From Moniliella sp. 'wahieum' (Eukaryota): DNA of 64,000 nucleotides. The translations under genes were made by a program, and so were the position numbers. The DNA lies in the NCBI GenBank assembly GCA_003971905.1, contig RSEE01000076.1, positions 186,001-250,000 on the forward strand, written 5' to 3'. A model generated the notes under the pieces. That model was not told the DNA's origin and did no database searches. It was given only the letters and a program-made list of their open reading frames with translations. Positions 1 through 64,000 of the stretch are shown in pieces. Position 1 is the stretch's first letter; every line of letters starts with the position of its first letter.

Positions 1-765
1 CGCAGACCGCTAAGCCCTCGACCACGAGGCACAAGCCCTTCCAACGTCTTCCTCACCTCGAGCTTGCTGCCGCCAGCCGTCAGCGCCTTGCCCTCCCGCG
101 ACCCAGCTACCATCTCTCATCAAGGAAAAGGGGGTCGACCGTTTTTATCTACCAGCACCGACGTTTCGTCGGGCTGCAATTGGTTCAACAATTTATGGCC
201 TTGCCCCTTGCCAAGAATCGCCCCTATATGCGCCCCCCTACCGACACCCGCCCACATGGTGGGGCTGTCTGCGCGTATGGGGGAGCTGGCCGCCGCATGG
301 GGGGCTGCCCAACATTGCGTCTATTTTTACCAAGGCCATTTTCCCAACCACCCCCCTCGTCGGCGGGCCCATGGTCCAGGCGGAAGAGCAATGGTATATG
401 GCCTTTCCCTTTCAACTGGCTTACGCACCGTCATGCTGCCGCCTTCTCGCTCCAGCGCATACAGGCCAACGTCGCCTTTGGGCCAGCAACGCTCGGTGCA
501 CGCCTCGCAAACACAGCCGCCATCTCACGCTCTTCCCACCGCCCGCCCGAGGTCCCCCCCTGAGGAGGGGGGAGGCAGTCAAGAAGATGTTTCCCATCTC
601 GACGACTTTCATTCTGCGCACCACGCCTCTTCTCCACACGAGGCTGGTGGGGCTGTTCGACCGCGGCACCTCTGCCGTGCCCGTTCTTCATCGCCTCGTC
701 CGCATCCGGTCGTGGTGGGGCTGTTGGGGCGATGCCCCAATATTCAGCACGTCGACCTTACGCTA
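1..765 (+). other. Possible degenerate or partial coding region, weakly LRR/F-box-like at its end
   Basis: Open frame 64-813 ends ...VVVGLLGRCPNIQHVDLTL, resembling the CPNLxxLDL leucine-rich-repeat motif. It runs directly into a TAACGTT array. No other recognisable domain. Confidence 0.2.
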
Positions 766-2103
766 ACGTTTAACGTAGTACCTTGTGGCAAGCTTCCAGC
801 TTTTAGCGTTTAACGTTTAACGTTTAACGTAACCTGCAACGGGTCACATGCGACGTCATAGAGTCACGCGTCATTGATTTTCACCCAGTCATCGATCATC
901 GATCATCGATCATCCGCGCCCGCCTGCCTCAGCGCCTTAGCGACAGCGCTGAGGCTCATCGATCATCGTGCATCGAAGGGGATCAGATCGATCAGCGCGC
1001 TCAGCCTGAGCGCTGCTCAGCCGCTCAGCCGCTCAGCCTTCAACGTTCATCCGTTCATCCTCTCATTCGCTCAACGCATTCGGTCTGGGATCCGAGTAGT
1101 GATCGATGATCCAGTGTTACATGTTAGGGACTCTATACTCAGTACATGTCAATCCGACCGAGGACAGGCCGAGGGCGGCGTGTCCCAACTGGCTGCCTCT
1201 GTGCGATTACAAAAAAGATGACTGTTATTTTCCCGCCGAGCCCGTTGGAGGTGCTTGCAGGTGCGGCGAGGTGCGAGGTGCGAGCTCCAGATTAGCGCCT
1301 CTAATTTTATGCGCGTCCAGCACGCCCAGCTTCTAGGTAACCAGTGTCGCGCGTAGCATGATGCATGTGACCTGTGACATGTGACATATGCATGTGACGC
1401 GTGATGCGCGTGACGCGCCCCGCGTGAAGTGTGCATCGATTAATGCCCTGTGGAATTATATCAATCGATCGTCAGTGACATTCTCGCAGCCCACCTCCAC
1501 TCTTTTTGGCTTGCAAAACATTCCTGCGATCCCAGAGATTGAATATCCGGGCGTTCCAGGACATCCCGCCAACGCTCAACACGTGCAACGTGCAACGTTC
1601 AAAACAGTGAACTATGGCTAACGACAGCCATAATATCTCGCCGCTGTCATTGAACCCCCGCCACTGCGAATCCTCCATTGCGGTGGTATACATTACAGAG
1701 AAGATGCTTACTTAGTACCTACGCCTTGGCTCAAGGGGGTACGGTGGTGCAGTACAAGAATGGTAAGGCCGGTAAGGCTCACATGTCACATGTATAATCC
1801 CACGGTCGAAACCCATCACAAGAAACAACGTTCACAATCATTCCGTTCAACCACAGCACCTGCAATGGCTAACCACTACATCCGACACTCCTTGCGCGCC
1901 AACAGGGATGCAGAATGAGACTCACTGGATCGCGAAGGCGTTAAACGTTAATCCCGTGGTCGCTTGGTTAACTTGTTACCTCTTTTCCACGCGAATTTAT
2001 GATCGTTATCGTTGTCTCTTGTTTCCGCTTTCCTTGGTACATATACATATTAGGGTTCCTAAATGAACCTTACAATCCTCATAATACCAGCAAATCATAT
2101 GAT

Positions 2104-2203
2104 GTCGGGTTAGCTCAGATGGGAGAGCGTGAGATTGAAGCAGTCTTCAATAGCCGATCCTTTGGATTCCTCAAGGTCCCCGGTTCGATCCCGGGACACG
2201 ACA
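2104..2203 (+). tRNA. tRNA-Phe(GAA), intron-containing
   Basis: GTCGGGT acceptor / ACACGAC-A; D arm GCTC-AGATGGGA-GAGC; anticodon loop TT-GAA-G followed by an intron containing CTTCAAT (complementary to ATTGAAG); T arm CCCGG-TTCGATC-CCGGG; T-run terminator immediately after. Confidence 0.92.
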
Positions 2204-2598
2204 CTTTTTGGGACTACTCTTGGCACATGTTACACTATTTTGTCTAAACCGCTCATTGAACGTGAACGCGGGAACGTTGAACGTGTTCAACACCCCCCGA
2301 GTCATCGTGCCACCCCGCCTATTCGCGCTTACGAGTTACGAGTTACTAGAGTTACTTCGCATTTGGACATCTACCAGCAACGAGTTGAGCGCTCGGTGAG
2401 CCGCGTTGCACCAACCAACCGGGTGAAGACCGGCTAGCCGAGCCAACCAACCAGTTTGATGCTATCCACCACAAACACCCAAACACCCAAACACCTAGGC
2501 CCAAAGGGCGGCAAGGGCGCACGCTTGCGCGTTCCGATTCGGGTCCGGGAGGATGCATTTGCAGTTGCATTAGACTCGGCTTTACAGGGAGCACATGG

Positions 2599-2663
2599 AA
2601 AAAAGGGGGCAAGAAAAGGGGGCAAGAAAAGGATGAGAAAAGGATGAGAAAAGGAGGAGAAAA
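2599..2663. repeat. Purine-rich degenerate tandem repeats (AAAAGGGGGCAAG x2, AAAAGGATGAG x2-3)
   Basis: Read directly from the sequence, just downstream of the SNF5 stop codon. Confidence 0.7.
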
Positions 2664-2718
2664 TAGAGGGTCACCCTTACCGGCTACCAGCGCGACGGCG
2701 CAACGGCAGAGCGGTGGG

Positions 2719-5700
2719 CTACTTGCTCAGCCGGGCAGTAACGTTAGCGCGATGGGACCGGTTCTTGAGATGGACTTCAAAGTTGGTTAGAGTTTCCCCC
2801 GGGCCAGGCGTGTAGAGTTTTCCAGGACAATCGAGGCAGCGTAAGCGCCATTCGTGCTGTCCTGCGGTATGGTGTCGACCCCCCCTCATGACAGGCACAA
2901 TGTGATCGTGGGGATAGTGGGCGCGCAACTTGGTGAGGTGGCGAGTGAGCCACTCAGGGGGCTCCATCACGGCCATGGGCGGGGCGGAACTAGTTTGGGG
3001 CGGAGGCGACGTCGCACCAGTGGAGGTGGTGACTGCTCGGTTGGACTGGACAGGGAACCTGTCTCGGGCTTTTCGGGAGGTGAGGGGGCCGTCTTGCCCT
3101 GCGGGAGGTTCGAAGGGGCAGAGGCAGGCGAGTGGGTAGGTGCCTCGGTAGTCGAAACGGTGGGAACGGGTGGGTCGCCATCATGCCGGGAAGCGAGAAG
3201 TGTCGCAGGTCCACGGGGGGTGGACTGTTCCTCCACCTCATCATCGCGGTAGTCAGGATCAACTTCCTTCGAAGCTGGTTTACCCCCAGCCGCGATAGGC
3301 GAATCTGCCTCCAATGTGTACTCGACAACACGTATCGTTTTGTTGTTCGCCCATACTGCGCCGCAAGGGACACAAAGTGTCCGGGGTGTCCCGAAGGACC
3401 GGTCCTGCGATTCGCAGCAACTGGGTTGAGTGCCCCACAAATAGCACAGTGCCAAATTCCATCGACCCAATTGGGGTGCAAACGTGGGTCGTCAACCAGA
3501 GTACTCCCGCCTACCGATGAACCCTCTGGACCTAACGGTCGACGCGGTCGACGCCTTGGAGGATCGAGATCTTGCATCCCATCGGATAGGGACTTCGTTT
3601 CGCCCTTTCCAAGCCCACCAGGATACGTAAAGTACATCTGCATGTCCCCAGCCCTTGAGGCGCGCTTGGGCGTTTCTTCCAAGGGCTCAGGGGCCGGTGT
3701 CGGGGTCGACTCGTTAAAGTGCGCATTGGCTGCGGCCGCAGCAGCACGGCGGGAATGGTGAGTACCACCTCCAGTTCCGCGGTCTGTTCCGGTACCCGTA
3801 AGGACCATGGCGGCAAGCACATCGGGGGCAACCGTTTGCCAACCGTACAGGGCTGGGGTTCGGAGGGTCTTTGCGGTTCGCGATCTGGCAGCGCCACAGC
3901 GCCCCTTCGGCCACGAGATTGGCGCTTCTTTCTCCGTGCATCCCGTTCGCGCTCGCGCTCTTGCAATTCCACCTCTGCCTCTGTCAGTTGAGCCAGAACA
4001 GGAGTATGCATCTCCGTTTCCGCTTCGGTACGGTATACGGTTTCGACAGGCGGAAGAAAAGAGGGGGCCAATTCGTCGTTTGGGACGGGTGCGCCATCAA
4101 AGGTGTATCCCACTGCAACGAGACTGCGCAGGTAAATGTCAACTTGTTCTCGAATTTGCTCTGCAATTGCCGTAACAAAGTCGCCTGATAAGCCAAGGTC
4201 GGCTGCCATAGCTTGTGAAAATTGTTCAGGTGCATCGGGGGGACTGGAGAGATCCCATTCAAACTGGTCGATTAGCTGGACCCCACCGATAGTGACGCCA
4301 AGCTACGCAAAATGGATTAGTATCCGAAAAGAAGGGTGAGAAGAGTCAATTCAACATACTTTGATGGGGATCCGCAGGTCTGCGTTGGTCCAACGAGTTG
4401 AGGCCTGCTCGGACTCATTTTTCAGCACGACTGGGTCATCCGCGGGAAGATCAGAGTCGATGACGTTCATGTCCTCGCCCGGGCTAGGATTTAACGCGGC
4501 AAATCGGTCCCGAACAGTTGTCCACCACTGAAGGTCGGCTTCAAGCTCGTGAGACTCGACTGGGGCAGAAACGTGATCATGAATGGCAGAGTGAGGTCGA
4601 ATCGAGGGGAGTGTTGAGGAAGAAGCCAAAAAGGTAGCATGTTGGGTCAACTGTTGATCCATTGCCTCGCGAATGGCCGGTATAAAGACAGAATGAGGCA
4701 GTCCAAGGTCATCACAGAGCATCTGAGCAAAGGACCCAATAGAGCTCAAAGGCTCATGTGCGTTCCAGGTAAATGTATCGGCCAAACGAAGCGGCTCAAT
4801 ATCAAGAGCCAATCGGATTGGAACCAAATCTTCTGCGAGGAGAGCAGAGGCAGAAGTCGCGGCCTCCTTTAAGGCGCTTGAAGAGCCTGGTCCAGGAGGC
4901 TGTGCACTAGGGGCAAGTACTAAAGGCGTAGTCTCACGTGTGGCTGCCGCCGTTGTGGTTGCAACGTTACGATTGCGTCCCCTCCGATTTGAAGTCGTAC
5001 CAGAGGAATTCTCCTGGCCGGTTGACAGAGCTGGTGGTACCAACAATCGGTTTGCTTGGCCCACATGCTTCTCCAACACCAGAGCTCGTCGCTCGGCAGG
5101 ATAAATAAGCTGAACAGACGAAGAACCACCTTTGGTCGTTACGCCCCGAGGCTCTGACATGTTGCACTCCCACCATTGTAGACCAGGCATACCAACTTGA
5201 TCGTGACTGATCTGGGTTGCGCGAGGGTCCGATACGCGCATCTTCTTGGACATTTGCACTGCTTGGCCGTAGACTTGGACCACCTCGCTCATTCGCCGCT
5301 TGGTGCGTTCAAATGCTTGTTGGTATGCTTGATCTCGACCCATAATTGCTAAAAGATCCTCCTCCTCTTGAGGTTTAAGGGGACCGACAACCCCCGCAGC
5401 CACCTGTTCCGAGGACACGGGAACAACGGAGGTATTGGACCTTGTGATGGGCATCCCAGAGGCACTGGTTGGGGGCAAATTCCCCCCCAGCACAGGAGGA
5501 AGTGCAGAATCAACTGCATTGTGAGATGGAGCATGGGGATGGGATGGGGGGGGTACCGGTACCGGGACCGGGACCGGCTCCTGGCCGCGCAGCACCAGAT
5601 GTACCAGCGCTGGGTGGACGTGATCGGCGCATAATCTCCGCTTGATACTGTTGTGACTGCAACTGTTGCTGATGCATCTGTGTGGCCTGCTCCTGAGGGG

Positions 5701-6593
5701 AGTAAGAGCTTTGAGCCAAAGGTGACGAAACGGCAGGGCTCTGGACCCGGGGAAGAGACTGTGTCTGAGCTTGAGCACGAGCTTGCGCCTGGGCCTGGGC
5801 CTGAGCTTGCGTGAGCTTGCGCCTGAGCCTGAGCCTGAGCTGAGCCTGAGCCTGAGCCTGAGCCTGCGCCTGAGCCTGCGCCTGAGCCGGGGACTGACCC
5901 TGAGCCTGAGCCTGAGCTTGAGCTTGAGCTTGAGCCTGAGCATGCGCTTGAGCGAGCTGAGCTTGGCGGAAACGCTCTTGCTGGAGACGGAGCTGTGTCT
6001 GCCTCTGCTGGGCATACGGGTCCGCCTGGTCGGGGGGAGAGATGTGCTGCGCCTGAACTTGAGCTTGAGCTTGAGCTTGAGCTTGAGCCTGAGCTTGAGC
6101 CTGAGCTTGGAGGTGGGCCTGGGCGGCTCGAGCTTGAGCTTGCATCTGCTGTTGCTGGTAGAGCGGCGCAAAGGAAGGGATGCCCGCAGGGTATGAGTCG
6201 TGAGAGGGAGAGGAAACATGGAGGCGGACAGACCCAGCGCCGACGCCTGGGGATGGAGACGACCAAGTTACCATCAGGAAGACGGGGGAGGGGAACGGCG
6301 GCGGCGGCGGCGGGCACCGCCTGGGCTGGGACAACGACGTGGCCCTGCTCCATCAAGAGCTGGAGCGGGGTTCGTGCCCCGCCCTCCCGCGCCGAAAGGG
6401 CAACAGCCTGGAAAAGCAGCCGACGCGGGTCGTTGCCGCTGGGGGCGTTGGAGGCGGGGGTGGGCGTGGGGCCAGGGGTGCCGGTGCCGGTGCCGGTGGC
6501 CGTGGGGCTGGCGGTGCTGGGGGCGGGGGCGGCATGCCCGACGGCACCAGCGCCAGGGCCTGCGCCAGGCGCGGCGGCGTACTGCGCATGCAT
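2719..6593 (-). CDS. SNF5: SWI/SNF chromatin-remodelling subunit Snf5 (with intron(s) and apparent indel errors)
   Basis: Snf5 repeat 1 [31 protein letters not shown]; repeat 2 DLRIPIK|intron|[40 protein letters not shown]-terminal QA-rich region; C-terminal WHCAICG and [10 protein letters not shown]...HLKNRSH modules. Start codon approximate. Confidence 0.88.
5765..6142 (-). repeat. Gln-Ala (CAR-GCT) coding repeat within SNF5
   Basis: Long runs of TGAGCC/TGAGCT hexamers on the + strand translate as QAQAQA on the - strand. Confidence 0.9.
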
Positions 6594-7049
6594 GCTGCCG
6601 GAGGCGGGGCGTCTCGTCGGGGGCACGCGAGCGGACCAGGCCGGGGGCAAGTCAAGCGGCAAGCTTCAAGCGGCAAGCGGCCAGGCGCAGCGCAGCTGAT
6701 GGCGTCTGCCGCCTCCCCCGCTCGGCTCCCAGTCCAGTCCGAACAGCGCCGGCCCAAAGGCTGGCCGCCAGCTCACCGGTAGCGTCAGCCATCGTCGCTT
6801 CAAGCTTCACTAGTACTAGTCGCTGTCATGGCACTCTCCACTGGTTGCGCTGTCCACCACTGCCCCGTGCTGCCCTGGGTAGGGTTGCCTGCTGCTCTCT
6901 TCCGCTGCCCGCTCCCGCCTCTTCACAGGGCTACGTCCCGCACTCGCTAGTCGCAGTGGCGGCCGCCCCCGTCGCCAGACCGTGGCCTCGCTGGAGCAGT
7001 CGTGCAGGAGAGCGGGGGAGGACATAGGCTTCCTGCTGCTTACAACACA

Positions 7050-7828
7050 CTCAGCTGCTTCGATCCGCCGGGCGCATCTGCCTCCGCCTCTGTCACCTCC
7101 TCCTCGCTGTTCGCGGGGGGGGAGGGGAAGTGTTAACAGGCGGCTTATGGTACACCACCTCAAATCCGCAGTGCGTACGTTGTCTCGTCCGACACGCTCG
7201 TCGCCGTCCAGACCAGCCCACTCGCCAGCAACACGCCCATCGCTTGGCCCAAGTTGGCCACGCCGTACCCCTCGTACCCCTCCCAGGCAGGGACGAGGTA
7301 CTTGACGACCAACACAGCGATGCTGCCGGCGAGGTCGGAAGCGAGGAGGGTCAAGGCCAAGAACAAGCCAACGCGGGCGCATGCCACCTCACGCGCCTCC
7401 GACCCACCCCACTCGTCCCCGTCCTCAGAATGGTCTTGTCCAACGCACTGATCCCAACCAGGCCCAGCAGGCCCAGCACACCAGGTACCCAATCAACAAA
7501 GGAGATGCGCACCGGCGGAACCTTTCCTTCCGGCAAACCGTGCCGTACACGACCGGAACTGGTGATGCATGCGTCCAAGAAAATCCACCACCCGAGTGCG
7601 AAGCAAGCGCCCGCGAGGTACAGCAAGACGAGTGCCGGCTTGGCCAGAGGGAAGACGGTAGGGAGGGAAAAGCCACTCTGCACACCCGCGAGGGGTCTCC
7701 AGAAGACATCGGGGAAATGGGATTCGCCTCGGGGTGGGTGAGGAGTTGGGGGTGGCAAGGGGCCTGGGTAGAGCGGAGCGGCTGGTGGCAACCAAGGGAG
7801 GAGGAGAAGGAGGGTGGTTTGGTTCCAT
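7050..7828 (-). CDS. VPS68: Vacuolar protein sorting protein Vps68 (UPF0220 membrane protein)
   Basis: LYLAGACFALGWWIFLDA...ISFVDWVPGVLGLLGLVGISALDK and ARVGLFLALTLLA..LAGSIAVLVVKY..YGVAN match the Vps68/TMEM50 pattern. Split by frameshifts; 3' end approximate. Confidence 0.8.
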
Positions 7829-8149
7829 CCTACATGGTGCCGCTTGTCGCCGAGCCCACCGTGGGTGGCATCGCAATTGGCTCGGGCGCAGGGCTGAAAT
7901 GTTGAAAGAGGTGCTGCGTGTTAGAGCACACTCCGTCGTTGTTCATTTAATTGCGATGCAACGCCCTGGTTTGTGCCGCGAAGAACCTATCCACAACCTG
8001 CGTCTGTGGGTGCACACACGAACCCCCCCCACCCACCCGATCCCCTTCGCCGCAGCAACGGGCACAGAGGAGGTGCTGTGGACACCGCGCGTCTCGTGTT
8101 TCGGAAATCCATATGGAGCACGATGCCCAGTTGAAGCTCTCTGTATTCC

Positions 8150-8222
8150 GTAACCATATCATGGACAGGGCTTAAGGCTGGGACAGGGAAACGCTGCGCC
8201 TACTAAAACCGACCCGCTCATC
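8150..8222 (-). repeat. Fragment A of a dispersed degenerate coding repeat
   Basis: The 26-mer GCTTAAGGCTGGGACAGGGAAACGCT at 8170-8195 is identical to 44309-44334 and 44372-44397; the flanks are also similar. Confidence 0.85.
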
Positions 8223-8795
8223 GGAGCACATGTCGGGCCATCGGGCATCTCGTTTTGGGTTGTACGGTCCCACAGTTTCCTCCAACAGGAGCGCCTGTGC
8301 ACAGCAACCCAACTCCACCCACATCTCCCGTCTACAACTACACATGACTACTACAGGCTTCAGGTCTCCGGTGGTAAGCATTACTGCGCTGGTGGTCGTT
8401 CGCCGCGTACCTCGAAGGGAAAATGTCCAATACTACCCTCCACCGGGCCGTGGGCGGGCCCTCTGCCGTTGACACGACCACGATAGGGTACCATACGATA
8501 CCATACGGCGGGAATCGTGCCACACACAAAACCCACACAACGGTCCCGCTGCCTACTGTGTGGACGTTGAAGGGCCAAACAAACAAGGCATGCATGGGAA
8601 ACTCCCCCGAGCCCGCAGGCAGTCCAAGCAGACCGGCCCCGAACCCGAATCCGAACCGAACCCGACCAACCGATCCATTACGGCAGCCCCAGGGCAAACA
8701 AACGACAGACACGGCGACAAGCGCTACTAGGGCGCTGCAGGGCACATCAGCACCTACCTGGGCGCGTGCAAACACGCTGCGCGCCCACACGCATC

Positions 8796-11363
8796 TTAAG
8801 GCCAAGGCGTCTTGCCCAGCAACTTGAGCGGAGCTTCGGTCCCCCCTCGCCTTCCTCCTCCTCTTCTGCGTCCTGGGCGTCCGGTTCCGAGGCCAGCGGT
8901 CCCTCAGGTTCGGAGAGCCAACGGGTGGCCCGCGGCTGCTGGAACTTGGTCGGGGCGTGGAACTGCGGGACGTGTCAGTGGCATTGGCACTGGCACTGGC
9001 ACTGGCCACGCGGCGTGCCCTGTCGTCCTCTGCTCTACGCTGAGCAACCGAGTTGCCAAACATGGGCAAGAGGTATCGTTCGTCGATTTTTTGGAACCAT
9101 TGGCCGTCACGGAAGATGAGGCCAGCGCGGTCGATGAGGTGGCGGGCTGTTGCGCCGCCCGACCGGGCCTCAGTCAAGTCCAAGGCCGATGGCCCTTGAG
9201 CTTCGGCTTCGGCTTGGCCTTGACCTTCGCCTTCGGGGGCACCCCACGCATCGTCCTCGCCGCCATGCAGCATGGCGGCCGTGGTAGCAAGGAAGGAATT
9301 GTGTCGGCTGTGAGGGGAGCGTACTACGGCCGTATCCCTTCCCGGCAAACTTCTTGGTCGTCCACTCGGGTCCGGGGGCGGTAAGAGGGAGGCGGGTGGG
9401 TAGGCGCCCTCGTCGCCCTGTGCGCTGGACGAGGCAGGCGAAGCTTCATTGAGCAACTGTTCGCCCTCATCATCGTGGTACGAGCCACTGTGGCGCAATC
9501 CGTTGCGAGAACGGCGTCGACGGAGTGGGGGCCCCGAAACCGAAGCCAAGCGCACCGTGATCCCGTACCGGGCAAACAGGTTGCTCGTCGTCCGAATCGG
9601 CATCTTCGTCGTCGTCACGCCCATCCGAATCCCCAAATCTCCAACATTTGTGCCGTCGTACCACCAAAGATGATGACTGTCAATACGACCGTAACCAGCA
9701 CCGTGGTCTGCAGTGCCACCGCATGTTCTCCCTCAATCCCAGCCGATAGGGCAAACCCGACGGCCCCCGCAGGCCAGCCCAAAAGAGCATAATCTGGTAC
9801 TCGCGTGGCAACTCCTCCTTGTCCCCGGAGGATGTGGTGAGGGACGGGAGGGACGAGGTGCGTGGTGCCCGCCGGTGTCGGCGTACAAAGTTAACCACAT
9901 TGGCAATGGGGAACACGGCGCAGTAGCGCGACACACGACGGCAACGACGGTGATAATGATAAATAGGGGCTTGTAAACCAACTCGGCCTGAGTGAAGAGG
10001 GACAGACCAAGGTAGATGAAGATAAAGTTCTCGGATAACTTGAAGGGAATGGTCAGTATCAATGCTCAATGCATGACAATAATAAAAGTACAGAGTGCAG
10101 ACAAGGGAGCTGGGGCAACGTACGCTGGCCATGGTCTGAAGTGTGTACTTGGTTGTTTTTTGGGAGCGGCGGGACATGTTGTGGTAGGCATAATGTTTGA
10201 GAGTGATACCGCAAAAGAGAAGCGAGACGATACCGGACATGGTCACCGAGTTGGAAAAGAAGTAAGAGGTGTAGCGATAAGGATACCAGGCAGCTCTCCA
10301 GTTCGGGGTAGAGGGCCAAATTGGAGTGCTTGAGCATCAAGCTGCACGCCAGGCCAAAACAGACACCCAAAAGCATCGAAAGAGTAAAGATGATATGAAC
10401 AAGCCAAAGCCATGGAAGACGGAGCTGAGCATGATCTCCTTGCCTCGGAATTTGGAAAGTGTGTCAAACATCACAATCGACACGGCATCGTTCAAGATCG
10501 ATTCGCCAAAAATGACCGATAGAGCTGGGATCGACCTTGTAGACTTGAAGATGGCCAGGATGGTCACTGGGTCGGTCGCGCTGAGAGTCGAACCAAAAAT
10601 GAGGCAGTCAAGAAGGGTGAGAGGCAGGTGCTCAAGACGCAACAGGGACCATGCCCACACAATCACGCCTACCACGACAGCCGAGATGAATGTGCCGGCA
10701 AAGGCGAAGGCGAGGATGACTGCAAAATTGCGGAAGAAGTTGCCTTGGCGCAGTCGTAGCCTGATGCAAGGATGATAGGCGGGAGGAGGACGTTGAGCAT
10801 GATGGTGTTGGAAAAGGACAGCATATTTTGTACTTGGTCTCCAGGCGTAGGCGAAGGATGCACCCGACAAACATGCCGGCAAACAGGCCAACGATGGTTT
10901 CGTGCACGGCGGTGATCTTACGGACCTTGAGGTAGTAGCTTGTCCAGAACGACAAGATGAGCAGGGCGAGGACGAGGAAGAGAGCCAAGGAGGAGAAGCG
11001 CTCGGTCTGCTCTGCCTCAGGCGGCGGCGGCTCGGCGCTGCCTTGGCTGCCGTTGGTGGCACTGGGCAGTGGGGAGGAGGGCTGGCGGTGCCGAGGAGGA
11101 AGGGAGGGGGTGGCGGGTGTCGGGGTGGGCAGCACGACGGGTGCGCCGTTGCCTCCTCCGCCGGCAGCAACGAGAGTGGCGGCAGCGAGGATGGCCAGCG
11201 GCGAGCGCTGCTGCGCGCTGGACGAAGGCAGTCCTGCAGCGCCTGGATCGCCCAGGCGGGCCAGACGACGAGGGCATGGAGGGCAGGCGGGATGGATGCG
11301 CGGCGGCGCGGCGGTCGTGGCTGTGGTGCTGATGGCGCGGGCGCTGGGCCGGTGTGGTGGCAT
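8796..11363 (-). CDS. NHX1: Endosomal Na+(K+)/H+ exchanger Nhx1 (CPA1 family), apparent indel errors
   Basis: FSSLALFLVLALLILSFWTSYYLK, VHETIVGLFAG, NVLLPPIILASGY, FGSTLSATDPVTILAIF, FGESILNDAV, MSGIVSLLFCGITLKHYAYHN, ENFIFIYLG, IMLFWAGLRG. Ends approximate. Confidence 0.92.
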
Positions 11364-11693
11364 GCTGGGCCTGCTAAGCTAATTGGGTGGGATCGCCGCG
11401 CGGAACCAGCTGCGCGCCGCGTTCCGCCCTGCGCCCGCCGGGAGGATGTAGTGGCTGGCGAGACAGAAGACTGAGGTGAGGCATTATTGGGCTTGACGCA
11501 GCAACCGGCCGCAGCCGCCATTGCCAGTTTCAAAAACCCATCGTCCGTCCACTTTAACGTGGCAGTAAATTTGACTCGGCCCCCCTTCTTCTCCGCGCCG
11601 CTCCGTCCAGCCCGTGTCACCGTCACCCCTGCGCAGTCCAGTCAGGAAGCGCATTCGTCCCCGGCCTCTCTCCCACACACACCCCCCCCCATC

Positions 11694-13054
11694 ATGACTG
11701 CCACGCTCCCCGAGAAGGACAAGCCCCATGCCCAGGTCGTCGTCATCAAGCTCGGCACCTCCTCCATCCTCAACGAGGCCACCTACATGACCCGTCTCGC
11801 CACCCTCTCTGCGCTGGTGGAGGCGTGTCGCGCGCTGCGCGAAGCCGGGCACAAAGTCCTCCTCGTCTGTTCCGGCGCCATCGGCGTGGGCAAAGTACAG
11901 ATGAACATGGCTGGTCGCCCGCCCCGCTCGCTCGGGGAGAAGCAAGCGCTGGCTGCGGTTGGCCAGTGTCGGCTGATGGCCTTGTGGAGCTCGCTCTTTG
12001 GTGCGCTCAACATGACGGTGGCCCAGGTCCTGATCACCAAGAACGACTTGGCGGACCGCGTTCGCTTCCGCAACGCTCGCAACACCCTCATGACCCTCCT
12101 GCACCAACTCGACGTGATCCCAATTGTGAATGAGAACGATACGGTGTCGACGGCCGAGCTGCGCTTTGGCGATAACGATACCCTCAGTGCTGTCACCGCC
12201 AGTCTTGTCGATGCCCACTTCCTTTTCCTTCTGACCGATGTCGATGGGTTGTACACGGGCAACCCACGAACCGACCCGTCGGCACGAAAACTGGCCGTCG
12301 TACATGACTTGGCCGCGGTACGGAAACTGGTCAATGTCAAGTCCGCCGGCTCATCCTTTGGCACGGGGGGGATGGAGACCAAACTGATTGCTGCTGAGCT
12401 GGCCACTGCGGCCGGGGTAGCAACGGTGATCATCAATGGCCAACACCCAGAGAACATTGCGACAGTGGTAAAAGAAGGGGTGCCCAGTTCCTCTTCCCCC
12501 TCGCCCGCTCGTAGCGGCCCGTCAGTTTCCTTGGCAGATTCCGTTTCCTCGCTGCGAATGGAAGCAGAGGAAGCGCATGCTGAGGCGGACAATGCTGCGC
12601 GATCCCATCTGCCGCCTCACACCATCTTTGTCCCGCAAGCCGAGCCTTTGTCCTCGCGCAAATGGAGCATCCTCCATGCCCTCCACCCTGCCGGGAGCGT
12701 GGTGGTTGATCTCGGTGCATACCGCGCCATCACGAGACACGACTCGGGGGGACGTTTGCTGCCGGCTGGGGTGGTGGCTGTGGAAGGCAACTTCCAGCGG
12801 ATGCAAGCGGTTCGGATCTTGGTCCGCAAGCCCGTTTCGGAGCAGGTGCGTGGTCCGACGCCCGATGGTCCTTTGGTGCCTGGCTCCGAGGCGGCTGGGC
12901 CTGGTCCGATGAGGAGGTGGGTCGTGGGATTGTCAACTACACTTCGATGGAGTGTGTCCGGATCCGAGGCTCTAAGACGTCTGAGATCAGCAAGATCCTG
13001 GGCTATGCCGACTCGGACTACATTACGGACCAAATCGTGCTGTATGAGAGTTAG
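11694..13054 (+). CDS. PRO1: Glutamate 5-kinase with C-terminal PUA domain
   Basis: VVVIKLGTSSI, KQALAAVGQ, IPIVNENDTVS..FGDNDTLSA, FGTGGMETKL, LLPAGVVAVEGNF. The C-terminus EISKILGYADSDYI appears after frameshifts. Confidence 0.95.
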
Positions 13055-13165
13055 GCTACAACAATCTCTCCTTTGACCTTTGACTCTTCTGTTCTCTTCC
13101 TCGTTTCATTTTTACCTTGGCAAGTGGAGCAATACCATGCAGTGCGCCTCTCCCCTCGCCCTGGC

Positions 13166-14009
13166 CTACGCAAACTCTGGACGGCAAAAGTCACCGGACC
13201 ATAAGGCTGTGTGCGAGAGAGGGAAAGAAAAAAAAATCAGCAAAAGGCAAAACAAAAAGCAGAACCTACGCACCTCGGTAGTGAGCGTCTGTTGGTTGTT
13301 GAGGGGTTCTGCGCTAATACGGCCGTTCAGAGGCCCTCCTTGACGGGTTTTCCCGCCTTGAGGTCATCAAGGAGCTTGACGACTGTCTCAGGGGTCAAGT
13401 CTTCGTAAAAGTCGTCGTTGATCTGGATCATGGGCGCGTTGGAGCAAGCACCGAGGCACTCCACCTCAACCAAGGTAAACACCTTGTCTTCGGTCGTCTG
13501 ACCCGGTTGGATGCCCAAGTGCTTAACGATCGCCTCGAGGATCGCTGTGCTGCCCACGCCGCCGAGCATGCAAGGGGTGGTGGTGCAAAGCTGGAGGAAG
13601 AACTTGCCGACAGGATCGCGGTTGAACATGTGTAGAATGTGGCGACCTCGTACACGCGCATCGGGGGCATGTCGAGCAACTTGGCCACATAGTTCATGCA
13701 GCTGATGCTTGTCCACCCCCCGTTCTGGCGCTGGGCCAAGTCGAGCACGGGGATGACAGCGGCCTTCTTGTACTGGGGGGGGTAGCGGGAGATGACCTCC
13801 TGGGCCTTGGCCATGTGGGCATCGTCAAATTCAAAGGGGATGCTGGGGTTGTTGATGGGCGAGTCGCGATGGACAAAAGGTGGTCGGAACGGAGCGCTGG
13901 GCTGGTGCTGAGGGCACGCGCAGGCAAGGCACCGCCGCGGCAGACAAGCGCGGAAGGAGCGCCGCTGAGCGCAGCAAGGTGCGGGGGAAGCAAGACGCAA
14001 TGCAGGCAT
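13166..14009 (-). CDS. NDUFV2: NADH:ubiquinone oxidoreductase 24-kDa subunit (NDUFV2/NuoE homologue)
   Basis: [69 protein letters not shown] ([2Fe-2S] cysteines); short 3' intron. Confidence 0.95.
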
Positions 14010-14599
14010 GGCAGATGTGACGAGGGCAGAGGAGAGGAGACGCAAACGCCGGCAGCAGACACAACCACGACGGTGGAGCTGCCTTTGCGGTGACTTAACC
14101 TTCAGATCCACTGGGATGGGATGGAGGGCCATTTGTAATCTCAACGTCTCTTATGTCAGCACCGGCGCCTCGCGGTGGCGCCTAATGAAATTAATGAAAT
14201 TTCATGCAGCAGCCAATCTGCCCTTCCGCGTCGCGTCTGTGCAAAAATGTGCTCCTGCCCTCGCCTGGGGTTATAGTACCTCAACGGAAGACCTCGGTCC
14301 TAGGGCAGCACCGCAATGCAAGCCCATCCCACTCCCACTTCCACTTCGCATGGATGAGCAGCACCCACCCTTACGTTGGCACAAGTGAACATGCGTCCTT
14401 CATCCGTACGACGCTCCTCACTTCTTGGGGTAAACTTCTTCTCAACGCAGCAGCTGTCTAGCTATACTATACGATGCACGATGCATCAATACATGGCAAA
14501 AATGGGGTATACCATAGCGCTCCATTCCCGCCTCGAACAACAATCCAGTGAGAAGAGACAGCAGAACATGCAAACACGTACGTATAGCAGCACAGACAT

Positions 14600-15838
14600 T
14601 TAAGCCACTGTTTTCGTATCCTGAACGCTTTCAAGTCGGCTTTGGCCAGCTTGTAGGATGACTACCCCCACATCCACGGGTAACGTTAGCCGCTTTGCTC
14701 GCTCCTGTAGAGCAGCACAAGAGGGAAGAACGTACCAAGTACACGTCATTCAGACTGAGTGTCAAAATGGTATGAGGCGCATCCGGAAAAAGTGAGCTGC
14801 TGCCCTTGTAGTACCCACGGAACCCTTCGGCTTTGGCAATCTTGCTCAACGCGTCGATCGGGCCACTGTACAGTGACCCGACCCGCCTACCAGTGGAGGA
14901 TCAACGTGGGTGGGTGGGGTGACCCGAGTCAAAACTACATCCATAGGCTGCATCACACGAGCACCACAGCGCCTGCGAAAGCAGAGCAAGTCAGTAGCGT
15001 AAGGAACGGGTGCTTGTCCCGGCCAACAGGGTGAGGGTTTACGGGTTCGAGTGAGGGTCAAGAGCAGCGATATGGGTTTTGGCCCAGTGATACGACGGAA
15101 GCTGCACTGTACTTCCCGAGCGGTGCGAAGGATGTTGGACGTAACACCCCGAGCCAAACCCGAAAATCCATCCAGACGGACAATCGTCCGGAGCCGTCCC
15201 ATCCATTCTTGTAGTGCCGTTTCTGCTTGCCAATATCATACACGGGGGAGTAAGCCTGCATACGCGCCTTGACCAAGTAAAAGGGTGACCTGTGCGCCAA
15301 ACGCACCGGACGCCGCACCGGCCAGCAGGGCCGTCGAGGCATACTTTCTTCCCGTGGAAGACCAAAGAGAGAGTTGAACGTTTGCCTCAGCGGTTCGTAC
15401 GTGCCCAAGCGTGCCCCGTTCATGGCGACTTGGTAGACCGCCGCTACACACCAGACCACGTTGCAGTCCACGCACACCTTCACCGCGGTACGTCTTTCGA
15501 AGGCAGTCGACAAAGTTATGAAGAGCTTGGAGACCGGCTTGCCATCCGTCGTAGTCGCCTTTTGCAGCTCACCTTGCAACTGCATCCGAGTCTTGGCCAC
15601 CTCTGTCAAGAAAGAAGGTTAGCCTAATAGGCCGAATCAAGAATGGTGCGACGCGGGTGGAGTTGCAGGGCTTACCCATCGGGTTTGTCGCCAGCACCGC
15701 CGTCACAGCCGCAGCCGAGCCCACAGCAAAGCCTTCGGCTGTGGTGAGCGGCTCCTTGTCGCCAGGAATCTTCCGGACAGGGTTGGCGTCCGGCCGCAGC
15801 TCGTGGTAGACGGCGTCGGTAGAGGAGCTGATGGGCAT
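14600..15838 (-). CDS. OAC1: Mitochondrial oxaloacetate/sulfate carrier (MCF)
   Basis: TNPM|EVAKTRMQLQGEL, YQVAMNGARLGTYEP, SPFYLVKARMQAYSP, GSTVQLPSY, MQPMDVVLTR, PHTILTL. 3' end uncertain. Confidence 0.88.
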
Positions 15839-17160
15839 GTCTGGACAGGAGTCGTGGCAGCGCTGTGTGAAAGCTCTGATGGGATGGGTAAGAAGAAGGT
15901 GCAGTTCAAGGTCAAAGAGAGGGGCGTTTCTTATTTCTTCCCTTGTTCGTCGAATGTCATGCGTGCACTACTATACCTTGGTCTGGTTCTCACGGTTCAG
16001 CTCAGCTATGTTGATGTTTGTACGGCAGAGGCGCATGCCTGCCCTGCCTGCCAGCGCCCCGCCGGAGCATCCCGGGCGTCGGGGCTTGGGCGGCTTAGCC
16101 GGGATTAATGGAGAATGGTTGTCCGCGTGTGGCTAGGCCGGCGTGGATGTGTCTGGGCGGGATGGGGAATGGGCAACTCATGGGTTTCACAGTGGATGGA
16201 GACTCTTCGAGACCCTTCGAGACCCTCCTACATTTGATTTTTGGCGATTTAATCAGATTGCAGAACAAGCAAGCCGGCGCAACGGCACGCGCGGGCACGC
16301 CAGGGCACTGCCAACGGAGCCGCGTTTGCAGGAAGGCCACAGGACCCTTCTTGGACCCTACACCCTCCGGCCACTCCCGACACGGACCACCACGAGCACA
16401 CAGAACCGCAGTGTGCACCGGTGCCTGCGTACACTCGTCTTGAAGCCAGAGCCAAGGCCTCAGGTACTCGTTACTCAGTAGCTCAACATCACCTCCGTGT
16501 ATCAACAGCGCCATCAGGCATCAGCGCATCGGCCAGCGCTGAGCTCAGCACCTCAGTGCGCCACCAGCGCGCGTCACGCGCATCAACATGCTTGAAGCTT
16601 GACATGTGACATGCTTGACATGGGACATGTGACACCCCAACAATTACTCACCATCTCAGCACCAACAGCAGCACACTACCCAAACCGAGTGTTCTAAACG
16701 CTTTCTCCGCAATCGCAACCGCGCGCGCGGGCGCCCGAACACATTTACTGGCTCAGCGTGCGCTCAACACGTTCACAACCGTTACAAGAACAAGTTGCAT
16801 ATCACTGTGTTCCGTGTTGCACACGCTTTTTACGCTACAGCAACATCCATATCCTTGACTTTTTGCTGTGTCCTCTTCCATCCCTTCCCCCCACCCCTTC
16901 CCACCACCCTTCAAGCTTCATTCAAGATTCTTGTACCAACCAGTTACCTGTTCTCGGGACCAACAAGAGCCAACCTACCTGCCAAAAGAGACGCGCGAAG
17001 CGGGTACGTGTTGGTCCAGGATGGGCCTGGGGAGCAAGGCAGTGGGGGATAGGTTAGCCATCAGGAGATGGGCATGTTCAAGTGGCATGCGCATACAAGC
17101 ACCGAGCCTAAACGTTTTCCACTGCCGACCAAAGTCGCGGCCATGGGCAGCACTCTGTAC

Positions 17161-18430
17161 TTATGGCTCTGTGTACTCTGGGTTGGACACCCAACCCAAG
17201 TCCAGCCAGCAGCTAAACGAGCCAACAAGGGACAAGAAGAAACAACAACAACAAAACCTGATTTTGGGAAACCTACTGAGCCCCACCAAGATCGATCGAC
17301 CAATCAAGGCCGAGTATGGGGAGGGCATAGATCTTGAGTGTGGTGTCCCAACCAAACAGGGCAGGGTCTCAGGAAAATGCTCGCCAAACCCACGCGTCAA
17401 GGTCGTCCCAGGCGAAAGGACAATGTTGGTTTACAAGTCCCGTCGCAAGTCCAGGTTGACACGGAACACTCTGTCGTACACCGCCTGGTGAACAATAACT
17501 GGGTACTGGAGCCCGACTAGGTCCGGGTTGAACAGGATCTCCAGCTCACGGAAAAGGGTTCGGGCCCGAGCCACGCAACAGGTACCGTGACCGGGTACCG
17601 GGTACCCGGTAGCGCTCAGCGTCATCCCTCGCCCCACCCCACTCCTCTCCCCGTCCCTCAGGGGGAAGGATACCATGCACCTTGGCGCTGTTTCCATCTG
17701 GGAGTTTGAATTCTTGGGTTTCGTGCGAAGTGCCAACATTGGTTTCTGCCTTGGCCTGGTTGAAGGGGGCTTAACCGCACTGTTCTTCTTTGATTGTCGC
17801 ATCACATCTTTATCTGCCAAGAGGTGCGGAGGCTCTTGATCCGTACCCTGTGGAGTCTTGCATCGGCACCTGCTCCACCACATCCCTCCTGGCCACGTCG
17901 ATCCTGCGCATAGCGTGGGGCATCGAGAACTAAGCCGGTAGTGGGACCTGTCGAGAGTAGAGGGTCAAGATGGCTTGGATGGAGGTAAAGACCACAAGTA
18001 CGTTGACCGTTTGGAAAGGCACTTGGGCTGCAACCTCGCAGGTTTGGCGTGGGTTGAGTGATGAGTACTGAGTCACAGTACTGAGCGGAGCCTGGGTGAG
18101 CAACACGGTATATGCCTCCGACAAACCGTCTTCAGTTCCTCGTCGTCAATGTGGGTCAAAATGTTTCCATGTCTTCCCAGTCGGTCATCAAACGTCATGT
18201 TCCATTGGGTAGCGGACCTGGTGCAGCCCGCGCAACTCTTCTGCCCGACAACCAACGAACATGTATCGCCCCTCTATGCCGCCCACCATGACGCGCGGGT
18301 ACTTGGGTCGGCCCACAAACTAAAGAAGGGAAGAAACAGTTGGGCTGCTCCTAGCCAGCAAAAAACCACTCTTAATGGTGCCTGCTCCATTGTCGATGAC
18401 GACACGACGGCTGGTTGGTGGGCAGTGGCG
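17161..18430 (-). pseudogene. ARP1: Decayed, intron-retaining ARP1 (centractin/actin-related) pseudogene
   Basis: Collinear fragments VVIDNGAGTIKSGF; VLLTQAPL[insert]NPR..QTVNV..FTSIQAILTLYS; EFKLPDGN; LEILFNPDLVGLQYP..VNLDLRRDL*TNIVLS.GTTLTRGFGE; KIYA; YSALIGRSILVGLS; WVSNPEY. It has an in-frame stop, many radical substitutions and insertions, unlike the indel-only damage in neighbouring genes. Confidence 0.8.
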
Positions 18431-19349
18431 TCGGCAAAGTTGCCGGGTGTGCTCAGGGATGGGTGCTGTTGTTGGGGGAGGAGCGGCACAGGAGCAGCAA
18501 GCACTCCGGTGGATGCACACCTGTCTCCCCTAGGCTGGTAGGCTCAGTGGGACGTAAGAGGGCGGTACGCCTCACGGCTTTAAGCTTTATGGGCCTTGAG
18601 CCTAAGCCTTGGGCCGTAGGCCTTGTGAAGCTAGCAGGGGTGGCATTGGTGCTACGCTGTCTCCCACTCCGCCTGTAAATTCCGCCGGCACGAAGTGCAA
18701 TTAATACAGCTCCTGCAGCCATGTCGATGACTGATGAACAGCTTCATCGACTTCATCGTTGGACTTCAACTTCATCCAAGTTGATAACCGGATGAACTCT
18801 AAGAACAGTGAATCGATGAACGTGGAACTTCAACTTGAACGTTGAACCGATCAGATGATCGATAACTTCATCGTTGACTCAATAAACTTCATCGGGTTCA
18901 ACTCACCGCGTGTCTTCGTCCACATGGTACACGTTGAACGTTGAACTTCAACGTTGAATTGAGGGCGAAGAGGCTGAAGCCCGCAACCACGTTTATGGGC
19001 AGCACCAGGCAGCGAAACTCTATAAGCAACAAACAACTTACCCGGGGGAGAAAAAGAGGGAGGGCTAGGGAAAATGGTTCGTTGGATAGGAGACGGGGCC
19101 CGAAGATGAGACCGTTGCACAAAAGACAAGAAGACTGGGATGGAACTCAACCAATAGGCAAAAGTGTATCGCATCAAGGATGCCAACCAACTGCTTGCAA
19201 CAGCTCTGGACCCTCAATGGAGGATGGGAGGAAATGAGTAGAAAGGTGGAGGAAAAGAGTAAAGGGGATGGTTGGTTCCGGGACCAAGCTGCCTCTGCCG
19301 AGGTTGCTCAGTCAGGGAGCTTTGGGCAAAGTGCTCAGCGGCTCGGCCT

Positions 19350-20533
19350 TCAGGGGTCCCGCACGTAGTTGCCAGGGAAGATGCCCTGAACCCCATTCAC
19401 CACTCCGGTCCACCAATCGTCTGCCGAGCCCGTACGCTGCACCACCTCGATCCGATCGCCCGCGGCAAACGTAAGGTCACCATCAGCCTGGGCCGTGTAA
19501 TCGTACAGCGCAATGACATATTCCGGTGCAGATTCCATCCCCGGTTTCTTTCCCGGGATGGGGGGAGGCGGCTTTTTTGCCGAGGGTGCTGCTGCGTCCA
19601 ATAGCAGCTCCACCACCCTTACTCGGCGCATTGGCTGCCATACCGTGACCGCTGCCGCCGCGGGCCGTCGGTCCAAGCGACCGCCCATTCTGGCTCAGCA
19701 CGCGGACGGACGATGTAGCCGGCTTGCGGATGGACAGGTTTTCCAGCTGCTCTGTCACATCCCCCATCGCCGCCTGGTAATCGGACTCGATCTGGCCATG
19801 GGCCATTGAGTTCGTATCTGCCCTGCGCAAAGGCTTGGATGCGGTCAAGAGTGAGGTAGAGCACGTTGAGTTGCATGTAGTAAAAGGAGTGGAAGAGGGG
19901 CTTGACAAAGGTAGCGGCCAGTTCAAAGAACTGGGGCATCTCCTCCTTGAGGGTATTGTTAAAGTACTCGTAGTCTGCCATGGACGTTTCATACTCCTGC
20001 TCGACTTTGAACAAGTTTTGTTCATCCTTGAGCGACTTTTCCTTTTTGTTCTTGAGCTTCTCATAGCTGTTCTTGTGGCGGTCGTAATCCACAGCTTATG
20101 GTCGCGCTTCGTGATGTTCTTCCGGATGGCCAGGGCCACAGTGGAAGTCCTTGAGCGGTCCAACAATGCGGTTCTCAATGAGCTCAATCTCGGGGGTAAG
20201 CGTGTCGCGCAGACTGGCGAGCATGGCGTCGTACTCAGGGAGACTGGCAAGGGTGTGAGCGGCCTCGGGGTGGTGGTGCAGCAGGTCGCCCTCGGATCCA
20301 ATGGGGGAAAGAGGGCTTGGAACGTAGTGCCGAACGCGGCGCCAGACACGAGCATGTTCTGCACGCTGTTGCGGTACTCAACAGCATCCTTCTGGAGCTT
20401 CTCGGCCGTCTTCTCAAAGGTGCCGAAGCGGCGGGCAAGCTCGTCGAACTGGGCATCGGTGCTCTGTGGGACATGCCGACCTTGGAGGTCACATGTGGGG
20501 TGCGCGGCTGAATGCCTTGGAGATACCACGCAT
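19350..20533 (-). CDS. RVS167: BAR-SH3 amphiphysin Rvs167
   Basis: Start MRGISKAFSRAPHM; BAR region IRKNITKRDHKL.DYDRHKNSYEKL..EQNLFKVEQ; SH3 YVIALYDYTAQADGDLTF..WWTGVVNGVQGIFPGNYV. Confidence 0.92.
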
Positions 20534-21833
20534 GGTGGCTGGCAGGGGGGGGGGGGGGGAGGGGGCGCTGGTGTGGGTGGAGGAGCAGGGGTGCGCTCGG
20601 CGGCCTGCCGATGTGTGTGGCCGATGCGTGGCACATCAAGCTGAAGTCTGGGCGTGACCGGTGACGGGGAGCGCTCAGGCTGAGCACGGCTGGCTCAGGA
20701 GCTGACGTCAGCCAGGGCAGTTTGGCGGACCTAGATCCCAATAACCCCTTTCGGCCTCAGGCGTGCCAAGGTTTTTAGGAACGGCGAGGGTTGAAGTCCA
20801 ACATTCAAACGTTCAGCGTTGAAGTTCAACTTGAACATCCAACGCACATCCCGCATCGTCCATCGCAGATCGTAATCTCCCGCGCTGACGTACGCGCATC
20901 GATGTGCTTTCACTGTTTCAATGCTCCTGCTTCGGCCGCGATTGACGAGCTCAGGCACCAAAGTGCTGGGAGAAGTTGCGATGGCGAGCGTCGCCCGTGA
21001 CCGCGTTGTGGCCATACACGGAGCTTTGCAATGCGAATCTCCTTCCAAGGAAGGCTCAGAGAAGAGCATAGCCGGTGTAGGTGGCTGCCCCGCAACGGCT
21101 ATTGCAGTGAGATAAAGGCCGAACGGATATTCCATCCCATCAGCAATTGTGCATTAGTATATAGCCACACAATCGTCGTCATATATATAGCACTCCTTTT
21201 TCAGCATCAGGCCCTAAGAGTAAGGAACACCAACTAGAGATCTTTTGGGGTGTGTATCTCGACAGACCATCCACTACCGCATAACAAGCAAGTGTGTGAT
21301 GCAATCGCTTGTGACATAGAAGCACAAGGTGCTATATGGATCGCGCGATAGCAATATCGTGTGTTAGTACTCCACACATACTATACGCAAACAGTCCGCG
21401 GGCCCTCATCGGCCCATCGCTTTACCACAAGAGCCGAGATGGAAAGGGTGAAAATACGAACACATCAGGTACGAATATGGAGCTTCAAGCTTCATTACTC
21501 ATTGTTGAAGCACGCGGTGCGAAGAAAAGTCCATCATGTGATGGTCGGACAAGCGCTGTGAGCGCCACACAGGGGTTGAAGCTATCATCACCACATTTAT
21601 GTTTTGTATGCAGTCCTGTTGTGCTCTACTCTGTAGTGTAGCTTAAACATGCCCCAGGAACGCTGTCACGCACTATAGATTGGGGCATGGTGTTTGTTAC
21701 CCTCGGATAGAGACATCTCTATACCGAGATTATCATTCCATATGCCTTGACTCATGCTTATAAAACGAGTTTTCTCTCTCTGTGCCACAGACTAAACCTT
21801 CCTTCTTCCCCCCCATTAACGACATTTAACGGC

Positions 21834-23756
21834 ATGCCTTTCACCGTGCGCCCTCGCCGACGCCATCGTCACCTGCGGTGGCATACGTCCCAACACCGTC
21901 TTCGACCCTCGAGCTGAACAGGTATCCGAGCTGGACGAAAATCCCAACAGGACGAAAAGTTTGAAGAGAAGGTAGAGGTCAAGCTAGCGCGGTGGATCGC
22001 TTTGCCGGCAAGGTTAAAACATTTGGCGACCTCTCCAACATTGATCCCGACGTTGCGAAGAAACTGTTCGATCAGGATGAGGTGAGAGAAGCGTTCACCT
22101 CCCGCCAACTGGCCATGATCTCCCTTGCTGGTACGTTTCACAACACCCTCATGTGATGACTTTTTGTCGTCAAGGATCGAGGATTAATGAATGACTTTTT
22201 GCTGTGATGCAGGTTCGGTGGGTACAGTGTCTTCCTTGGAGTGGGAAAAGCTTTGGCCCATGCAGGCCCCCTTTCCCTGTTCCTCGGGTACTTGATTGTG
22301 GGCGTATTTGCCTGCTCATGCTCTTTTGTCAGGCAGAGGTACGTCTCTTATACTACCCGAACCTCTCTCTTCGTATACTGCCACTGCCGATATAGAGACT
22401 GACTTATGATTTATTAATAGCTAACCACCTGGCGCCCGTGAGCGGTTACTATGTTCGACACGCAGGAATGTTTGTTCCCAAGCACTTGCTTTCTCATCTG
22501 GATGGGCCACCGTGTACGGTTCTTTCGTTGGCTTACCGGGCGAGATTTCGGCCGCGTCGGCGCTAGCGCAGTACTGGAACTCCACACTGAATCCGGCGGT
22601 GATCGTGTCCATTTTTGGTGTAGTGCTCATGGTCTCCACGCTTCTTTACACGTCTACAGCGAGACAGAGTACGCATTTTCTATCATCAAGCTTACTACTG
22701 CGATTGGGCTTGTGATCTTCTGCATATGCATCGATCTTGGTGCCGGGCCTAACGGGCACATGACTGGATTTCAATACTGGCGGAACCAGGCCCTATGGTG
22801 TCGTACCTCGCCAAAGGGTCAGCTGGCCGTTGGTATGGTCTGTGGTACACACTCACCAACGCCGCGTATAGCTACCAGGGTATGGAGACCATCTGTGCGG
22901 CCGCAGCTGAAACGAGGAACCGCGCCAAGCCTTACCACGAGCAGCCAAACGCGTCTTCATTCGTGTAGTTGCAATCTACCTCTCGCTCGTTTTGTGTTGG
23001 CCTGATTGTCCCCTCTAATGACCCGCGTCTAATCAGCTCTTTGGGTAACGCATCAGCATCTCCCTTTGTCGTGGCTGCCACCAATGCCGGGGTGAAAGGC
23101 TTGTCAAGTCTACTAAATGTGGTTTTTATCACGTCCGCCTACAGCTCCCTCTCGTCGGGCACGCTATCTGGATCCCGCTCGGTAATGGCTCTGGCCAACA
23201 TGGGGTTTGCCCCCAAGATCTTCCGCAAAACCCAGGTGGGGCGTTCCCTATGTGGCAATCCTTGTCGTCATCGCTGGGTGGCCCTTGGGGTACACAGCAG
23301 TCAGTTCAAGTGCAACCAACGTGTTTGGGTACTTCCAAAGCTTGACTGCATCCTTGGCACTGTACCAGTGGTTCGTCACATGCTTGATTTTTCTCCGAGT
23401 ATACTATGCCATGCGAGCACAAGGGATTCCCCGTTCAGCGCTCCCGTGGCAGGCGTGGGGGCAGCCGTATTTGGGATGGATTGGATTGGCTGGCTCCTTT
23501 TTCTGTCTTATCACGGGCGGGTTTCCCTTCTTCATCCCCGGTAACCAAGAGCCACAGACGTTCATTTCGGCCTACTGTGCTCCCATCATCAATGTTTTCC
23601 TTCTGCTAGGATACAAGTTTTACACTGGCACCTCTCTGGATCCCACTCAAGGATGTCCCAATCCAACCATGGCTCACACGCAGTACCGTCAAAACCCGGA
23701 GCCAGAAGAACCCAAGCCCAAGGGGTGGATTCATCATCAGTTGGATTTGGTTCTAG
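21834..23756 (+). CDS. Amino-acid permease (APC/YAT family, proline-permease-like)
   Basis: RQLAMISLAG|SVGTVSSL; PGEISAASALAQYW; ETEYAFSIIK; GFQYW; YSYQGME; VGLIVPSNDPRL..ASASPFVVAA; APKIF; GVPYVAI; WGQPYLGW. Contains introns. Confidence 0.88.
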
Positions 23757-25548
23757 TTACTAACACTGCACAAGCGATGGTGCTTAAATTACGTTCTTTG
23801 CTGGTGTCATATACAAATCTGTCCAAAAGCAACAGACCGAAGAGTATTACATTGTAGCGACTTCGTGATCCGGGCGGTTATGGAGACAGCAACTATGGCT
23901 GCTGAAGGCGCTGAAGTATGTACGAAGGACACGATCAGAGTAGGGTAGGCGATCGATTGCGGAGAAATAGGCGTTTGGTGGTAGGATGAGGTCGATCAGG
24001 GCGAGAGGAAGACTACTCAGAAAAAAGAAGACTACTGTAGTTGTCGCTGGGGCTTACGTGGCTGCGCGCGCGCCACCAGCCTTCTCGGAGTCCGCGCAGC
24101 CCCGGGGGCTGGTGAGGCTGAAAGTGCTTAATTCACGACCGATGAAGTCAGCCGCCGCAACAACATGCAGCTAACAGTGAGTAGTGGGCGCCATAGCTAT
24201 AGCGGACCATAGCACTTTTAGTATAGCGCTTAGCGAGCAGCCATTTTTCACAACGTTTTTGTTCACTCCATCACCTCGTCTGTTGCTTTGAGCACCTAGT
24301 TTTGTTTACATGTTGTACCTGTGCATGTATGGCGGATCGCTAGCTGACTTGCTGACCTGCGCCTGCGACTGGCCGCTGTGCGAATATAGGAACAATTGAC
24401 GTGCAGGACATGGACCAAGGGTCTGAGGACCACAGCCCCCTCCGACCAGATCACTTTGATCTTCTTTACACATGCGGGCGCCATGCCAGTATCCCTATCC
24501 TCTCTGGCCTAGTGCCACACTCTCCTTTTAAATTATCCTTTTCTGCTGTTTCTCACTGCCAGGATTCAACGTGCTTAGCGCAGCGCTCAAGCTCAACTCA
24601 GCTCCAGTCTTCCCTTCAAGCTTCACCACTGCATAACTGTTCTTCGGACGTCGCTGGGGAACCACGATCATCGATCAGTAGGACACAGCCTATCGACTAT
24701 TCCCTTTGCATTTGTGTCAATGGAGGGGTATATATACACGTGATTCTGAGGCCGTGGGATTTACACCCAGTGGCGAAAACCCGATCAGGGGTTGGAGACA
24801 AGTTAGTATAGTGGTGTGACGATAACAGGCATAGGGGCAGTGTTGTTGCGTGGCGTTCTGCCGCGCTCTCGCGCACGCGCGCTCAGCCACGCCTGCGCCG
24901 AGCTGCTCCGAATCGGAGTACTGTCCCAGCCTGTGCCGCGGCCACTGCCACGCCAGCTACCCCGCACCAGCACAACACAGAACATACACAGCCATCTGCT
25001 GCCCGTGCGAACAACACGCAGGCGCAGGCCGTTACTCATTTGCAACTTAATTTTGATAATTGCCGCTGCGCGCGCATTGCGGACGGCGGGAAACCATGCG
25101 GGCTTGGTGCAGAAGACGGCCTGCTCTCGCACAGACAGCAGCACGGTAACCTCGTTACATGCATTGCACCGCCTCCCTGCGATGCTTAGATCTGTTGAGA
25201 GGTATGGACTTCTTATACCGGGTCGGGAGATGGCAGGGTATGTACCTGGATGTATACTCCTCGTGCAGCACCGCTTGGCTCCCATGATCGAATGTTAATG
25301 CTGATCTCCTCAACGTGTTCAACCGTTCAGCGTAATAGTAACAGCCTCGCAAACGCCTCATCTCACCGTTTTCAGCGAACGACAGGCGTCCAACCTGCCG
25401 CGCTTTGTGCTCGTTCCATTCGGCTCTCTCTTCAAAACCACCACCACATCTTCTTGCTTGTGTTCTTTTACCGCACGGCTCTTCATCTTCCTTGTCCCCT
25501 GCGCGTGGCCTTTTCTTCTCTCTTCAGTTGTTTTCAAGCCACCATATC

Positions 25549-27054
25549 ATGCTTCTCTTCGCTACTGGGGCCGCATACTCGGTCGTTTACTTGCTCATCC
25601 TTGCCATCGCCATCGCACAAGCATGGGCTGCACCCCAAGCGTCCATTCGGTCGTCCCACCCACAACCTACTTCTTTTTCTGTCCCCCACTCCAAATCGCC
25701 CGAACTCCCGTCGACCAGTCACGATGGGTCGAAGACATGGCCAGGCGCCTGGGCCCCATCGCAGGACGGGTTTTGTTCGAAAATTACTCATCGGCCCCGA
25801 TCTTTTGATATGGGGTTCAACATTGATTTGGTGGCACAGCGTGCACAAGAACTTGCTTCCCACAGCTGGGAGTACGGTGCCAACGCCGAGGCACTTCTGG
25901 AACTATATTCCCCGACTCAAGCCGTCTTTTCCAAGTCATCTTTCCCTCAAGGAACGATTCCGAAGAACGCCCAAGTTTCTAGCACTCCAGCGTTGGCATA
26001 CATTGCGCCCAAGATCTACACTAACAATTCCGACGTTTTATCAACGGGGCTGGTTCCTCGGGTGACCCTTGCTCCTGGGAGTGAGCGCTGTTCTTCTTTC
26101 CTACCATGCGTCCAATGATTCTTCCTACCCACCTGCCCAGGCATATCAAAATGCTGTCCACCGCCAGCTTCACCATCTGTTGGGTGGTGTGCCCCGTTAT
26201 CCTTCGGGTGCGATCAGCTCGCGTGAACATAACCTAGAAATGTGGTCGGACTTTGTCGTACGTTCTGCCTGATACTTTTTGCTGCTTTGAAAAAAAGGTA
26301 ACAAAGATCCTAACAACTTTTCTCTCTTATACCACAGTATATGACGTTCCCTTTCATGGCGTACCAAGCCGCTGCAGCCAACGATACCAGTCTGCTCCAG
26401 CTAACTGTGAGCCAAATACAGTCGTATCAGCAAACACTGGAGTACCACTCACAGGGACCAAACCAATGGAGTCATCCCCAGCTGGCTGGGATTTGGCAGC
26501 ACATTATTGGCGGAGGGGATCGATCTGCGGGTTTGTGGACGACAGGGAATGCTTGGGCGCTTAATGGCCTGCTGCGGGTACTGGCCGTTCTGAAAAACTG
26601 GCCTGGGGCAGCACAACTCAGCTCATCAGCAACCCAAGTCGAGGCATGGTGAACAGTATCTTGAACCCGATCGCCACTTGCTTTGCACAAGCTGGGTGCA
26701 CCATGGTGGATGCACAAACGGGACTGCTCAAGGGCTATTTGGCCGGCGGGCCCCAAGGACCTGACGATAACTCCATCTGGCCTGGGGATGTGGCAGGTAG
26801 CGCAGGGGTAGCCAGTGCCATTTATCGTATGGCCCAGCTGGGTCTGGGCAACAATACCCATCTCACTCTTGCCCACCATCTCCGCACCACGATCTCATCC
26901 AACGGCCATATTGATTCGCAAGGATACGCTTCCCCAGCCATGAACCCTTACGACTGGACTAGCAACGTCTCCACCTCCCGTTCCCCCGAGGCGCAAGCAT
27001 TTGTCGTGCTCATGGGCAGCGTATCGCGGATGTGCGACGACCAAGACTTGCTAA
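25549..27054 (+). CDS. Secreted six-hairpin glycosidase (GH105/GH88-like)
   Basis: Hydrophobic signal-like N-terminus; SWEYGANAEALLEL; GAISSRE..EMWSDFV|YM..PFMAY; GIWQHI..GLWTTGNAWA..G..RV; PAMNPYDW..RSPEAQAFVVL. Confidence 0.75.
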
Positions 27055-28224
27055 GATCGTTGGCGGCTTTTCCTATACTCCATTCCCTTACACTTCTTTG
27101 CCAGGATTTATCATTTTGGCCAACTCCAGGCCCAATATACCGAGCTGGGCTCACTCCTCTTTTGTTGTCCTAATCTCTCTATCTCTGCTGAAGGTCGAGA
27201 TGTAAACTGTCTTTTACCCTGTTGCTCTCTCTGTATATCTTCCATCTCGGGTCTCCCCTTTGTATAGCATCGACGTTCTTGGAGATGCAGCCCCACCCAA
27301 CACCTGGCGTCTTGGCAATTTCCATATTGGGAGAGGACACTCTAAGACTGGATCTTAGTCAAGTGGATCCCGAAGATTCTCGCCTCAAAATGCTGCATGT
27401 GCTGGTCACTATTATATGTGCTGGACACTATATCCGTTGTGGAATCACACATAGTTGGGGCACTGGTCCCTTTTCTCTCTAAACCCCTTTCCCCTCGGTT
27501 ACTGCCTGTGACTACTACTTTGTATGAAGAGGAAAGGCTGAGGCCTGGCTGCCTCTCTCTCTCCTCTTCATCAGCCTCATCATCGAGGTTCACTATGACG
27601 TCTCACAGGGAGATGGGATTGGTCGAAATTAATGATCGACGAGATGGGAGAGACATGTTAACTCTCCCTCGAGCTGGTCTCGGTTGTCTCTCTCTCATCT
27701 GGGCGGCAGCGGAGGCTCCCCATTACGCTCTTTTCCCCCCGGTTTGGCTACTGCGGGTAGGGTGAGAACCTCTATAGTGTTGTGGACGAAACGCTGGGTG
27801 AGTCGTTTGCTCGACGGAACAGCCAATGCGGTGTGCACGTCCGATGGGATCGATGAGGCCATTGATACTGGCAAGGAGGATGCACACCCAAGTTGGGGCA
27901 GCGATGCGTGACGATGCTAAATTGGCGGGTGATGCATGCGGTGCTTAGCTGAGATCAGGCTGATCCTGCTGGTACTGTGGGGCGTGCGTGGACTAAGTAC
28001 TGAGGCGAGTCCTGGACTTCCGCCACTAGCCCTGACTAGCCGCGGCGCCGGCTTCGGAACGGATCCCACCGGCCACCTCTCTAACCGGTGCCCGGTGCCC
28101 CCCCCCACACACCTGGGGAGGAGTAGAGGCGCGGTGGTGCTTTGGGGCATTCTTTCCTTCTTCTGGCACATCACCTCCTTTCCGTTCTCCCTCCCCGCCT
28201 CTGCTCGTCCCCTCCACGATCAAC

Positions 28225-29276
28225 ATGTCTGTTGCGCACGGTATTACTCACGTGGGTGTTGTTGGTGCTGGGCAGATGGGGCTTGGGATTGCGTACGTGT
28301 GCGCGACGCGAGCCAAGGTGGCCCAAGTGAGTGTGTGCGACACGAGTTCGGCGCAGCTGGCCAAGGGCGTCTTTCTTTGAACAGCTCCTGGCCAAGGACG
28401 TGGCCAAAGGCCGAATGACCCAGGAAGACGCCACGGCTGCCCGCGCACGTCTCGTCACCATTGGGGGGATCCCTGAATTTGAAGCGGCCAAGCCTGAGAT
28501 GGTCATCGAGGTCTGTCTTGGTTCTTCCCCTCCCACACGAACAGAGCGAGGGCAAAGGAAGCTAACAACTAACCGTTTTCTTGCATGCAGGCTGCAACGG
28601 AGTCGCTGTCAATCAAAGAAAAGATCTTTACTGCACTCGCTCAGGCCTGCCTCTCCAGACGATTTTGGCCACCAACACTTCCTCCATCAGTGTGACCAAG
28701 ATTGCCGCGGCGGCGGTAGTCCCTTCGCAGACACCGCTGGCCTCTGGTGCTCTCCCAAAGGCCCCGAGCGTGTAGTGGGTCTCCACTTTTTCAATCCGGT
28801 GCCGGTGATGAAATTGGTGGAGCTCATTCCGGCGCTGCAAACGTCGGATGAAGTTTTGGCTCGTGCCAAGGCATTTGCCGAAGCTTGCGGCAAGACAGTC
28901 ACCCAGTCCAAAGATGTCCCTGGCTTTGTTTCGAACCGACTACTGATGCCTTTCATTAACGAGGCCATCATTGCGCTCGAGACTGGAGTGAGCAGCAAGG
29001 AGGATATTGATACCTGCCTCAAGCTTGGCATGGCCCATCCTATGGGTCCTCTTCAGTTGGCCGACTTTATCGGTCTGGACACTTGCCTGTATATCATGCA
29101 AACACTGTATGCCGAAACTGCCGATTCCAAGTACCGCCCTTCCATTCTGTTGGGCCGCATGGTTAATGCCGGTTGGCTCGGGAAAAAGAGCGGCAAGGTT
29201 CGTTCGTTCTTGTGCTGGGCGCTGCGGATGCTGACGATATGTTGGGCTATACAAACAGGGCTTCTACGACTACTAG
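28225..29276 (+). CDS. 3-hydroxybutyryl/3-hydroxyacyl-CoA dehydrogenase
   Basis: VGVVGAGQMGLGIA Rossmann motif; ILATNTSSIS; VGLHFFNPVPVMKLVE; PGFVSNRLLMP; GMAHPMGPLQLADFIGLD; GWLGKKSGK|GFYDY*. Two introns. Confidence 0.93.
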
Positions 29277-29891
29277 TCGACTGCCTTCCAAACTGGCACA
29301 ATGTTATGCCATCAACGCATTCTGTGTACGTCAGCCATAGGATAACAAGATGTCCGTTCCCCCTGAAAGGGGGGGGGGGGGGATTACTGCATGCACAACG
29401 CGATGCACCATAGAACGAGTCGCTGTGAGCAAATTTGCAGCTCTTTTGATGTCACGACTGAAGATACTACTGCTGTCACCCCATCACTGCCTTACACGGC
29501 GTTCTCTCTGCTGTTGTGGATGTTGGCCGGTAATGAATGTTGCTTCTTTTGGACTTCGCTCGAACCGCATGCGCTTTTCTTCACGCGAGAATGGCGGGTC
29601 TCCTGATTGGGCTTGGTCGTGAAATTCGGAACCTGTATTCCTCTCCATCTGTTGCTTACCCCCTGTGCTCGCCATCTGTGACTTCGTGGGCGTCACGCGT
29701 CACCTCGTTCCGTTCTGCCAGGCGGGAAGGTTCGTATTTGGTCGTGCTTCTCGTACCTCTCCAGCGATCTCGGTGTTCTCGGTAATCTCCAAGAGTCGGA
29801 AGAAGAGCGTAAGATGATAACTCCCACGGCAGGCAACCCGGTTTTCGCTGAAGTATGACGCTTTCGCACCCTCATCCTCGTTGGTCTTCTC

Positions 29892-30046
29892 CTCCTCTTC
29901 CTCTTCCTCTTCCTCTTCCTCTTCCTCTTCCTCTTCCTCTTCCTCTTCCTCTTCTCTTCCTCTTCCTCTTCCTCTCCTCTTCCTCTTCCTCTTCCTCTTC
30001 CTCTTCCTCTTCCTCTTCCTCTCCTTCCTCTTCCTTTTCCTCTTCC
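29892..30046. repeat. (CCTCTT)n polypyrimidine hexamer microsatellite
   Basis: About 150 bp of near-perfect CCTCTT repeats. Confidence 0.95.
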
Positions 30047-30734
30047 GAGTTAGGGAGCTACCAAGTCATACCTTCTCCCCAACAGGAGATGGACGAGCGA
30101 TGCAATTAATCTGACTACCCCACAATGCTGTACTCATCCGAGCTCTTCATCCCTGATCTCTGTGCTACAGACCAAGGGGCGGGCAGGACGATTGATGCGT
30201 AGGAGCACACGCTCTACGGCGATTTTGATCCGCACAATGATGCTATCCATTGTGACACGCGCACTCGACTCCCTGCTGCGGGGCGATGATTGACACACGT
30301 GGATCGACTTCGCCGCCCTTTTTTGTCTGAGTTCCCCAGGCTTGGCCGGCTCAAGCCTCACTTTGCCCTGGCCAGTGAAGCGGAGTACAATATGCTTTCG
30401 CTAGAGGCAGTAGAGTGCATGTGCCAACCTGCTCCAATGACTAGTGACTAGAGTGACTGCACTCCGCATCACGAAAACAGCTGGGAGACAAAGGCGAGCC
30501 CCGCTCTGTCATCCATGCTCTTGCCTCCTTTCATTCCGCTCGTGTGGGAGCCACCACGTCGCCTCAACCCGATCCCTCACCTGCATCACCACCATTCAAT
30601 AACATTGATGAAAGAGTACGTGGCTCGAATAGTGTACAGAGGGGTAAGAGGAATAGCTGGGTAAGTAAGGAAAGGTGTGCGCTGCAGAGGGGGATCTTCC
30701 AAAGGCCAGGCGAATGGTCGGTGGGGGACACCGG

Positions 30735-31362
30735 TCACGAGTCAAGCACGAGACAAGGCGCGCCGGTTGAGATCTGAGAAGCGCCGAGGTGGTCTCGTTT
30801 CAAGCGGAGATGGGCTTGAACGAGGTGCTGGACCGGGCTGAGGAGATGTGGGGACGAGTCCTGCCTTGGGAAGGGTGGTGGTTGGGGACAGGGGAAGAGG
30901 AAGACGAGGGAGCGTCGAGGCAAGCAAGGCCTGAGGCCAATTGAGAGAAAAGGGGTTGGTGGGCACCTCGGACGAGGTGGGAGCGGGGCGGCCCGAGGGG
31001 CTCTTGGGAGAGTTGGAGCGGCGCGTCTTGGAGCGAGAGCGGGAAGAGTTGGGCTTGGCCGAGTGAGAGGAGGACAGGGCCTTGCTGCCCTCGTCGGTAT
31101 CCGAGCACGTGGACGGGCCAAGGGGAGCGGGGCAACGTAGGTCATCGAGGCCCTTGATGTGCTGGTGGTAGGCGCCAGACGAGGCTTAGCGCGGTCGCTG
31201 GTGCTGCTGCCGCCACAAAGGCTGGCGCGCTTGTCGGAGGGAGGCGAGGAGGGGGACGAGGAGCGATGCAGGTCCTTGGGGCTGGGGGGGGGCGAGGGCG
31301 ACGAGGAAGGCGGCGATGGCTGCGGCCGCAGATGGCCGAAAAAACGCGCGAGCGGGGGCATG
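30735..31362 (-). CDS. Hypothetical Pro/Ser-rich protein (uncertain)
   Basis: GC-rich coding-like segment from MPPLARFFGHLRPQPSPPSSS; frame switches; no domain recognised. Confidence 0.3.
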
Positions 31363-32702
31363 GGAGCAAGGAGGACCGAGGAGGCCGGGCGGGGGCGCGC
31401 GGGGGGACACGGGAGCAAGTGAGCGGACGGAGCGGGTGTGGTAGGGGCGGAGGTGGGAGCGTCAACCGCACCCAAGGCGCTGGCAAGGGTGGACGAGCGC
31501 TGGCGGCGGGAAGGGTGGGCTGGGCGTGCATGTGATTGGGCATGCTGTGGCATTGGCTGCTGGGCTTGGCGCCAAGCCCAGCAGCTGCTGCGCCGTGCCA
31601 GCCGTGCTGTGTACTGCCTTGCCGGCCCACCTGCGGCCCCGTGCCTCTGCACCGCCGTCCTGGTGCCCACGGCTTGCCAAAGTCTTAGGCTGGCCTGGTG
31701 CCGGTGCCATTACGTCAGCCGCCCATCTCCTTACGCGTTACGGCTGTCCGTTGCCTCGGGGTTTCGCCCAAGTCTCAGCGCTTAGCCTGAGCGCCTGAGC
31801 GCCTCAACCTCCCTCAAGCTTCAAGCCTCCAGTCTCCTCCTCCTCCTCCCGGGTGAGTCCGAAGTGATGCCGGTGATGGACACGACACGAGCAGTGCCCT
31901 GGGCGTTGTTAGTCCCTTGCATATTGATGCGCCTGGCTCCGCTGGGTCGTAGAACGTGTGGATCACTTGATGGCGCACGTGACTGTCCCGTATCACATGT
32001 CACATGCAGTACTCACATGCTGTCACTAAGGCTATAGGAAGAGGAGACGCGCTGCACCATGCACACCATGGCACCACCACACTCGCTCGGCAAACGTTTG
32101 TGAACGAATCGGGCTAACAATCCGCGCAAGGCATGCACTTGCAGCTTGCAGGACGATCCCTGAGGGATCTGAGGCCGAGGCCCGAGGAGATCACCCGGGT
32201 AACCCTAATAAAGGGGAGAGCATATGGTTTCGCGTTACGCGTTAACGTTTCGGTTTAACGTTTAACGTCGAACGCGTTTAACCGAGAGGATATACAGCCT
32301 GTGCTTCCATACATATCAAGGTCAAACTCAACGTGGTATGCTTTACGCGTTACGCTACGGAAGATTGTATACTGGGCAAGGTGGAGAGGAAACACAGTCA
32401 GAGATACAATAGCTTCGTACAAGCTCCTGACGCTAATTTGACATTTGTATGTATAGCGATGTTCTTCTCCCGACGCGGCTCTCCTCCTCTCCCCGGCCCT
32501 GGTCTTCAATGCACGTCCGATGACGCTATTAGTCATGGGAAAGTACTGGTGCGGATGATGAGCCTGGGTCCAATACATGCCTTTTTTGTTTTGGTCGTTT
32601 GCCACGAACCAATATCCCCTCAACTTTTACCTTTTTGGCCTTCTTGATAGCAAGTTTTTGTTGGCATTATAGTTTCTTGGTAACGCCTAAGGTTTCTTGA
32701 TA

Positions 32703-33050
32703 GAAGAGGACGTTCTTCCCTCTGGTTTTGACGAGACGCGAGGATACTACGGTACCAAGACAGCGGGCAAGATATTTGCGCATTGGAAGAATTTGGCTAC
32801 TGAGAGTCTCAATGGAAATGGTTCCTCGCTCGGATGTCTACCACGTTCATCCGTGTCCACACGCGCTTCCTAAGGTACGGGACCGGATGGCGACCACCGG
32901 AGGGTCCTGATATCCTGGCGATCCCCCTGGTTCCTTAATCTTGGTGGCTCTTCCAAGTAACCCCCGCAGATGAACGGTTCGGTTTAGACGTAGCGTTCCC
33001 CCTGTCCCAGCCTTAAGTTCTGTCAATGGTATGGATGCAGAAGAGGATGA
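32703..33050 (+). repeat. Fragment B of the dispersed degenerate coding repeat
   Basis: Reverse-complement homology to about 44345-44685 along its length (e.g. CAAGACAGCGGGCAAGA, TTCATCCGTGTCCACACGC, TGGAAATGGTTCCTC, CTGTCCCAGCCTTAAG). Confidence 0.9.
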
Positions 33051-33765
33051 AGAGAAGACGCCGAAGTATACTACTTACAATTGGGAAATGATCAGGAAAA
33101 TGATGGCTCGAGTCGATTAGGAATCGATCCCTGAATTTCTAGCAACCATCATTCATGCATCATGCATAGTGACCCTGGCACATTGAGCCCCCTTGTCTCC
33201 TATCGCTCTAGCTGTCTACCACACTCCCTATACGATCTTCCCCTACTAACGGCCTCATCCTCTCCTTGAATAGCATCCCCATCTTCCCTCTCTTTCTCTC
33301 TCTCTCAGTCCATTATAACTCTTCACAATGGACCTCATGATTTCGCCTCTTGGCCAGGGAAACGAAACCACAATTTACTCAAAGTTAAGCCTATATAAAC
33401 GGTTGTCCGTCTCGGCATGCCACCATGGTCACCCGTTGCTGCTGTATCGATCATTGACACCCCTGGTCAAGGGACCACCTACGTGTTATCAAAAGCGGTC
33501 CCTACCCACTCGGCCATCGTGTGCAGAACATTCAAAAAGCTACTTCCACAAGCCCCTATGAGGGATGTTACATCTTACATCTTACGCGCGCCAATGGTGA
33601 TGGCGCGACGACAGCGCATCCGGGCATGGAGCTGGAACATATCCATTTTTGAATGCATCGAAAGATGCGGGCATAACAAGGACGTGCAACCGACTACGAT
33701 CCCATACCGAATGGGGATGTTTTTGCCGAACACACACGTCCTTACGAGAGGGCAAAGACAACACC

Positions 33766-34569
33766 TTAGTTGTTCTCGAGGGCAGCAACCGTGGTGCCAG
33801 CGGCCTTGGCACGCTTGCGGAGCTTGTCGGCCGATTTGTTGCCACGGACACCACCGCCCCAGTGGCGGCGGACTCCTCGTACTTGTCAACGTAGTTGGCC
33901 TTGGCCGCCGCGACGAGGTTGGCGAGCTCGCGCTGGTCCTCAGCGCGCACGTCCTGAACCACAGCAATGGCCGCGGTCTTCTTGTGGACCACCTGGCCCA
34001 GACGGGCCTTGCCGCCCTTGACAATGACCCAAGGGATGCCCATCTTGCGGCAGAGCGCGGGCACAGCGACGACGAGCTCAATCGGGTCCACATCGTCGGC
34101 GAGAACGACGAGGGAAGCCTTCTTGGCCTCAATCAGAGCAATGGCGTGGTTCAGACCGTACTTGACAAACAGGGGCTTGCCGTCGGCCTTAGGGTCAGCC
34201 TTCTTGCCGGCCGCGACAATCGGCGGCAACAGCTGCCAGGCGAGCCTTCTTCTCCTGCTTGCTCTCGGGGCGGTACTTGTTGAGCAACTTGAACAGGGCA
34301 GTGGCCGTGTTCTTGTCAAGCGTGTTGCTGAACTGGGCAAGCGCAGGGGGGACCTTCAAGCGCGAGTTGAGGATAACGCGCTGGCGCTGGAGACGAATGT
34401 ACTCGGGCCACTTGACGAAGCGGGTCAGGTCGCGGGCAGGCTGGATGTTCTGGCCAATGCCAAAGTGGCGAGGGCGAGCCTCGAACAGGGGGTTGGCCTG
34501 CTTCTTGCTAGCCGAAGACGCCGCCTTGAGGTTGGACGGGAGCTTGGGGTTCTTCTTGGAGGGCGCCAT
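33766..34569 (-). CDS. RPL8: 60S ribosomal protein eL8 (L8/L7a)
   Basis: [90 protein letters not shown]. Confidence 0.97.
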
Positions 34570-34904
34570 TGTTGTTGCTAGCAGGGTCGGGGACAAGAAC
34601 GAGAGTAGGGGCAAAGCAGACAAGAGTAAGGAAACACTTGCGTAACCCTAAACAATGTGAACTGCGGCCATTTTACGCCGCTTATTTTCACCCATAACTA
34701 GGGTTGGTTGATTCCGGACCCAAGTGCTAGTGAGCCACATTCTGTTTTGAAAGTTGCACAGCACGGGGTTCCGGCCCCGTCGGCTTTTGGTTCCTTCTGA
34801 AGAGGTTGGTGCCACAGAGGTATTGGACCGCAGGGATGGCACGGTGGCGGTCCTGATGCAACAAAAACGGTTTCGTCAAGTCTCCTACACGGTCATGCTG
34901 GGCA

Positions 34905-34905
<1 letters not shown>

Positions 34906-34934
<29 letters not shown>
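34906..34934. repeat. Poly-G run of about 29 nt
   Basis: Read directly; length is unreliable in long-read data. Confidence 0.85.
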
Positions 34935-34936
<2 letters not shown>

Positions 34937-35640
34937 ATGTGCGGAGTGTCAGTCGAGGGCGATGATCGGTGAGAGGAAGAGAATAGTGCAAAGGAGGGAG
35001 AGCAACACATGTTGCGGAGACGTGGAAGCCAGTATTGCAATTGAATACGATTTCGCGCGCCTCCGTCCTGTGCCCTTGAGGGTGACGTGATTTACGTGTA
35101 GAAAACAGCAGCGGTCTGCCTCATGCTACCACCTGTCGCTTGTTCCCCCCATCTTCCATACGTCCTGGGCCAGCAAGAGGGTATGGATACTCCATACCCT
35201 GCTTTTCTGGTTCATCTCGTTGCGCACAGGTTATGTGTTGAGACGACACCACCTTGTGCGTACGGTAATCGCGCGGGGCACAGCGGCACATGCAGAATTC
35301 TATAATCCGATCGAGACGTGTTCGCACTGTTGTCCTCAGTGCTGCGTTTCCTCACTCTCCTTCGGCATGTATGTGTGCGATGAAGGGGGCACACGAGCGT
35401 GAGGATCGGTTCTTGTTCTGCTTCCTTGCATGCCCCGTATGCAGATTTGGACGTAGTTGCAGGCCAAGATACATAGTATGCCCTCTTGTTAGCTGGTCTA
35501 ATCTTTCGACACTCGGACAGTCGCACTGGGTTAGAAAATCTCATCCCGCCCGTGTGCGTTGCTTGATACATCGAAACATCTACTGACTCTGCCTCTGTTA
35601 GCTCTGTCCAGCCCGAAGCCGCACCAGAGACTACGATGAT

Positions 35641-38038
35641 CTACGTAGGCGTATTTAGGTGGACGTGGAGAGGCAATGCAACAGGGAACTTTGAACTTTC
35701 CGCCTCGTTAACGCGAAGGGGGCGCTGCCGCCGCGGGCGAGACGAAGGCAAAGGTGCACTCCGCTCAAGACAGGCGGAAGCTGGGAGGGGGCCATCGAAG
35801 CCCCGGTCGATGAAGGACGAGAGGCATCTACGTTGGAGGAGGAGGGAATTGTACTCGTCATGCGTGGCACGCGGGCGAGGGGGAGGGGGCGGAGAAGGGG
35901 GGGAAGCAGTTTGTAACAGGGAAGGGGCCGGACGAGTGCGGGAAGACACAGACACGCGGGCGTCAGGCACTTGAATGGGGGGGGGGCGGTGGCGGTAGAT
36001 GAGTCCGAGTCGAGCCGGATAGGTGGGTCTCGCGGAGGCAACGAAAAGCCCGACGAGATCGAGTCGTCAATGGCTCGCGGGGTCGCCAGCGGTTCAGGGG
36101 CAACGGAGGTGGCGCGCTGGGGACGGGGCCGAAGGCTGGGCAGGTGCAGGACTAAACGGCCCATAACTCACCGGGTTCACTAGCGCACTGAGCTGGCCTA
36201 AGCTGAGGTTGTCCAACCCTGTGCGAAGCGCATGCAAGCCTGGTGACGCCGGCACCAGGTCTGGGTACCCCCCCGTGACACCCGCAGGACTGGTAGCGGA
36301 CAAGCTGCTGGTCGAAGCCGATGCGCTGGCAGCAGCATGACTCGCAGTGGAAGCCCGGAGACAGAACGGGACAAGAGCTCAGAGTTGTCCTCGGAAGGGC
36401 GTTGGTAACTCAGGTCCACTCCTGTCGACCAGCCTGACCAGCCGGCGCTAGCGCCACCCTCACTCGGGGCACTTGCCCCTTCCTCCTCCCCTTCCCTATC
36501 CCTTTCTCGTTGTACTCGTTGTCGTCTTCCTCCCCTTCGTCATCATCATCATCGTCGTCATCGTCGTCGTCGTCGTTGTCCGAGCCCTCGTTCAGCATCT
36601 CATCGATCGTCTGCATCACTTCCTCGAACTGCGCCCGCAGAATGGCTTGTCCCTCTGGAACGCTTCCATCGGCCGCAAGCCATTTGCGCACGCCCGTGTC
36701 CTTGCCGTCTTTGTCTTTGATCTCGGTTCGCATCGCGTCAATCTGGTGGAGGGCAAGGCGGTAGGGATACAGGTCGCGCATCGTGTACGGCCCGCCGTAC
36801 TTGGACACCTCCTTGAGACACTTGGAAATTGTTGACAATTGTTGCTCACCGGCATCAACTCTTCGCCAATCGGCTCACTCGATGCCACGAGGCGGTAGAT
36901 CAGACCGTAGCAGCGACGCAGGAGATACAAAAGAACAGGTTGGCCCTCAGGTTGCTTGCCCTCGGCATCGACAAACTTGCCATTCACCCGCAGCCGATCA
37001 ATCTTTGAGCGTCACTTGGTAATTCCACAGATCCGTTCTCGAAGGGTCCATCGATGGGTGAGCACAAGGTGCTCCAACTCCTTCTTGATCCCCACCAAGC
37101 GGTCATAGATGGGCTGCAGGGTCATGGGCACCTCGTCGTTGCGCACATTAATTTCGTGGCAAATCTCAAAGCATTCCTCCAAGATGCCTACCAGGATCGC
37201 TTGGCCGGCCGGGACACTGGATCCACCCGGACCTAAGAACTTGCCATCGACGCGCGCTTTCCATCGATCCGACGCAGCTCTTCTTGCAACTGTTTGATCT
37301 CGGCCGCGGGATCTTGGGCTTGGCTGCAGCTGCGATGATCTGCCTCCGGACAGCAATCAGGCGTTTGTGGATGGGGACCAGTTCGACCGACAAGACCTTG
37401 AGGGTGCTCTGCAAGTTCTTCAGAACCCGATCGCAATTTTCCAACTTGCGCATCATGAGCTTGGTCAGTGCAGGCGGGTGTTTGCCCAGGTCAGCATCTT
37501 TGCGAATCATCGCACGCAGTTGCGCCAACCGCGACGCAAACGGTTCCAGATCCGCTTCAGTGTAGACCCCGCCCTCGCTCAAATGGTCCAGCAGCTGTTT
37601 CATGCAACTCAGCTGGCAGAACGCGGCGGGTGTCTCCGGTTCCTACCAATCGTGAGGAAGAAAAGGGAGAGAAGGGAAAAGACACGTTCAGGTGTCGTCT
37701 ACCCGGTTGAGCGCAGGACGTCTGGGTAGGTGTGGCTTCCTGCAAGGCCGAGGGGGCAGGGCTGTCGGTCGCAGCGGCCACGGTATCTGCGGCGGAAGAG
37801 GGCGGGCAGTCGGGAGCAGGATCGCCGTCGGGAGAAGAGGCAGTGTCGGCGGCCGCTTCGTCGCGCACGGCGTTGAGGCGGGTGACCTGCTTAATCACGG
37901 CCTTGTAGATGTCGAGCACATCGTGGGCACGAATGTACTCGCCAGAGTCCTTCTGAGGGCTGTGAGACGGTTGCGGATGTGGACGAGGGCCTCGAGGATG
38001 GGGAGCTCAGCAGCGGGGATGGCAGAGGCGACGGGCAT
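35641..38038 (-). CDS. CUB1: Cub1/YPL260W-like protein (UPF0662, DUF2408)
   Basis: IPAAELPILEALVHIRNRLTAL; MKQLLDHLSEGGVY; LKVLSVELVPIHKRL; GQAILVGILEECFEI; LTHRWTLRE; LYLLRRCYGLIYRL..SSEP. 3' end approximate. Confidence 0.8.
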
Positions 38039-38490
38039 GAGCCGGTGGAGAGGCGGTGGTGGTGGGGTGGTGTGGTGTGGTACGAGAGTGTGGTGATGCC
38101 GGTGATGATTCATCCGTGCCCCGAGGCCATGCCAGGGACTGCCAGCAGCCGCCGCGAGACAGCCCAATGCCCGCCGGGGGGTTCGGGGCGCGGGTGGGGC
38201 AGGCACTGGCGCAGTGTAGCGCTGGCCCCGGCACACACGCCGCTGGGCCGCGGGTGCGGGCGGCGGCATAATGCAACGCAGGCACACTGGCGCAGTGCAC
38301 CCCCTCCAGCATGCATCCCACCCATCACCCATCCCCACGCCCAGCGCTGATCCCCCGCTTCCAACTTTCAGGTGCGCTTGGGCTGCCCTGCCCCTTGCGC
38401 CAGCATGCATCATGCATCCCGCATCATCCATCCCTCGCATGCGCCACCACCGACCCCTCCCCCCCCACCACCCCTCGGGCCGTCGCCACG

Positions 38491-40579
38491 ATGGACGATG
38501 CGCTGCTGGGCGCCCAGCTCCAAGCTGCCGCCGCGGAGCTCCTTCCCCACCGCCCTCCCTCGGCCGGGCCCAACAGCAACCCCTCTTCTCCCTCAGTCCT
38601 CCTCGCCTCCCCACCGCCCTGGCCCAACTCGGCCTCGACACGCGCACCAGCGACGCCGATGCACTGCGTCTGCTGAAGCGCCAGCAATCCATACGCGCCT
38701 CAGTCCGCCGCCGCTCTCCTTGCTGCCGGAGGGCGTCCGGCTCCCGCCATCGCGCACTCCCGACATCTTTGCCACCGCCCTCACCTCTTAATCTCGCTAG
38801 CCCCCTGTCCTCTGCGTCTCCTACCTATCCTGCCTCTTCCCGGCTCGTGCGCCTGCCCAATGATGGTCCCGATGCTCCTCCATCCCGCACGTCAACCCCT
38901 CAGGTTGCACCCCCTCATCGCGCTGAGACGATGCCCGATGAGCGACTGTATGCTTCCACCGCACTCGGCGTGCCCCGCACCCCGAGTCCACGCCTGCCGC
39001 GTGCCCCTTCTCCCGGCTCGCCCAGCCACCCAAGTCCACTGTCTCTGCAGCAGAGTCCGCGGTCCCAGCGAGATGAAGAACGGGGACACGCCTCACGTCT
39101 CCCTATGGCCACGTACCCTTCCGCCCCGGACCCGATCGGCCTGGCAGCCGAACCCCCATCGGTCGCACCAAGTCCCCCCTCTTGGACGACGCCTTTAAGG
39201 GCATCTGGCTCAACTCGCGGGGTGAAAAAGTGGTGGAGGGGCAGGTGGTGGGCACACTGGACTTGGCGCCCTACCGATCCCGTCCTACCTCGCCTCAGTC
39301 CCACCACGGTCTGAGTCCCGCTTTCACCCGGCTGCCCTCGCCGCTATCGAGCGACAAGTCGTCTGCGTGGAAACTGTTGGAAGAGACACCAGGCTCGCGC
39401 GACCCCCACCTCTCAAGCTCAGCATGCGTATACCCCCCTTTTTCACCCACACTTTTCCCCATGCCATCCCCGGTCGACGGGGCAGCCTGGACTTGAGCAA
39501 CCCGACGGCCGCGCGCAATCTTCTAGTCCCACAAAGAACGATAAGAGAGGCAAGTCCAAGATGCCGTTCTGCTTCAGTCCCATCCGATGCCTGCGGCAGC
39601 TCTGCGAGCACGGATATTCTCAGCCCCCTGCACCATCGTCGGATACCTTACTTTTACTGCCCGACCCGGAGCGTGGCGAGCGTGATTCGCGTTCGGTGCC
39701 TACCACACCCCACCTGGGCCGGTCGAGGAGCACTACGCCTGTGCCCCTTTTGTCCGACGGGATGTCTTCGTCGGGTGTGGCGTGGGCGTCGGAGTGGAAC
39801 CGTCTTCTTCTCAGGTTGGTAGCCGCTGCCAACCCACCACAACCCGACTCGCAACCCGACTCGCAACCCCACGATCGCCTCGAACCTCATTCTCGTCGTA
39901 GCTCTGCCTCATCGGCTGCCTCCTCTCTCGTCTCGCTTCCGGTATCGGTGGTGACAGTTGCATCTGAGGGTCCGTTTGCCGAGCCCCGTCGGCGGCCAGC
40001 CAAGTGGGCCACGTGGTTTGCCGGGGTGGGTACCAACCTGTTTGGTGCGCGTGCGCCCGCTCCGCCGGCTCCGTCCGCTCCCGCCGCCTCGGGCGCATAT
40101 TTACCCACGAGGTGCGCATCCGGGGCTGGTCCGAAGTAGGTGGGGGGTGGGCGGGTTCGTGGTCTATCATGTTGTGATTGTGCTCAAGACGGGTCGAAGA
40201 TTGAGTTGGTAAAGCGGTACTCGTCGTTTGTTCGGCTGCGGCAAGCGTTAGCGACGGAACGGCCGGATGCGGCGGGGCAGACTACCACTCGATCGGCACG
40301 TCCGCGTTTGCCCGCCTTGCCTCCTAACACCCGCTACACAAGTATGCGGCTACGTATCTCGAGACGCGACGACGTACGTTCTGCTGCTCTGTTGTTGAGT
40401 GCTGACTAGGGACTAGTTATTGGTTATTGCTGCCAAGTCTGCCCTCTGCCCCGTACTGAGTACTGATACTGACCTTGATCTTCCCCGGCGCACTCCAAAC
40501 GTGGCTTAACACAATCATGCTGGACCCGGTTTGGGCCTCGTGCGCTTCGTTGCAAGAGTGGATTGTGGATGCTGGGTAA
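38491..40579 (+). CDS. PX (phox homology) domain protein, Ypt35-like, with long low-complexity N-terminus
   Basis: FVVYHVVIVLK.GSKIELVKRYSSFVRLRQAL..LPALPP, and a final exon LQTWLNTIMLDP..SLQEWI typical of PX domains. Confidence 0.7.
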
Positions 40580-42918
40580 GACCGATAAGAGCCAAGAGCG
40601 GGTTCGGCCGAGACGGCACCCCGGCTGCCCACACGCGCGGTAATAGTGACACGTGATACGCATGCTCTGCCTTTTGGCGTTCGGATCCGAGTACCGATTC
40701 TTTACCCCTTAGATATCCCCGCCTAACCTTGTTGGTTCTGAATTGGACTGTCGACGTTGCGTTGATGATGCAAGATGCATGATGATGATGACGGATGGAT
40801 GGATGGATGGTGGATGCTGGAGAGTTCTGAGATGACGGATGCTCGATGCACCCCTTGAAGCTTGACCTCCATAAGCTCCCATGCATCCTGGTCGATGGTG
40901 TGTGTAAGATGAGGCCATGGGCGAGGGGTGCGATCGAAAGGTGACCGTGAGAGGGCGAGGAGGCCGTCACCGCGTCACCTGAGAGCGGTCGGGATCGTCG
41001 AGAACGTTACGGCGTTTGCGTAAGCGTTTAGACTTTAACGTTTTAGCGTTTAAGGTTTAACCCCCGCATAGCTACGAGCTTGCAAAATGGGCTGGAGACC
41101 TGTGCACTCAAAATGTGTACAAGAGAATCTGAGCAAAGTGAGAGAAGCTTTTATATAAGTTCTGATGTCAGGCCGGCTAAGCGCTAATCCAATCTTACGT
41201 GCCAGAGGGAGAGAAAAGGGAGAAGGAGAGGGAGAGGCGCGCCGCTGTCTGGCTGGATTCGGTAGGCTCGGGTCGCAGAACGCAGCGGCTCTTCACTTAG
41301 CGCTTACTGGGCTTTTGGCGCTTAGCGCTTAGCTTACCGGTTACCGGTTACCAGCGACTTGGCTGGTACAACCATGCCAACTGAGTGGTGCCACATGCCA
41401 TTTCGCATAATACACTCTAACAGATGGCGAAGATAATGCTAGAGATGCTAGAGATGCTAGAGATGCTACACATTGGGGGGGGCCGTGGGGTGTAATGGCA
41501 CCGGTACCCCAAGCGTGTGGTCCCCCGTTCCGTGCATTCCTTCCAATATTCCTTCCTGGAGGGCAGGAATATTCTCTGGATATAGCCTCTGTAGCTCATG
41601 TGCAATGCCAAATACACCATCATGTCAACTGTGCCCGCAATGCTCTCTGTCTTCTACAAAGAAATGGAATAGATGTAACAGATGGACAGAACAGATGGAA
41701 CAGTTGAATGGAACAGCAGAACGTGTGCGTGGATGCATCTGGCATCTGGCATCTCTATCTCCCCATACGGGGGGCAGCACTACGCCCCTCTGACAACGCG
41801 AGCTTCTCTGGTGCTCGGGACTCAGTACTCAGTGTACTCACACGCGTTTTTCCGGGGGCTTTCCTTTTCGGGGAATTGAGGTGGGGGGAGCCGGTGGCCT
41901 TGTCCCGTAGGGTCTTTCTAGGACGCCCGCAGGTCTCGCCGCCATCGCCGCGCCCATGTCCGGGAGAGTGGGCTGGTGCGGTGTGCTGCATGATTGGCTG
42001 GGATCACGATCACGCGTCACGCCGATCATGATCGATTACGTCGATCACATGGGACATGTGATGTCGCAGCCCGTGTCACGTATATCACATGTCACATGTC
42101 ATATTCATATGGCATGCCAGGGCATGCCCGCCTTGCCTGCCGCCTGCCGCCCCGCCTGCCCAGCCACGGCCAGCCTCCTTTGCAATAGTGATACACTAAT
42201 CGACACGCCAAGCCATGGCTGGCACGGACATGACATTCACATTGCTCTGGGCCCCCGTGCGTATGAGCAGCAGTCTGTCTGCCCTGCGGCCTCGCGCAAG
42301 CAAGCGCGCACCAGCGGGTATAGCACGCCGCGGAGCCGCTGAGCGACTTGGCGCTCGCTTCTCACCACTGGTACTAGTTGCTGACGCTCAGCCCTCCCCG
42401 CTCGCTTCTCATCAACTCATCACTCGCGGCTTGCTCAGTATTCGGGACGCACCACTGGGCGCCTGATGGGTGCGATATCTGGTTGGCTGGGCCCAAACCG
42501 CCATATATCAATCCCGCGGCTCAACGTTTAACGTTTTAACGTTCAACAGTGCCCAGACGCCGTGGTTTCGGCAGCGATTTCCGTCTTCTTACATGGCCGA
42601 CGGCCATACCCACGGAACGTCGACCCAGCTTGTGGTGCGGGGCCCCTCAGGCCCTTCAGGCCGCAGGATAACGCGCCACAGGGTCACGGTCACGGGCCAC
42701 AGGGTTTCGGGCTGCAGGGTCTCGAGCTAACCTGTCTAGCCCGAGCGAGAGACTGGTCACTACTGACCCATATGTCCGCCCAATCAGCCCATCTTTTTGT
42801 CATTTCCTCTGCGTGGCAAGTCCTTGCGGACATCCTCTGCTTTACTCTTAAACCCCCTCGCCACCCCCCTTTGACCTTCCTACTCCACACGCGTCGCTAC
42901 ACTTTTGCCCCCACCTCC

Positions 42919-43948
42919 ATGAAACACGTACCGGTCCACGGCTATTACTGGGTGCTGCCTGTCCTCACCGCCTTGGTGTGGTTCGCCACCCTGGTGACCA
43001 TGCTGGGTCTCTGGGCCCACGATGGCCACCGAAGATACAAGGACGATGAGCCCATTCCTGTCTTCCTCTCTGATGTCGGCGCTGCCCACCACCATGCATT
43101 TGAGGGTTTGTGCATCACCACCGCTGCCCTCTACATGGCTACCATTCTCACCGAACGATGGTTGCGCCACCGTCGCCGCATCCCTGGTTCCATCCGGCCC
43201 ATTTCCACCTATTTTGACTGGGCTTGTGTGTTTTGCACGTGGATTGGCTGCCTTGCTCTCATGTTCCTGTCCATCTTTAACGCGTTCCAGTACAGTACTC
43301 CACGTACGTTTCCTTGCTTTTCTTTCTTGTTCCCCTGGGTCCTCTTGCTCCTTTTTGGCCGGGTGGGGGTACGAAGGAAACGTCCCCTTCGTACCCCTCC
43401 CCACCTGGCTGTCGTGCCCCTATGCTAGTGCCTGTGCTAATTTTCTTTTCGCGTTGCCTCTACCGTGCTCAACAGATTGGACAATGACCGTGGTCTTTCT
43501 CGTGGGCATCTTGCTTGGTGTCTTTTTCCAATGTTGCGAGATCTACACCTTGGCCAAATCGCACCGTGGAACCGACCAAAAAGTGTTCCATACGCTGTTT
43601 ATTATTGGCACGGTCAAAGCAAGTATGTTGGCCGTTGCCATCAGTTTGGCCATCACCTTTGCCGCGCTCTACCACTACTGCGACGGCAAGACCACCTCGC
43701 CTAAGCACTCCAACTGCGTCACGGTCACTGATACCGCAGCGGGCATCGAATGGACATTGGGATTTGTCCTGTTTGTCTATTACTTTAGCCATGTGGCCGA
43801 CTTTTGGGATGCGCGTCACCGCTACAACCTCATGCCTCCCCCTCAGCCGGAAGAGGTGAGTGAAACGGAGGAGGTCAAGGTGGCCGACGAACAGCTCTAC
43901 TCGCTCTCCAAATCGGACGCGGCGGTGGCAGCCTCGTCCTGGGATTAG
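42919..43948 (+). CDS. SFK1: Frag1/DRAM/Sfk1 family membrane protein
   Basis: VLPVLTALVWFATLVTMLGLW..VFLSDVGA..ERWLRHRRRI..LSIFN..; intron about 43305-43475; AAGIEWTLGFVLFVY. Confidence 0.85.
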
Positions 43949-44280
43949 ACTACATCATTCCTAGCTTCGAGTTGACGGCTCGTTTCCCCCAACGCCTCTC
44001 TCACCTATTCTGCTCCCGGCTTGATTACCTTCTTCGTCTCTTCGTCTTCGTCTTCGTCTTCGCCATCGTCTTCGCCTTCGCCTTTGCCTTCACCTCTCTC
44101 GCTCCCGCAGTTTCACTTGCCCGAACGTTTTGTTTCTGAAAGGAAGAGACGGATCCCCCTCTCCCATTGGGAGAGCAGGAGGAGGGATCCGCGTTGCCCA
44201 ATGCCCCTGACCTGGTTATTTGTCTTGTGGGACCACAGCTGTATTATGGTCAGTTGTACACTTGACCTCTCTAAATCTCT

Positions 44281-45010
44281 CTTCTGCATCCATATCATTA
44301 TTGAAAGAGCTTAAGGCTGGGACAGGGAAACGCTATACGCCTCTCTTCTCTTCATCCATACCATTGACAGAGCTTAAGGCTGGGACAGGGAAACGCTACG
44401 CCTAAACCGACCCGTTCACCTTGCGTGTGTTGCTTAGTAGCGCCACCCCTCCGTTAAGGAACCAGGGGAATCGCCAGGAGATCAGGACCCTCTGGTGCCC
44501 GCCATCCGTTCCCACACCCGAGGTAGTGCGTGTGGACACGGATGAACGTGGTTGACATCCGAATGAGGAACCATTTCCATGGAGAGTCAATAGCCAAACC
44601 CTTCCAGTGCGCAAACATCTCTTGCCCGCTGTCTTGGTTCCGTAGTATCATCGCGTCGTCAAAACCAGGGGGAAAACGGCTCTTGAGTGCGTCCCCGTCC
44701 TTGGCGTTCTTGTCGCATTCTGCTTGTTCCAGCAGCCGAAGCAGCTCCTTCCCCCGGCGTTCCAGAGGCGTCGCGGTGCTGTAATGCACCACCCTCCGGT
44801 ACGCACTCTGCGCCTCCTGCGTTCCCGTGTCGCGCAGCGGGTGGTCCACCTCCATTCCTGATCATCCGATTGCTCCAGACCCCATCACGCGGTAGTTGGT
44901 GCGCTGTGCCCTCCGTCCGCACCTCGTCCCACCCTCTAATAAAGTGTGATGGGTATACAGATAGGTTGATCAGGCTGATCCAGGACGCCTCAGTGCGCTG
45001 GGTCATTGGG
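44281..45010 (-). repeat. Fragment C (longest) of the dispersed degenerate coding repeat, with an internal tandem duplication of about 63 bp
   Basis: Homologous to 32703-33050, 8150-8222 and 62480-62600. Residual frames QSAYRRVVHY, FPPGFDD..QDSGQEMFAHW, GVAFPCPSLKLCQWYG. Confidence 0.85.
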
Positions 45011-46209
45011 CAAGGCATTCCGGACGCGCTCCCGGCCTCCTCTCCCGGCCTCCCCTTCCTCTCCTTTACTTCGTGTTCAGTGTGTGTCGCGGCCACCACG
45101 CTTGTCGCACTTCACTCGATTCAGTACTTTACTATCGCCCTTATTTTCTGGTTTGCTACTCAGGAAGACACTAACCATGAGTGCGGCTAGTATGAGACCC
45201 ACAGCGCAAAACAGTAACTGTCTCTAATACCTCGTCTGTTTAGCTCCTGTGGGCTTTGGTGAGATCCAATCGCTAGTCGACACAATACACAATATTTGGC
45301 CACAGTGACGTATTGAGCTTCCTTTTCTTTCTTCCTTCCTTCCCTGCCTGACTAGTGACTGCCCTCAAAAGTGCTAAACGAGCTGCTAAATTCGCTCATC
45401 TCTTCGCTTGCGACCTTCCAAATAAACGAGAGGGCATCCCTGCGACCAAGGTTGCTTTGGCGAAAGGTACTGGAATATATCCTTCTTGCCCATATTACTA
45501 CTCTGCCTTACTAGGGGAGAGTAAGAGAAGGTTGTTTGGGGGTTGTAGCATCGGGGTATCTGGCCCGGCCTGGGCCACAGTAAGTTCTCGCTCACACGGA
45601 GGATGAGGACGGCGAGGTCTCACCAAATCGGATTGCCATGTAGTAAGTAGCTTACACGCAGAGAACAGGTAGGGTGGGATTCGCGTCGACCGCCATTACT
45701 GCGGCAGCAGAAGAGAGAGATGATGCTATGGCCATGACCACTGGAGAACCCTGCTGAGCAAGCGGGATGCCATGGTACAGCCAACTAGAGATCATGATCA
45801 CGAACGTACCGGATTTGACCCAGACATGGGCTCACGCGCCGAAGTACAAGAGAAAAACGGAGAGAAGTAAACACTACTACACCGGTCCCCCTCGTCCACT
45901 TGCCGCCGCCAGCCTGGCCTAGAAGACGAGGAGGGCGGGTCGAAGGAGGAGGGGGTATTGAGATCCATCAGTTGATCGTCAAGCTTCATCGACCATCGAT
46001 CGACCATTGCTCATGCATCACGCATCACCCGTGGCAGATGGGAGGTGCGACGGTCAGATGTCACGTGTCACAACCCTAGCCGCCGAGCCCGGTGCACAGG
46101 CGGGACACTGACGTAGTGCTTTCCGCCCGCACGGACCGTTGCGCGGGCGAGCTGAGCCGCTGGAGCTTGCTGCCGCCCCACCACCGCCTCCCCCTGCCTG
46201 CCTGTGCCG

Positions 46210-47830
46210 ATGGAGAGCCTGGATTCGTCAGTGACGGCGTTGGCGGCGCTACTGCGCCAGACGCCGCCTGGGCAAGTGGCCAAGGTGTACCATGACCTGC
46301 GTCTGTTGCTCGAGGGCAGTGCGGTACCCGCTGCGTCGGAGCAGTTGCGCGCGGCAGCCTGGCCCGTGCTGAGCCAGTACAACACCGAGCAACTTATCAC
46401 TGTCAAGCCCCCCGACCAACCGGGCGCCGCGCCAGCCCATCCGCTCATCATTTCCCCCGCTGGAATCATCTCTCCCTCTACCACCGATGCCGACACGGAG
46501 GAGGCGGCACGCTTTGCCGACCCGCGCACCCAGACCAGTTATGCGTTTGACCCTCTCCGCTTGGTACGTTGGACATTGGGCCCTCTCCCCCCCTCTCCCC
46601 CTCCCTCCCAGCACGAACCAGGTCCTGGACTGACTCAAGGGCGTGTGTGAATGTCCTGCAGCGCTTGTCAGATCCACAGCCGATCGTAGTGAACGAGGCG
46701 TACGAGCAGTTACGCCAGGCCCTCGATACTGCCGCGAGCCAGTACGCGAGCCACTTTTACCAAGATGGCGTCACGTGCACCTTTGTCCAGGCCGCGGTCG
46801 AGCCCGAGGCAGAACCGGAGCCCGAGCTGCCGACGGAGCCAGCGGCGGATGGTGTGGATGGCGCAACGGAGGTTGAAGTCCAAGCGGAGAAGGAGGGCCA
46901 TGTACCGGTTCCCCAACCCGCGGAGGCAGAGGACGCTGACGTGGCTGGAGAGTCGGATCCGACGCTGGCAGCGCCCAAGGCGGAGTTGGAGACAGAGTCG
47001 TTCCAGGAGCAGGAGAAGGAGGAGGCGCAAGAGGAAGCACAGGACAAGGCGCAGGAGGAGGAGCAGGAGATACTTTCCTAGCCAAGGAATTGGAACAGAC
47101 TCACCTGGACCCTGAAGGCGCTGAGCAACAGGCCAAGATTGAGGCGATCGAGCGGGGTCAGCCTGGCGACCTCCCGAGCCCAGGAGAGGAAGGCAAGGCG
47201 GAGGAGCAAGTGGAAGCACAACCGAAGCGGAAGCCGAAGCGCAGCCCGTTTCGCCAGCTGCACCTCGCGTCCCCTCTGGCGCACCCACGTTTACCGTACA
47301 CTTGGTTGGCAACCGGTACAACCTGGTCAACTTTTGGGCTGGCCGGTGGCGCTCCAGCTACGTGTTGGCCCTGCCTAGTGCCGCGGAGGCCGCGGAGGCG
47401 GGGACGGAGATCAAGTCGGTAACGGTGCGGGGTACGGTGCAAGTGCATGTGCATTACTTTGAGGAGGGAAATGTCCAACTGTCTGCCGAGCATGCGCCCG
47501 TGCTCACCGTGCCGACGCAGGTGGATGTGGCAGCGGTGCTGGCTGGCTCGGCGGCGGGGGAGGCGTACACAACCTTAGCCAACGAGGTGGTGCGTGCGAT
47601 CAAGGCGGACGAGCAGGCGTACCATGCGGCACTGGAGACAACGCTGACCGAGTTGTCGGAACGTACGTTCCGCGCTCTGCGTCGGCAGCTGCCTGTCACC
47701 AAGCAGAAGGTTGACTGGAATCGGGTATGTGGCGCTCCTCCTCCTGTGGCGAGTTGTGGAACTGACGTGTAGGTACGTGCTTGTGTCGCAGGCGGTGAGC
47801 TACAATCTGGCGGACGACCTCAAACGGTAG
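46210..47830 (+). CDS. CAP1: F-actin capping protein alpha subunit
   Basis: LLRQTPPGQVAKVYHDLRLL; YNTEQLITV; LVGNRYNLVNFWAGRWRS; VQVHVHYFEEGNVQL; FRALRRQLPVTKQKVDW. Confidence 0.92.
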
Positions 47831-48059
47831 CGCTTGCTCCCTTCCAATCTACTAGTCTTCTCTCCATGCAAGGCAGAGACCATTTGTTACAGCGTTGGTA
47901 TGAACATGACACAGAAGCACGTGGCAGGGGTGAGGTGAGGAGAGAGGCAGCTGGTCCCGGCCATGGACGAGTGCAAGGCAAGTTAAGAATAGAACAGGCA
48001 TATAGGGGCAAGTGAACTGCACAAAAGAAGTTCCAGTCTCAATCACATCACGGTCCATC

Positions 48060-49881
48060 TTAGGGCAGCGGAACGTTGTGCGAGGTCCAGTGCTCGGTTT
48101 TGATTAGGTCGGCAGCGCGCTCGGCGACCATGAGAATGGTGAGCATGGGGTTCACAGTGGGCAGGACGGGGAGGACCGACGCATCACAGACACGCAACCC
48201 CTTGAGCCCGACCACGCGCAAATCCTTCTCGTCCACCACCACCGTTTCGTCCGGCTTGCCCTGTTCGGCCGTGACAATGCCATCCCGGCGCACGGCACCT
48301 GGCGTACCCATGCGGCAGGTACCGGCAGGGTGGTAGACCGTGTGGTGGGCAGCGCGGGCAAATGCACTGAGCTCCTCGTCAGTCTGCACCTTGGGTCCAG
48401 GCGCAATCTCTTCGAGCAAGTGGTGTTCCAGGGGTTCGGTCTGCGCAATCTTGCGGCAGGCCTTGATGCCCTCAACGAGAATACGTTCGTCGTACTTGCG
48501 CTCGTCTTCAAAGTAGTTAAAGTCAATCAAGGGCTTGTCGCGCGGGTTGTTGCTGGCCAACGTCAGCTCGCCACGGGCCTGCGAACGGGGAATGTTGGGC
48601 GTCATGCAGAACGCATAGGGAGGCAACTTGTACCCCATTGGCTCCAAGTTCATGCCAAACACGACTTGGTAGCAGTGCGCCATCAGGTTAGGCTGTTTCT
48701 TGTGCAGTTCCTCGCTCGGCTCGAATTCCGACGGCACGCGGAGGAAAAAGGCAGCATCCGACGTCATCACCGTCTCGTCCGGCTTGGGCGCGTCCTTTTC
48801 AGCCACCGACCACATGCAGATCGTCTCGGGGTGGTCGGACAAGTGCTTGCCCACACCGGGCAAGTCGTGCTTAACTGGAACGCCCACCTTGTTGAGCTCG
48901 GCCGCAGGACCAATACCACTGAGCAACAGCAGACGCGGCGAGTCAATCGCGCCCGCACACACAATCACATCGTGCTTAGCATGAATGCTGAACCGACTCT
49001 GCTCCACCCCGCTGACGCATTGGACGCCACTGACGCGCTTGGCGTCGGTCGGGTCAAAGAGCAGCTTCTCGGCCCACGTCTCGAGGAACAGGTGAAGGTT
49101 GCGACGGGCACTCCGACCGGCGTGGGGCATGATGGGGTGCAAGTAGGCGGTAGATGCGCTGCTGCGGTCGTGGTTGTAAGGGTCGTAACTGATCGAAAGG
49201 AAGCCAACGCCATTGCCGCCAGCGGGGGCAAACCCGTCGTTGTGCACGATAGCAGCGTTGAAGTCGGACATGATGGGCGCATTGCATGCGGTGCTGGTCG
49301 CGGCGACCCAGTCACGAGTAATCTCGTTGCGGTGCTGGCCCTGGACAGGGACGGTGTTGAGCTTGAGCTTATCGCCGTAGGGCTGGATCTTGCTCGCCGC
49401 CCACGAGGGGCAGTTGTGTTGCTGGGCCCACCAGTCCAGATCCTCCTTTAGCGGGCGGAAGGAGATGAGGGTGTGTGGCTGGAGCAGCCACCGAGGACAC
49501 GAGCGCGACTGTGGTGGATGTTGCTGTTACCGCGGGGCTGCTCGGTGGTGGTGTAGTTGTAGTCGTACGGGCCCTCGAGCATCTCGAGCCAGCGACCCAG
49601 GTTCAGGGCCACGTCCAGGCCGACGTCCGAGGGGCCGCCTTCAATGACCGCAACACTGACATTTTTGTTCTCCGTCAACCGGTTGGCCAGCACCGCACCA
49701 GCCGTACCTCCACCAACGATGACTAGGCACGGGTAGGATTAGCAGCAAGCGAGCAGGACGGAGAGGAGCGGGGACATACCATAGTCAACTCGAGACGGTC
49801 GCCAGCCTTGGGTGCGGCAGCAAGGTGGCCGCTGATGGTGGCCAGGCGGGCAGCAGCCGCAGCAGCGGTGGGGGACGACAT
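48060..49881 (-). CDS. codA: GMC oxidoreductase, choline oxidase (CodA)-like
   Basis: IVGGGTAGAVLANRL; EQPRGNSNIHHSRARVLGGCSSH; CAGAIDSPRLLLLSGIG; DHPETI; FCMTPNIPR; HHTVYHPAGTC; TVNPMLT. The SSH, HTVYHP and VNP motifs are characteristic of choline oxidases. Confidence 0.85.
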
Positions 49882-50608
49882 TGGGGGGGGGTACAAGCAG
49901 ACGGAGACGAAGGGGGAGGGGGGGCGGAGGGGCAGGCGGCGAGAGAGGGAGCGGGGGTTTATATCTGTGTGGTACTTGGGGGGCCGAAGAAAGAGTTCGG
50001 TGAGCTGGGTATTGACGACGGAGGACCGGGTCCTGCGATAGTCGAACGCCCGTCCGACCGGGCCAGCGTTCGCAGGGACACAGCGCTGGTGCGGCGGGCG
50101 GGGGCTGCCGCCTGCTGCCTTCGCGTTCGCTGGGCACAATACACACACTGGCCTCGTGCGGCGCCCGGCAGCGCTTTGCTACCAGCGGCGGTGAGGTTAG
50201 AGTGCATCTGGGCGCAGCGCCAGTCTTGCCTGGTGTGCCGGCTGGCGCTGAGCCTCAGCCTTCCCTGCATTCCCCAGGCACGGGGGCACTCAGCGGGCCT
50301 GCCGCTTCCCACGACACTTGCAGTACTTGCAGGGCTCCAGCAAGTCCCATCGCTGGGGCCGCGGGCTAACTCCTTGCAGCCGCCCCTAGCATTTCAATGT
50401 TGCAGCTGGCCACCTGCCCCAGTAATCATTTCATTTCGATTTAATTTCGCCTGTTTTTTCGCTCCTTTTTTGACGCTGAGCGCAGGCGGCGTAGCCGTGG
50501 CTGGTGGGTGGATGATAGGATGGATCGAGGGAGGGATCGATGGACAGACGCATGGCGGCGGGCAGATGGATGCCCGACAGACCGCTACCATTCGCCAGCC
50601 TTCCCCCC

Positions 50609-51190
50609 ATGTCTGGTGCAGCCGGGAAGCGCATTGTCAAGGAACTGCGTGCGCTGCGCACCAAGGGCTGCCCGCCGGCATTGCGTTGGTGAGCGTCAGC
50701 GACGAAGCCGCTGGCGGTGGGGCCAGCGCGCTGCCCGAATGGATCTTTTCGCTGCGCGTGCTGGGCAGCTCTGTGTTTGACGGCGAAGAGTTTCGGGTGC
50801 GCGTCAAGTTCGATGCCCACTACCCCTTTGAGCCGCCCGAGGTGACCTTCGTTACCTCCCCGCCGCCCTGGCAAGCACCCATGCACCCCCACATCTACAC
50901 CAATGGTCACATTTGCGCCAACATCCTCGCCGACGAGTGGTCCCCGGCGCTCAGTGTGGAGGCCATTCTTCTCACGCTCCAGAGCATGCTTGCATCGTGC
51001 AAGGTACGCCCCCCCCCCCCCCCTCTGCACGTTTCCCTTCCCCGCCTGCCTCCTTTGTTCCCTCATGGTAGCCCAAGGACTGACGCTCCTTTCAGAACAA
51101 GGAATGGCCACAGGGCAACGACCGATACGTGCGCACCGCACCGAGTAACCCTAAGAAGACACAGTGGGCGTTCCATGATGACACTGTTAG
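50609..51190 (+). CDS. Ubiquitin-conjugating enzyme E2, UBE2W-like
   Basis: MSGAAGKRIVKELR; YPFEPPEVTF..PMHPHIYTNGHICANIL..WSPALSV..LQSMLASC; C-terminus NDRYVR..NPKKTQWAFHDDTV* typical of UBE2W. Confidence 0.9.
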
Positions 51191-52329
51191 CTTCTGCCCC
51201 TCCCGTTTCCTGCCTTTCCCACATGTACCTCTTTTCCTTGGTTTCGGACACAGCCTCTTGTCTCTTTCCCACTCGGCTGGGACTTGGTGTCGCGGTTCCA
51301 GTCCAAGTCCAGTGGGTCATCTTCTCACTTTCTTCCACATTATGATTGCATCTTGACCGCATTTTGATCTGGCCTACGCGCCTTGTGAACGTACAAATGT
51401 CCATTTTTGCCACATGGGGTAGATTACTGTGGTGTCAGATTACTGTGGTGTCGTGCCCCTCCAAACACACGTTGCTTTTTGCGTCGGGAGTTGTACCCCC
51501 TGGGGCTGCATGAAGAACAGGAGCCAATCGAGGCGACACGTTAGGCAGGAAGGGTAGGCGAGCAGTACAAGCACACATGTTAAGAGGGGGCTGTATAGAG
51601 CAGAGTGAGGGTAAACGCGAGAGGATGAGAATGAGGATGAGCATGAGCATGAGAGTGAAGGTAAGGGTGAGGGCGAGGAGGCAGGGTCGGTGACCCTATA
51701 TAGGTACAGGTCCTACGGGCACTTTTCTGCCTAATCTTTCTTGCGACGAAAGAGCGGGATGTTAGGTTCTGGGGGGTGCAAAGCAGTCAGTAAAAAGAAA
51801 GGGAAAGGGAAAAGGACGAGTGGATAGGGGCAAGACATGAGGCGAATGTGCCTAGAACAGTGTGCACCCCAGAGCACAACATATTATGCATCTCATCGTA
51901 GTGTTCCCATTGCATGCCGGCGTCTGCTGGATACTGGCCAGGCCTCAAACCAACGTCAAGTCCCAGTCCAAAAGACGCTGGTAGGTCTAACAAAGCCGGT
52001 TCCCGGTGGACGCCTGTTTGCCCTGGAACGAATCCCTTCGCCTGCAGGATGTGAGGATGACAGTGGGTCAGATCATCGACAAAGTGAAGGATCAGAGATC
52101 CGATCGACAACGCATAGGATCCAGTCGTCCTGTGTGTAATGAAGCATGTCATTGTTTCGGCCCGCTGCTGTCGACAATACGCAAAGCATCTTCCTCCTCG
52201 ATAACAGCCCTGCTGAGGTTTGGCAAAGGAACGTTGCACGGCGGGGTAGAGCAGACGAGCAAACCCGAGCGAGACAAGGAGTAGGACCAACATGCGCACA
52301 CCACCGTTTGGGTAGTAGTCCCCACTGCA

Positions 52330-53400
52330 ACCGCTCAATCACCACTGTTACCGGTGCCCCTGAAAAGCCCGAGAGAGAAGAAGTTACAAATGCCGACTGG
52401 CACGCCCGGCCATCGTCCCACGCCAGTCGGTCGTACCACCTTTCCCACCACGCCCTCGGCTCACACGGGCGCGCAGGGATGGGGATGGCAGGGGAATGGG
52501 GCACAATGTGCAGGTACACAACCGCGCACGGAGCTTCCTCCACGGCAGGGAGGGATTTGGCCTCCTCAGCATGGGCGCGGGCTCGGCGCTGCGCATGCTC
52601 ATGCGCATGGTGCGCAACATAGTACCGGGACCGGTCGTGAGCCAGAGCGGAGGCCGAGGTAGCACTGACATTACCCTGTGGGGGAAAAGCATCGCGTGCG
52701 CCCCCTGTCGTCACATTTGCCTCAGAGGAGGGGGAGACGATGGATCGGGCGGATTCAGCTCTGCCTGCGCGCTAGGAAGAACGATCGCGCCCGGCTCCTG
52801 ACTGCTGGCTAGCAACATTTTGCGCGGCGAAAGTAATTGCAGATCGAGGTAGATGGGGATGTTGGCCGTGTACTGGCACGCACCGTATAACTCGCTGTGT
52901 GGAAAACCACGAGATCCACCTCAGGGCCCGATCGCGTGGGCTGGATGGGCTGGAGGCAGGGACGGGCAGGGAGGAGGGGAAGTTCGAGGCGCAGCCAGGC
53001 TCCGGAACTGCTGCTGCCGTGTTGACCTTCCAGCTCGGCCGGGACCAAAGAAAACGTACCCATCGGATTGGTGTCGACGTTGAGGGTGGGCCTGCCACAG
53101 AGCCGCTGCAAAATTAGGCCGCTGCACGTCGCAGGAGGGGGAAGCACACGGCACGTACCAGTCTCGGGCTACTTGTTCAGCCGCTTGGGTGTACGCCTGG
53201 CCCGTCTCGTCCAACGGGCAGCAGCGGCCCAAAGCCGCCCATGTCCACATTGGCCCATGAGGTTGGGGCAACGGCCAGGCCAGTGGCCAGGAAGAGGAGG
53301 GTCCATTTCCTCGCCCGGTGTGCCGAGCGCCTCATCTGGGAAAAAGGGGCAGTGGCTGCTGTTGGTGCGGGCTGGCAAAGTACGCCCTTTGTGTTGTGGT
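52330..53400 (-). CDS. Hypothetical protein (uncertain, frameshifted)
   Basis: Coding-like overlapping frames (GPMWTWAALGRCCPL, WLRLELPLLP, EVDLVVFH, RAWWERWYDRLAWDDG); no family recognised. Confidence 0.3.
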
Positions 53401-54275
53401 GGTGGTGGGTGCTAGGTGCCCCCCCAGTCGCTTACCTAACGCATGGAGATGGCGGGGGCATTTTACCGTTTCAAAGAGGGCTTTGGAATCTGAAGACAAC
53501 GCGCAGTGGCCCGTGCGTTGTAGTTCGCAGTGCCACCAGGGCTGCTCTTGCTCAAAACGTTCAAGCTTCGGGTGAATGAGCCTGTGTACTCCTGGTGGCC
53601 TGTTGCGCAGTCCTCGGTTGTGGGTCCCAGGTTCGACCGACGGGGCCTGTCGAAGCTTGAAGGTCAGGCTGACCGTTCTCGTTCGATATTCAGTGCGCCC
53701 CCCCAGTCTGGGGTGTGTTGGCTGGATTCGTCGGGAACAAAAGAACACAGCGCGACCCAAAAAAGGCCCAAGGCCTGACTTCTGAGGTCTCGGATGGCAC
53801 ATGCCCCAAACGATGCAAAAGACAGCCTAGTAATCATTAATCATTGCCATCAGTGTGACTATTAGTGACTGGCTGTGCGGCAAGTAGAAACCGGCTGCTT
53901 GCATCATCGTTCGTGGGGGCGGAGTGCCCCGGAGGGCAGTGCGGATTCGATGAGGATCGGATGATCGAGATGATCTCGGTGGTCTGAGATGGAGATGTGA
54001 AAAGGTCGCACAAGGTCACGTGGCCGGAGGGAGACGCCCAGCAGCTACTGAGCCGGTGCTTCACAGCCTCCATCCTACAGACCGGCTGGGTTGCTGGTGC
54101 TGACTGGGAGCGAGAGACGCGAGACGAGCCTGGTGGTTGCTGGTTGCTGGCGAGTGGTTGTGGTTGGTGGCTGTTGCTTCCTGGTTGCTGACTGCTGGCT
54201 GCTGGCTTCTGCGACCGGTTCCTTGTTGCTGGCCCTGCGCATCCTCGCCGCCCAGAGCAGCAGGCAACCCCCCAG

Positions 54276-57200
54276 ATGGCCTCGGCGACGGCTGCGTCGT
54301 CGTGGCCGCGGGCACGGCGGCCACGCAGCTCCAAGCCGCCCTCACCGCCCTCGCCGACGCGACCTCCACGCCCCTCCCCCCCTCGCCCCCATCCCCACCC
54401 CCACCCCCCCCCTGCCTCTGCCCCCCTCCTCCCCTTCCCCCCTCCCTCCCCCCCCCCACCCCCTCAGCTTGTCTGGCAGCTCACTGCCCCCCCCTGTCCT
54501 CGCCCGCCCCGCACCCACCTCCTCCGCGACGCGCCGCAGCACACCCACACGCCCCTCCGTGTCCCTCCCGCCTGCGCCCGCTCGCCCCGCGCCTCTCCGC
54601 CATCGCCTCCGCTACCGCCACCGACGTTGTCCTGTCCGACGCTGCGTGTGATACCCCCGTCGCTGCCTTGGCCCAGGCCGAGGACGAACGTTTGCCCAGA
54701 TCGACATCCGCGGTTCCTCCGATGCGGTGGCCCTGGCCTGTCCGCGTTTTGGTTCTGTGCGACCAACTGGTACGCCATCCCCCCCCCTTCCCACGCTTCT
54801 TCCCCTTGTCGTGGAAATGGACTGACGCAGCTACGATCGACTGGCAGAACGGGCTGGAAACTGATACGTGCGAGCTGGACTGCACCTTGCTCAACATCCT
54901 TGGTGGGCGCAAACGGTGTGTGATCCAGACATCCAGGCCGACACTGTACCTCAATTACTTTGCGCCCACTACCTTTGGCTGGGTCCGCCCCCCCGATACC
55001 AGTGAGGATGCACGCTTGGCGCAGGAAGCCCACCTGGTTTACATCACCGGTCCCTCCAGTGGGGTGACGCGGGCCAAGGAGATGTTGTTGCAGATTGCGC
55101 AGCTCAAGAGCGCTGCCTTGCTTCCAAGGAAGCGGAAATGCTACCGTGCAAGTTGGACTGGCTCTTGTTGCACAAGAGGGACGAGCTGAGGTGCATCGCG
55201 ATCGACAATGGAACCCACATCTCTTTTCCTCCTTTGGGCAGCGCCCAGGGCCGCATCCAAGTACTGGGAGACAATCGCACGTCCATGGAGCGCACCCTGC
55301 GCGCCTGATGGCACTTGCTTCTCTCTTTTATCTTGCCAGCGTTGCGCTGCTGGATATGGGCGCCACGCTGAACAACAAGAGGTGGCGACGCTGGTGACGG
55401 ATGTGGCGCTCGTATCGGGTGCCGAGGTGCATTTACACCCTCTGCGCCGCTGCGGGGCGACTGGACAGGCGAGGCCCTGGCGCCCTCGGCCAGCCGAGTC
55501 GAGCTGCGCGGTACTTCGTCCGAAGTTCGAAAGGGTCTTGCTCACCTTCTCTCTCATCACCCGCCATCCAGCGCACCTACCCCCGCGCCGAGGTGACCGT
55601 CCATATTGAGCTTGCGGCGGAACACCGCGACTTTATCTGGGCAAGAAGAATGGCAAGGTCAACAAGATTATGAAGTTGGCCAACGTCCAGGTCAAGTACG
55701 ATACGTTCAACGAATACAATTTTGTGATTGAGTTGGGTGCGTTTGGAACCCCCCTTGAGCTCACTGCGCCGCCCATGGCTTCCGCCGCCTCGTTGGCCGG
55801 GTTGGAGGGCCCGTGCGAGGGAAGCAACGTTCTTCTCGGACTGGCTTGCTTGGAAGAAGAATTGCCCGCCGAGATTTCCTTCCATGTACCCGAGACGTAC
55901 CATAAGCGTATCATTGGTGTGGGGGGCAAGAACATTCAGCGTATCATGAAACGGTATGGGGTGTACGTCAAATTCTCTTCGGCCGAGGAGTTTGCCTCCT
56001 TGGGCGGCTACCTCAGTAACGAGGACAATGTCGTGGCACGCACTCCGGGCAAGAATACTGCTTCCTTGTTGCACCTGAAAGCTGCTGTGTTGGAGATGGT
56101 TGCCCCCAAAGACCGAGATTACACCACCACGACTCTTCCTATTGCGCGTTGGTTCCATCGCAGTCTGGCCTCGGAGCGCGCCATGTTATTACACGACCTC
56201 GAGACCCGGAATAGCTGTGCCGTCCGTTTCCCCCCGCGCGAGACGGCATTGGATGAGGTGACAATCTATGGTCCTGCCTCCAATTGCCCGGGGCTGCGCA
56301 GTTGCTGGAGCAAGTACCATACGAGGGCGTACACACCTTCCGCCTAGCACCTATGTCGCCTCGCATGAGTTTACGATCCTGACGGATATTTTGCGACGCG
56401 AGTTCAACCTTCGTCTCTCGTTCTTACCCAATCCCGAGGACCGGGAGGACGCGTCCCTACATCTGCACCTGTTTACCACCCGTTCCCACGCGCCTCTTCT
56501 ACCGACAGTACGAGCCATGTTCGATGTGTTCTTCCAGGCGCCTAGCCCGGCTGCCGGGCTGGCTCTCGCCACGCCCGTATCCCCCCGCCTTACGGCTACC
56601 CCCTTCCGTCCCCTACCACCAGTACCACCACACCTTCCCCTGCCACGCGGAGCCTGGCACTTTCCGCTTCGGCACTTCCCCTCCCCGACTCGCCCACCTG
56701 GAGCCGAAGGGGAGTCCGGAGCGGACCTCCGCCCTTGGCTTCGCCGGCCACGGAGGCGCATCCTACCCTCCATCTCGATGAGAGCCAGAGGGTGCGCACG
56801 GCTAGCTCGACTGCAACACCACATCCATCCTCGGCTCGCGCACCTCGTCAGGAGCTGGCTCGGCGGTGCAGGCAGCGCAAACGGCCCAGGCAGTCACGCT
56901 GCCCAAGCTCACGCTCACGCTCACGCTCAAGCTCAAGCTCAAGCCCAAGCCCAAGCCCAAGCAAGCTCAAGCTCAAGCCCAAGCCCAAGCCCAAGCTCGC
57001 CCAGGCCCGCCACGCTCACACTGTATCTGGTCCTGTTCTCACACCCCTTCGTACTTCGCCTTACCTTGAGCGAGCGCCGCTGCCCGACTTTTGGCGTCGA
57101 AACGGGCACCAAGTCGCGCACAGTTTCTCCTATGTCCGCGACGCCTGCACGAGGGTGGGAAGCGCCACCGCCTTCGTGGACGCAGGACGTGCGGCGCGTG

Positions 57201-57559
57201 GGGCACCGGGCGCAATCGTTGGATGTGGGCGGACGGGTGCCCGCCCGTGCCGAGTACCAAGCGTTCGATGGCGCGCTGTACGACCCGCCGTTTGATCCCA
57301 CCTTGGACCAAGGCCAGCTTGGTTACGAACCGTTCGAGCCGTATGACGCTCCTGCCCTCGGCCTCCACTCGGGCCCGAGCGTCTTGCCTCCCCTCATGAG
57401 TTCCAACCTGCCGAGACCGAGTTCCCCGATGCCCAACAAATTGTACGTTTGCGCTCCTCCGCTCCTCATCCCTTTGCTGCAAAGGAGACTAACATGGAAC
57501 CCACCCGCGCTCAGTCGGAGATGAACCGAGCGATGCAACTCTGGTCCCTCAATCCTTGA
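54276..57559 (+). CDS. Multi-KH-domain RNA-binding protein (Khd4/Mug60-like)
   Basis: EHRDFI..KKNGKVNKIMKLANV; LEEELPAEISFHVPETYHKRIIGVGGKNIQRIMKRYGVYVKF; DNVVARTPGKN; AQ repeat near the C-terminus. Ends approximate. Confidence 0.82.
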
Positions 57560-58099
57560 GCTTATAGCATTCCTATCGTACCCGCCTATCTCCCCCCGCG
57601 ACCTGTCTCCCGCCTCGTCTTTCTCTCTCTCTCTTTCTCTCTCTCTCTCTCCCGTTGCCCGTTGCCGTTGCCCGTATTGCCGTTACCAGGATGTGGTTTA
57701 CCCTCTGATTCCCCCCCCTATGCGTCTACCACGGAAGCTAGTTCCTTTTGATGCCCCCAATCTCGGTTGATCAATGATCGTTAAATGTCCTGGGGCTTGT
57801 CCCCCTAGTCCCCCCCCGGCCTTAACCGGTAACCGTTAACCCTCCTAGCCCCTCTTTGTACGCCCTCCGGAGTCTGCTTTACCTGATTCCCATCCTGTCG
57901 CAGCTTGGGACTCCTCCCCGCTGCCTGGCGAGTCCAAATGGACCACGTCGAGCCCGAGTGGTCAGAACTTTGGAGAAGGCTACAACATCTATGCATATTG
58001 CAATCCTCCTCACCAACCTGTTAAACGATTGGAACGTCATTAATCATTAGGCTTGTAGACGATCGCCTGCCATCATCGATTCGGATCTACATTTAACAT

Positions 58100-59748
58100 T
58101 TAGCACGCGTGGCCGTAGCCCGAGGGCTTGCTGTGGGCATGGTCATGCTTCTGGGCCGAGGCACGAACGTGCTTGCCTGGGTGGAACAGGTCGGAGCGGT
58201 GCGTGCGACCTGTGCCCGTAGCGTTGGCCGCCTTGGCCGCCACGGTGGCCGAGGGATTGAGGGCAGCTGTGGCGACATGGTCGTCGGTCAAGGCGTCGGT
58301 GACATCGAGCAAGTCCTCGACCAAGCTGACCACCATATCTTCGCTCATTGAGTTGCGGACGACGATGCGGAGAATTTCCTGGTCAGTGAGCGGTTCGGGC
58401 AACGGGTAGTTGGGTACGATCCAGCCTTTGCTGCGCAACATGGTTTGGACCCACTTTTGCTGCAAGTGCGGGTACTTGGTACGGAACTCCTTGGTCCAGC
58501 GGAACGCGACAACGGGCAAAGAAGGCTTGTAGTACCGCTTGGGCTTCGTCCTTGGTGGGGCGGTAGGAGCCTGGGCTAGGCTTTCGGAAACCACCTCGTA
58601 CACACCACTCTTTTCAATGGCACGGGCAAACATGCGCGCATTGCGCAAGTCGGCTTCGACCACTTGCTTGTACCCTTCCTGGCCCAACTTGATGAAGTTG
58701 TAGTACTGCACCACCATTTGGCCCGCCGGACGGGAAAAGTTGAGATTAAAGTCAATCTGGTCCGAACCGAGATAGGAGAGTTCAAACAACAGTTCCTTGG
58801 GCAAGTGGTCCGGCGTACGCCACACCACCCACCCCAATCCCACTGGCGCCAGACCAAACTTATGCCCGGACGAGTTGATGGACGCTACGCGCTTAACGCG
58901 GAAATCCCACTCGAGCTCCGGCCACGCAAAGGGCAACACGAACCCGCCCGAGGCCGCATCGACGTGAATGGGGATATCGAGTCCGGTCTTGGCCTGCAGG
59001 TCGTCCAACAAGTCGGACATCTCCTTGACCGGCTCAATCGCACCGGTGTAGGTGGAGCCAGCAATGACAAACACAGCAATCGTGTTTTCGTCCACCATCT
59101 CGATCGCCTTTTTGGTGTCGAGACGGTAGTGCGATTCCTCGCTAACCGGCACCAGGCGCAGTTCAATGTCAAAGTACTTGGCCGCCTTTTCCACACACAC
59201 TTGGGTGTTGGCACCGACAATCAGGTTGGGCTTGTCAGTGGGCTTGCCCTCGGCTTTGCGCCGTTGCTGCCACTGTTTCTTGAGCGCCAAAGCCCCCAGC
59301 ATGATCGCTTCAGAGGAGCCCGTGGTGGCCGTGCCCAGCGCACGGACCGTCTCACCGTCCTCGGAATGCGTTTTGGGCGCATGCCACAGATCCGCCACCA
59401 TCGACACACAGCGTCCGTGTAAGTTGATGGTGGAAGGGTACTCGTCCCCGTCGGCAAGGTTGATGTTCCAATGCTCTTGGAACAGCCGCTGGGCATAATC
59501 GTCCACCTGCGTCGAGACAAACGAGGCCAAGTTGAGGGTCGGCTTGCCGTCCCGCGCCAACTCGCCACGCACGGCCGAATACGCATCCACACCGCCACAC
59601 CGCGCTTGGGAATGTGCGTCTGGGGCAAACCAATGCTCTGGTACTTGCCAGCCAGGGGACCGGTGCCGTCGCGGTCGCTCAGGCGCAGGCCGTGTTCGGC
59701 AGCGAGCTCGAACAGGTCATGGGCATCGACGTGAGCAGCAAGTCCCAT
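58100..59748 (-). CDS. GAD1: Glutamate decarboxylase (PLP-dependent)
   Basis: DGKPTLNLASFV; NLADGDEYP; GTATTGSSEAIMLG; IHVDAASGGF; SINSSGHKFG (PLP lysine); LNFSRP; GWIVPNY. One frameshift near the 5' end. Confidence 0.95.
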
Positions 59749-60748
59749 GTTGGTGCTTCGTCTAGTGGTGTGGGGATGAGGGGGGAGGGGGGATAGGGAC
59801 GCAGTAGGGTGGTATTACTAAGTACTTCTCAATATGGTATGCTTTGTGGGCGAACAACGCAACAATGGGGGCCGGGAGAGGAGGGGGGGGAGAGAGGAGG
59901 GCGGCGCACGGGCGGGGCCGGAGCGGCGGCAGGAGGTGTGTGACATGTGATGCGGCCCAAGGCCACGGACCACGACGCTCCCCACGCGTCCCCGTCCGTG
60001 GACCGGAGTGCACATTGCGGCATGTGGATGAGGCGGGCCGGTGGAGGGGGCGGCGTGATGGTCGATTGTGGAAGCGCAGGATGCGGCGTTTGGTTGAGCC
60101 GGCGATGAGCGGGGGATGCAGATGGGCAGAGGCGAAGCTGGCGAAGCTAGCGAAGCTTGAAGAGGGCCACGGAGTGCGGAGTGTGCGTAGTGAGTACGAA
60201 AACGTCTGTAGACTGTGGACTGAGTACTGAGTACATTTGCCGCTGGCCAGCAGCTGTGTGTGCGTGCCTGTGTGCTGACGTCACTGTCACATGTCACCCA
60301 GCCCGCCGCTGAACATTTCAGCTGGAGCTCATGCGTCTGGCTCTCGCACGGAGGCCACAGGGGCTGTGCACACTGGCCAGATGCGGCGATGCCCGCCGAG
60401 CCACTCGATTCCGAGGCGCTGCGACTGGCAGTAGGAGGGCAGTGTCTGGGGGAGCGTCCGTGTCACATGTCACATGCCACATGCCACGTGTCGACTATCG
60501 GTTCAATATGCAATGCCCGCTCGGCGCCAGCCAGCCGTTCGCCCTCGCTTCGTTCCGCACAGCACCGCACAGCCTCGCACCGCACCGGCCACTACTCAGC
60601 ACTCGGCCTGTGTGCTCAGCCACTCAGGTGAACCTTCCAACGCACCAACACGCAGTCTGTGTACTCGATCCAACCGCAAGAGCAACACATCCGAGCTCCG
60701 CCACACCCACACAACTACTCCCCCTCCACCACACCTACCACCTCCCCC

Positions 60749-61339
60749 ATGTCTGGCCCCAACGAGGACAAGCGTCCCCCCCGGGTGGACCAAGCAGTTT
60801 GACAGCAACTATGGCCGCTGGTTCTACGTCGACACCAAGAGCCAGCCCCCGCGTTCGATCTGGGTCCACCCGCTGGACGAGCATCCGCCCCAGCAGCAAC
60901 AGCAGCAATATGCCCCGCCCCCTGGGCCCCCGGCCTCGGATCCTTCCCGCGGATACGGCCCGAGCAACTATGGTGGTCCCCCGCAGGGCGGCTACGGAGG
61001 CCCGCAAGGCCCCTCTGGCTACGGTGCCCCCAGGGCGGCTACGGTGGTCCGCCGCCCCAGCGCCAGAACTATAGTCCGCCACCACAAATGTACCAGCAGC
61101 CAGTCTACCAGCAGCCCCCTCCTCCTCAGGTCATCCAAGCTGCCCCGGCCAAGAAGAAGCATGGTCTGGGCGGATGGGGGGGTGCAGCCCTCGGGCTGGG
61201 AGGTGGCCTGTTGGGAGGCATGCTGCTTGACGACGTGATTGATCACAAGGAAGACGAAGCGTACGACCAGGGCTATGACAATGGCATGGACAATGGCGGC
61301 GACTTTGGCGGCGGAGACTTTGGCGGCGGAGACTGGTGA
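60749..61339 (+). CDS. Small WW-domain, Gly/Pro/Tyr-rich protein (Wwm1-like)
   Basis: VPPGWTKQFDSNYGRWFYVDTK..RSIWVHP (WW domain); C-terminus GAALGLGGGLLGGMLLDD..AYDQGY..DFGGGDW*. Confidence 0.85.
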
Positions 61340-61812
61340 TTAAGATTTCGCTTTGGCCGTCTCCCGCTCTATCCTCCACCTTACCTTGGCCTCGTCGAAC
61401 AATCTAGTCTCCCTTGCTCCGTATATGGTTGCTCTCTAAACTAAAGAGGATGGGTCCGCCGTTGGTGCTGCCCCTCTTGCCCAGGACCAAGTCTTGCCTG
61501 CTTTGTCCATTTCGCCTCGATTGCGCTGAATTCATGCCATTGATCCATTGGACCTTCCTTTTCACCGCCCACACCCAAAGGTTCGTCGCGTCTTGGCGCA
61601 GTCGCTGCTTACATAGTACACTCACCGCGTCAATCCCCGGAAGGCCGCATACCGGGTCTACCCTCCTCTTTTCCCAACTGAAACGTGCTGACAGGCCCAA
61701 AAGGTCTTTAGCGTCTTTACGTTAGGCGGATTAGGTCCACAGCATGCAAGGAGCGCTTACACTTTACGTCTGTCCCAGGTACTCCTCATTGTGCGGATCA
61801 CAATGTCATTGC

Positions 61813-61917
61813 GCACTCGTGATCAAGTGGTTAAGATGCAACTTTCCCATAACATTGGGGTTCCATCATGAGGAGCTAGCACAAGTTGTTGCCCGGGTTC
61901 GAATCCCGGCGAGTGCA
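61813..61917 (+). tRNA. tRNA-Gly(CCC), intron-containing
   Basis: GCACTCG/CGAGTGC-A acceptor; CAACT-TT-CCC-A[intron containing TTGGGG]-AGTTG anticodon arm; CCGGG-TTCGAAT-CCCGG T arm; T-run after. Confidence 0.9.
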
Positions 61918-62459
61918 CCTTTTTTGTTCTTCTTGGTCTCCCACCAATCTTCCCCTGCCCCAGCTTTCAGGCTCATCTGTCTCTCCATTTCCCGAGACAA
62001 AATCTGCACGAAGATGGGGTTGCACGACAACTCTTCTATATAGGCTCACCTCCACGTCGACAGCCAAGTGCGTTGTTTCGACTGAGCTCACAGTGCGACA
62101 ATACAACAAGTCCAGACTGATCTCCGTCATGCTCTGTGCCCTGTTGCGTTCTTCACGCAACAAGTGCAAATGTAGACTGAGGTCATCTCGTAGGGGTACG
62201 TCTTTGGGTGCGTGATGCACCTGTGCGCGCCCAGAAAATTAAAGTTCGGGGGCGGGGGACGTTGCACATGAAGCTCTGTGCGATAGCCGATCCTCAACAA
62301 GCTGATTGTGCGCTCCATCAGGAACACCCCTCATCTTCTCAAAGAGCTGGGCACACTCATTTCTCAAGGAACCGACTGATGTAGAGGAAGAAGAGGATGA
62401 AACGCGGCTCGAGAGGAAGGCCATTGCAGGTGGCCCGCATTATCATGGAGTGAGTGGAG

Positions 62460-62600
62460 ACCCCGAGCGTTTTGGAGGACCACCAAGAATGGAAGAGGAG
62501 GCTCACGCTTTGAGGGGCTTTTGGCGTAAAAGAAGGGCAAGAGTGCGTACCGGAAGGTGAGGTACATGCGGAAAAACACCTGGAACGTATTGGAACGGCC
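62460..62600 (+). repeat. Fragment D of the dispersed degenerate coding repeat
   Basis: AGAGTGCGTACCGGAAGGTG (62540-62559) matches the reverse complement of 44790-44809 at 19/20. Translation KSAYRKVRY..LER versus QSAYRRVVHY..LER. Confidence 0.65.
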
Positions 62601-62636
62601 CCGTTGCGATGGAAGTCACGAAGGCTATTTCATCGG

Positions 62637-62729
62637 GCTTCAATGGGTTAGTGGTATACTATATCGTTGCCAAGCAGCTTCAAGCTTCTTCGCCTCGATA
62701 TGACAGGGGTTCGATTCCCCTTTGAAGCA
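62637..62729 (+). tRNA. tRNA-Gly(GCC), intron-containing
   Basis: GCTTCAA/TTGAAGC-A acceptor; TATCG-TT-GCC-A[intron]-T-CGATA anticodon arm; AGGGG-TTCGATT-CCCCT T arm; T-run after. Confidence 0.92.
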
Positions 62730-64000
62730 TATTTTTGGTCGTTCACCGCCCTAGGCAACACGACAGAACCAACGAAGGTACAGTAGGGGATTTGGGGTTG
62801 GGGATCTGTGAAAAGTGAATGGACGCAATACTGCGCGCCACTGTAACGTATATATTAGAGCCGTTCGCCTGCGCATCTTTGGAACAGGTTTTTTTCATTC
62901 CACAAGTGGACCAGAACCCGACGGAGGGCAGCGTAAAGGTACTTTCCGTTTCCTTTCATACGACACTTTGCTGGTCGCATAAATCCCCCAGGAGAGCGCA
63001 GTATTATATGTTTTTCCTTCAACGGCTGGCCCACAGTAGACACCCGGCTATCTTGGAGGGTGGAAACCGCAGAGCAACAGACGTTTTGATCATGTATAGC
63101 TGAGCTGTACACACGAGCTTAGGAAATATTCCATCCCTCCAGAAAAAGGGAGAACACCGGAAGGACTGTGCAACAAGCTGGGCCTGGGATGCCATCATGC
63201 CATATAGAAACCTTGCGCCATGATATATGGACCATACTGCCCCGTGCTGGATGACGAGACAAGAGGTGATGCATGATGCATGACGCAGACCAACAGCAGC
63301 CGGGGTAAATTTTAAAGCCCGTCTCCTTGCCAGGCGGGCCAATGCCGTGGGCTGCCATGGCTTGGAGCCAAAGAGGAGGCCTGACGAGGCTCTCGCTGCA
63401 TGTCTTCCTCCCATGGGACAAGACCGTGGAATCGATGCCGTCTCAATCGGCAGCAACGTGATACTTTAGGGTTAGGGTTGGCATGGCGAGACAGTGAGTT
63501 TTTTGTGGTTGCAACAATCCACCATCAGCTTCCGGCCCGGACAACGATCCAAAGAGGCCAACAGTAGGCTTATCGATCAAAGTCATCCTCACTGGCCTCC
63601 ATTGCGGGTGCGTTCCTAACAGGTCGAGTCAACTATGGCATCCACTATCAAGACTGGTCCCACGCACTAAGCCACTGGCCTTGGCGCCCTCACAATCGCA
63701 AGCAGAAGAGAAGGGAGAGATTACTGTTCAATAGGTTGGCTACTCCCCACCGACTTGTCTGGTCCTCCAACGCAGTCCACTCGCCAAAGGGATCAATCCG
63801 GCCCAACCACAACGAGCACGTCCCGGGGACGGATGAAAAGACCGACGGATTTTGTGCTGTCCCGCTGCGGCACCATGACCGACAGGGGGGAAGTGCTGCG
63901 GAACGAAAGAGGTGGCGAATCGGTCAAGGAACGCGTGCCTGGGCCCGACGATGCACCCGACCACCTCCGTCCGCCTGCCCGACCCAAGGGGTGGAGAGGC

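Follow-up and report, generated by a model that had tools for sequence, protein, structure and literature searches.

What kind of process could fill non-coding DNA with short tandem arrays that differ in sequence and share one geometry is the question raised by a stretch of Moniliella sp. 'wahieum' DNA (GCA_003971905.1 RSEE01000076.1:186001-250000; hereafter the window, 64,000 nt, one strand), for which an initial annotation had proposed a 7-base grammar made of an A-N4-T hexamer plus one spacer base. Genic and non-genic DNA were separated by means of 19 gene spans drawn by hand (30,729 bp), most of them backed by Pfam, with about 33 kb of the window lying outside; conserved genes are often broken across reading frames, pointing to indel errors in the assembly. 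With order-3 Markov shuffles of the window as the expectation, exact primitive period-7 tandems numbered 51 in the whole window vs. 3.55 ± 2.2, set beside 90 vs. 54.5 for period 5, 85 vs. 14.5 for period 6 and 9 vs. 0.55 for period 8. Fifty of the period-7 tandems lay outside gene spans (2.1 expected) and one inside, confirming the 7-bp arrays of non-coding DNA as real, and period-6 tandems were split between 42 inside and 43 outside. The heptamers originally quoted, printed out and read, are present at all 23 stretches cited for them, although at 6797, 16910, 32344 and 45351 they amount to 1.5 to 2 copies rather than to arrays, and the core of TTACGAG (2329) is not palindromic. The A-N4-T grammar itself applied to about half of the arrays: among the 50 non-genic period-7 tandems, the A-N4-T hexamer was palindromic in 24 (2.0 expected) and non-palindromic in 8 (11.2 expected), a different palindrome occurred in 1 and the other 17 had neither, and the A..T excess is confined to the palindromic class. 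The anticipated A..T boundary bias was equally evident from palindromic hexamers, which with A..T ends reached 288 vs. 171 expected in the window, where neither other end pairs nor palindromic octamers were enriched.

The unit with a net gain of 7 bases (+7 unit), in which T-N-A is followed by a 4-base palindrome and by the same T-N-A again, occurred 59 times vs. 1.9 expected, and never in gene spans, although these hold 998 of the 2436 TNA sites (p 3e-14). The inverted TNA form around a 4-base palindrome was found 2 times vs. 1.9 expected; the N of T-N-A was a direct copy in 59/68 cases and a complement in 2/68, so that plain fold-back fails, as does the suggested fold-back or template-switch copying through the junction, which would complement N. 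Of 32 trinucleotide pairs, only TCA/TGA (44 vs. 1.5) and TAA/TTA (15 vs. 0.5) were far above expectation. The palindromic cores used 12 of the 16 possible sequences without a consensus, the only fixed bases of the unit being T and A and positions +2 to +9 lacking a strong base preference; a single transcription-factor site, already doubted in the initial annotation, would show one consensus. Plain slippage was rightly doubted as well, since a slippage microsatellite has at least two full copies of its unit, whatever the unit, and 31 of the 59 units are shorter than the full 14-base tandem; slippage nonetheless still extends some arrays.

The origin of the cores is indicated by their flanks. 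In 27 of the 34 solo units the core is a copy of the 2 outer bases of one flank, whereas 100,000 core shuffles gave 6.3 such units on average and never more than 19, and in the remaining 7 it matches neither flank; in 52/59 units at least 2 bases match on one side. For the flank pattern the log-likelihood was -105.5, as against -114.4 under a slippage model with one parameter fewer and its mutation rate optimised, a deficit of 9 log units for slippage. Outside genes the product spectrum (observed/expected) was +5 8/2.4, +6 10/1.25, +7 58/0.28, +8 6/0.1 and +9 8/0.02, with no product from +10 to +14. Among TNA-centred 7-base direct repeats spaced by 9 (+9 forms), the intervening dinucleotide was the exact mirror in 7/7 cases outside gene spans, as against 12/48 with other centres, and an eighth TNA-centred case, in a gene span (38092), also fits. 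Six of the seven are not full tandems, and four have asymmetric flanks with both flanks duplicated; because both flanks are whole in each copy, the duplicated target would be 7 bases long. The units form the following chains and forms:

810..1126, +7 cluster: chains 810-826 (2 units), 864-873, 889-912 (3 units), 956-965, 1040-1049, 1100-1109 and 1117-1126; +8 forms at 1015, 1023 and 1045
1375..1951, +7 units at 1375, 1395, 1779 and 1942
1762-1777, +9 form [GGTAAGG]CC[GGTAAGG]
2329..2356, decayed array whose core CGAG differs by one change from the CTAG that the flank would give
2341-2356, +9 form [AGTTACT]AG[AGTTACT], at the end of that decayed array
6800..6809, solo +7 unit with its left flank copied into the core
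14184..14199, +9 form [AATGAAA]TT[AATGAAA], ambiguous, being at the same time a complete 9-base tandem
16593..16609, mixed chain ct TGA AGCT TGA CATG TGA ca, each core derived from the flank on its own side
16911..16920, solo +7 unit with a core taken from the left
18062..18944, +7 units at 18062, 18580, 18836 and 18935
18742-18757, +9 form [CTTCATC]GA[CTTCATC], the cleanest asymmetric case
20655..21494, +7 units at 20655 (the only solo core fitting an offset hAT-type form) and 21485
23901..24677, +9 form [GCTGAAG]GC[GCTGAAG] (23901-23916); +7 units at 24616 and 24668
29693..30777, +7 units at 29693, 30438 and 30768
30443-30458, +9 form [AGTGACT]AG[AGTGACT]
31731..33162, +7 units at 31731, 31814, 31993, 32235, 32255, 32343 and 33153; +8 form at 31786
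38092..38107, +9 form [GGTGATG]CC[GGTGATG], in the DUF2408 span upstream of the likely start codon, probably in a UTR as judged from the ORF
40457..42101, densest cluster: +7 units at 40457, 40856, 41178, 41297, 41322, 41334-41350 (2 units), 41822, 42010 and 42085-42101 (2 units)
40965, +8 form [CGTCACC]G[CGTCACC], in the densest cluster
45349..46020, +7 units at 45349, 45979 and 46011
53834..53975, +7 unit at 53834; +9 form [GATGATC]GA[GATGATC] (53960-53975)
57823..58046, +7 units at 57823 and 58037, flanked by a convergent gene pair
59941..60472, +7 units at 59941, 60221, 60287 and 60463, flanked by a divergent gene pair
63267..63283, two-unit chain, core TGCA

These features support the idea of one fixed-geometry break-and-rejoin process at T-N-A, and the +7 units are, in our judgment, likely to be scars left by the excision of a cut-and-paste DNA transposon that would duplicate a 7-bp NN-TNA-NN target, whose flush flank hairpins would be opened 2 bases off the tip and whose repeated hits would give rise to arrays. 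Starting from an empty site ab-TNA-cd, insertion with a stagger centred on T-N-A would duplicate abTNAcd, the stagger being put at 7 bases because the +9 class keeps both copies whole. On excision the transposase would seal each host flank as a hairpin, probably flush because the palindrome is even and loop-less, and a host nuclease would nick each hairpin 2 bases 3' of its tip, in analogy to the main product of Artemis in vitro. The opened ends would carry 4-base self-complementary 3' overhangs, c-d-d'-c' at one end and b'-a'-a-b at the other, which may be joined face to face with one of them kept, giving ab TNA cdd'c' TNA cd or ab TNA b'a'ab TNA cd, a net gain of 7; the final sequence is the one read in the window, and the joining step we infer from it. 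Such a scar has two TNA sites with symmetric inner arms, so that further hits and later slippage could lengthen it into arrays of perfect 7-base repeats or into mixed chains. The mixed chain at 16593..16609 reads like a site that was hit twice in succession, in an order that is our reconstruction. The scars would remain where they are harmless, with no function of their own that can be shown.

The P arm would be of 2 bases in most products, as the counts of the +7 and +9 classes and the lack of longer products suggest. Where ab = cd, the predicted overhangs are complementary to each other over their terminal 2 bases and a +9 product is expected; this holds for 2/4 asymmetric +9 forms (1762, 14184) and for 2/33 one-sided +7 chains. 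Three of the eight +9 forms, at symmetric sites, could be dinucleotide slips instead. The window contained no +11 product with both P arms, and no asymmetric site had the core cd+ab that a simply retained duplication would leave. The +9 forms rule out a target duplication of 5 bp combined with a single P arm, and an 8-bp hAT target N-A-N4-T-N predicts a complemented N, contrary to the data. Decayed units were abundant, with one rule violated in 53 vs. 3.75 expected and two violated in 126 vs. 54, a tail that points to a long-running process.

Among known systems, the closest include V(D)J coding joints with P nucleotides and excision by the RAG1-like Transib transposases. Host-opened flank hairpins are reported for hAT, Transib, RAG and MULE (PMC5499845), and Artemis opens hairpins mainly at +2, that is 2 bases 3' of the tip, leaving a 4-base palindromic 3' overhang that corresponds to the core described here (PMC2175297). 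The footprint expected of this type, an even, loop-less and flank-copied palindrome, is the one present in the 27 solo units. However, P nucleotides are missing from most V(D)J joints (PMC2175297), whereas most visible products here retain one end's complete P arm, and the CMCT elements (EnSpm, Transib) are described with duplications of 2-5 bp (PMC12730594), unlike the 7 bp centred on TNA. Over 90% of Muta1 excisions in yeast are precise (PMC5499845); precise excisions would leave no visible mark in the window.

In hAT elements the first nick falls one base into the flank, yielding odd palindromes with cores c-d'-a'-b and the innermost duplicated base complemented, an offset-hairpin footprint that only 1/34 solo units fits. 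Odd palindromes of 9 bases, TNA-xyx'-TN'A, in which N is complemented, made up a further class enriched outside genes (16 vs. 3.6), its assignment to the hAT-type offset form being divided 8 vs. 8. The hAT elements Ac/Ds, Tam3 and Hermes share flank hairpins and palindromic footprints with the present case (PMC5499845), and hAT7 of the rust fungi Puccinia and Melampsora has 7-bp duplications (PMC12730594), the length proposed here, which among hAT elements matches hAT7 alone, hAT duplications being otherwise of 8 bp. In the parts of that source examined no TNA preference of hAT7 is mentioned; its Figure 1, with the target sequences of hAT7 and Kyakuja, may bear on such a preference of either. 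Kyakuja of Laccaria likewise has 7-bp duplications (PMC12730594). In Cryptococcus, EnSpm-like CNEST, CNIRT6 and KDZ elements are mobile, but their duplications differ from a 7-bp TNA-centred one (CNEST 2-bp TA, CNIRT6 3-bp, KDZ1 8-bp, KDZ2/3 4-8-bp; PMC12810828), and the words 'footprint' and 'excision' do not occur in the main text of that article.

Tc1/mariner and PIF/Harbinger elements also leave a short direct repeat around a few bases. The cores of their footprints are the element's own ends, fixed per family, and their duplications are TA and TWA, respectively, PIF/Harbinger copying nothing beyond. Here, in contrast to Tc1/mariner, the repeat is TNA around 12 flank-derived cores, and in contrast to PIF/Harbinger, 39 of the 52 chains have C or G as N and the flanks beyond TNA are copied; Harbinger is described with 3-bp duplications (PMC12730594). 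Bendich and Rogers (10.1101/2023.02.20.529178) similarly propose transposon insertion followed by imprecise excision as a source of the short direct repeats in spacers; their case concerns rDNA spacers and its abstract gives no scar rule, whereas the P-nucleotide rule described here operates at the base level and can be tested site by site.

No convincing TIR element with a 2-9 bp duplication was present within the 64-kb window, nor an element with CA..TG ends and a CMCT transposase, nor a hAT transposase among the frames examined by Pfam; transposase families were absent from 148 intergenic frames (the longest of 218 frames of at least 48 aa) and from 107 long frames chosen from the 148 longest, and a dispersed repeat of the window, read by eye, held no polarised +7 event. 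No element with a 7-bp TNA-centred target was found in the literature searched. In addition, the scars are more uniform than the usual output of end joining, which speaks against the excision-scar reading. The lack of an element in the window, the uniformity of the product, the high density of chains (52 in the 33 kb of non-genic DNA) and their clustering (27/52 within 100 bp of another vs. 14.6 expected) would all suit a hairpin-forming nuclease, be it a RAG/Transib-like enzyme, free or domesticated, or some other, that cuts TNA with a 7-base stagger at sites holding no element, the ends being then filled, hairpinned, opened and rejoined. We regard this as unlikely: a duplication followed by hairpins at the inner ends requires two steps, which insertion and excision supply in order, and to our knowledge no enzyme does both without an element. 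It is equally doubtful that, in this fungal lineage, a domesticated RAG-like enzyme cutting T-N-A across open non-coding DNA works as a sequence-programmed +7 mutator that generates repeats throughout the genome.

Template switching, as first suggested, would have the nascent strand pass TNAcd, copy 2-3 bases of the opposite strand and re-anneal at the T of TNA. It can yield the same +7 product on paper and is in line with the odd palindromes; a priming step would moreover suit the third flank base, which extends the palindrome on 29/53 copied sides vs. 15.5 expected, although decayed longer arrays explain part of this excess and of that in the (0,3) class of the flank pattern (10 vs. 4.1 simulated), both of which weigh against the excision-scar reading. 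Nothing in this scheme fixes the centre to TNA, other symmetric triplets not being enriched, nor does it account for the 2+3+2 geometry, for a +9 class with both flanks duplicated or for an N that is not complemented in the main class, and we hold it to be improbable. Ordinary 7-base slippage, with its products retained near genes by selection for a symmetric DNA-binding protein reading TNA-palindrome-TNA, appears more improbable still. Slippage is active here, as the 26 period-7 tandems outside the palindromic class and the extended arrays indicate, and the units are clustered and exclusively non-genic; nevertheless, a protein cannot make a core copy its flank, there are 12 cores without consensus, over half of the units fall short of a full tandem, and the median distance to a gene edge, with hand-drawn spans, is larger for the units than for background TNA (1118 vs. 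620 bp). With two of them, at 57823 and 58037, lying between convergent genes, the units are furthermore not restricted to promoters. A sequencing or assembly artefact is hardly credible, for even if the assembly has indel errors that split conserved genes across frames, such a process would be blind to gene limits and does hit genes, while gene spans hold none of the units, and decayed units exist. An idea based on stop codons (TNA as TAA/TGA on either strand, a period of 7 covering three frames) was discarded, TAG/CTA units being 2 vs. 0.4 and the copying of flanks left unexplained.

Outside the window, pattern scans with one of its arrays returned at least 127 loci (at least 121 metagenomic, 6 viral), 41 of them with about 600 bp or less, and the multi-core grammar was absent at all loci among the matches listed. 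Flank-copied non-seed units numbered 10 in 477 kb (0.021/kb) among those matches vs. 42 in the window (0.66/kb), a comparison that omits the cores CATG, TATA and ATAT on both sides and serves as a negative control, not as a survey of relatives. In metagenome contigs, the glutamate decarboxylase gene, used to look for relatives, gave 80 pattern matches, none of them confirmed. The Ustilago heptamers cited in the initial annotation (ATTCGTG/ACTCGTG) have the cores TTCG and CTCG, which are not palindromic and would thus not follow the refined TNA-palindrome-TNA rule; no description of them or of that pattern was found in the literature searched, which covered few subscription papers.

Should the excision-scar reading be true, about 1.6 intact chains per kb of non-genic DNA and a like number of decayed ones would amount to very many cycles of insertion and excision in a compact genome, though the window shows no element, and to a dated, site-by-site archive of past transposition. 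Transposon traffic, and not slippage, would then seed tandem repeats, and the scars would offer indirect evidence in a fungus for RAG-like flush hairpins with Artemis-like opening at +2. Since the scar rule predicts every empty allele exactly, it is cheap to test. The suggestion that such products survive only in unconstrained DNA agrees with the absence of +7 units from gene spans; it does not cover the in-frame +9 form, also missing from clear coding DNA (the one case in gene spans is probably in a 5' UTR), an absence to which target choice may contribute beside survival.

The non-coding DNA of the window carries a real, rule-governed mutational scar. The initial annotation had described 7-bp arrays built on an A-N4-T hexamer plus one base; all the stretches it quoted lie where it placed them, and the array excess was confirmed, with 51 exact period-7 tandems in the whole window against 3.55 in shuffles. 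Confinement to non-coding DNA was borne out as well, 50 tandems lying outside gene spans (2.1 expected) and one inside; the 19 spans were hand-drawn and total 30,729 bp, and the remaining 33,271 bp, taken as outside, surely still includes some unannotated genes. The proposed grammar held for palindromic A-N4-T hexamers, present in 24 of the 50 outside tandems (2.0 expected), but not for the remaining 26, of which eight had a non-palindromic A-N4-T (11.2 expected) and 18 matched neither class. To the eye, several of these 18 look like mutated members later lengthened by slippage.

The recurrent unit, or +7 form after its net gain in bases, consists of T-N-A, a four-base palindromic core and the same T-N-A again. 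Palindromic cores occurred in 68 of 169 TNA-N4-TNA sites (10.6 expected), with little or no excess at spacers of 2, 3, 5, 6, 7 and 8. Fold-back copying, as initially suggested, fails for the whole junction: the two N were identical in 59 of the 68 sites and complementary in two, therefore TNA is a direct repeat and inversion is limited to the core. Of the 32 trinucleotide pairs compared, two stood far above expectation, TCA/TGA (44 vs. 1.5 expected) and TAA/TTA (15 vs. 0.5), lesser excesses such as ACG/CGT being mostly the same arrays in other registers. The 59 units are arranged in 52 chains (46 of them single, five double, one triple), use 12 of 16 possible cores and are directly seen to be excluded from gene spans (0/59; p 3e-14), while 27 of the 52 chains lie within 100 bp of another (14.6 expected). 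That scarring has gone on for a long time is suggested by decayed units with one violation (53 vs. 3.75 expected, though the same array may contribute overlapping counts).

If ab-TNA-cd denotes the empty site, a unit has the form ab TNA cdd'c' TNA cd or the mirror image of it; this product rule, with its seven-base span and two-base mirror arm, is read directly from the DNA. In 52 of 59 units the core agreed with one flank over at least two bases, the opposite flank mostly showing no agreement, and 31 of the 59 were shorter than a full 14-base tandem. Cores matched the flank in 27 of 34 solo units (permutation mean 6.3, maximum 19), and the chain at 16593 combines one left-derived and one right-derived core. 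When the flank pattern was simulated for the 46 single chains, 7-base slippage gave a log-likelihood of -114.4, against -105.5 for a hairpin model, which has one parameter more and under-predicts the (0,3) class (4.1 simulated vs. 10 observed).

We read the units as probable scars left by insertion and excision of a cut-and-paste transposon with a 7-bp NN-TNA-NN target duplication, both the sequence of events and the enzyme being what we infer. When a joint carries a palindrome without a loop, it bears the signature of a hairpin that was opened. Insertion would act with a 7-base stagger at the target, excision would leave flush hairpins that are then opened at +2, and two 4-base overhangs joined face to face would give the +7 unit, from either side; an end opened at its tip or joined by microhomology would give a +9 product. 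The first event would leave symmetric inner arms, re-hits then yielding perfect arrays, and because re-hits would act on such arms many unrelated arrays would share one geometry. Host-flank hairpins are left by hAT, Transib, RAG and MULE enzymes, with their opening attributed to the host (PMC5499845). Artemis cuts hairpins chiefly 2 bases 3' of the tip, so that 4-base 3' overhangs remain (PMC2175297).

The fit of TNA pairs outside genes to any left-hairpin prefix plus any right-hairpin suffix gave observed/expected counts of 8/2.4 at +5, 10/1.25 at +6, 58/0.28 at +7 (including three register repeats), 6/0.1 at +8 and 8/0.02 at +9, with no products among these pairs from +10 to +14. A strict test took 7-base direct repeats at a spacing of 9, outside gene spans: all seven centred on TNA held a mirror dinucleotide between the copies, vs. 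12 of 48 with another centre; from this and the product spectrum we infer a duplicated target of seven bases. Six of these seven +9 forms are not full tandems, the one at 14184 doubling as such, and an eighth case at 38092 likewise fits the dinucleotide rule. Of the seven, four have asymmetric flanks, with ab and cd each duplicated; the other three are symmetric and may have arisen by slippage of a dinucleotide. Two forms, those at 1762 and 14184, have identical ab and cd, the condition under which the two predicted overhangs would end in complementary dinucleotides; the numbers are small, but they point the way the model predicts. The cleanest +9 form is:

18742: [CTTCATC]GA[CTTCATC], asymmetric flanks, both duplicated

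Several observations count against the excision-scar reading. No mobile element or transposase was found in the window by a TIR-plus-duplication search and Pfam on frames, and neither a plain retained duplication nor a double-P product is present in it. The scars vary less than the joints known from other systems, at which P nucleotides are mostly lost (PMC2175297). Moreover, the third flank base continued the palindrome on 29 of 53 sides (15.5 expected), and homo-dinucleotide arms rarely became core (2/31 used vs. 11/31 unused).

The hAT hairpin is offset, and the core expected from it occurred in one of 34 solo units; because the scars fail this chemistry, they look RAG-like rather than hAT-like, and in how they work they resemble joints of V(D)J recombination or of Transib. 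Their 7-bp target differs, however, from the 2-5 bp duplications described for the CMCT group (EnSpm, Transib, Plavaka) in PMC12730594, where 7-base duplications in basidiomycetes are given for hAT7 and Kyakuja. The grammar was absent from public loci seeded by one window array, among the at least 127 matches listed, with 0.021 flank-copied units per kb vs. 0.66 in the window (cores CATG, TATA and ATAT left out on both sides), and the literature searched yielded no description of the scar pattern.

Nine-base odd palindromes, TNA-xyx'-TN'A with complemented N, numbered 16 outside gene spans (3.6 expected), nine of them reaching 13 bases, with cores mostly GGC/GCC or ACT/AGT. They are the sole feature suiting fold-back and are unaccounted for by the excision-scar reading; one possibility is a minor type of scar whose mirror arm is longer, another a binding site.

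950-1010, 18830-18950, 20675-20835, 27955, 44970, 50249, 53664: odd palindromes

The window is gene-dense, eukaryotic and about 58% G+C, with Pfam matches to SNF5, UPF0220, Na/H exchanger, glutamate 5-kinase, 2Fe-2S subunit, BAR protein, amino-acid permease, 3-hydroxyacyl-CoA dehydrogenase, ribosomal L7Ae, Frag1/Sfk1, capping protein alpha, GMC oxidoreductase, ubiquitin-conjugating enzyme, KH protein, glutamate decarboxylase and WW protein. Reading-frame breaks every few hundred bases in conserved genes (33585-34647, 13330-14150, 46156-47769, 58103-59814 and others) are most simply indel errors in assembly. The closest named relatives of the decarboxylase in the protein search are the basidiomycetes Tilletiaria (56%) and Ceraceosorus (55%), none of them close; three unnamed proteins (P0001-P0003) are nearer (67-71%) and form with it a long-branched clade in a 35-row tree. 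Judged by these relatives and tree position, the host is likely a smut-related basidiomycete.

58103-59716, minus strand: glutamate decarboxylase (protein search, tree)
62637-62729: intron-bearing tRNA gene (Rfam; none by ARAGORN)
~2101-2195, ~61805-61918: intron-bearing tRNA genes by eye, without Rfam or ARAGORN match
29885-30046: (TCTTCC)28 array
34906-34934: run of 29 G

A dispersed repeat of about 300 bp (32735-33042, 44341-44657 inverted, 8146-8202; aligned blocks 84-95% alike), which lacks clear inverted ends and matched nothing in Pfam, is probably the remnant of a mobile element. A short minus-strand frame at 17434-17964 resembles by eye a decayed actin-family fragment, with no Pfam match at 0.001. 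Single or double telomere-like TAACCCT(A)/TTAGGG motifs were seen by eye near gene starts (32199-32207, 34645-34652, 46071-46078, 63467-63480), one of them upstream of the ribosomal L7Ae gene.

Follow-up and report, generated by a model that had tools for sequence, protein, structure and literature searches.

The sequence studied here is a single 64-kb stretch of DNA (the window) from a basidiomycete. On its minus strand, at 17161..18403, lies what we read as a decayed, unprocessed pseudogene of ARP1 (centractin) that has retained its introns, the boundaries of which are predicted. The LLT(E/Q)APLNP motif of this gene is interrupted by 27 nt at 18059..18085. In the following sections we describe the pseudogene, the polarity of the interruption, and a class of short sequence elements in the window to which the 27 bases can be referred.

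An ARP1 pseudogene

Two fragments of the homologous frame were compared with solved structures. With 18188-18319, Arp1 scored 42.1 bits and the best actin 28.5 bits; with 17930-18145 the values (phmmer) were 27.5 and 23 bits, respectively. On single short fragments the Pfam Actin model stayed above E 0.01. A direct homologous-protein search returned nothing with a 71-residue fragment and two proteins with a 72-residue fragment. A HMMER scan of 1.84 billion representatives, using a 72-residue read-through fragment as the query with TAG entered as X, yielded 416 proteins at E ≤ 0.001. When three full-length relatives were aligned to the window by tblastn, coverage ran from 18403 to 17167, i.e. 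residues 15-370 of a 381-residue relative. Predicted protein P0004 gave E 1.9e-35 over 18403-17678, with a second HSP extending to 17167, and P0048 gave two segments, at E 6.7e-32 and E 7.8e-12.

The homologous frame contains four nonsense codons: a TAG at 18353-18351 (between FFAG and EQPN), a TGA at 18158-18156 where W is expected, a TAA at 17773-17771 and a further TAA at 17433-17431 where Y or F is expected. The frame also shifts approximately 9-10 times along the gene, and ~16 residues are deleted after LYS. Since 1-nt frameshifts are also found in conserved genes of this assembly, namely an otherwise well conserved NDUFV2-like gene (~13630) and an amino-acid permease (~23232), some of the frameshifts in the pseudogene could have been introduced by the assembly. 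This caveat does not touch the nonsense codons, the deletion or the replacement of invariant residues. The host had been annotated initially as a pseudogene of the Arp1 type; the higher scores for Arp1 than for actin, the tblastn coverage (18403-17167) and the four nonsense codons all agree with that assignment.

We take the gene to be intron-retaining because of two blocks of extra sequence. The first, of ~110 nt, follows LPDGNSAKV (about 17680-17573), at the point where the predicted proteins P0003, P0004 and P0056 enter non-homologous tails. It would be the relic of an ancestral intron after LPDGxxxKV (17573..17680, minus strand), with approximate boundaries drawn from the gap between the HSPs at 17678 and 17553. 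Inside it the repeat scan found a (GGTACCG) x4.6 array at 17581..17611, a palindromic heptamer with a C-N-G rather than a T-N-A centre. The second block, of 45 nt with GT...AG ends, lies between FPKI and WVSNPEY (17213..17257, minus strand) and is a candidate second intron relic. The pseudogene raises the question of whether dynactin has been lost in this fungus, or whether this is merely one ARP1 duplicate.

A derived 27-nt insertion in a conserved motif

In codons, the minus strand reads GCT CCG, the interrupting block, and then CTC AAC CCA. The block itself (18085..18059) is CTCAGTACTGTGACTCAGTACTCATCA, flanked by GCTCCG and CTCAACCCA; on the forward strand 18059-18085 is TGATGAGTACTGAGTCACAGTACTGAG. 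This is exactly the sequence and placement given in the initial annotation. The host frame translates as LLTQAPL-STVTQYSS-LNP, so that the motif is interrupted as LLTQAP-(L STVTQYSS L)-NP by an in-frame, stop-free segment encoding STVTQYSSL.

Alignment to Arp1 places the interruption precisely, to within a short repeat. Against solved structures, phmmer opened a gap of 9 residues exactly where LLTEAP adjoins LNP, whilst tblastn with the three full-length relatives placed 9 extra residues between APL and NP. The exact boundary is ambiguous across a repeated CTCA: one copy forms the upstream end of the insert (18082..18085, minus strand) and the other, its partner at 18055..18058, is the ancestral Leu codon plus the A of the Asn codon, both read directly from the sequence. 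The local CTCA, whose re-use was proposed initially, is present as a 4-nt direct repeat (CTCA/TGAG) bounding the insert.

We examined 155 relatives (150 representatives and 5 others), 125 of which were without the motif region, being fragments or diverged. Every motif instance in the remainder (30/30) had exactly one residue between P and NP (P-L-NP), and the solved Arp1 and actin chains are also without the 9 extra residues. The ancestral state of the motif is therefore known, as had been supposed, and the block is derived; on these comparisons the 27 bases are a real insertion here and not a deletion elsewhere. We also looked in metagenomes for alleles in which 0-30 bases occupy this site, with 0 matches. 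The insert as a spliceosomal intron, one of the readings that the initial annotation had named as fatal to its own, was rejected: 27 nt is too short for a fungal intron, the block is without GT...AG boundaries, and its sole internal GT...AG pair spans 14 nt. The insertion most probably postdates the inactivation of the gene, although, with 27 bases that are in frame and stop-free, its origin may lie before inactivation.

T-N-A-anchored heptamers are abundant in the window

Perfect period-7 arrays of at least two units occur 51 times in the window, where 30 order-3 Markov simulations gave 4.2 (sd 2.5); period-8 arrays occur 9 times, against 0.8 expected in the same simulations. The units are interrupted palindromes in 25/51 of the period-7 arrays (chance 10.4%), and all but one of these 25 are centred on T-N-A, the exception being ACCGGGT. 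The same preference is seen in decamers of the form TNA-N4-TNA, where N4 is palindromic in 68/169 cases (chance 6.25%). The same N lies on both sides in 59 of the 68, and is C or G in 44 of those 59.

The effect is specific both to the spacer and to the trinucleotide. Between T-N-A sites, spacers of 2 are palindromic in 31/92 cases (chance 25%), spacers of 6 in 3/133, and spacers of 8 and 10 in 0/102. Nine other trinucleotide frames give only 4-24 palindromic spacers of 124-418. Hexamer palindromes of the A..T class are present at 1.59x expectation, and the other three classes at 0.87-0.99x. The suggestion in the initial annotation that the arrays are seeded at T-N-A sites is therefore very strongly borne out across the window.

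Taking T-N-A-centred palindromic period-7 runs of at least 12 nt as members of the class, there are 56 in the window, against a simulated mean of about 1 (~0.95). Most are short, 32/56 being only 12 or 13 nt long, and they are varied in sequence: 13 of the 16 possible junction tetramers occur. The runs are concentrated in intergenic stretches: the first 2 kb contain 10, and the intervals 30-32 kb and 40-42 kb contain 6 apiece. The part of the window genes that aligns to Pfam families, 9,062 nt of coding sequence, contains none of the 56, against 7.9 expected (Poisson P 0.0004).

Three arrays found by the repeat scan on the forward strand have the ACT-N-AGT unit that is also found in the insert: (GTACTGA) x3 at 40453..40472, ACTCAGT x2 at 41820..41833 and ACTGAGT x2.3 at 60219..60234. 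The two intergenic strings initially cited as sharing a unit with the insert, CTCAGTACT at 41821 and GAGTACTGAGTAC at 60222, are both present, and the unit is indeed common to all three arrays.

Imperfect members form a decay series. Of the seven constraints, all are satisfied at 65 sites, where 0.3 would be expected; six are satisfied at 61 sites (against 5.4) and five at 140 (against 44.1). A process that continually adds elements that later erode would explain this. Ongoing addition with erosion would also account for a 1.2-kb dead gene that so far has one chain in its exons. The two copies of a dispersed 340-bp repeat (44349-44684 and 32704-33041) held no informative indels. We conclude that the window contains a class of very abundant 7-base insertions at T-N-A in non-coding DNA. 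The class is apparently undescribed; literature searches gave no account of T-N-A-anchored heptamers in fungi or other eukaryotes.

A pentamer duplication with an inverted 2-base spacer

To define the elementary product, we took the single-link chains (n=46) and compared the two outer bases beside each T-N-A with the junction tetramer. One side matched in 31 chains, both sides in 8 and neither in 7, whereas each side would match by chance in 1/16 of cases. These counts define the elementary product as a 12-mer with the structure W5-P2-W5. The rule is as follows: a pentamer W, consisting of T-N-A and two bases on one side of it, is followed by the inverted complement of those two bases (P) and then by W again, giving a period of 7. 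The net gain per event under the rule is 7 bases, and an A-NNNN-T palindrome (e.g. AGTACT) is created at each junction. Two other models were rejected on the same data. Duplication of a 7-bp target predicts that both flanks match, which was seen in 8/46 chains; a 3-bp duplication with two bases left from each transposon end predicts no flank dependence, and neither flank matched in 7/46.

An unbiased scan of the window for W5-P2-W5, in which T-N-A was not specified, found 111 instances against 7.8 by chance. T was at position 1 in 71/111 and A at position 3 in 76/111. As a control, we scanned 80 unrelated environmental loci (653,944 nt), which contained 189 instances against 79.8 by chance; T-N-A forms the start of only 1% of these, and of 59% of those in the window. 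The control loci were metagenome relatives of the neighbouring 3-hydroxyacyl-CoA dehydrogenase, all at ≤64% identity and none of them close. The best named matches of this dehydrogenase, from Tilletiaria and Tilletia, share 57% identity with it; the fungus is without a near relative among named species.

A compound cluster on the forward strand, CTTGA-AG-CTTGA-CA-TG-TGACA-TG (16590..16613), illustrates the rule, both flanks of one TGA having been used. It contains CTTGA-AG-CTTGA and TGACA-TG-TGACA, as predicted for the seed CT-TGA-CA.

The insertion reads as a decayed chain

The insert in the ARP1 pseudogene belongs to this class through a canonical 12-mer, TGAGT-AC-TGAGT, at 18062..18073 on the forward strand (pentamer, inverted 2-nt spacer, pentamer). 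A 12-mer of the T-N-A class is so rare in random 27-mers of window composition (8/50,000) that we do not regard the insert as random sequence. On the coding strand the layout is a series of pentamers, GCTCA, ACTGT, ACTCA, ACTCA and ACTCA, separated in turn by GT, G, GT and TC and running on into AC, so that the series ends in the ancestral CTC AAC. From this layout the insert reads as a decayed four-link chain of five ACTCA pentamers with GT spacers, seeded on the ancestral (A/G)CTCA. Over 35 positions, 5 substitutions and 1 deletion set it apart from an intact (ACTCAGT) chain. In the terms of the rule W is ACTCA and P is GT, which gives AGTACT at the junctions.

The spacer places a demand on the seed. 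The present flanks read GC-TCA-AC, from which the rule would predict junctions of GCGC or ACGT and not GTAC. The window rule would fit the spacer of the insert only if the seed was A-CTCA, i.e. if the ancestral Pro codon, now CCG, was CCA.

Other measures of the insert give a modest signal. Over a 40-base region, lag 7 has the strongest autocorrelation (identity 0.45), a value reached by 73/1000 shuffles. The perfect period-7 run at the insert is 12 nt (1.7 units), and the site was not among the tandem repeats that TRF returned at score 30. The insert had been called palindromic: it does contain two AGTACT sites, at 18064 and 18077, but these are by-products of the pentamer duplication rule and mark the chain junctions, and over its full length the insert has only a weak palindromic character. 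Its predicted hairpin (18064..18082, minus strand; -5.1 kcal/mol, z -1.94) has a 7-bp stem (18076-18082 with 18064-18070) and a 5-nt loop, spans 19/27 nt of the insert, and is equalled in folding by 7/200 shuffles. A search of the window for a donor gave 16459-16488 as the best local match. This was rejected, as its score of 29 is no better than the best of 30 shuffles and its flanks do not align. ACTGTG recurs beside ACT-N-AGT units; with ACTGTG/CACAGT present 27 times in the window, we treat this as chance.

Discussion

We favour, with moderate confidence, the view that the insert is a short, now decayed chain produced by a type of mutation characteristic of this genome, and that it arose in the ARP1 pseudogene, most probably after inactivation, through a local copying error. 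The array is not caught in the act, as the initial annotation had it, given the substitutions and the deletion that already separate it from a perfect (ACTCAGT) chain. The accompanying proposal that arrays are written de novo into DNA free of constraint, and are not selected cis-elements, fares better in its first part, which is supported; the second part rests on one dated case and on the absence of the class from coding sequence. Other arrays may have been co-opted later as cis-elements.

The first alternative, which we consider unlikely, is that the elements are footprints left by the excision of cut-and-paste transposons. These could be PIF/Harbinger-like, with a 3-bp T-N-A target site duplication (TSD) and 2 bases left from each end, or could have a 5-bp TSD with hairpinned flanks opened 2 bases off-centre, leaving P-nucleotides as with hAT, Transib or RAG. 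T-N-A is a known target of PIF/Harbinger, W5-P2-W5 resembles a 5-bp duplication with 2 P-nucleotides, and the same N flanks the tetramer in 59/68 palindromic links. However, the junction tetramer follows the local flank, with at least one side matching in 39/46 single links, and 13/16 tetramers are used; the junction bases therefore cannot be transposon-end sequence. The palindromic bases are also always on the side away from T-N-A and always two in number, which is more uniform than known footprints. We saw no element with terminal inverted repeats among 25 of the 106 inverted-repeat pairs of the window, and the density of the class would demand approximately one transposon visit per 200 bp of intergenic DNA.

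Slightly less probable again is the ordinary birth of a microsatellite, by slippage on the local CTCA followed by point mutations, the pattern of T-N-A and palindromes then reflecting which heptamers are most prone to slippage. A CTCA direct repeat does bound the insert, multi-unit arrays of up to 3.7 units occur in the window, and non-palindromic period-7 arrays are also present (26/51). Slippage cannot, however, produce an inverted 2-base spacer, and specificity for T-N-A and for a spacer of 4 would be unexpected. In addition, most members have fewer than two units (the 32/56 runs of 12 or 13 nt) and so are not expansions of a prior repeat.

We give little credence to the arrays being selected cis-elements, e.g. 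binding sites for dimeric factors, of which a copy reached the pseudogene by ectopic copying. Such a role would suit the intergenic clustering described above and the resemblance of some hexamers, such as ACGCGT, to known factor sites, but not thirteen different junction tetramers under one structural rule, nor a copy inside a dead coding region for which the window offers no donor (the best match, at score 29, equals the best of 30 shuffles). An assembly artefact, or an insert or intron already carried by the functional ARP1 of the lineage, is equally improbable: the assembly does have 1-nt frameshifts in conserved genes and the 27 nt are in frame, but a block of 27 nt this complex does not resemble homopolymer indel errors, has neither the GT...AG boundaries nor the length of a fungal intron, and is absent from 30/30 motif instances in relatives.

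We therefore return to a decayed chain made by local copying error. That the cause is an error of this kind, and neither a mobile element nor selection, we rate above any specific mechanism. The one we have in mind is fold-back or template switching at T-N-A. During replication, or in the repair of a gap or break, a frayed 3' end finishing in T-N-A would fold back on itself or switch to a like-sense strand, with the T of T-N-A pairing with the A across N. The folded-back end would copy the two preceding bases, and synthesis would then return to the original template five bases back. Repeated rounds, or slippage on the new 5-base repeat, would give short period-7 arrays. The near self-complementarity of T-N-A would account for the anchoring, and the frayed length for the fixed 5+2 geometry. 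The topology of the product is a miniature duplication-inversion-duplication. We hold this mechanism only tentatively, at well short of an even chance, because one of its two template switches is without microhomology and the enzyme is only hypothetical.

A broader proposal, which we also regard as possible rather than probable, is that this lineage has an undescribed and still active sequence-anchored process by which units of 7 bases, each with its inverted 2-base spacer, are inserted wherever DNA is unconstrained. The agent may be a polymerase folding back at T-N-A; a second candidate is a nicking enzyme specific for T-N-A, whose origin might be a Harbinger-type nuclease. If so, the process has made a large share of the intergenic sequence, at approximately one element per 200 bp in dense stretches, and the insert in the ARP1 pseudogene supplies a dated example. 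As a rule, small templated insertions are met singly, at induced breaks; here one rule covers dozens in 64 kb, and one element lies in a motif of known ancestral sequence, which establishes the polarity as insertion and not deletion. Were the rule to hold genome-wide, it would be a readable mutational signature that directs attention to one particular step in how this lineage replicates or repairs its DNA. It would also mean that palindrome-rich promoter sequence resembling factor sites can arise without selection, which bears on the interpretation of motif arrays that look conserved.

The class shares features with several known systems. PIF/Harbinger and IS5-type transposases duplicate a T-N-A target site; the same trinucleotide is duplicated here, but as part of 5 bases and with N mostly C or G (44/59) rather than A/T. 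P-nucleotides occur at hairpin-opened ends, in V(D)J coding joints and in hAT and Transib excision footprints. They too are the inverted complement of the adjacent end and can lie, as two bases, beside an intact duplicated target, whereas the window class is always one-sided, always 2 bases and without nibbling. Microsatellites formed by slippage have in common with the class a short period, head-to-tail units, confinement to unconstrained DNA and length variation in whole units; they differ from its 7-base unit with a fixed T-N-A and a 4-base palindrome, its inverted 2-base segment and its predominance of members with fewer than two units. Fungi are not known to have Pol theta.

Three further comparisons can be made with published accounts. 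Heptanucleotide repeats are over-represented intergenically in bacteria, as period 7 is in the window; the bacterial repeats form long G-rich arrays or palindrome arms, are without a T-N-A rule and are structurally distinct from the window class on every count (PMC4692102). Snap-back synthesis in SD-MMEJ and stem-loop extension by Pol theta (PMC5728401, PMC2943611, PMC11292364) likewise involve a 3' end folding back through very short complementarity; a few bases are copied, and the resulting insertion is templated and partly inverted. The cases described there are at induced double-strand breaks in animals. Finally, small inverted triplications (DUP-INV-DUP) are described as replication errors with two template switches, linked to Okazaki-fragment processing, with segments of ~148/160/148 bp (PMC13334657). 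The segments of the window class are 5/2/5 bases with strict anchoring at T-N-A, and the FEN1 link belongs to the triplications; what the two have in common is their form, a direct duplication with an inverted partial copy between.

Insert-like element and palindromic arrays in and beyond the ARP1 pseudogene

One stretch of the window resembles the 27-nt insert that interrupts the LLT(E/Q)APLNP motif of the ARP1 pseudogene (a decayed copy of the centractin gene). This is a degenerate ACTCAGT-type element at 16459-16488, which has CTCAAC at its end and shares 24 identities over 30 columns with the insert plus its flank. The score of this match was not above that of the best shuffle, and the flanks of the element are unrelated to those of the insert.

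Within a probable intron relic of the pseudogene there is a (GGTACCG) x4.6 array (17581-17611), which alone among the 25 palindromic heptamer arrays has a C-N-G rather than a T-N-A centre. T-N-A heptamer elements, in which T-N-A pentamers flank a 2-nt inverted spacer, are found at 760-2290 (11 in ~1.5 kb); in compound clusters at 1356-1404, a single TGA recurs with differing palindromic spacers (TGCATG, CATG and CGCG). Upstream of the pseudogene, TGA/TCA plus ACGT/AGTT units are densely packed at 18740-18960 and include a 12-bp perfect palindrome, TTCAACGTTGAA. A 19-nt partner, 95% complementary, lies beyond the RVS167-like gene at 20812-20830.

Other repeats

Two hexamer arrays, (CTGAGC) x32 at 5765-5953 and (TGAGCT) x9 at 6054-6109, are in or adjoin the SNF5-like gene, and a further long array, (TCTTCC) x28, occupies 29885-30046. 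A homopolymer of 29 G residues spans 34906-34934, and another of 21 spans 20545-20565. A dispersed repeat of ~340 bp has copies at 44349-44684 and 32704-33041, in inverted orientation and 84% identical, and a third, shorter copy at 8154-8220; the repeat lacks obvious terminal inverted repeats.

Other genes and the state of ARP1

Two otherwise well-conserved genes each carry a 1-base frameshift at a short homopolymer run: an NDUFV2-like 2Fe-2S subunit gene (13600-13660, minus strand) and an amino-acid permease gene (23200-23260, plus strand). They stem either from indel errors in the assembly or from lesions that arose very recently, which affects the count of ARP1 pseudogene frameshifts that can be taken as real. 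An apparently intact gene for F-actin capping protein alpha is located at 46156-47769. This protein is also a component of dynactin. The gene bears on what the ARP1 pseudogene means, i.e. whether dynactin has been lost or a duplicate alone.
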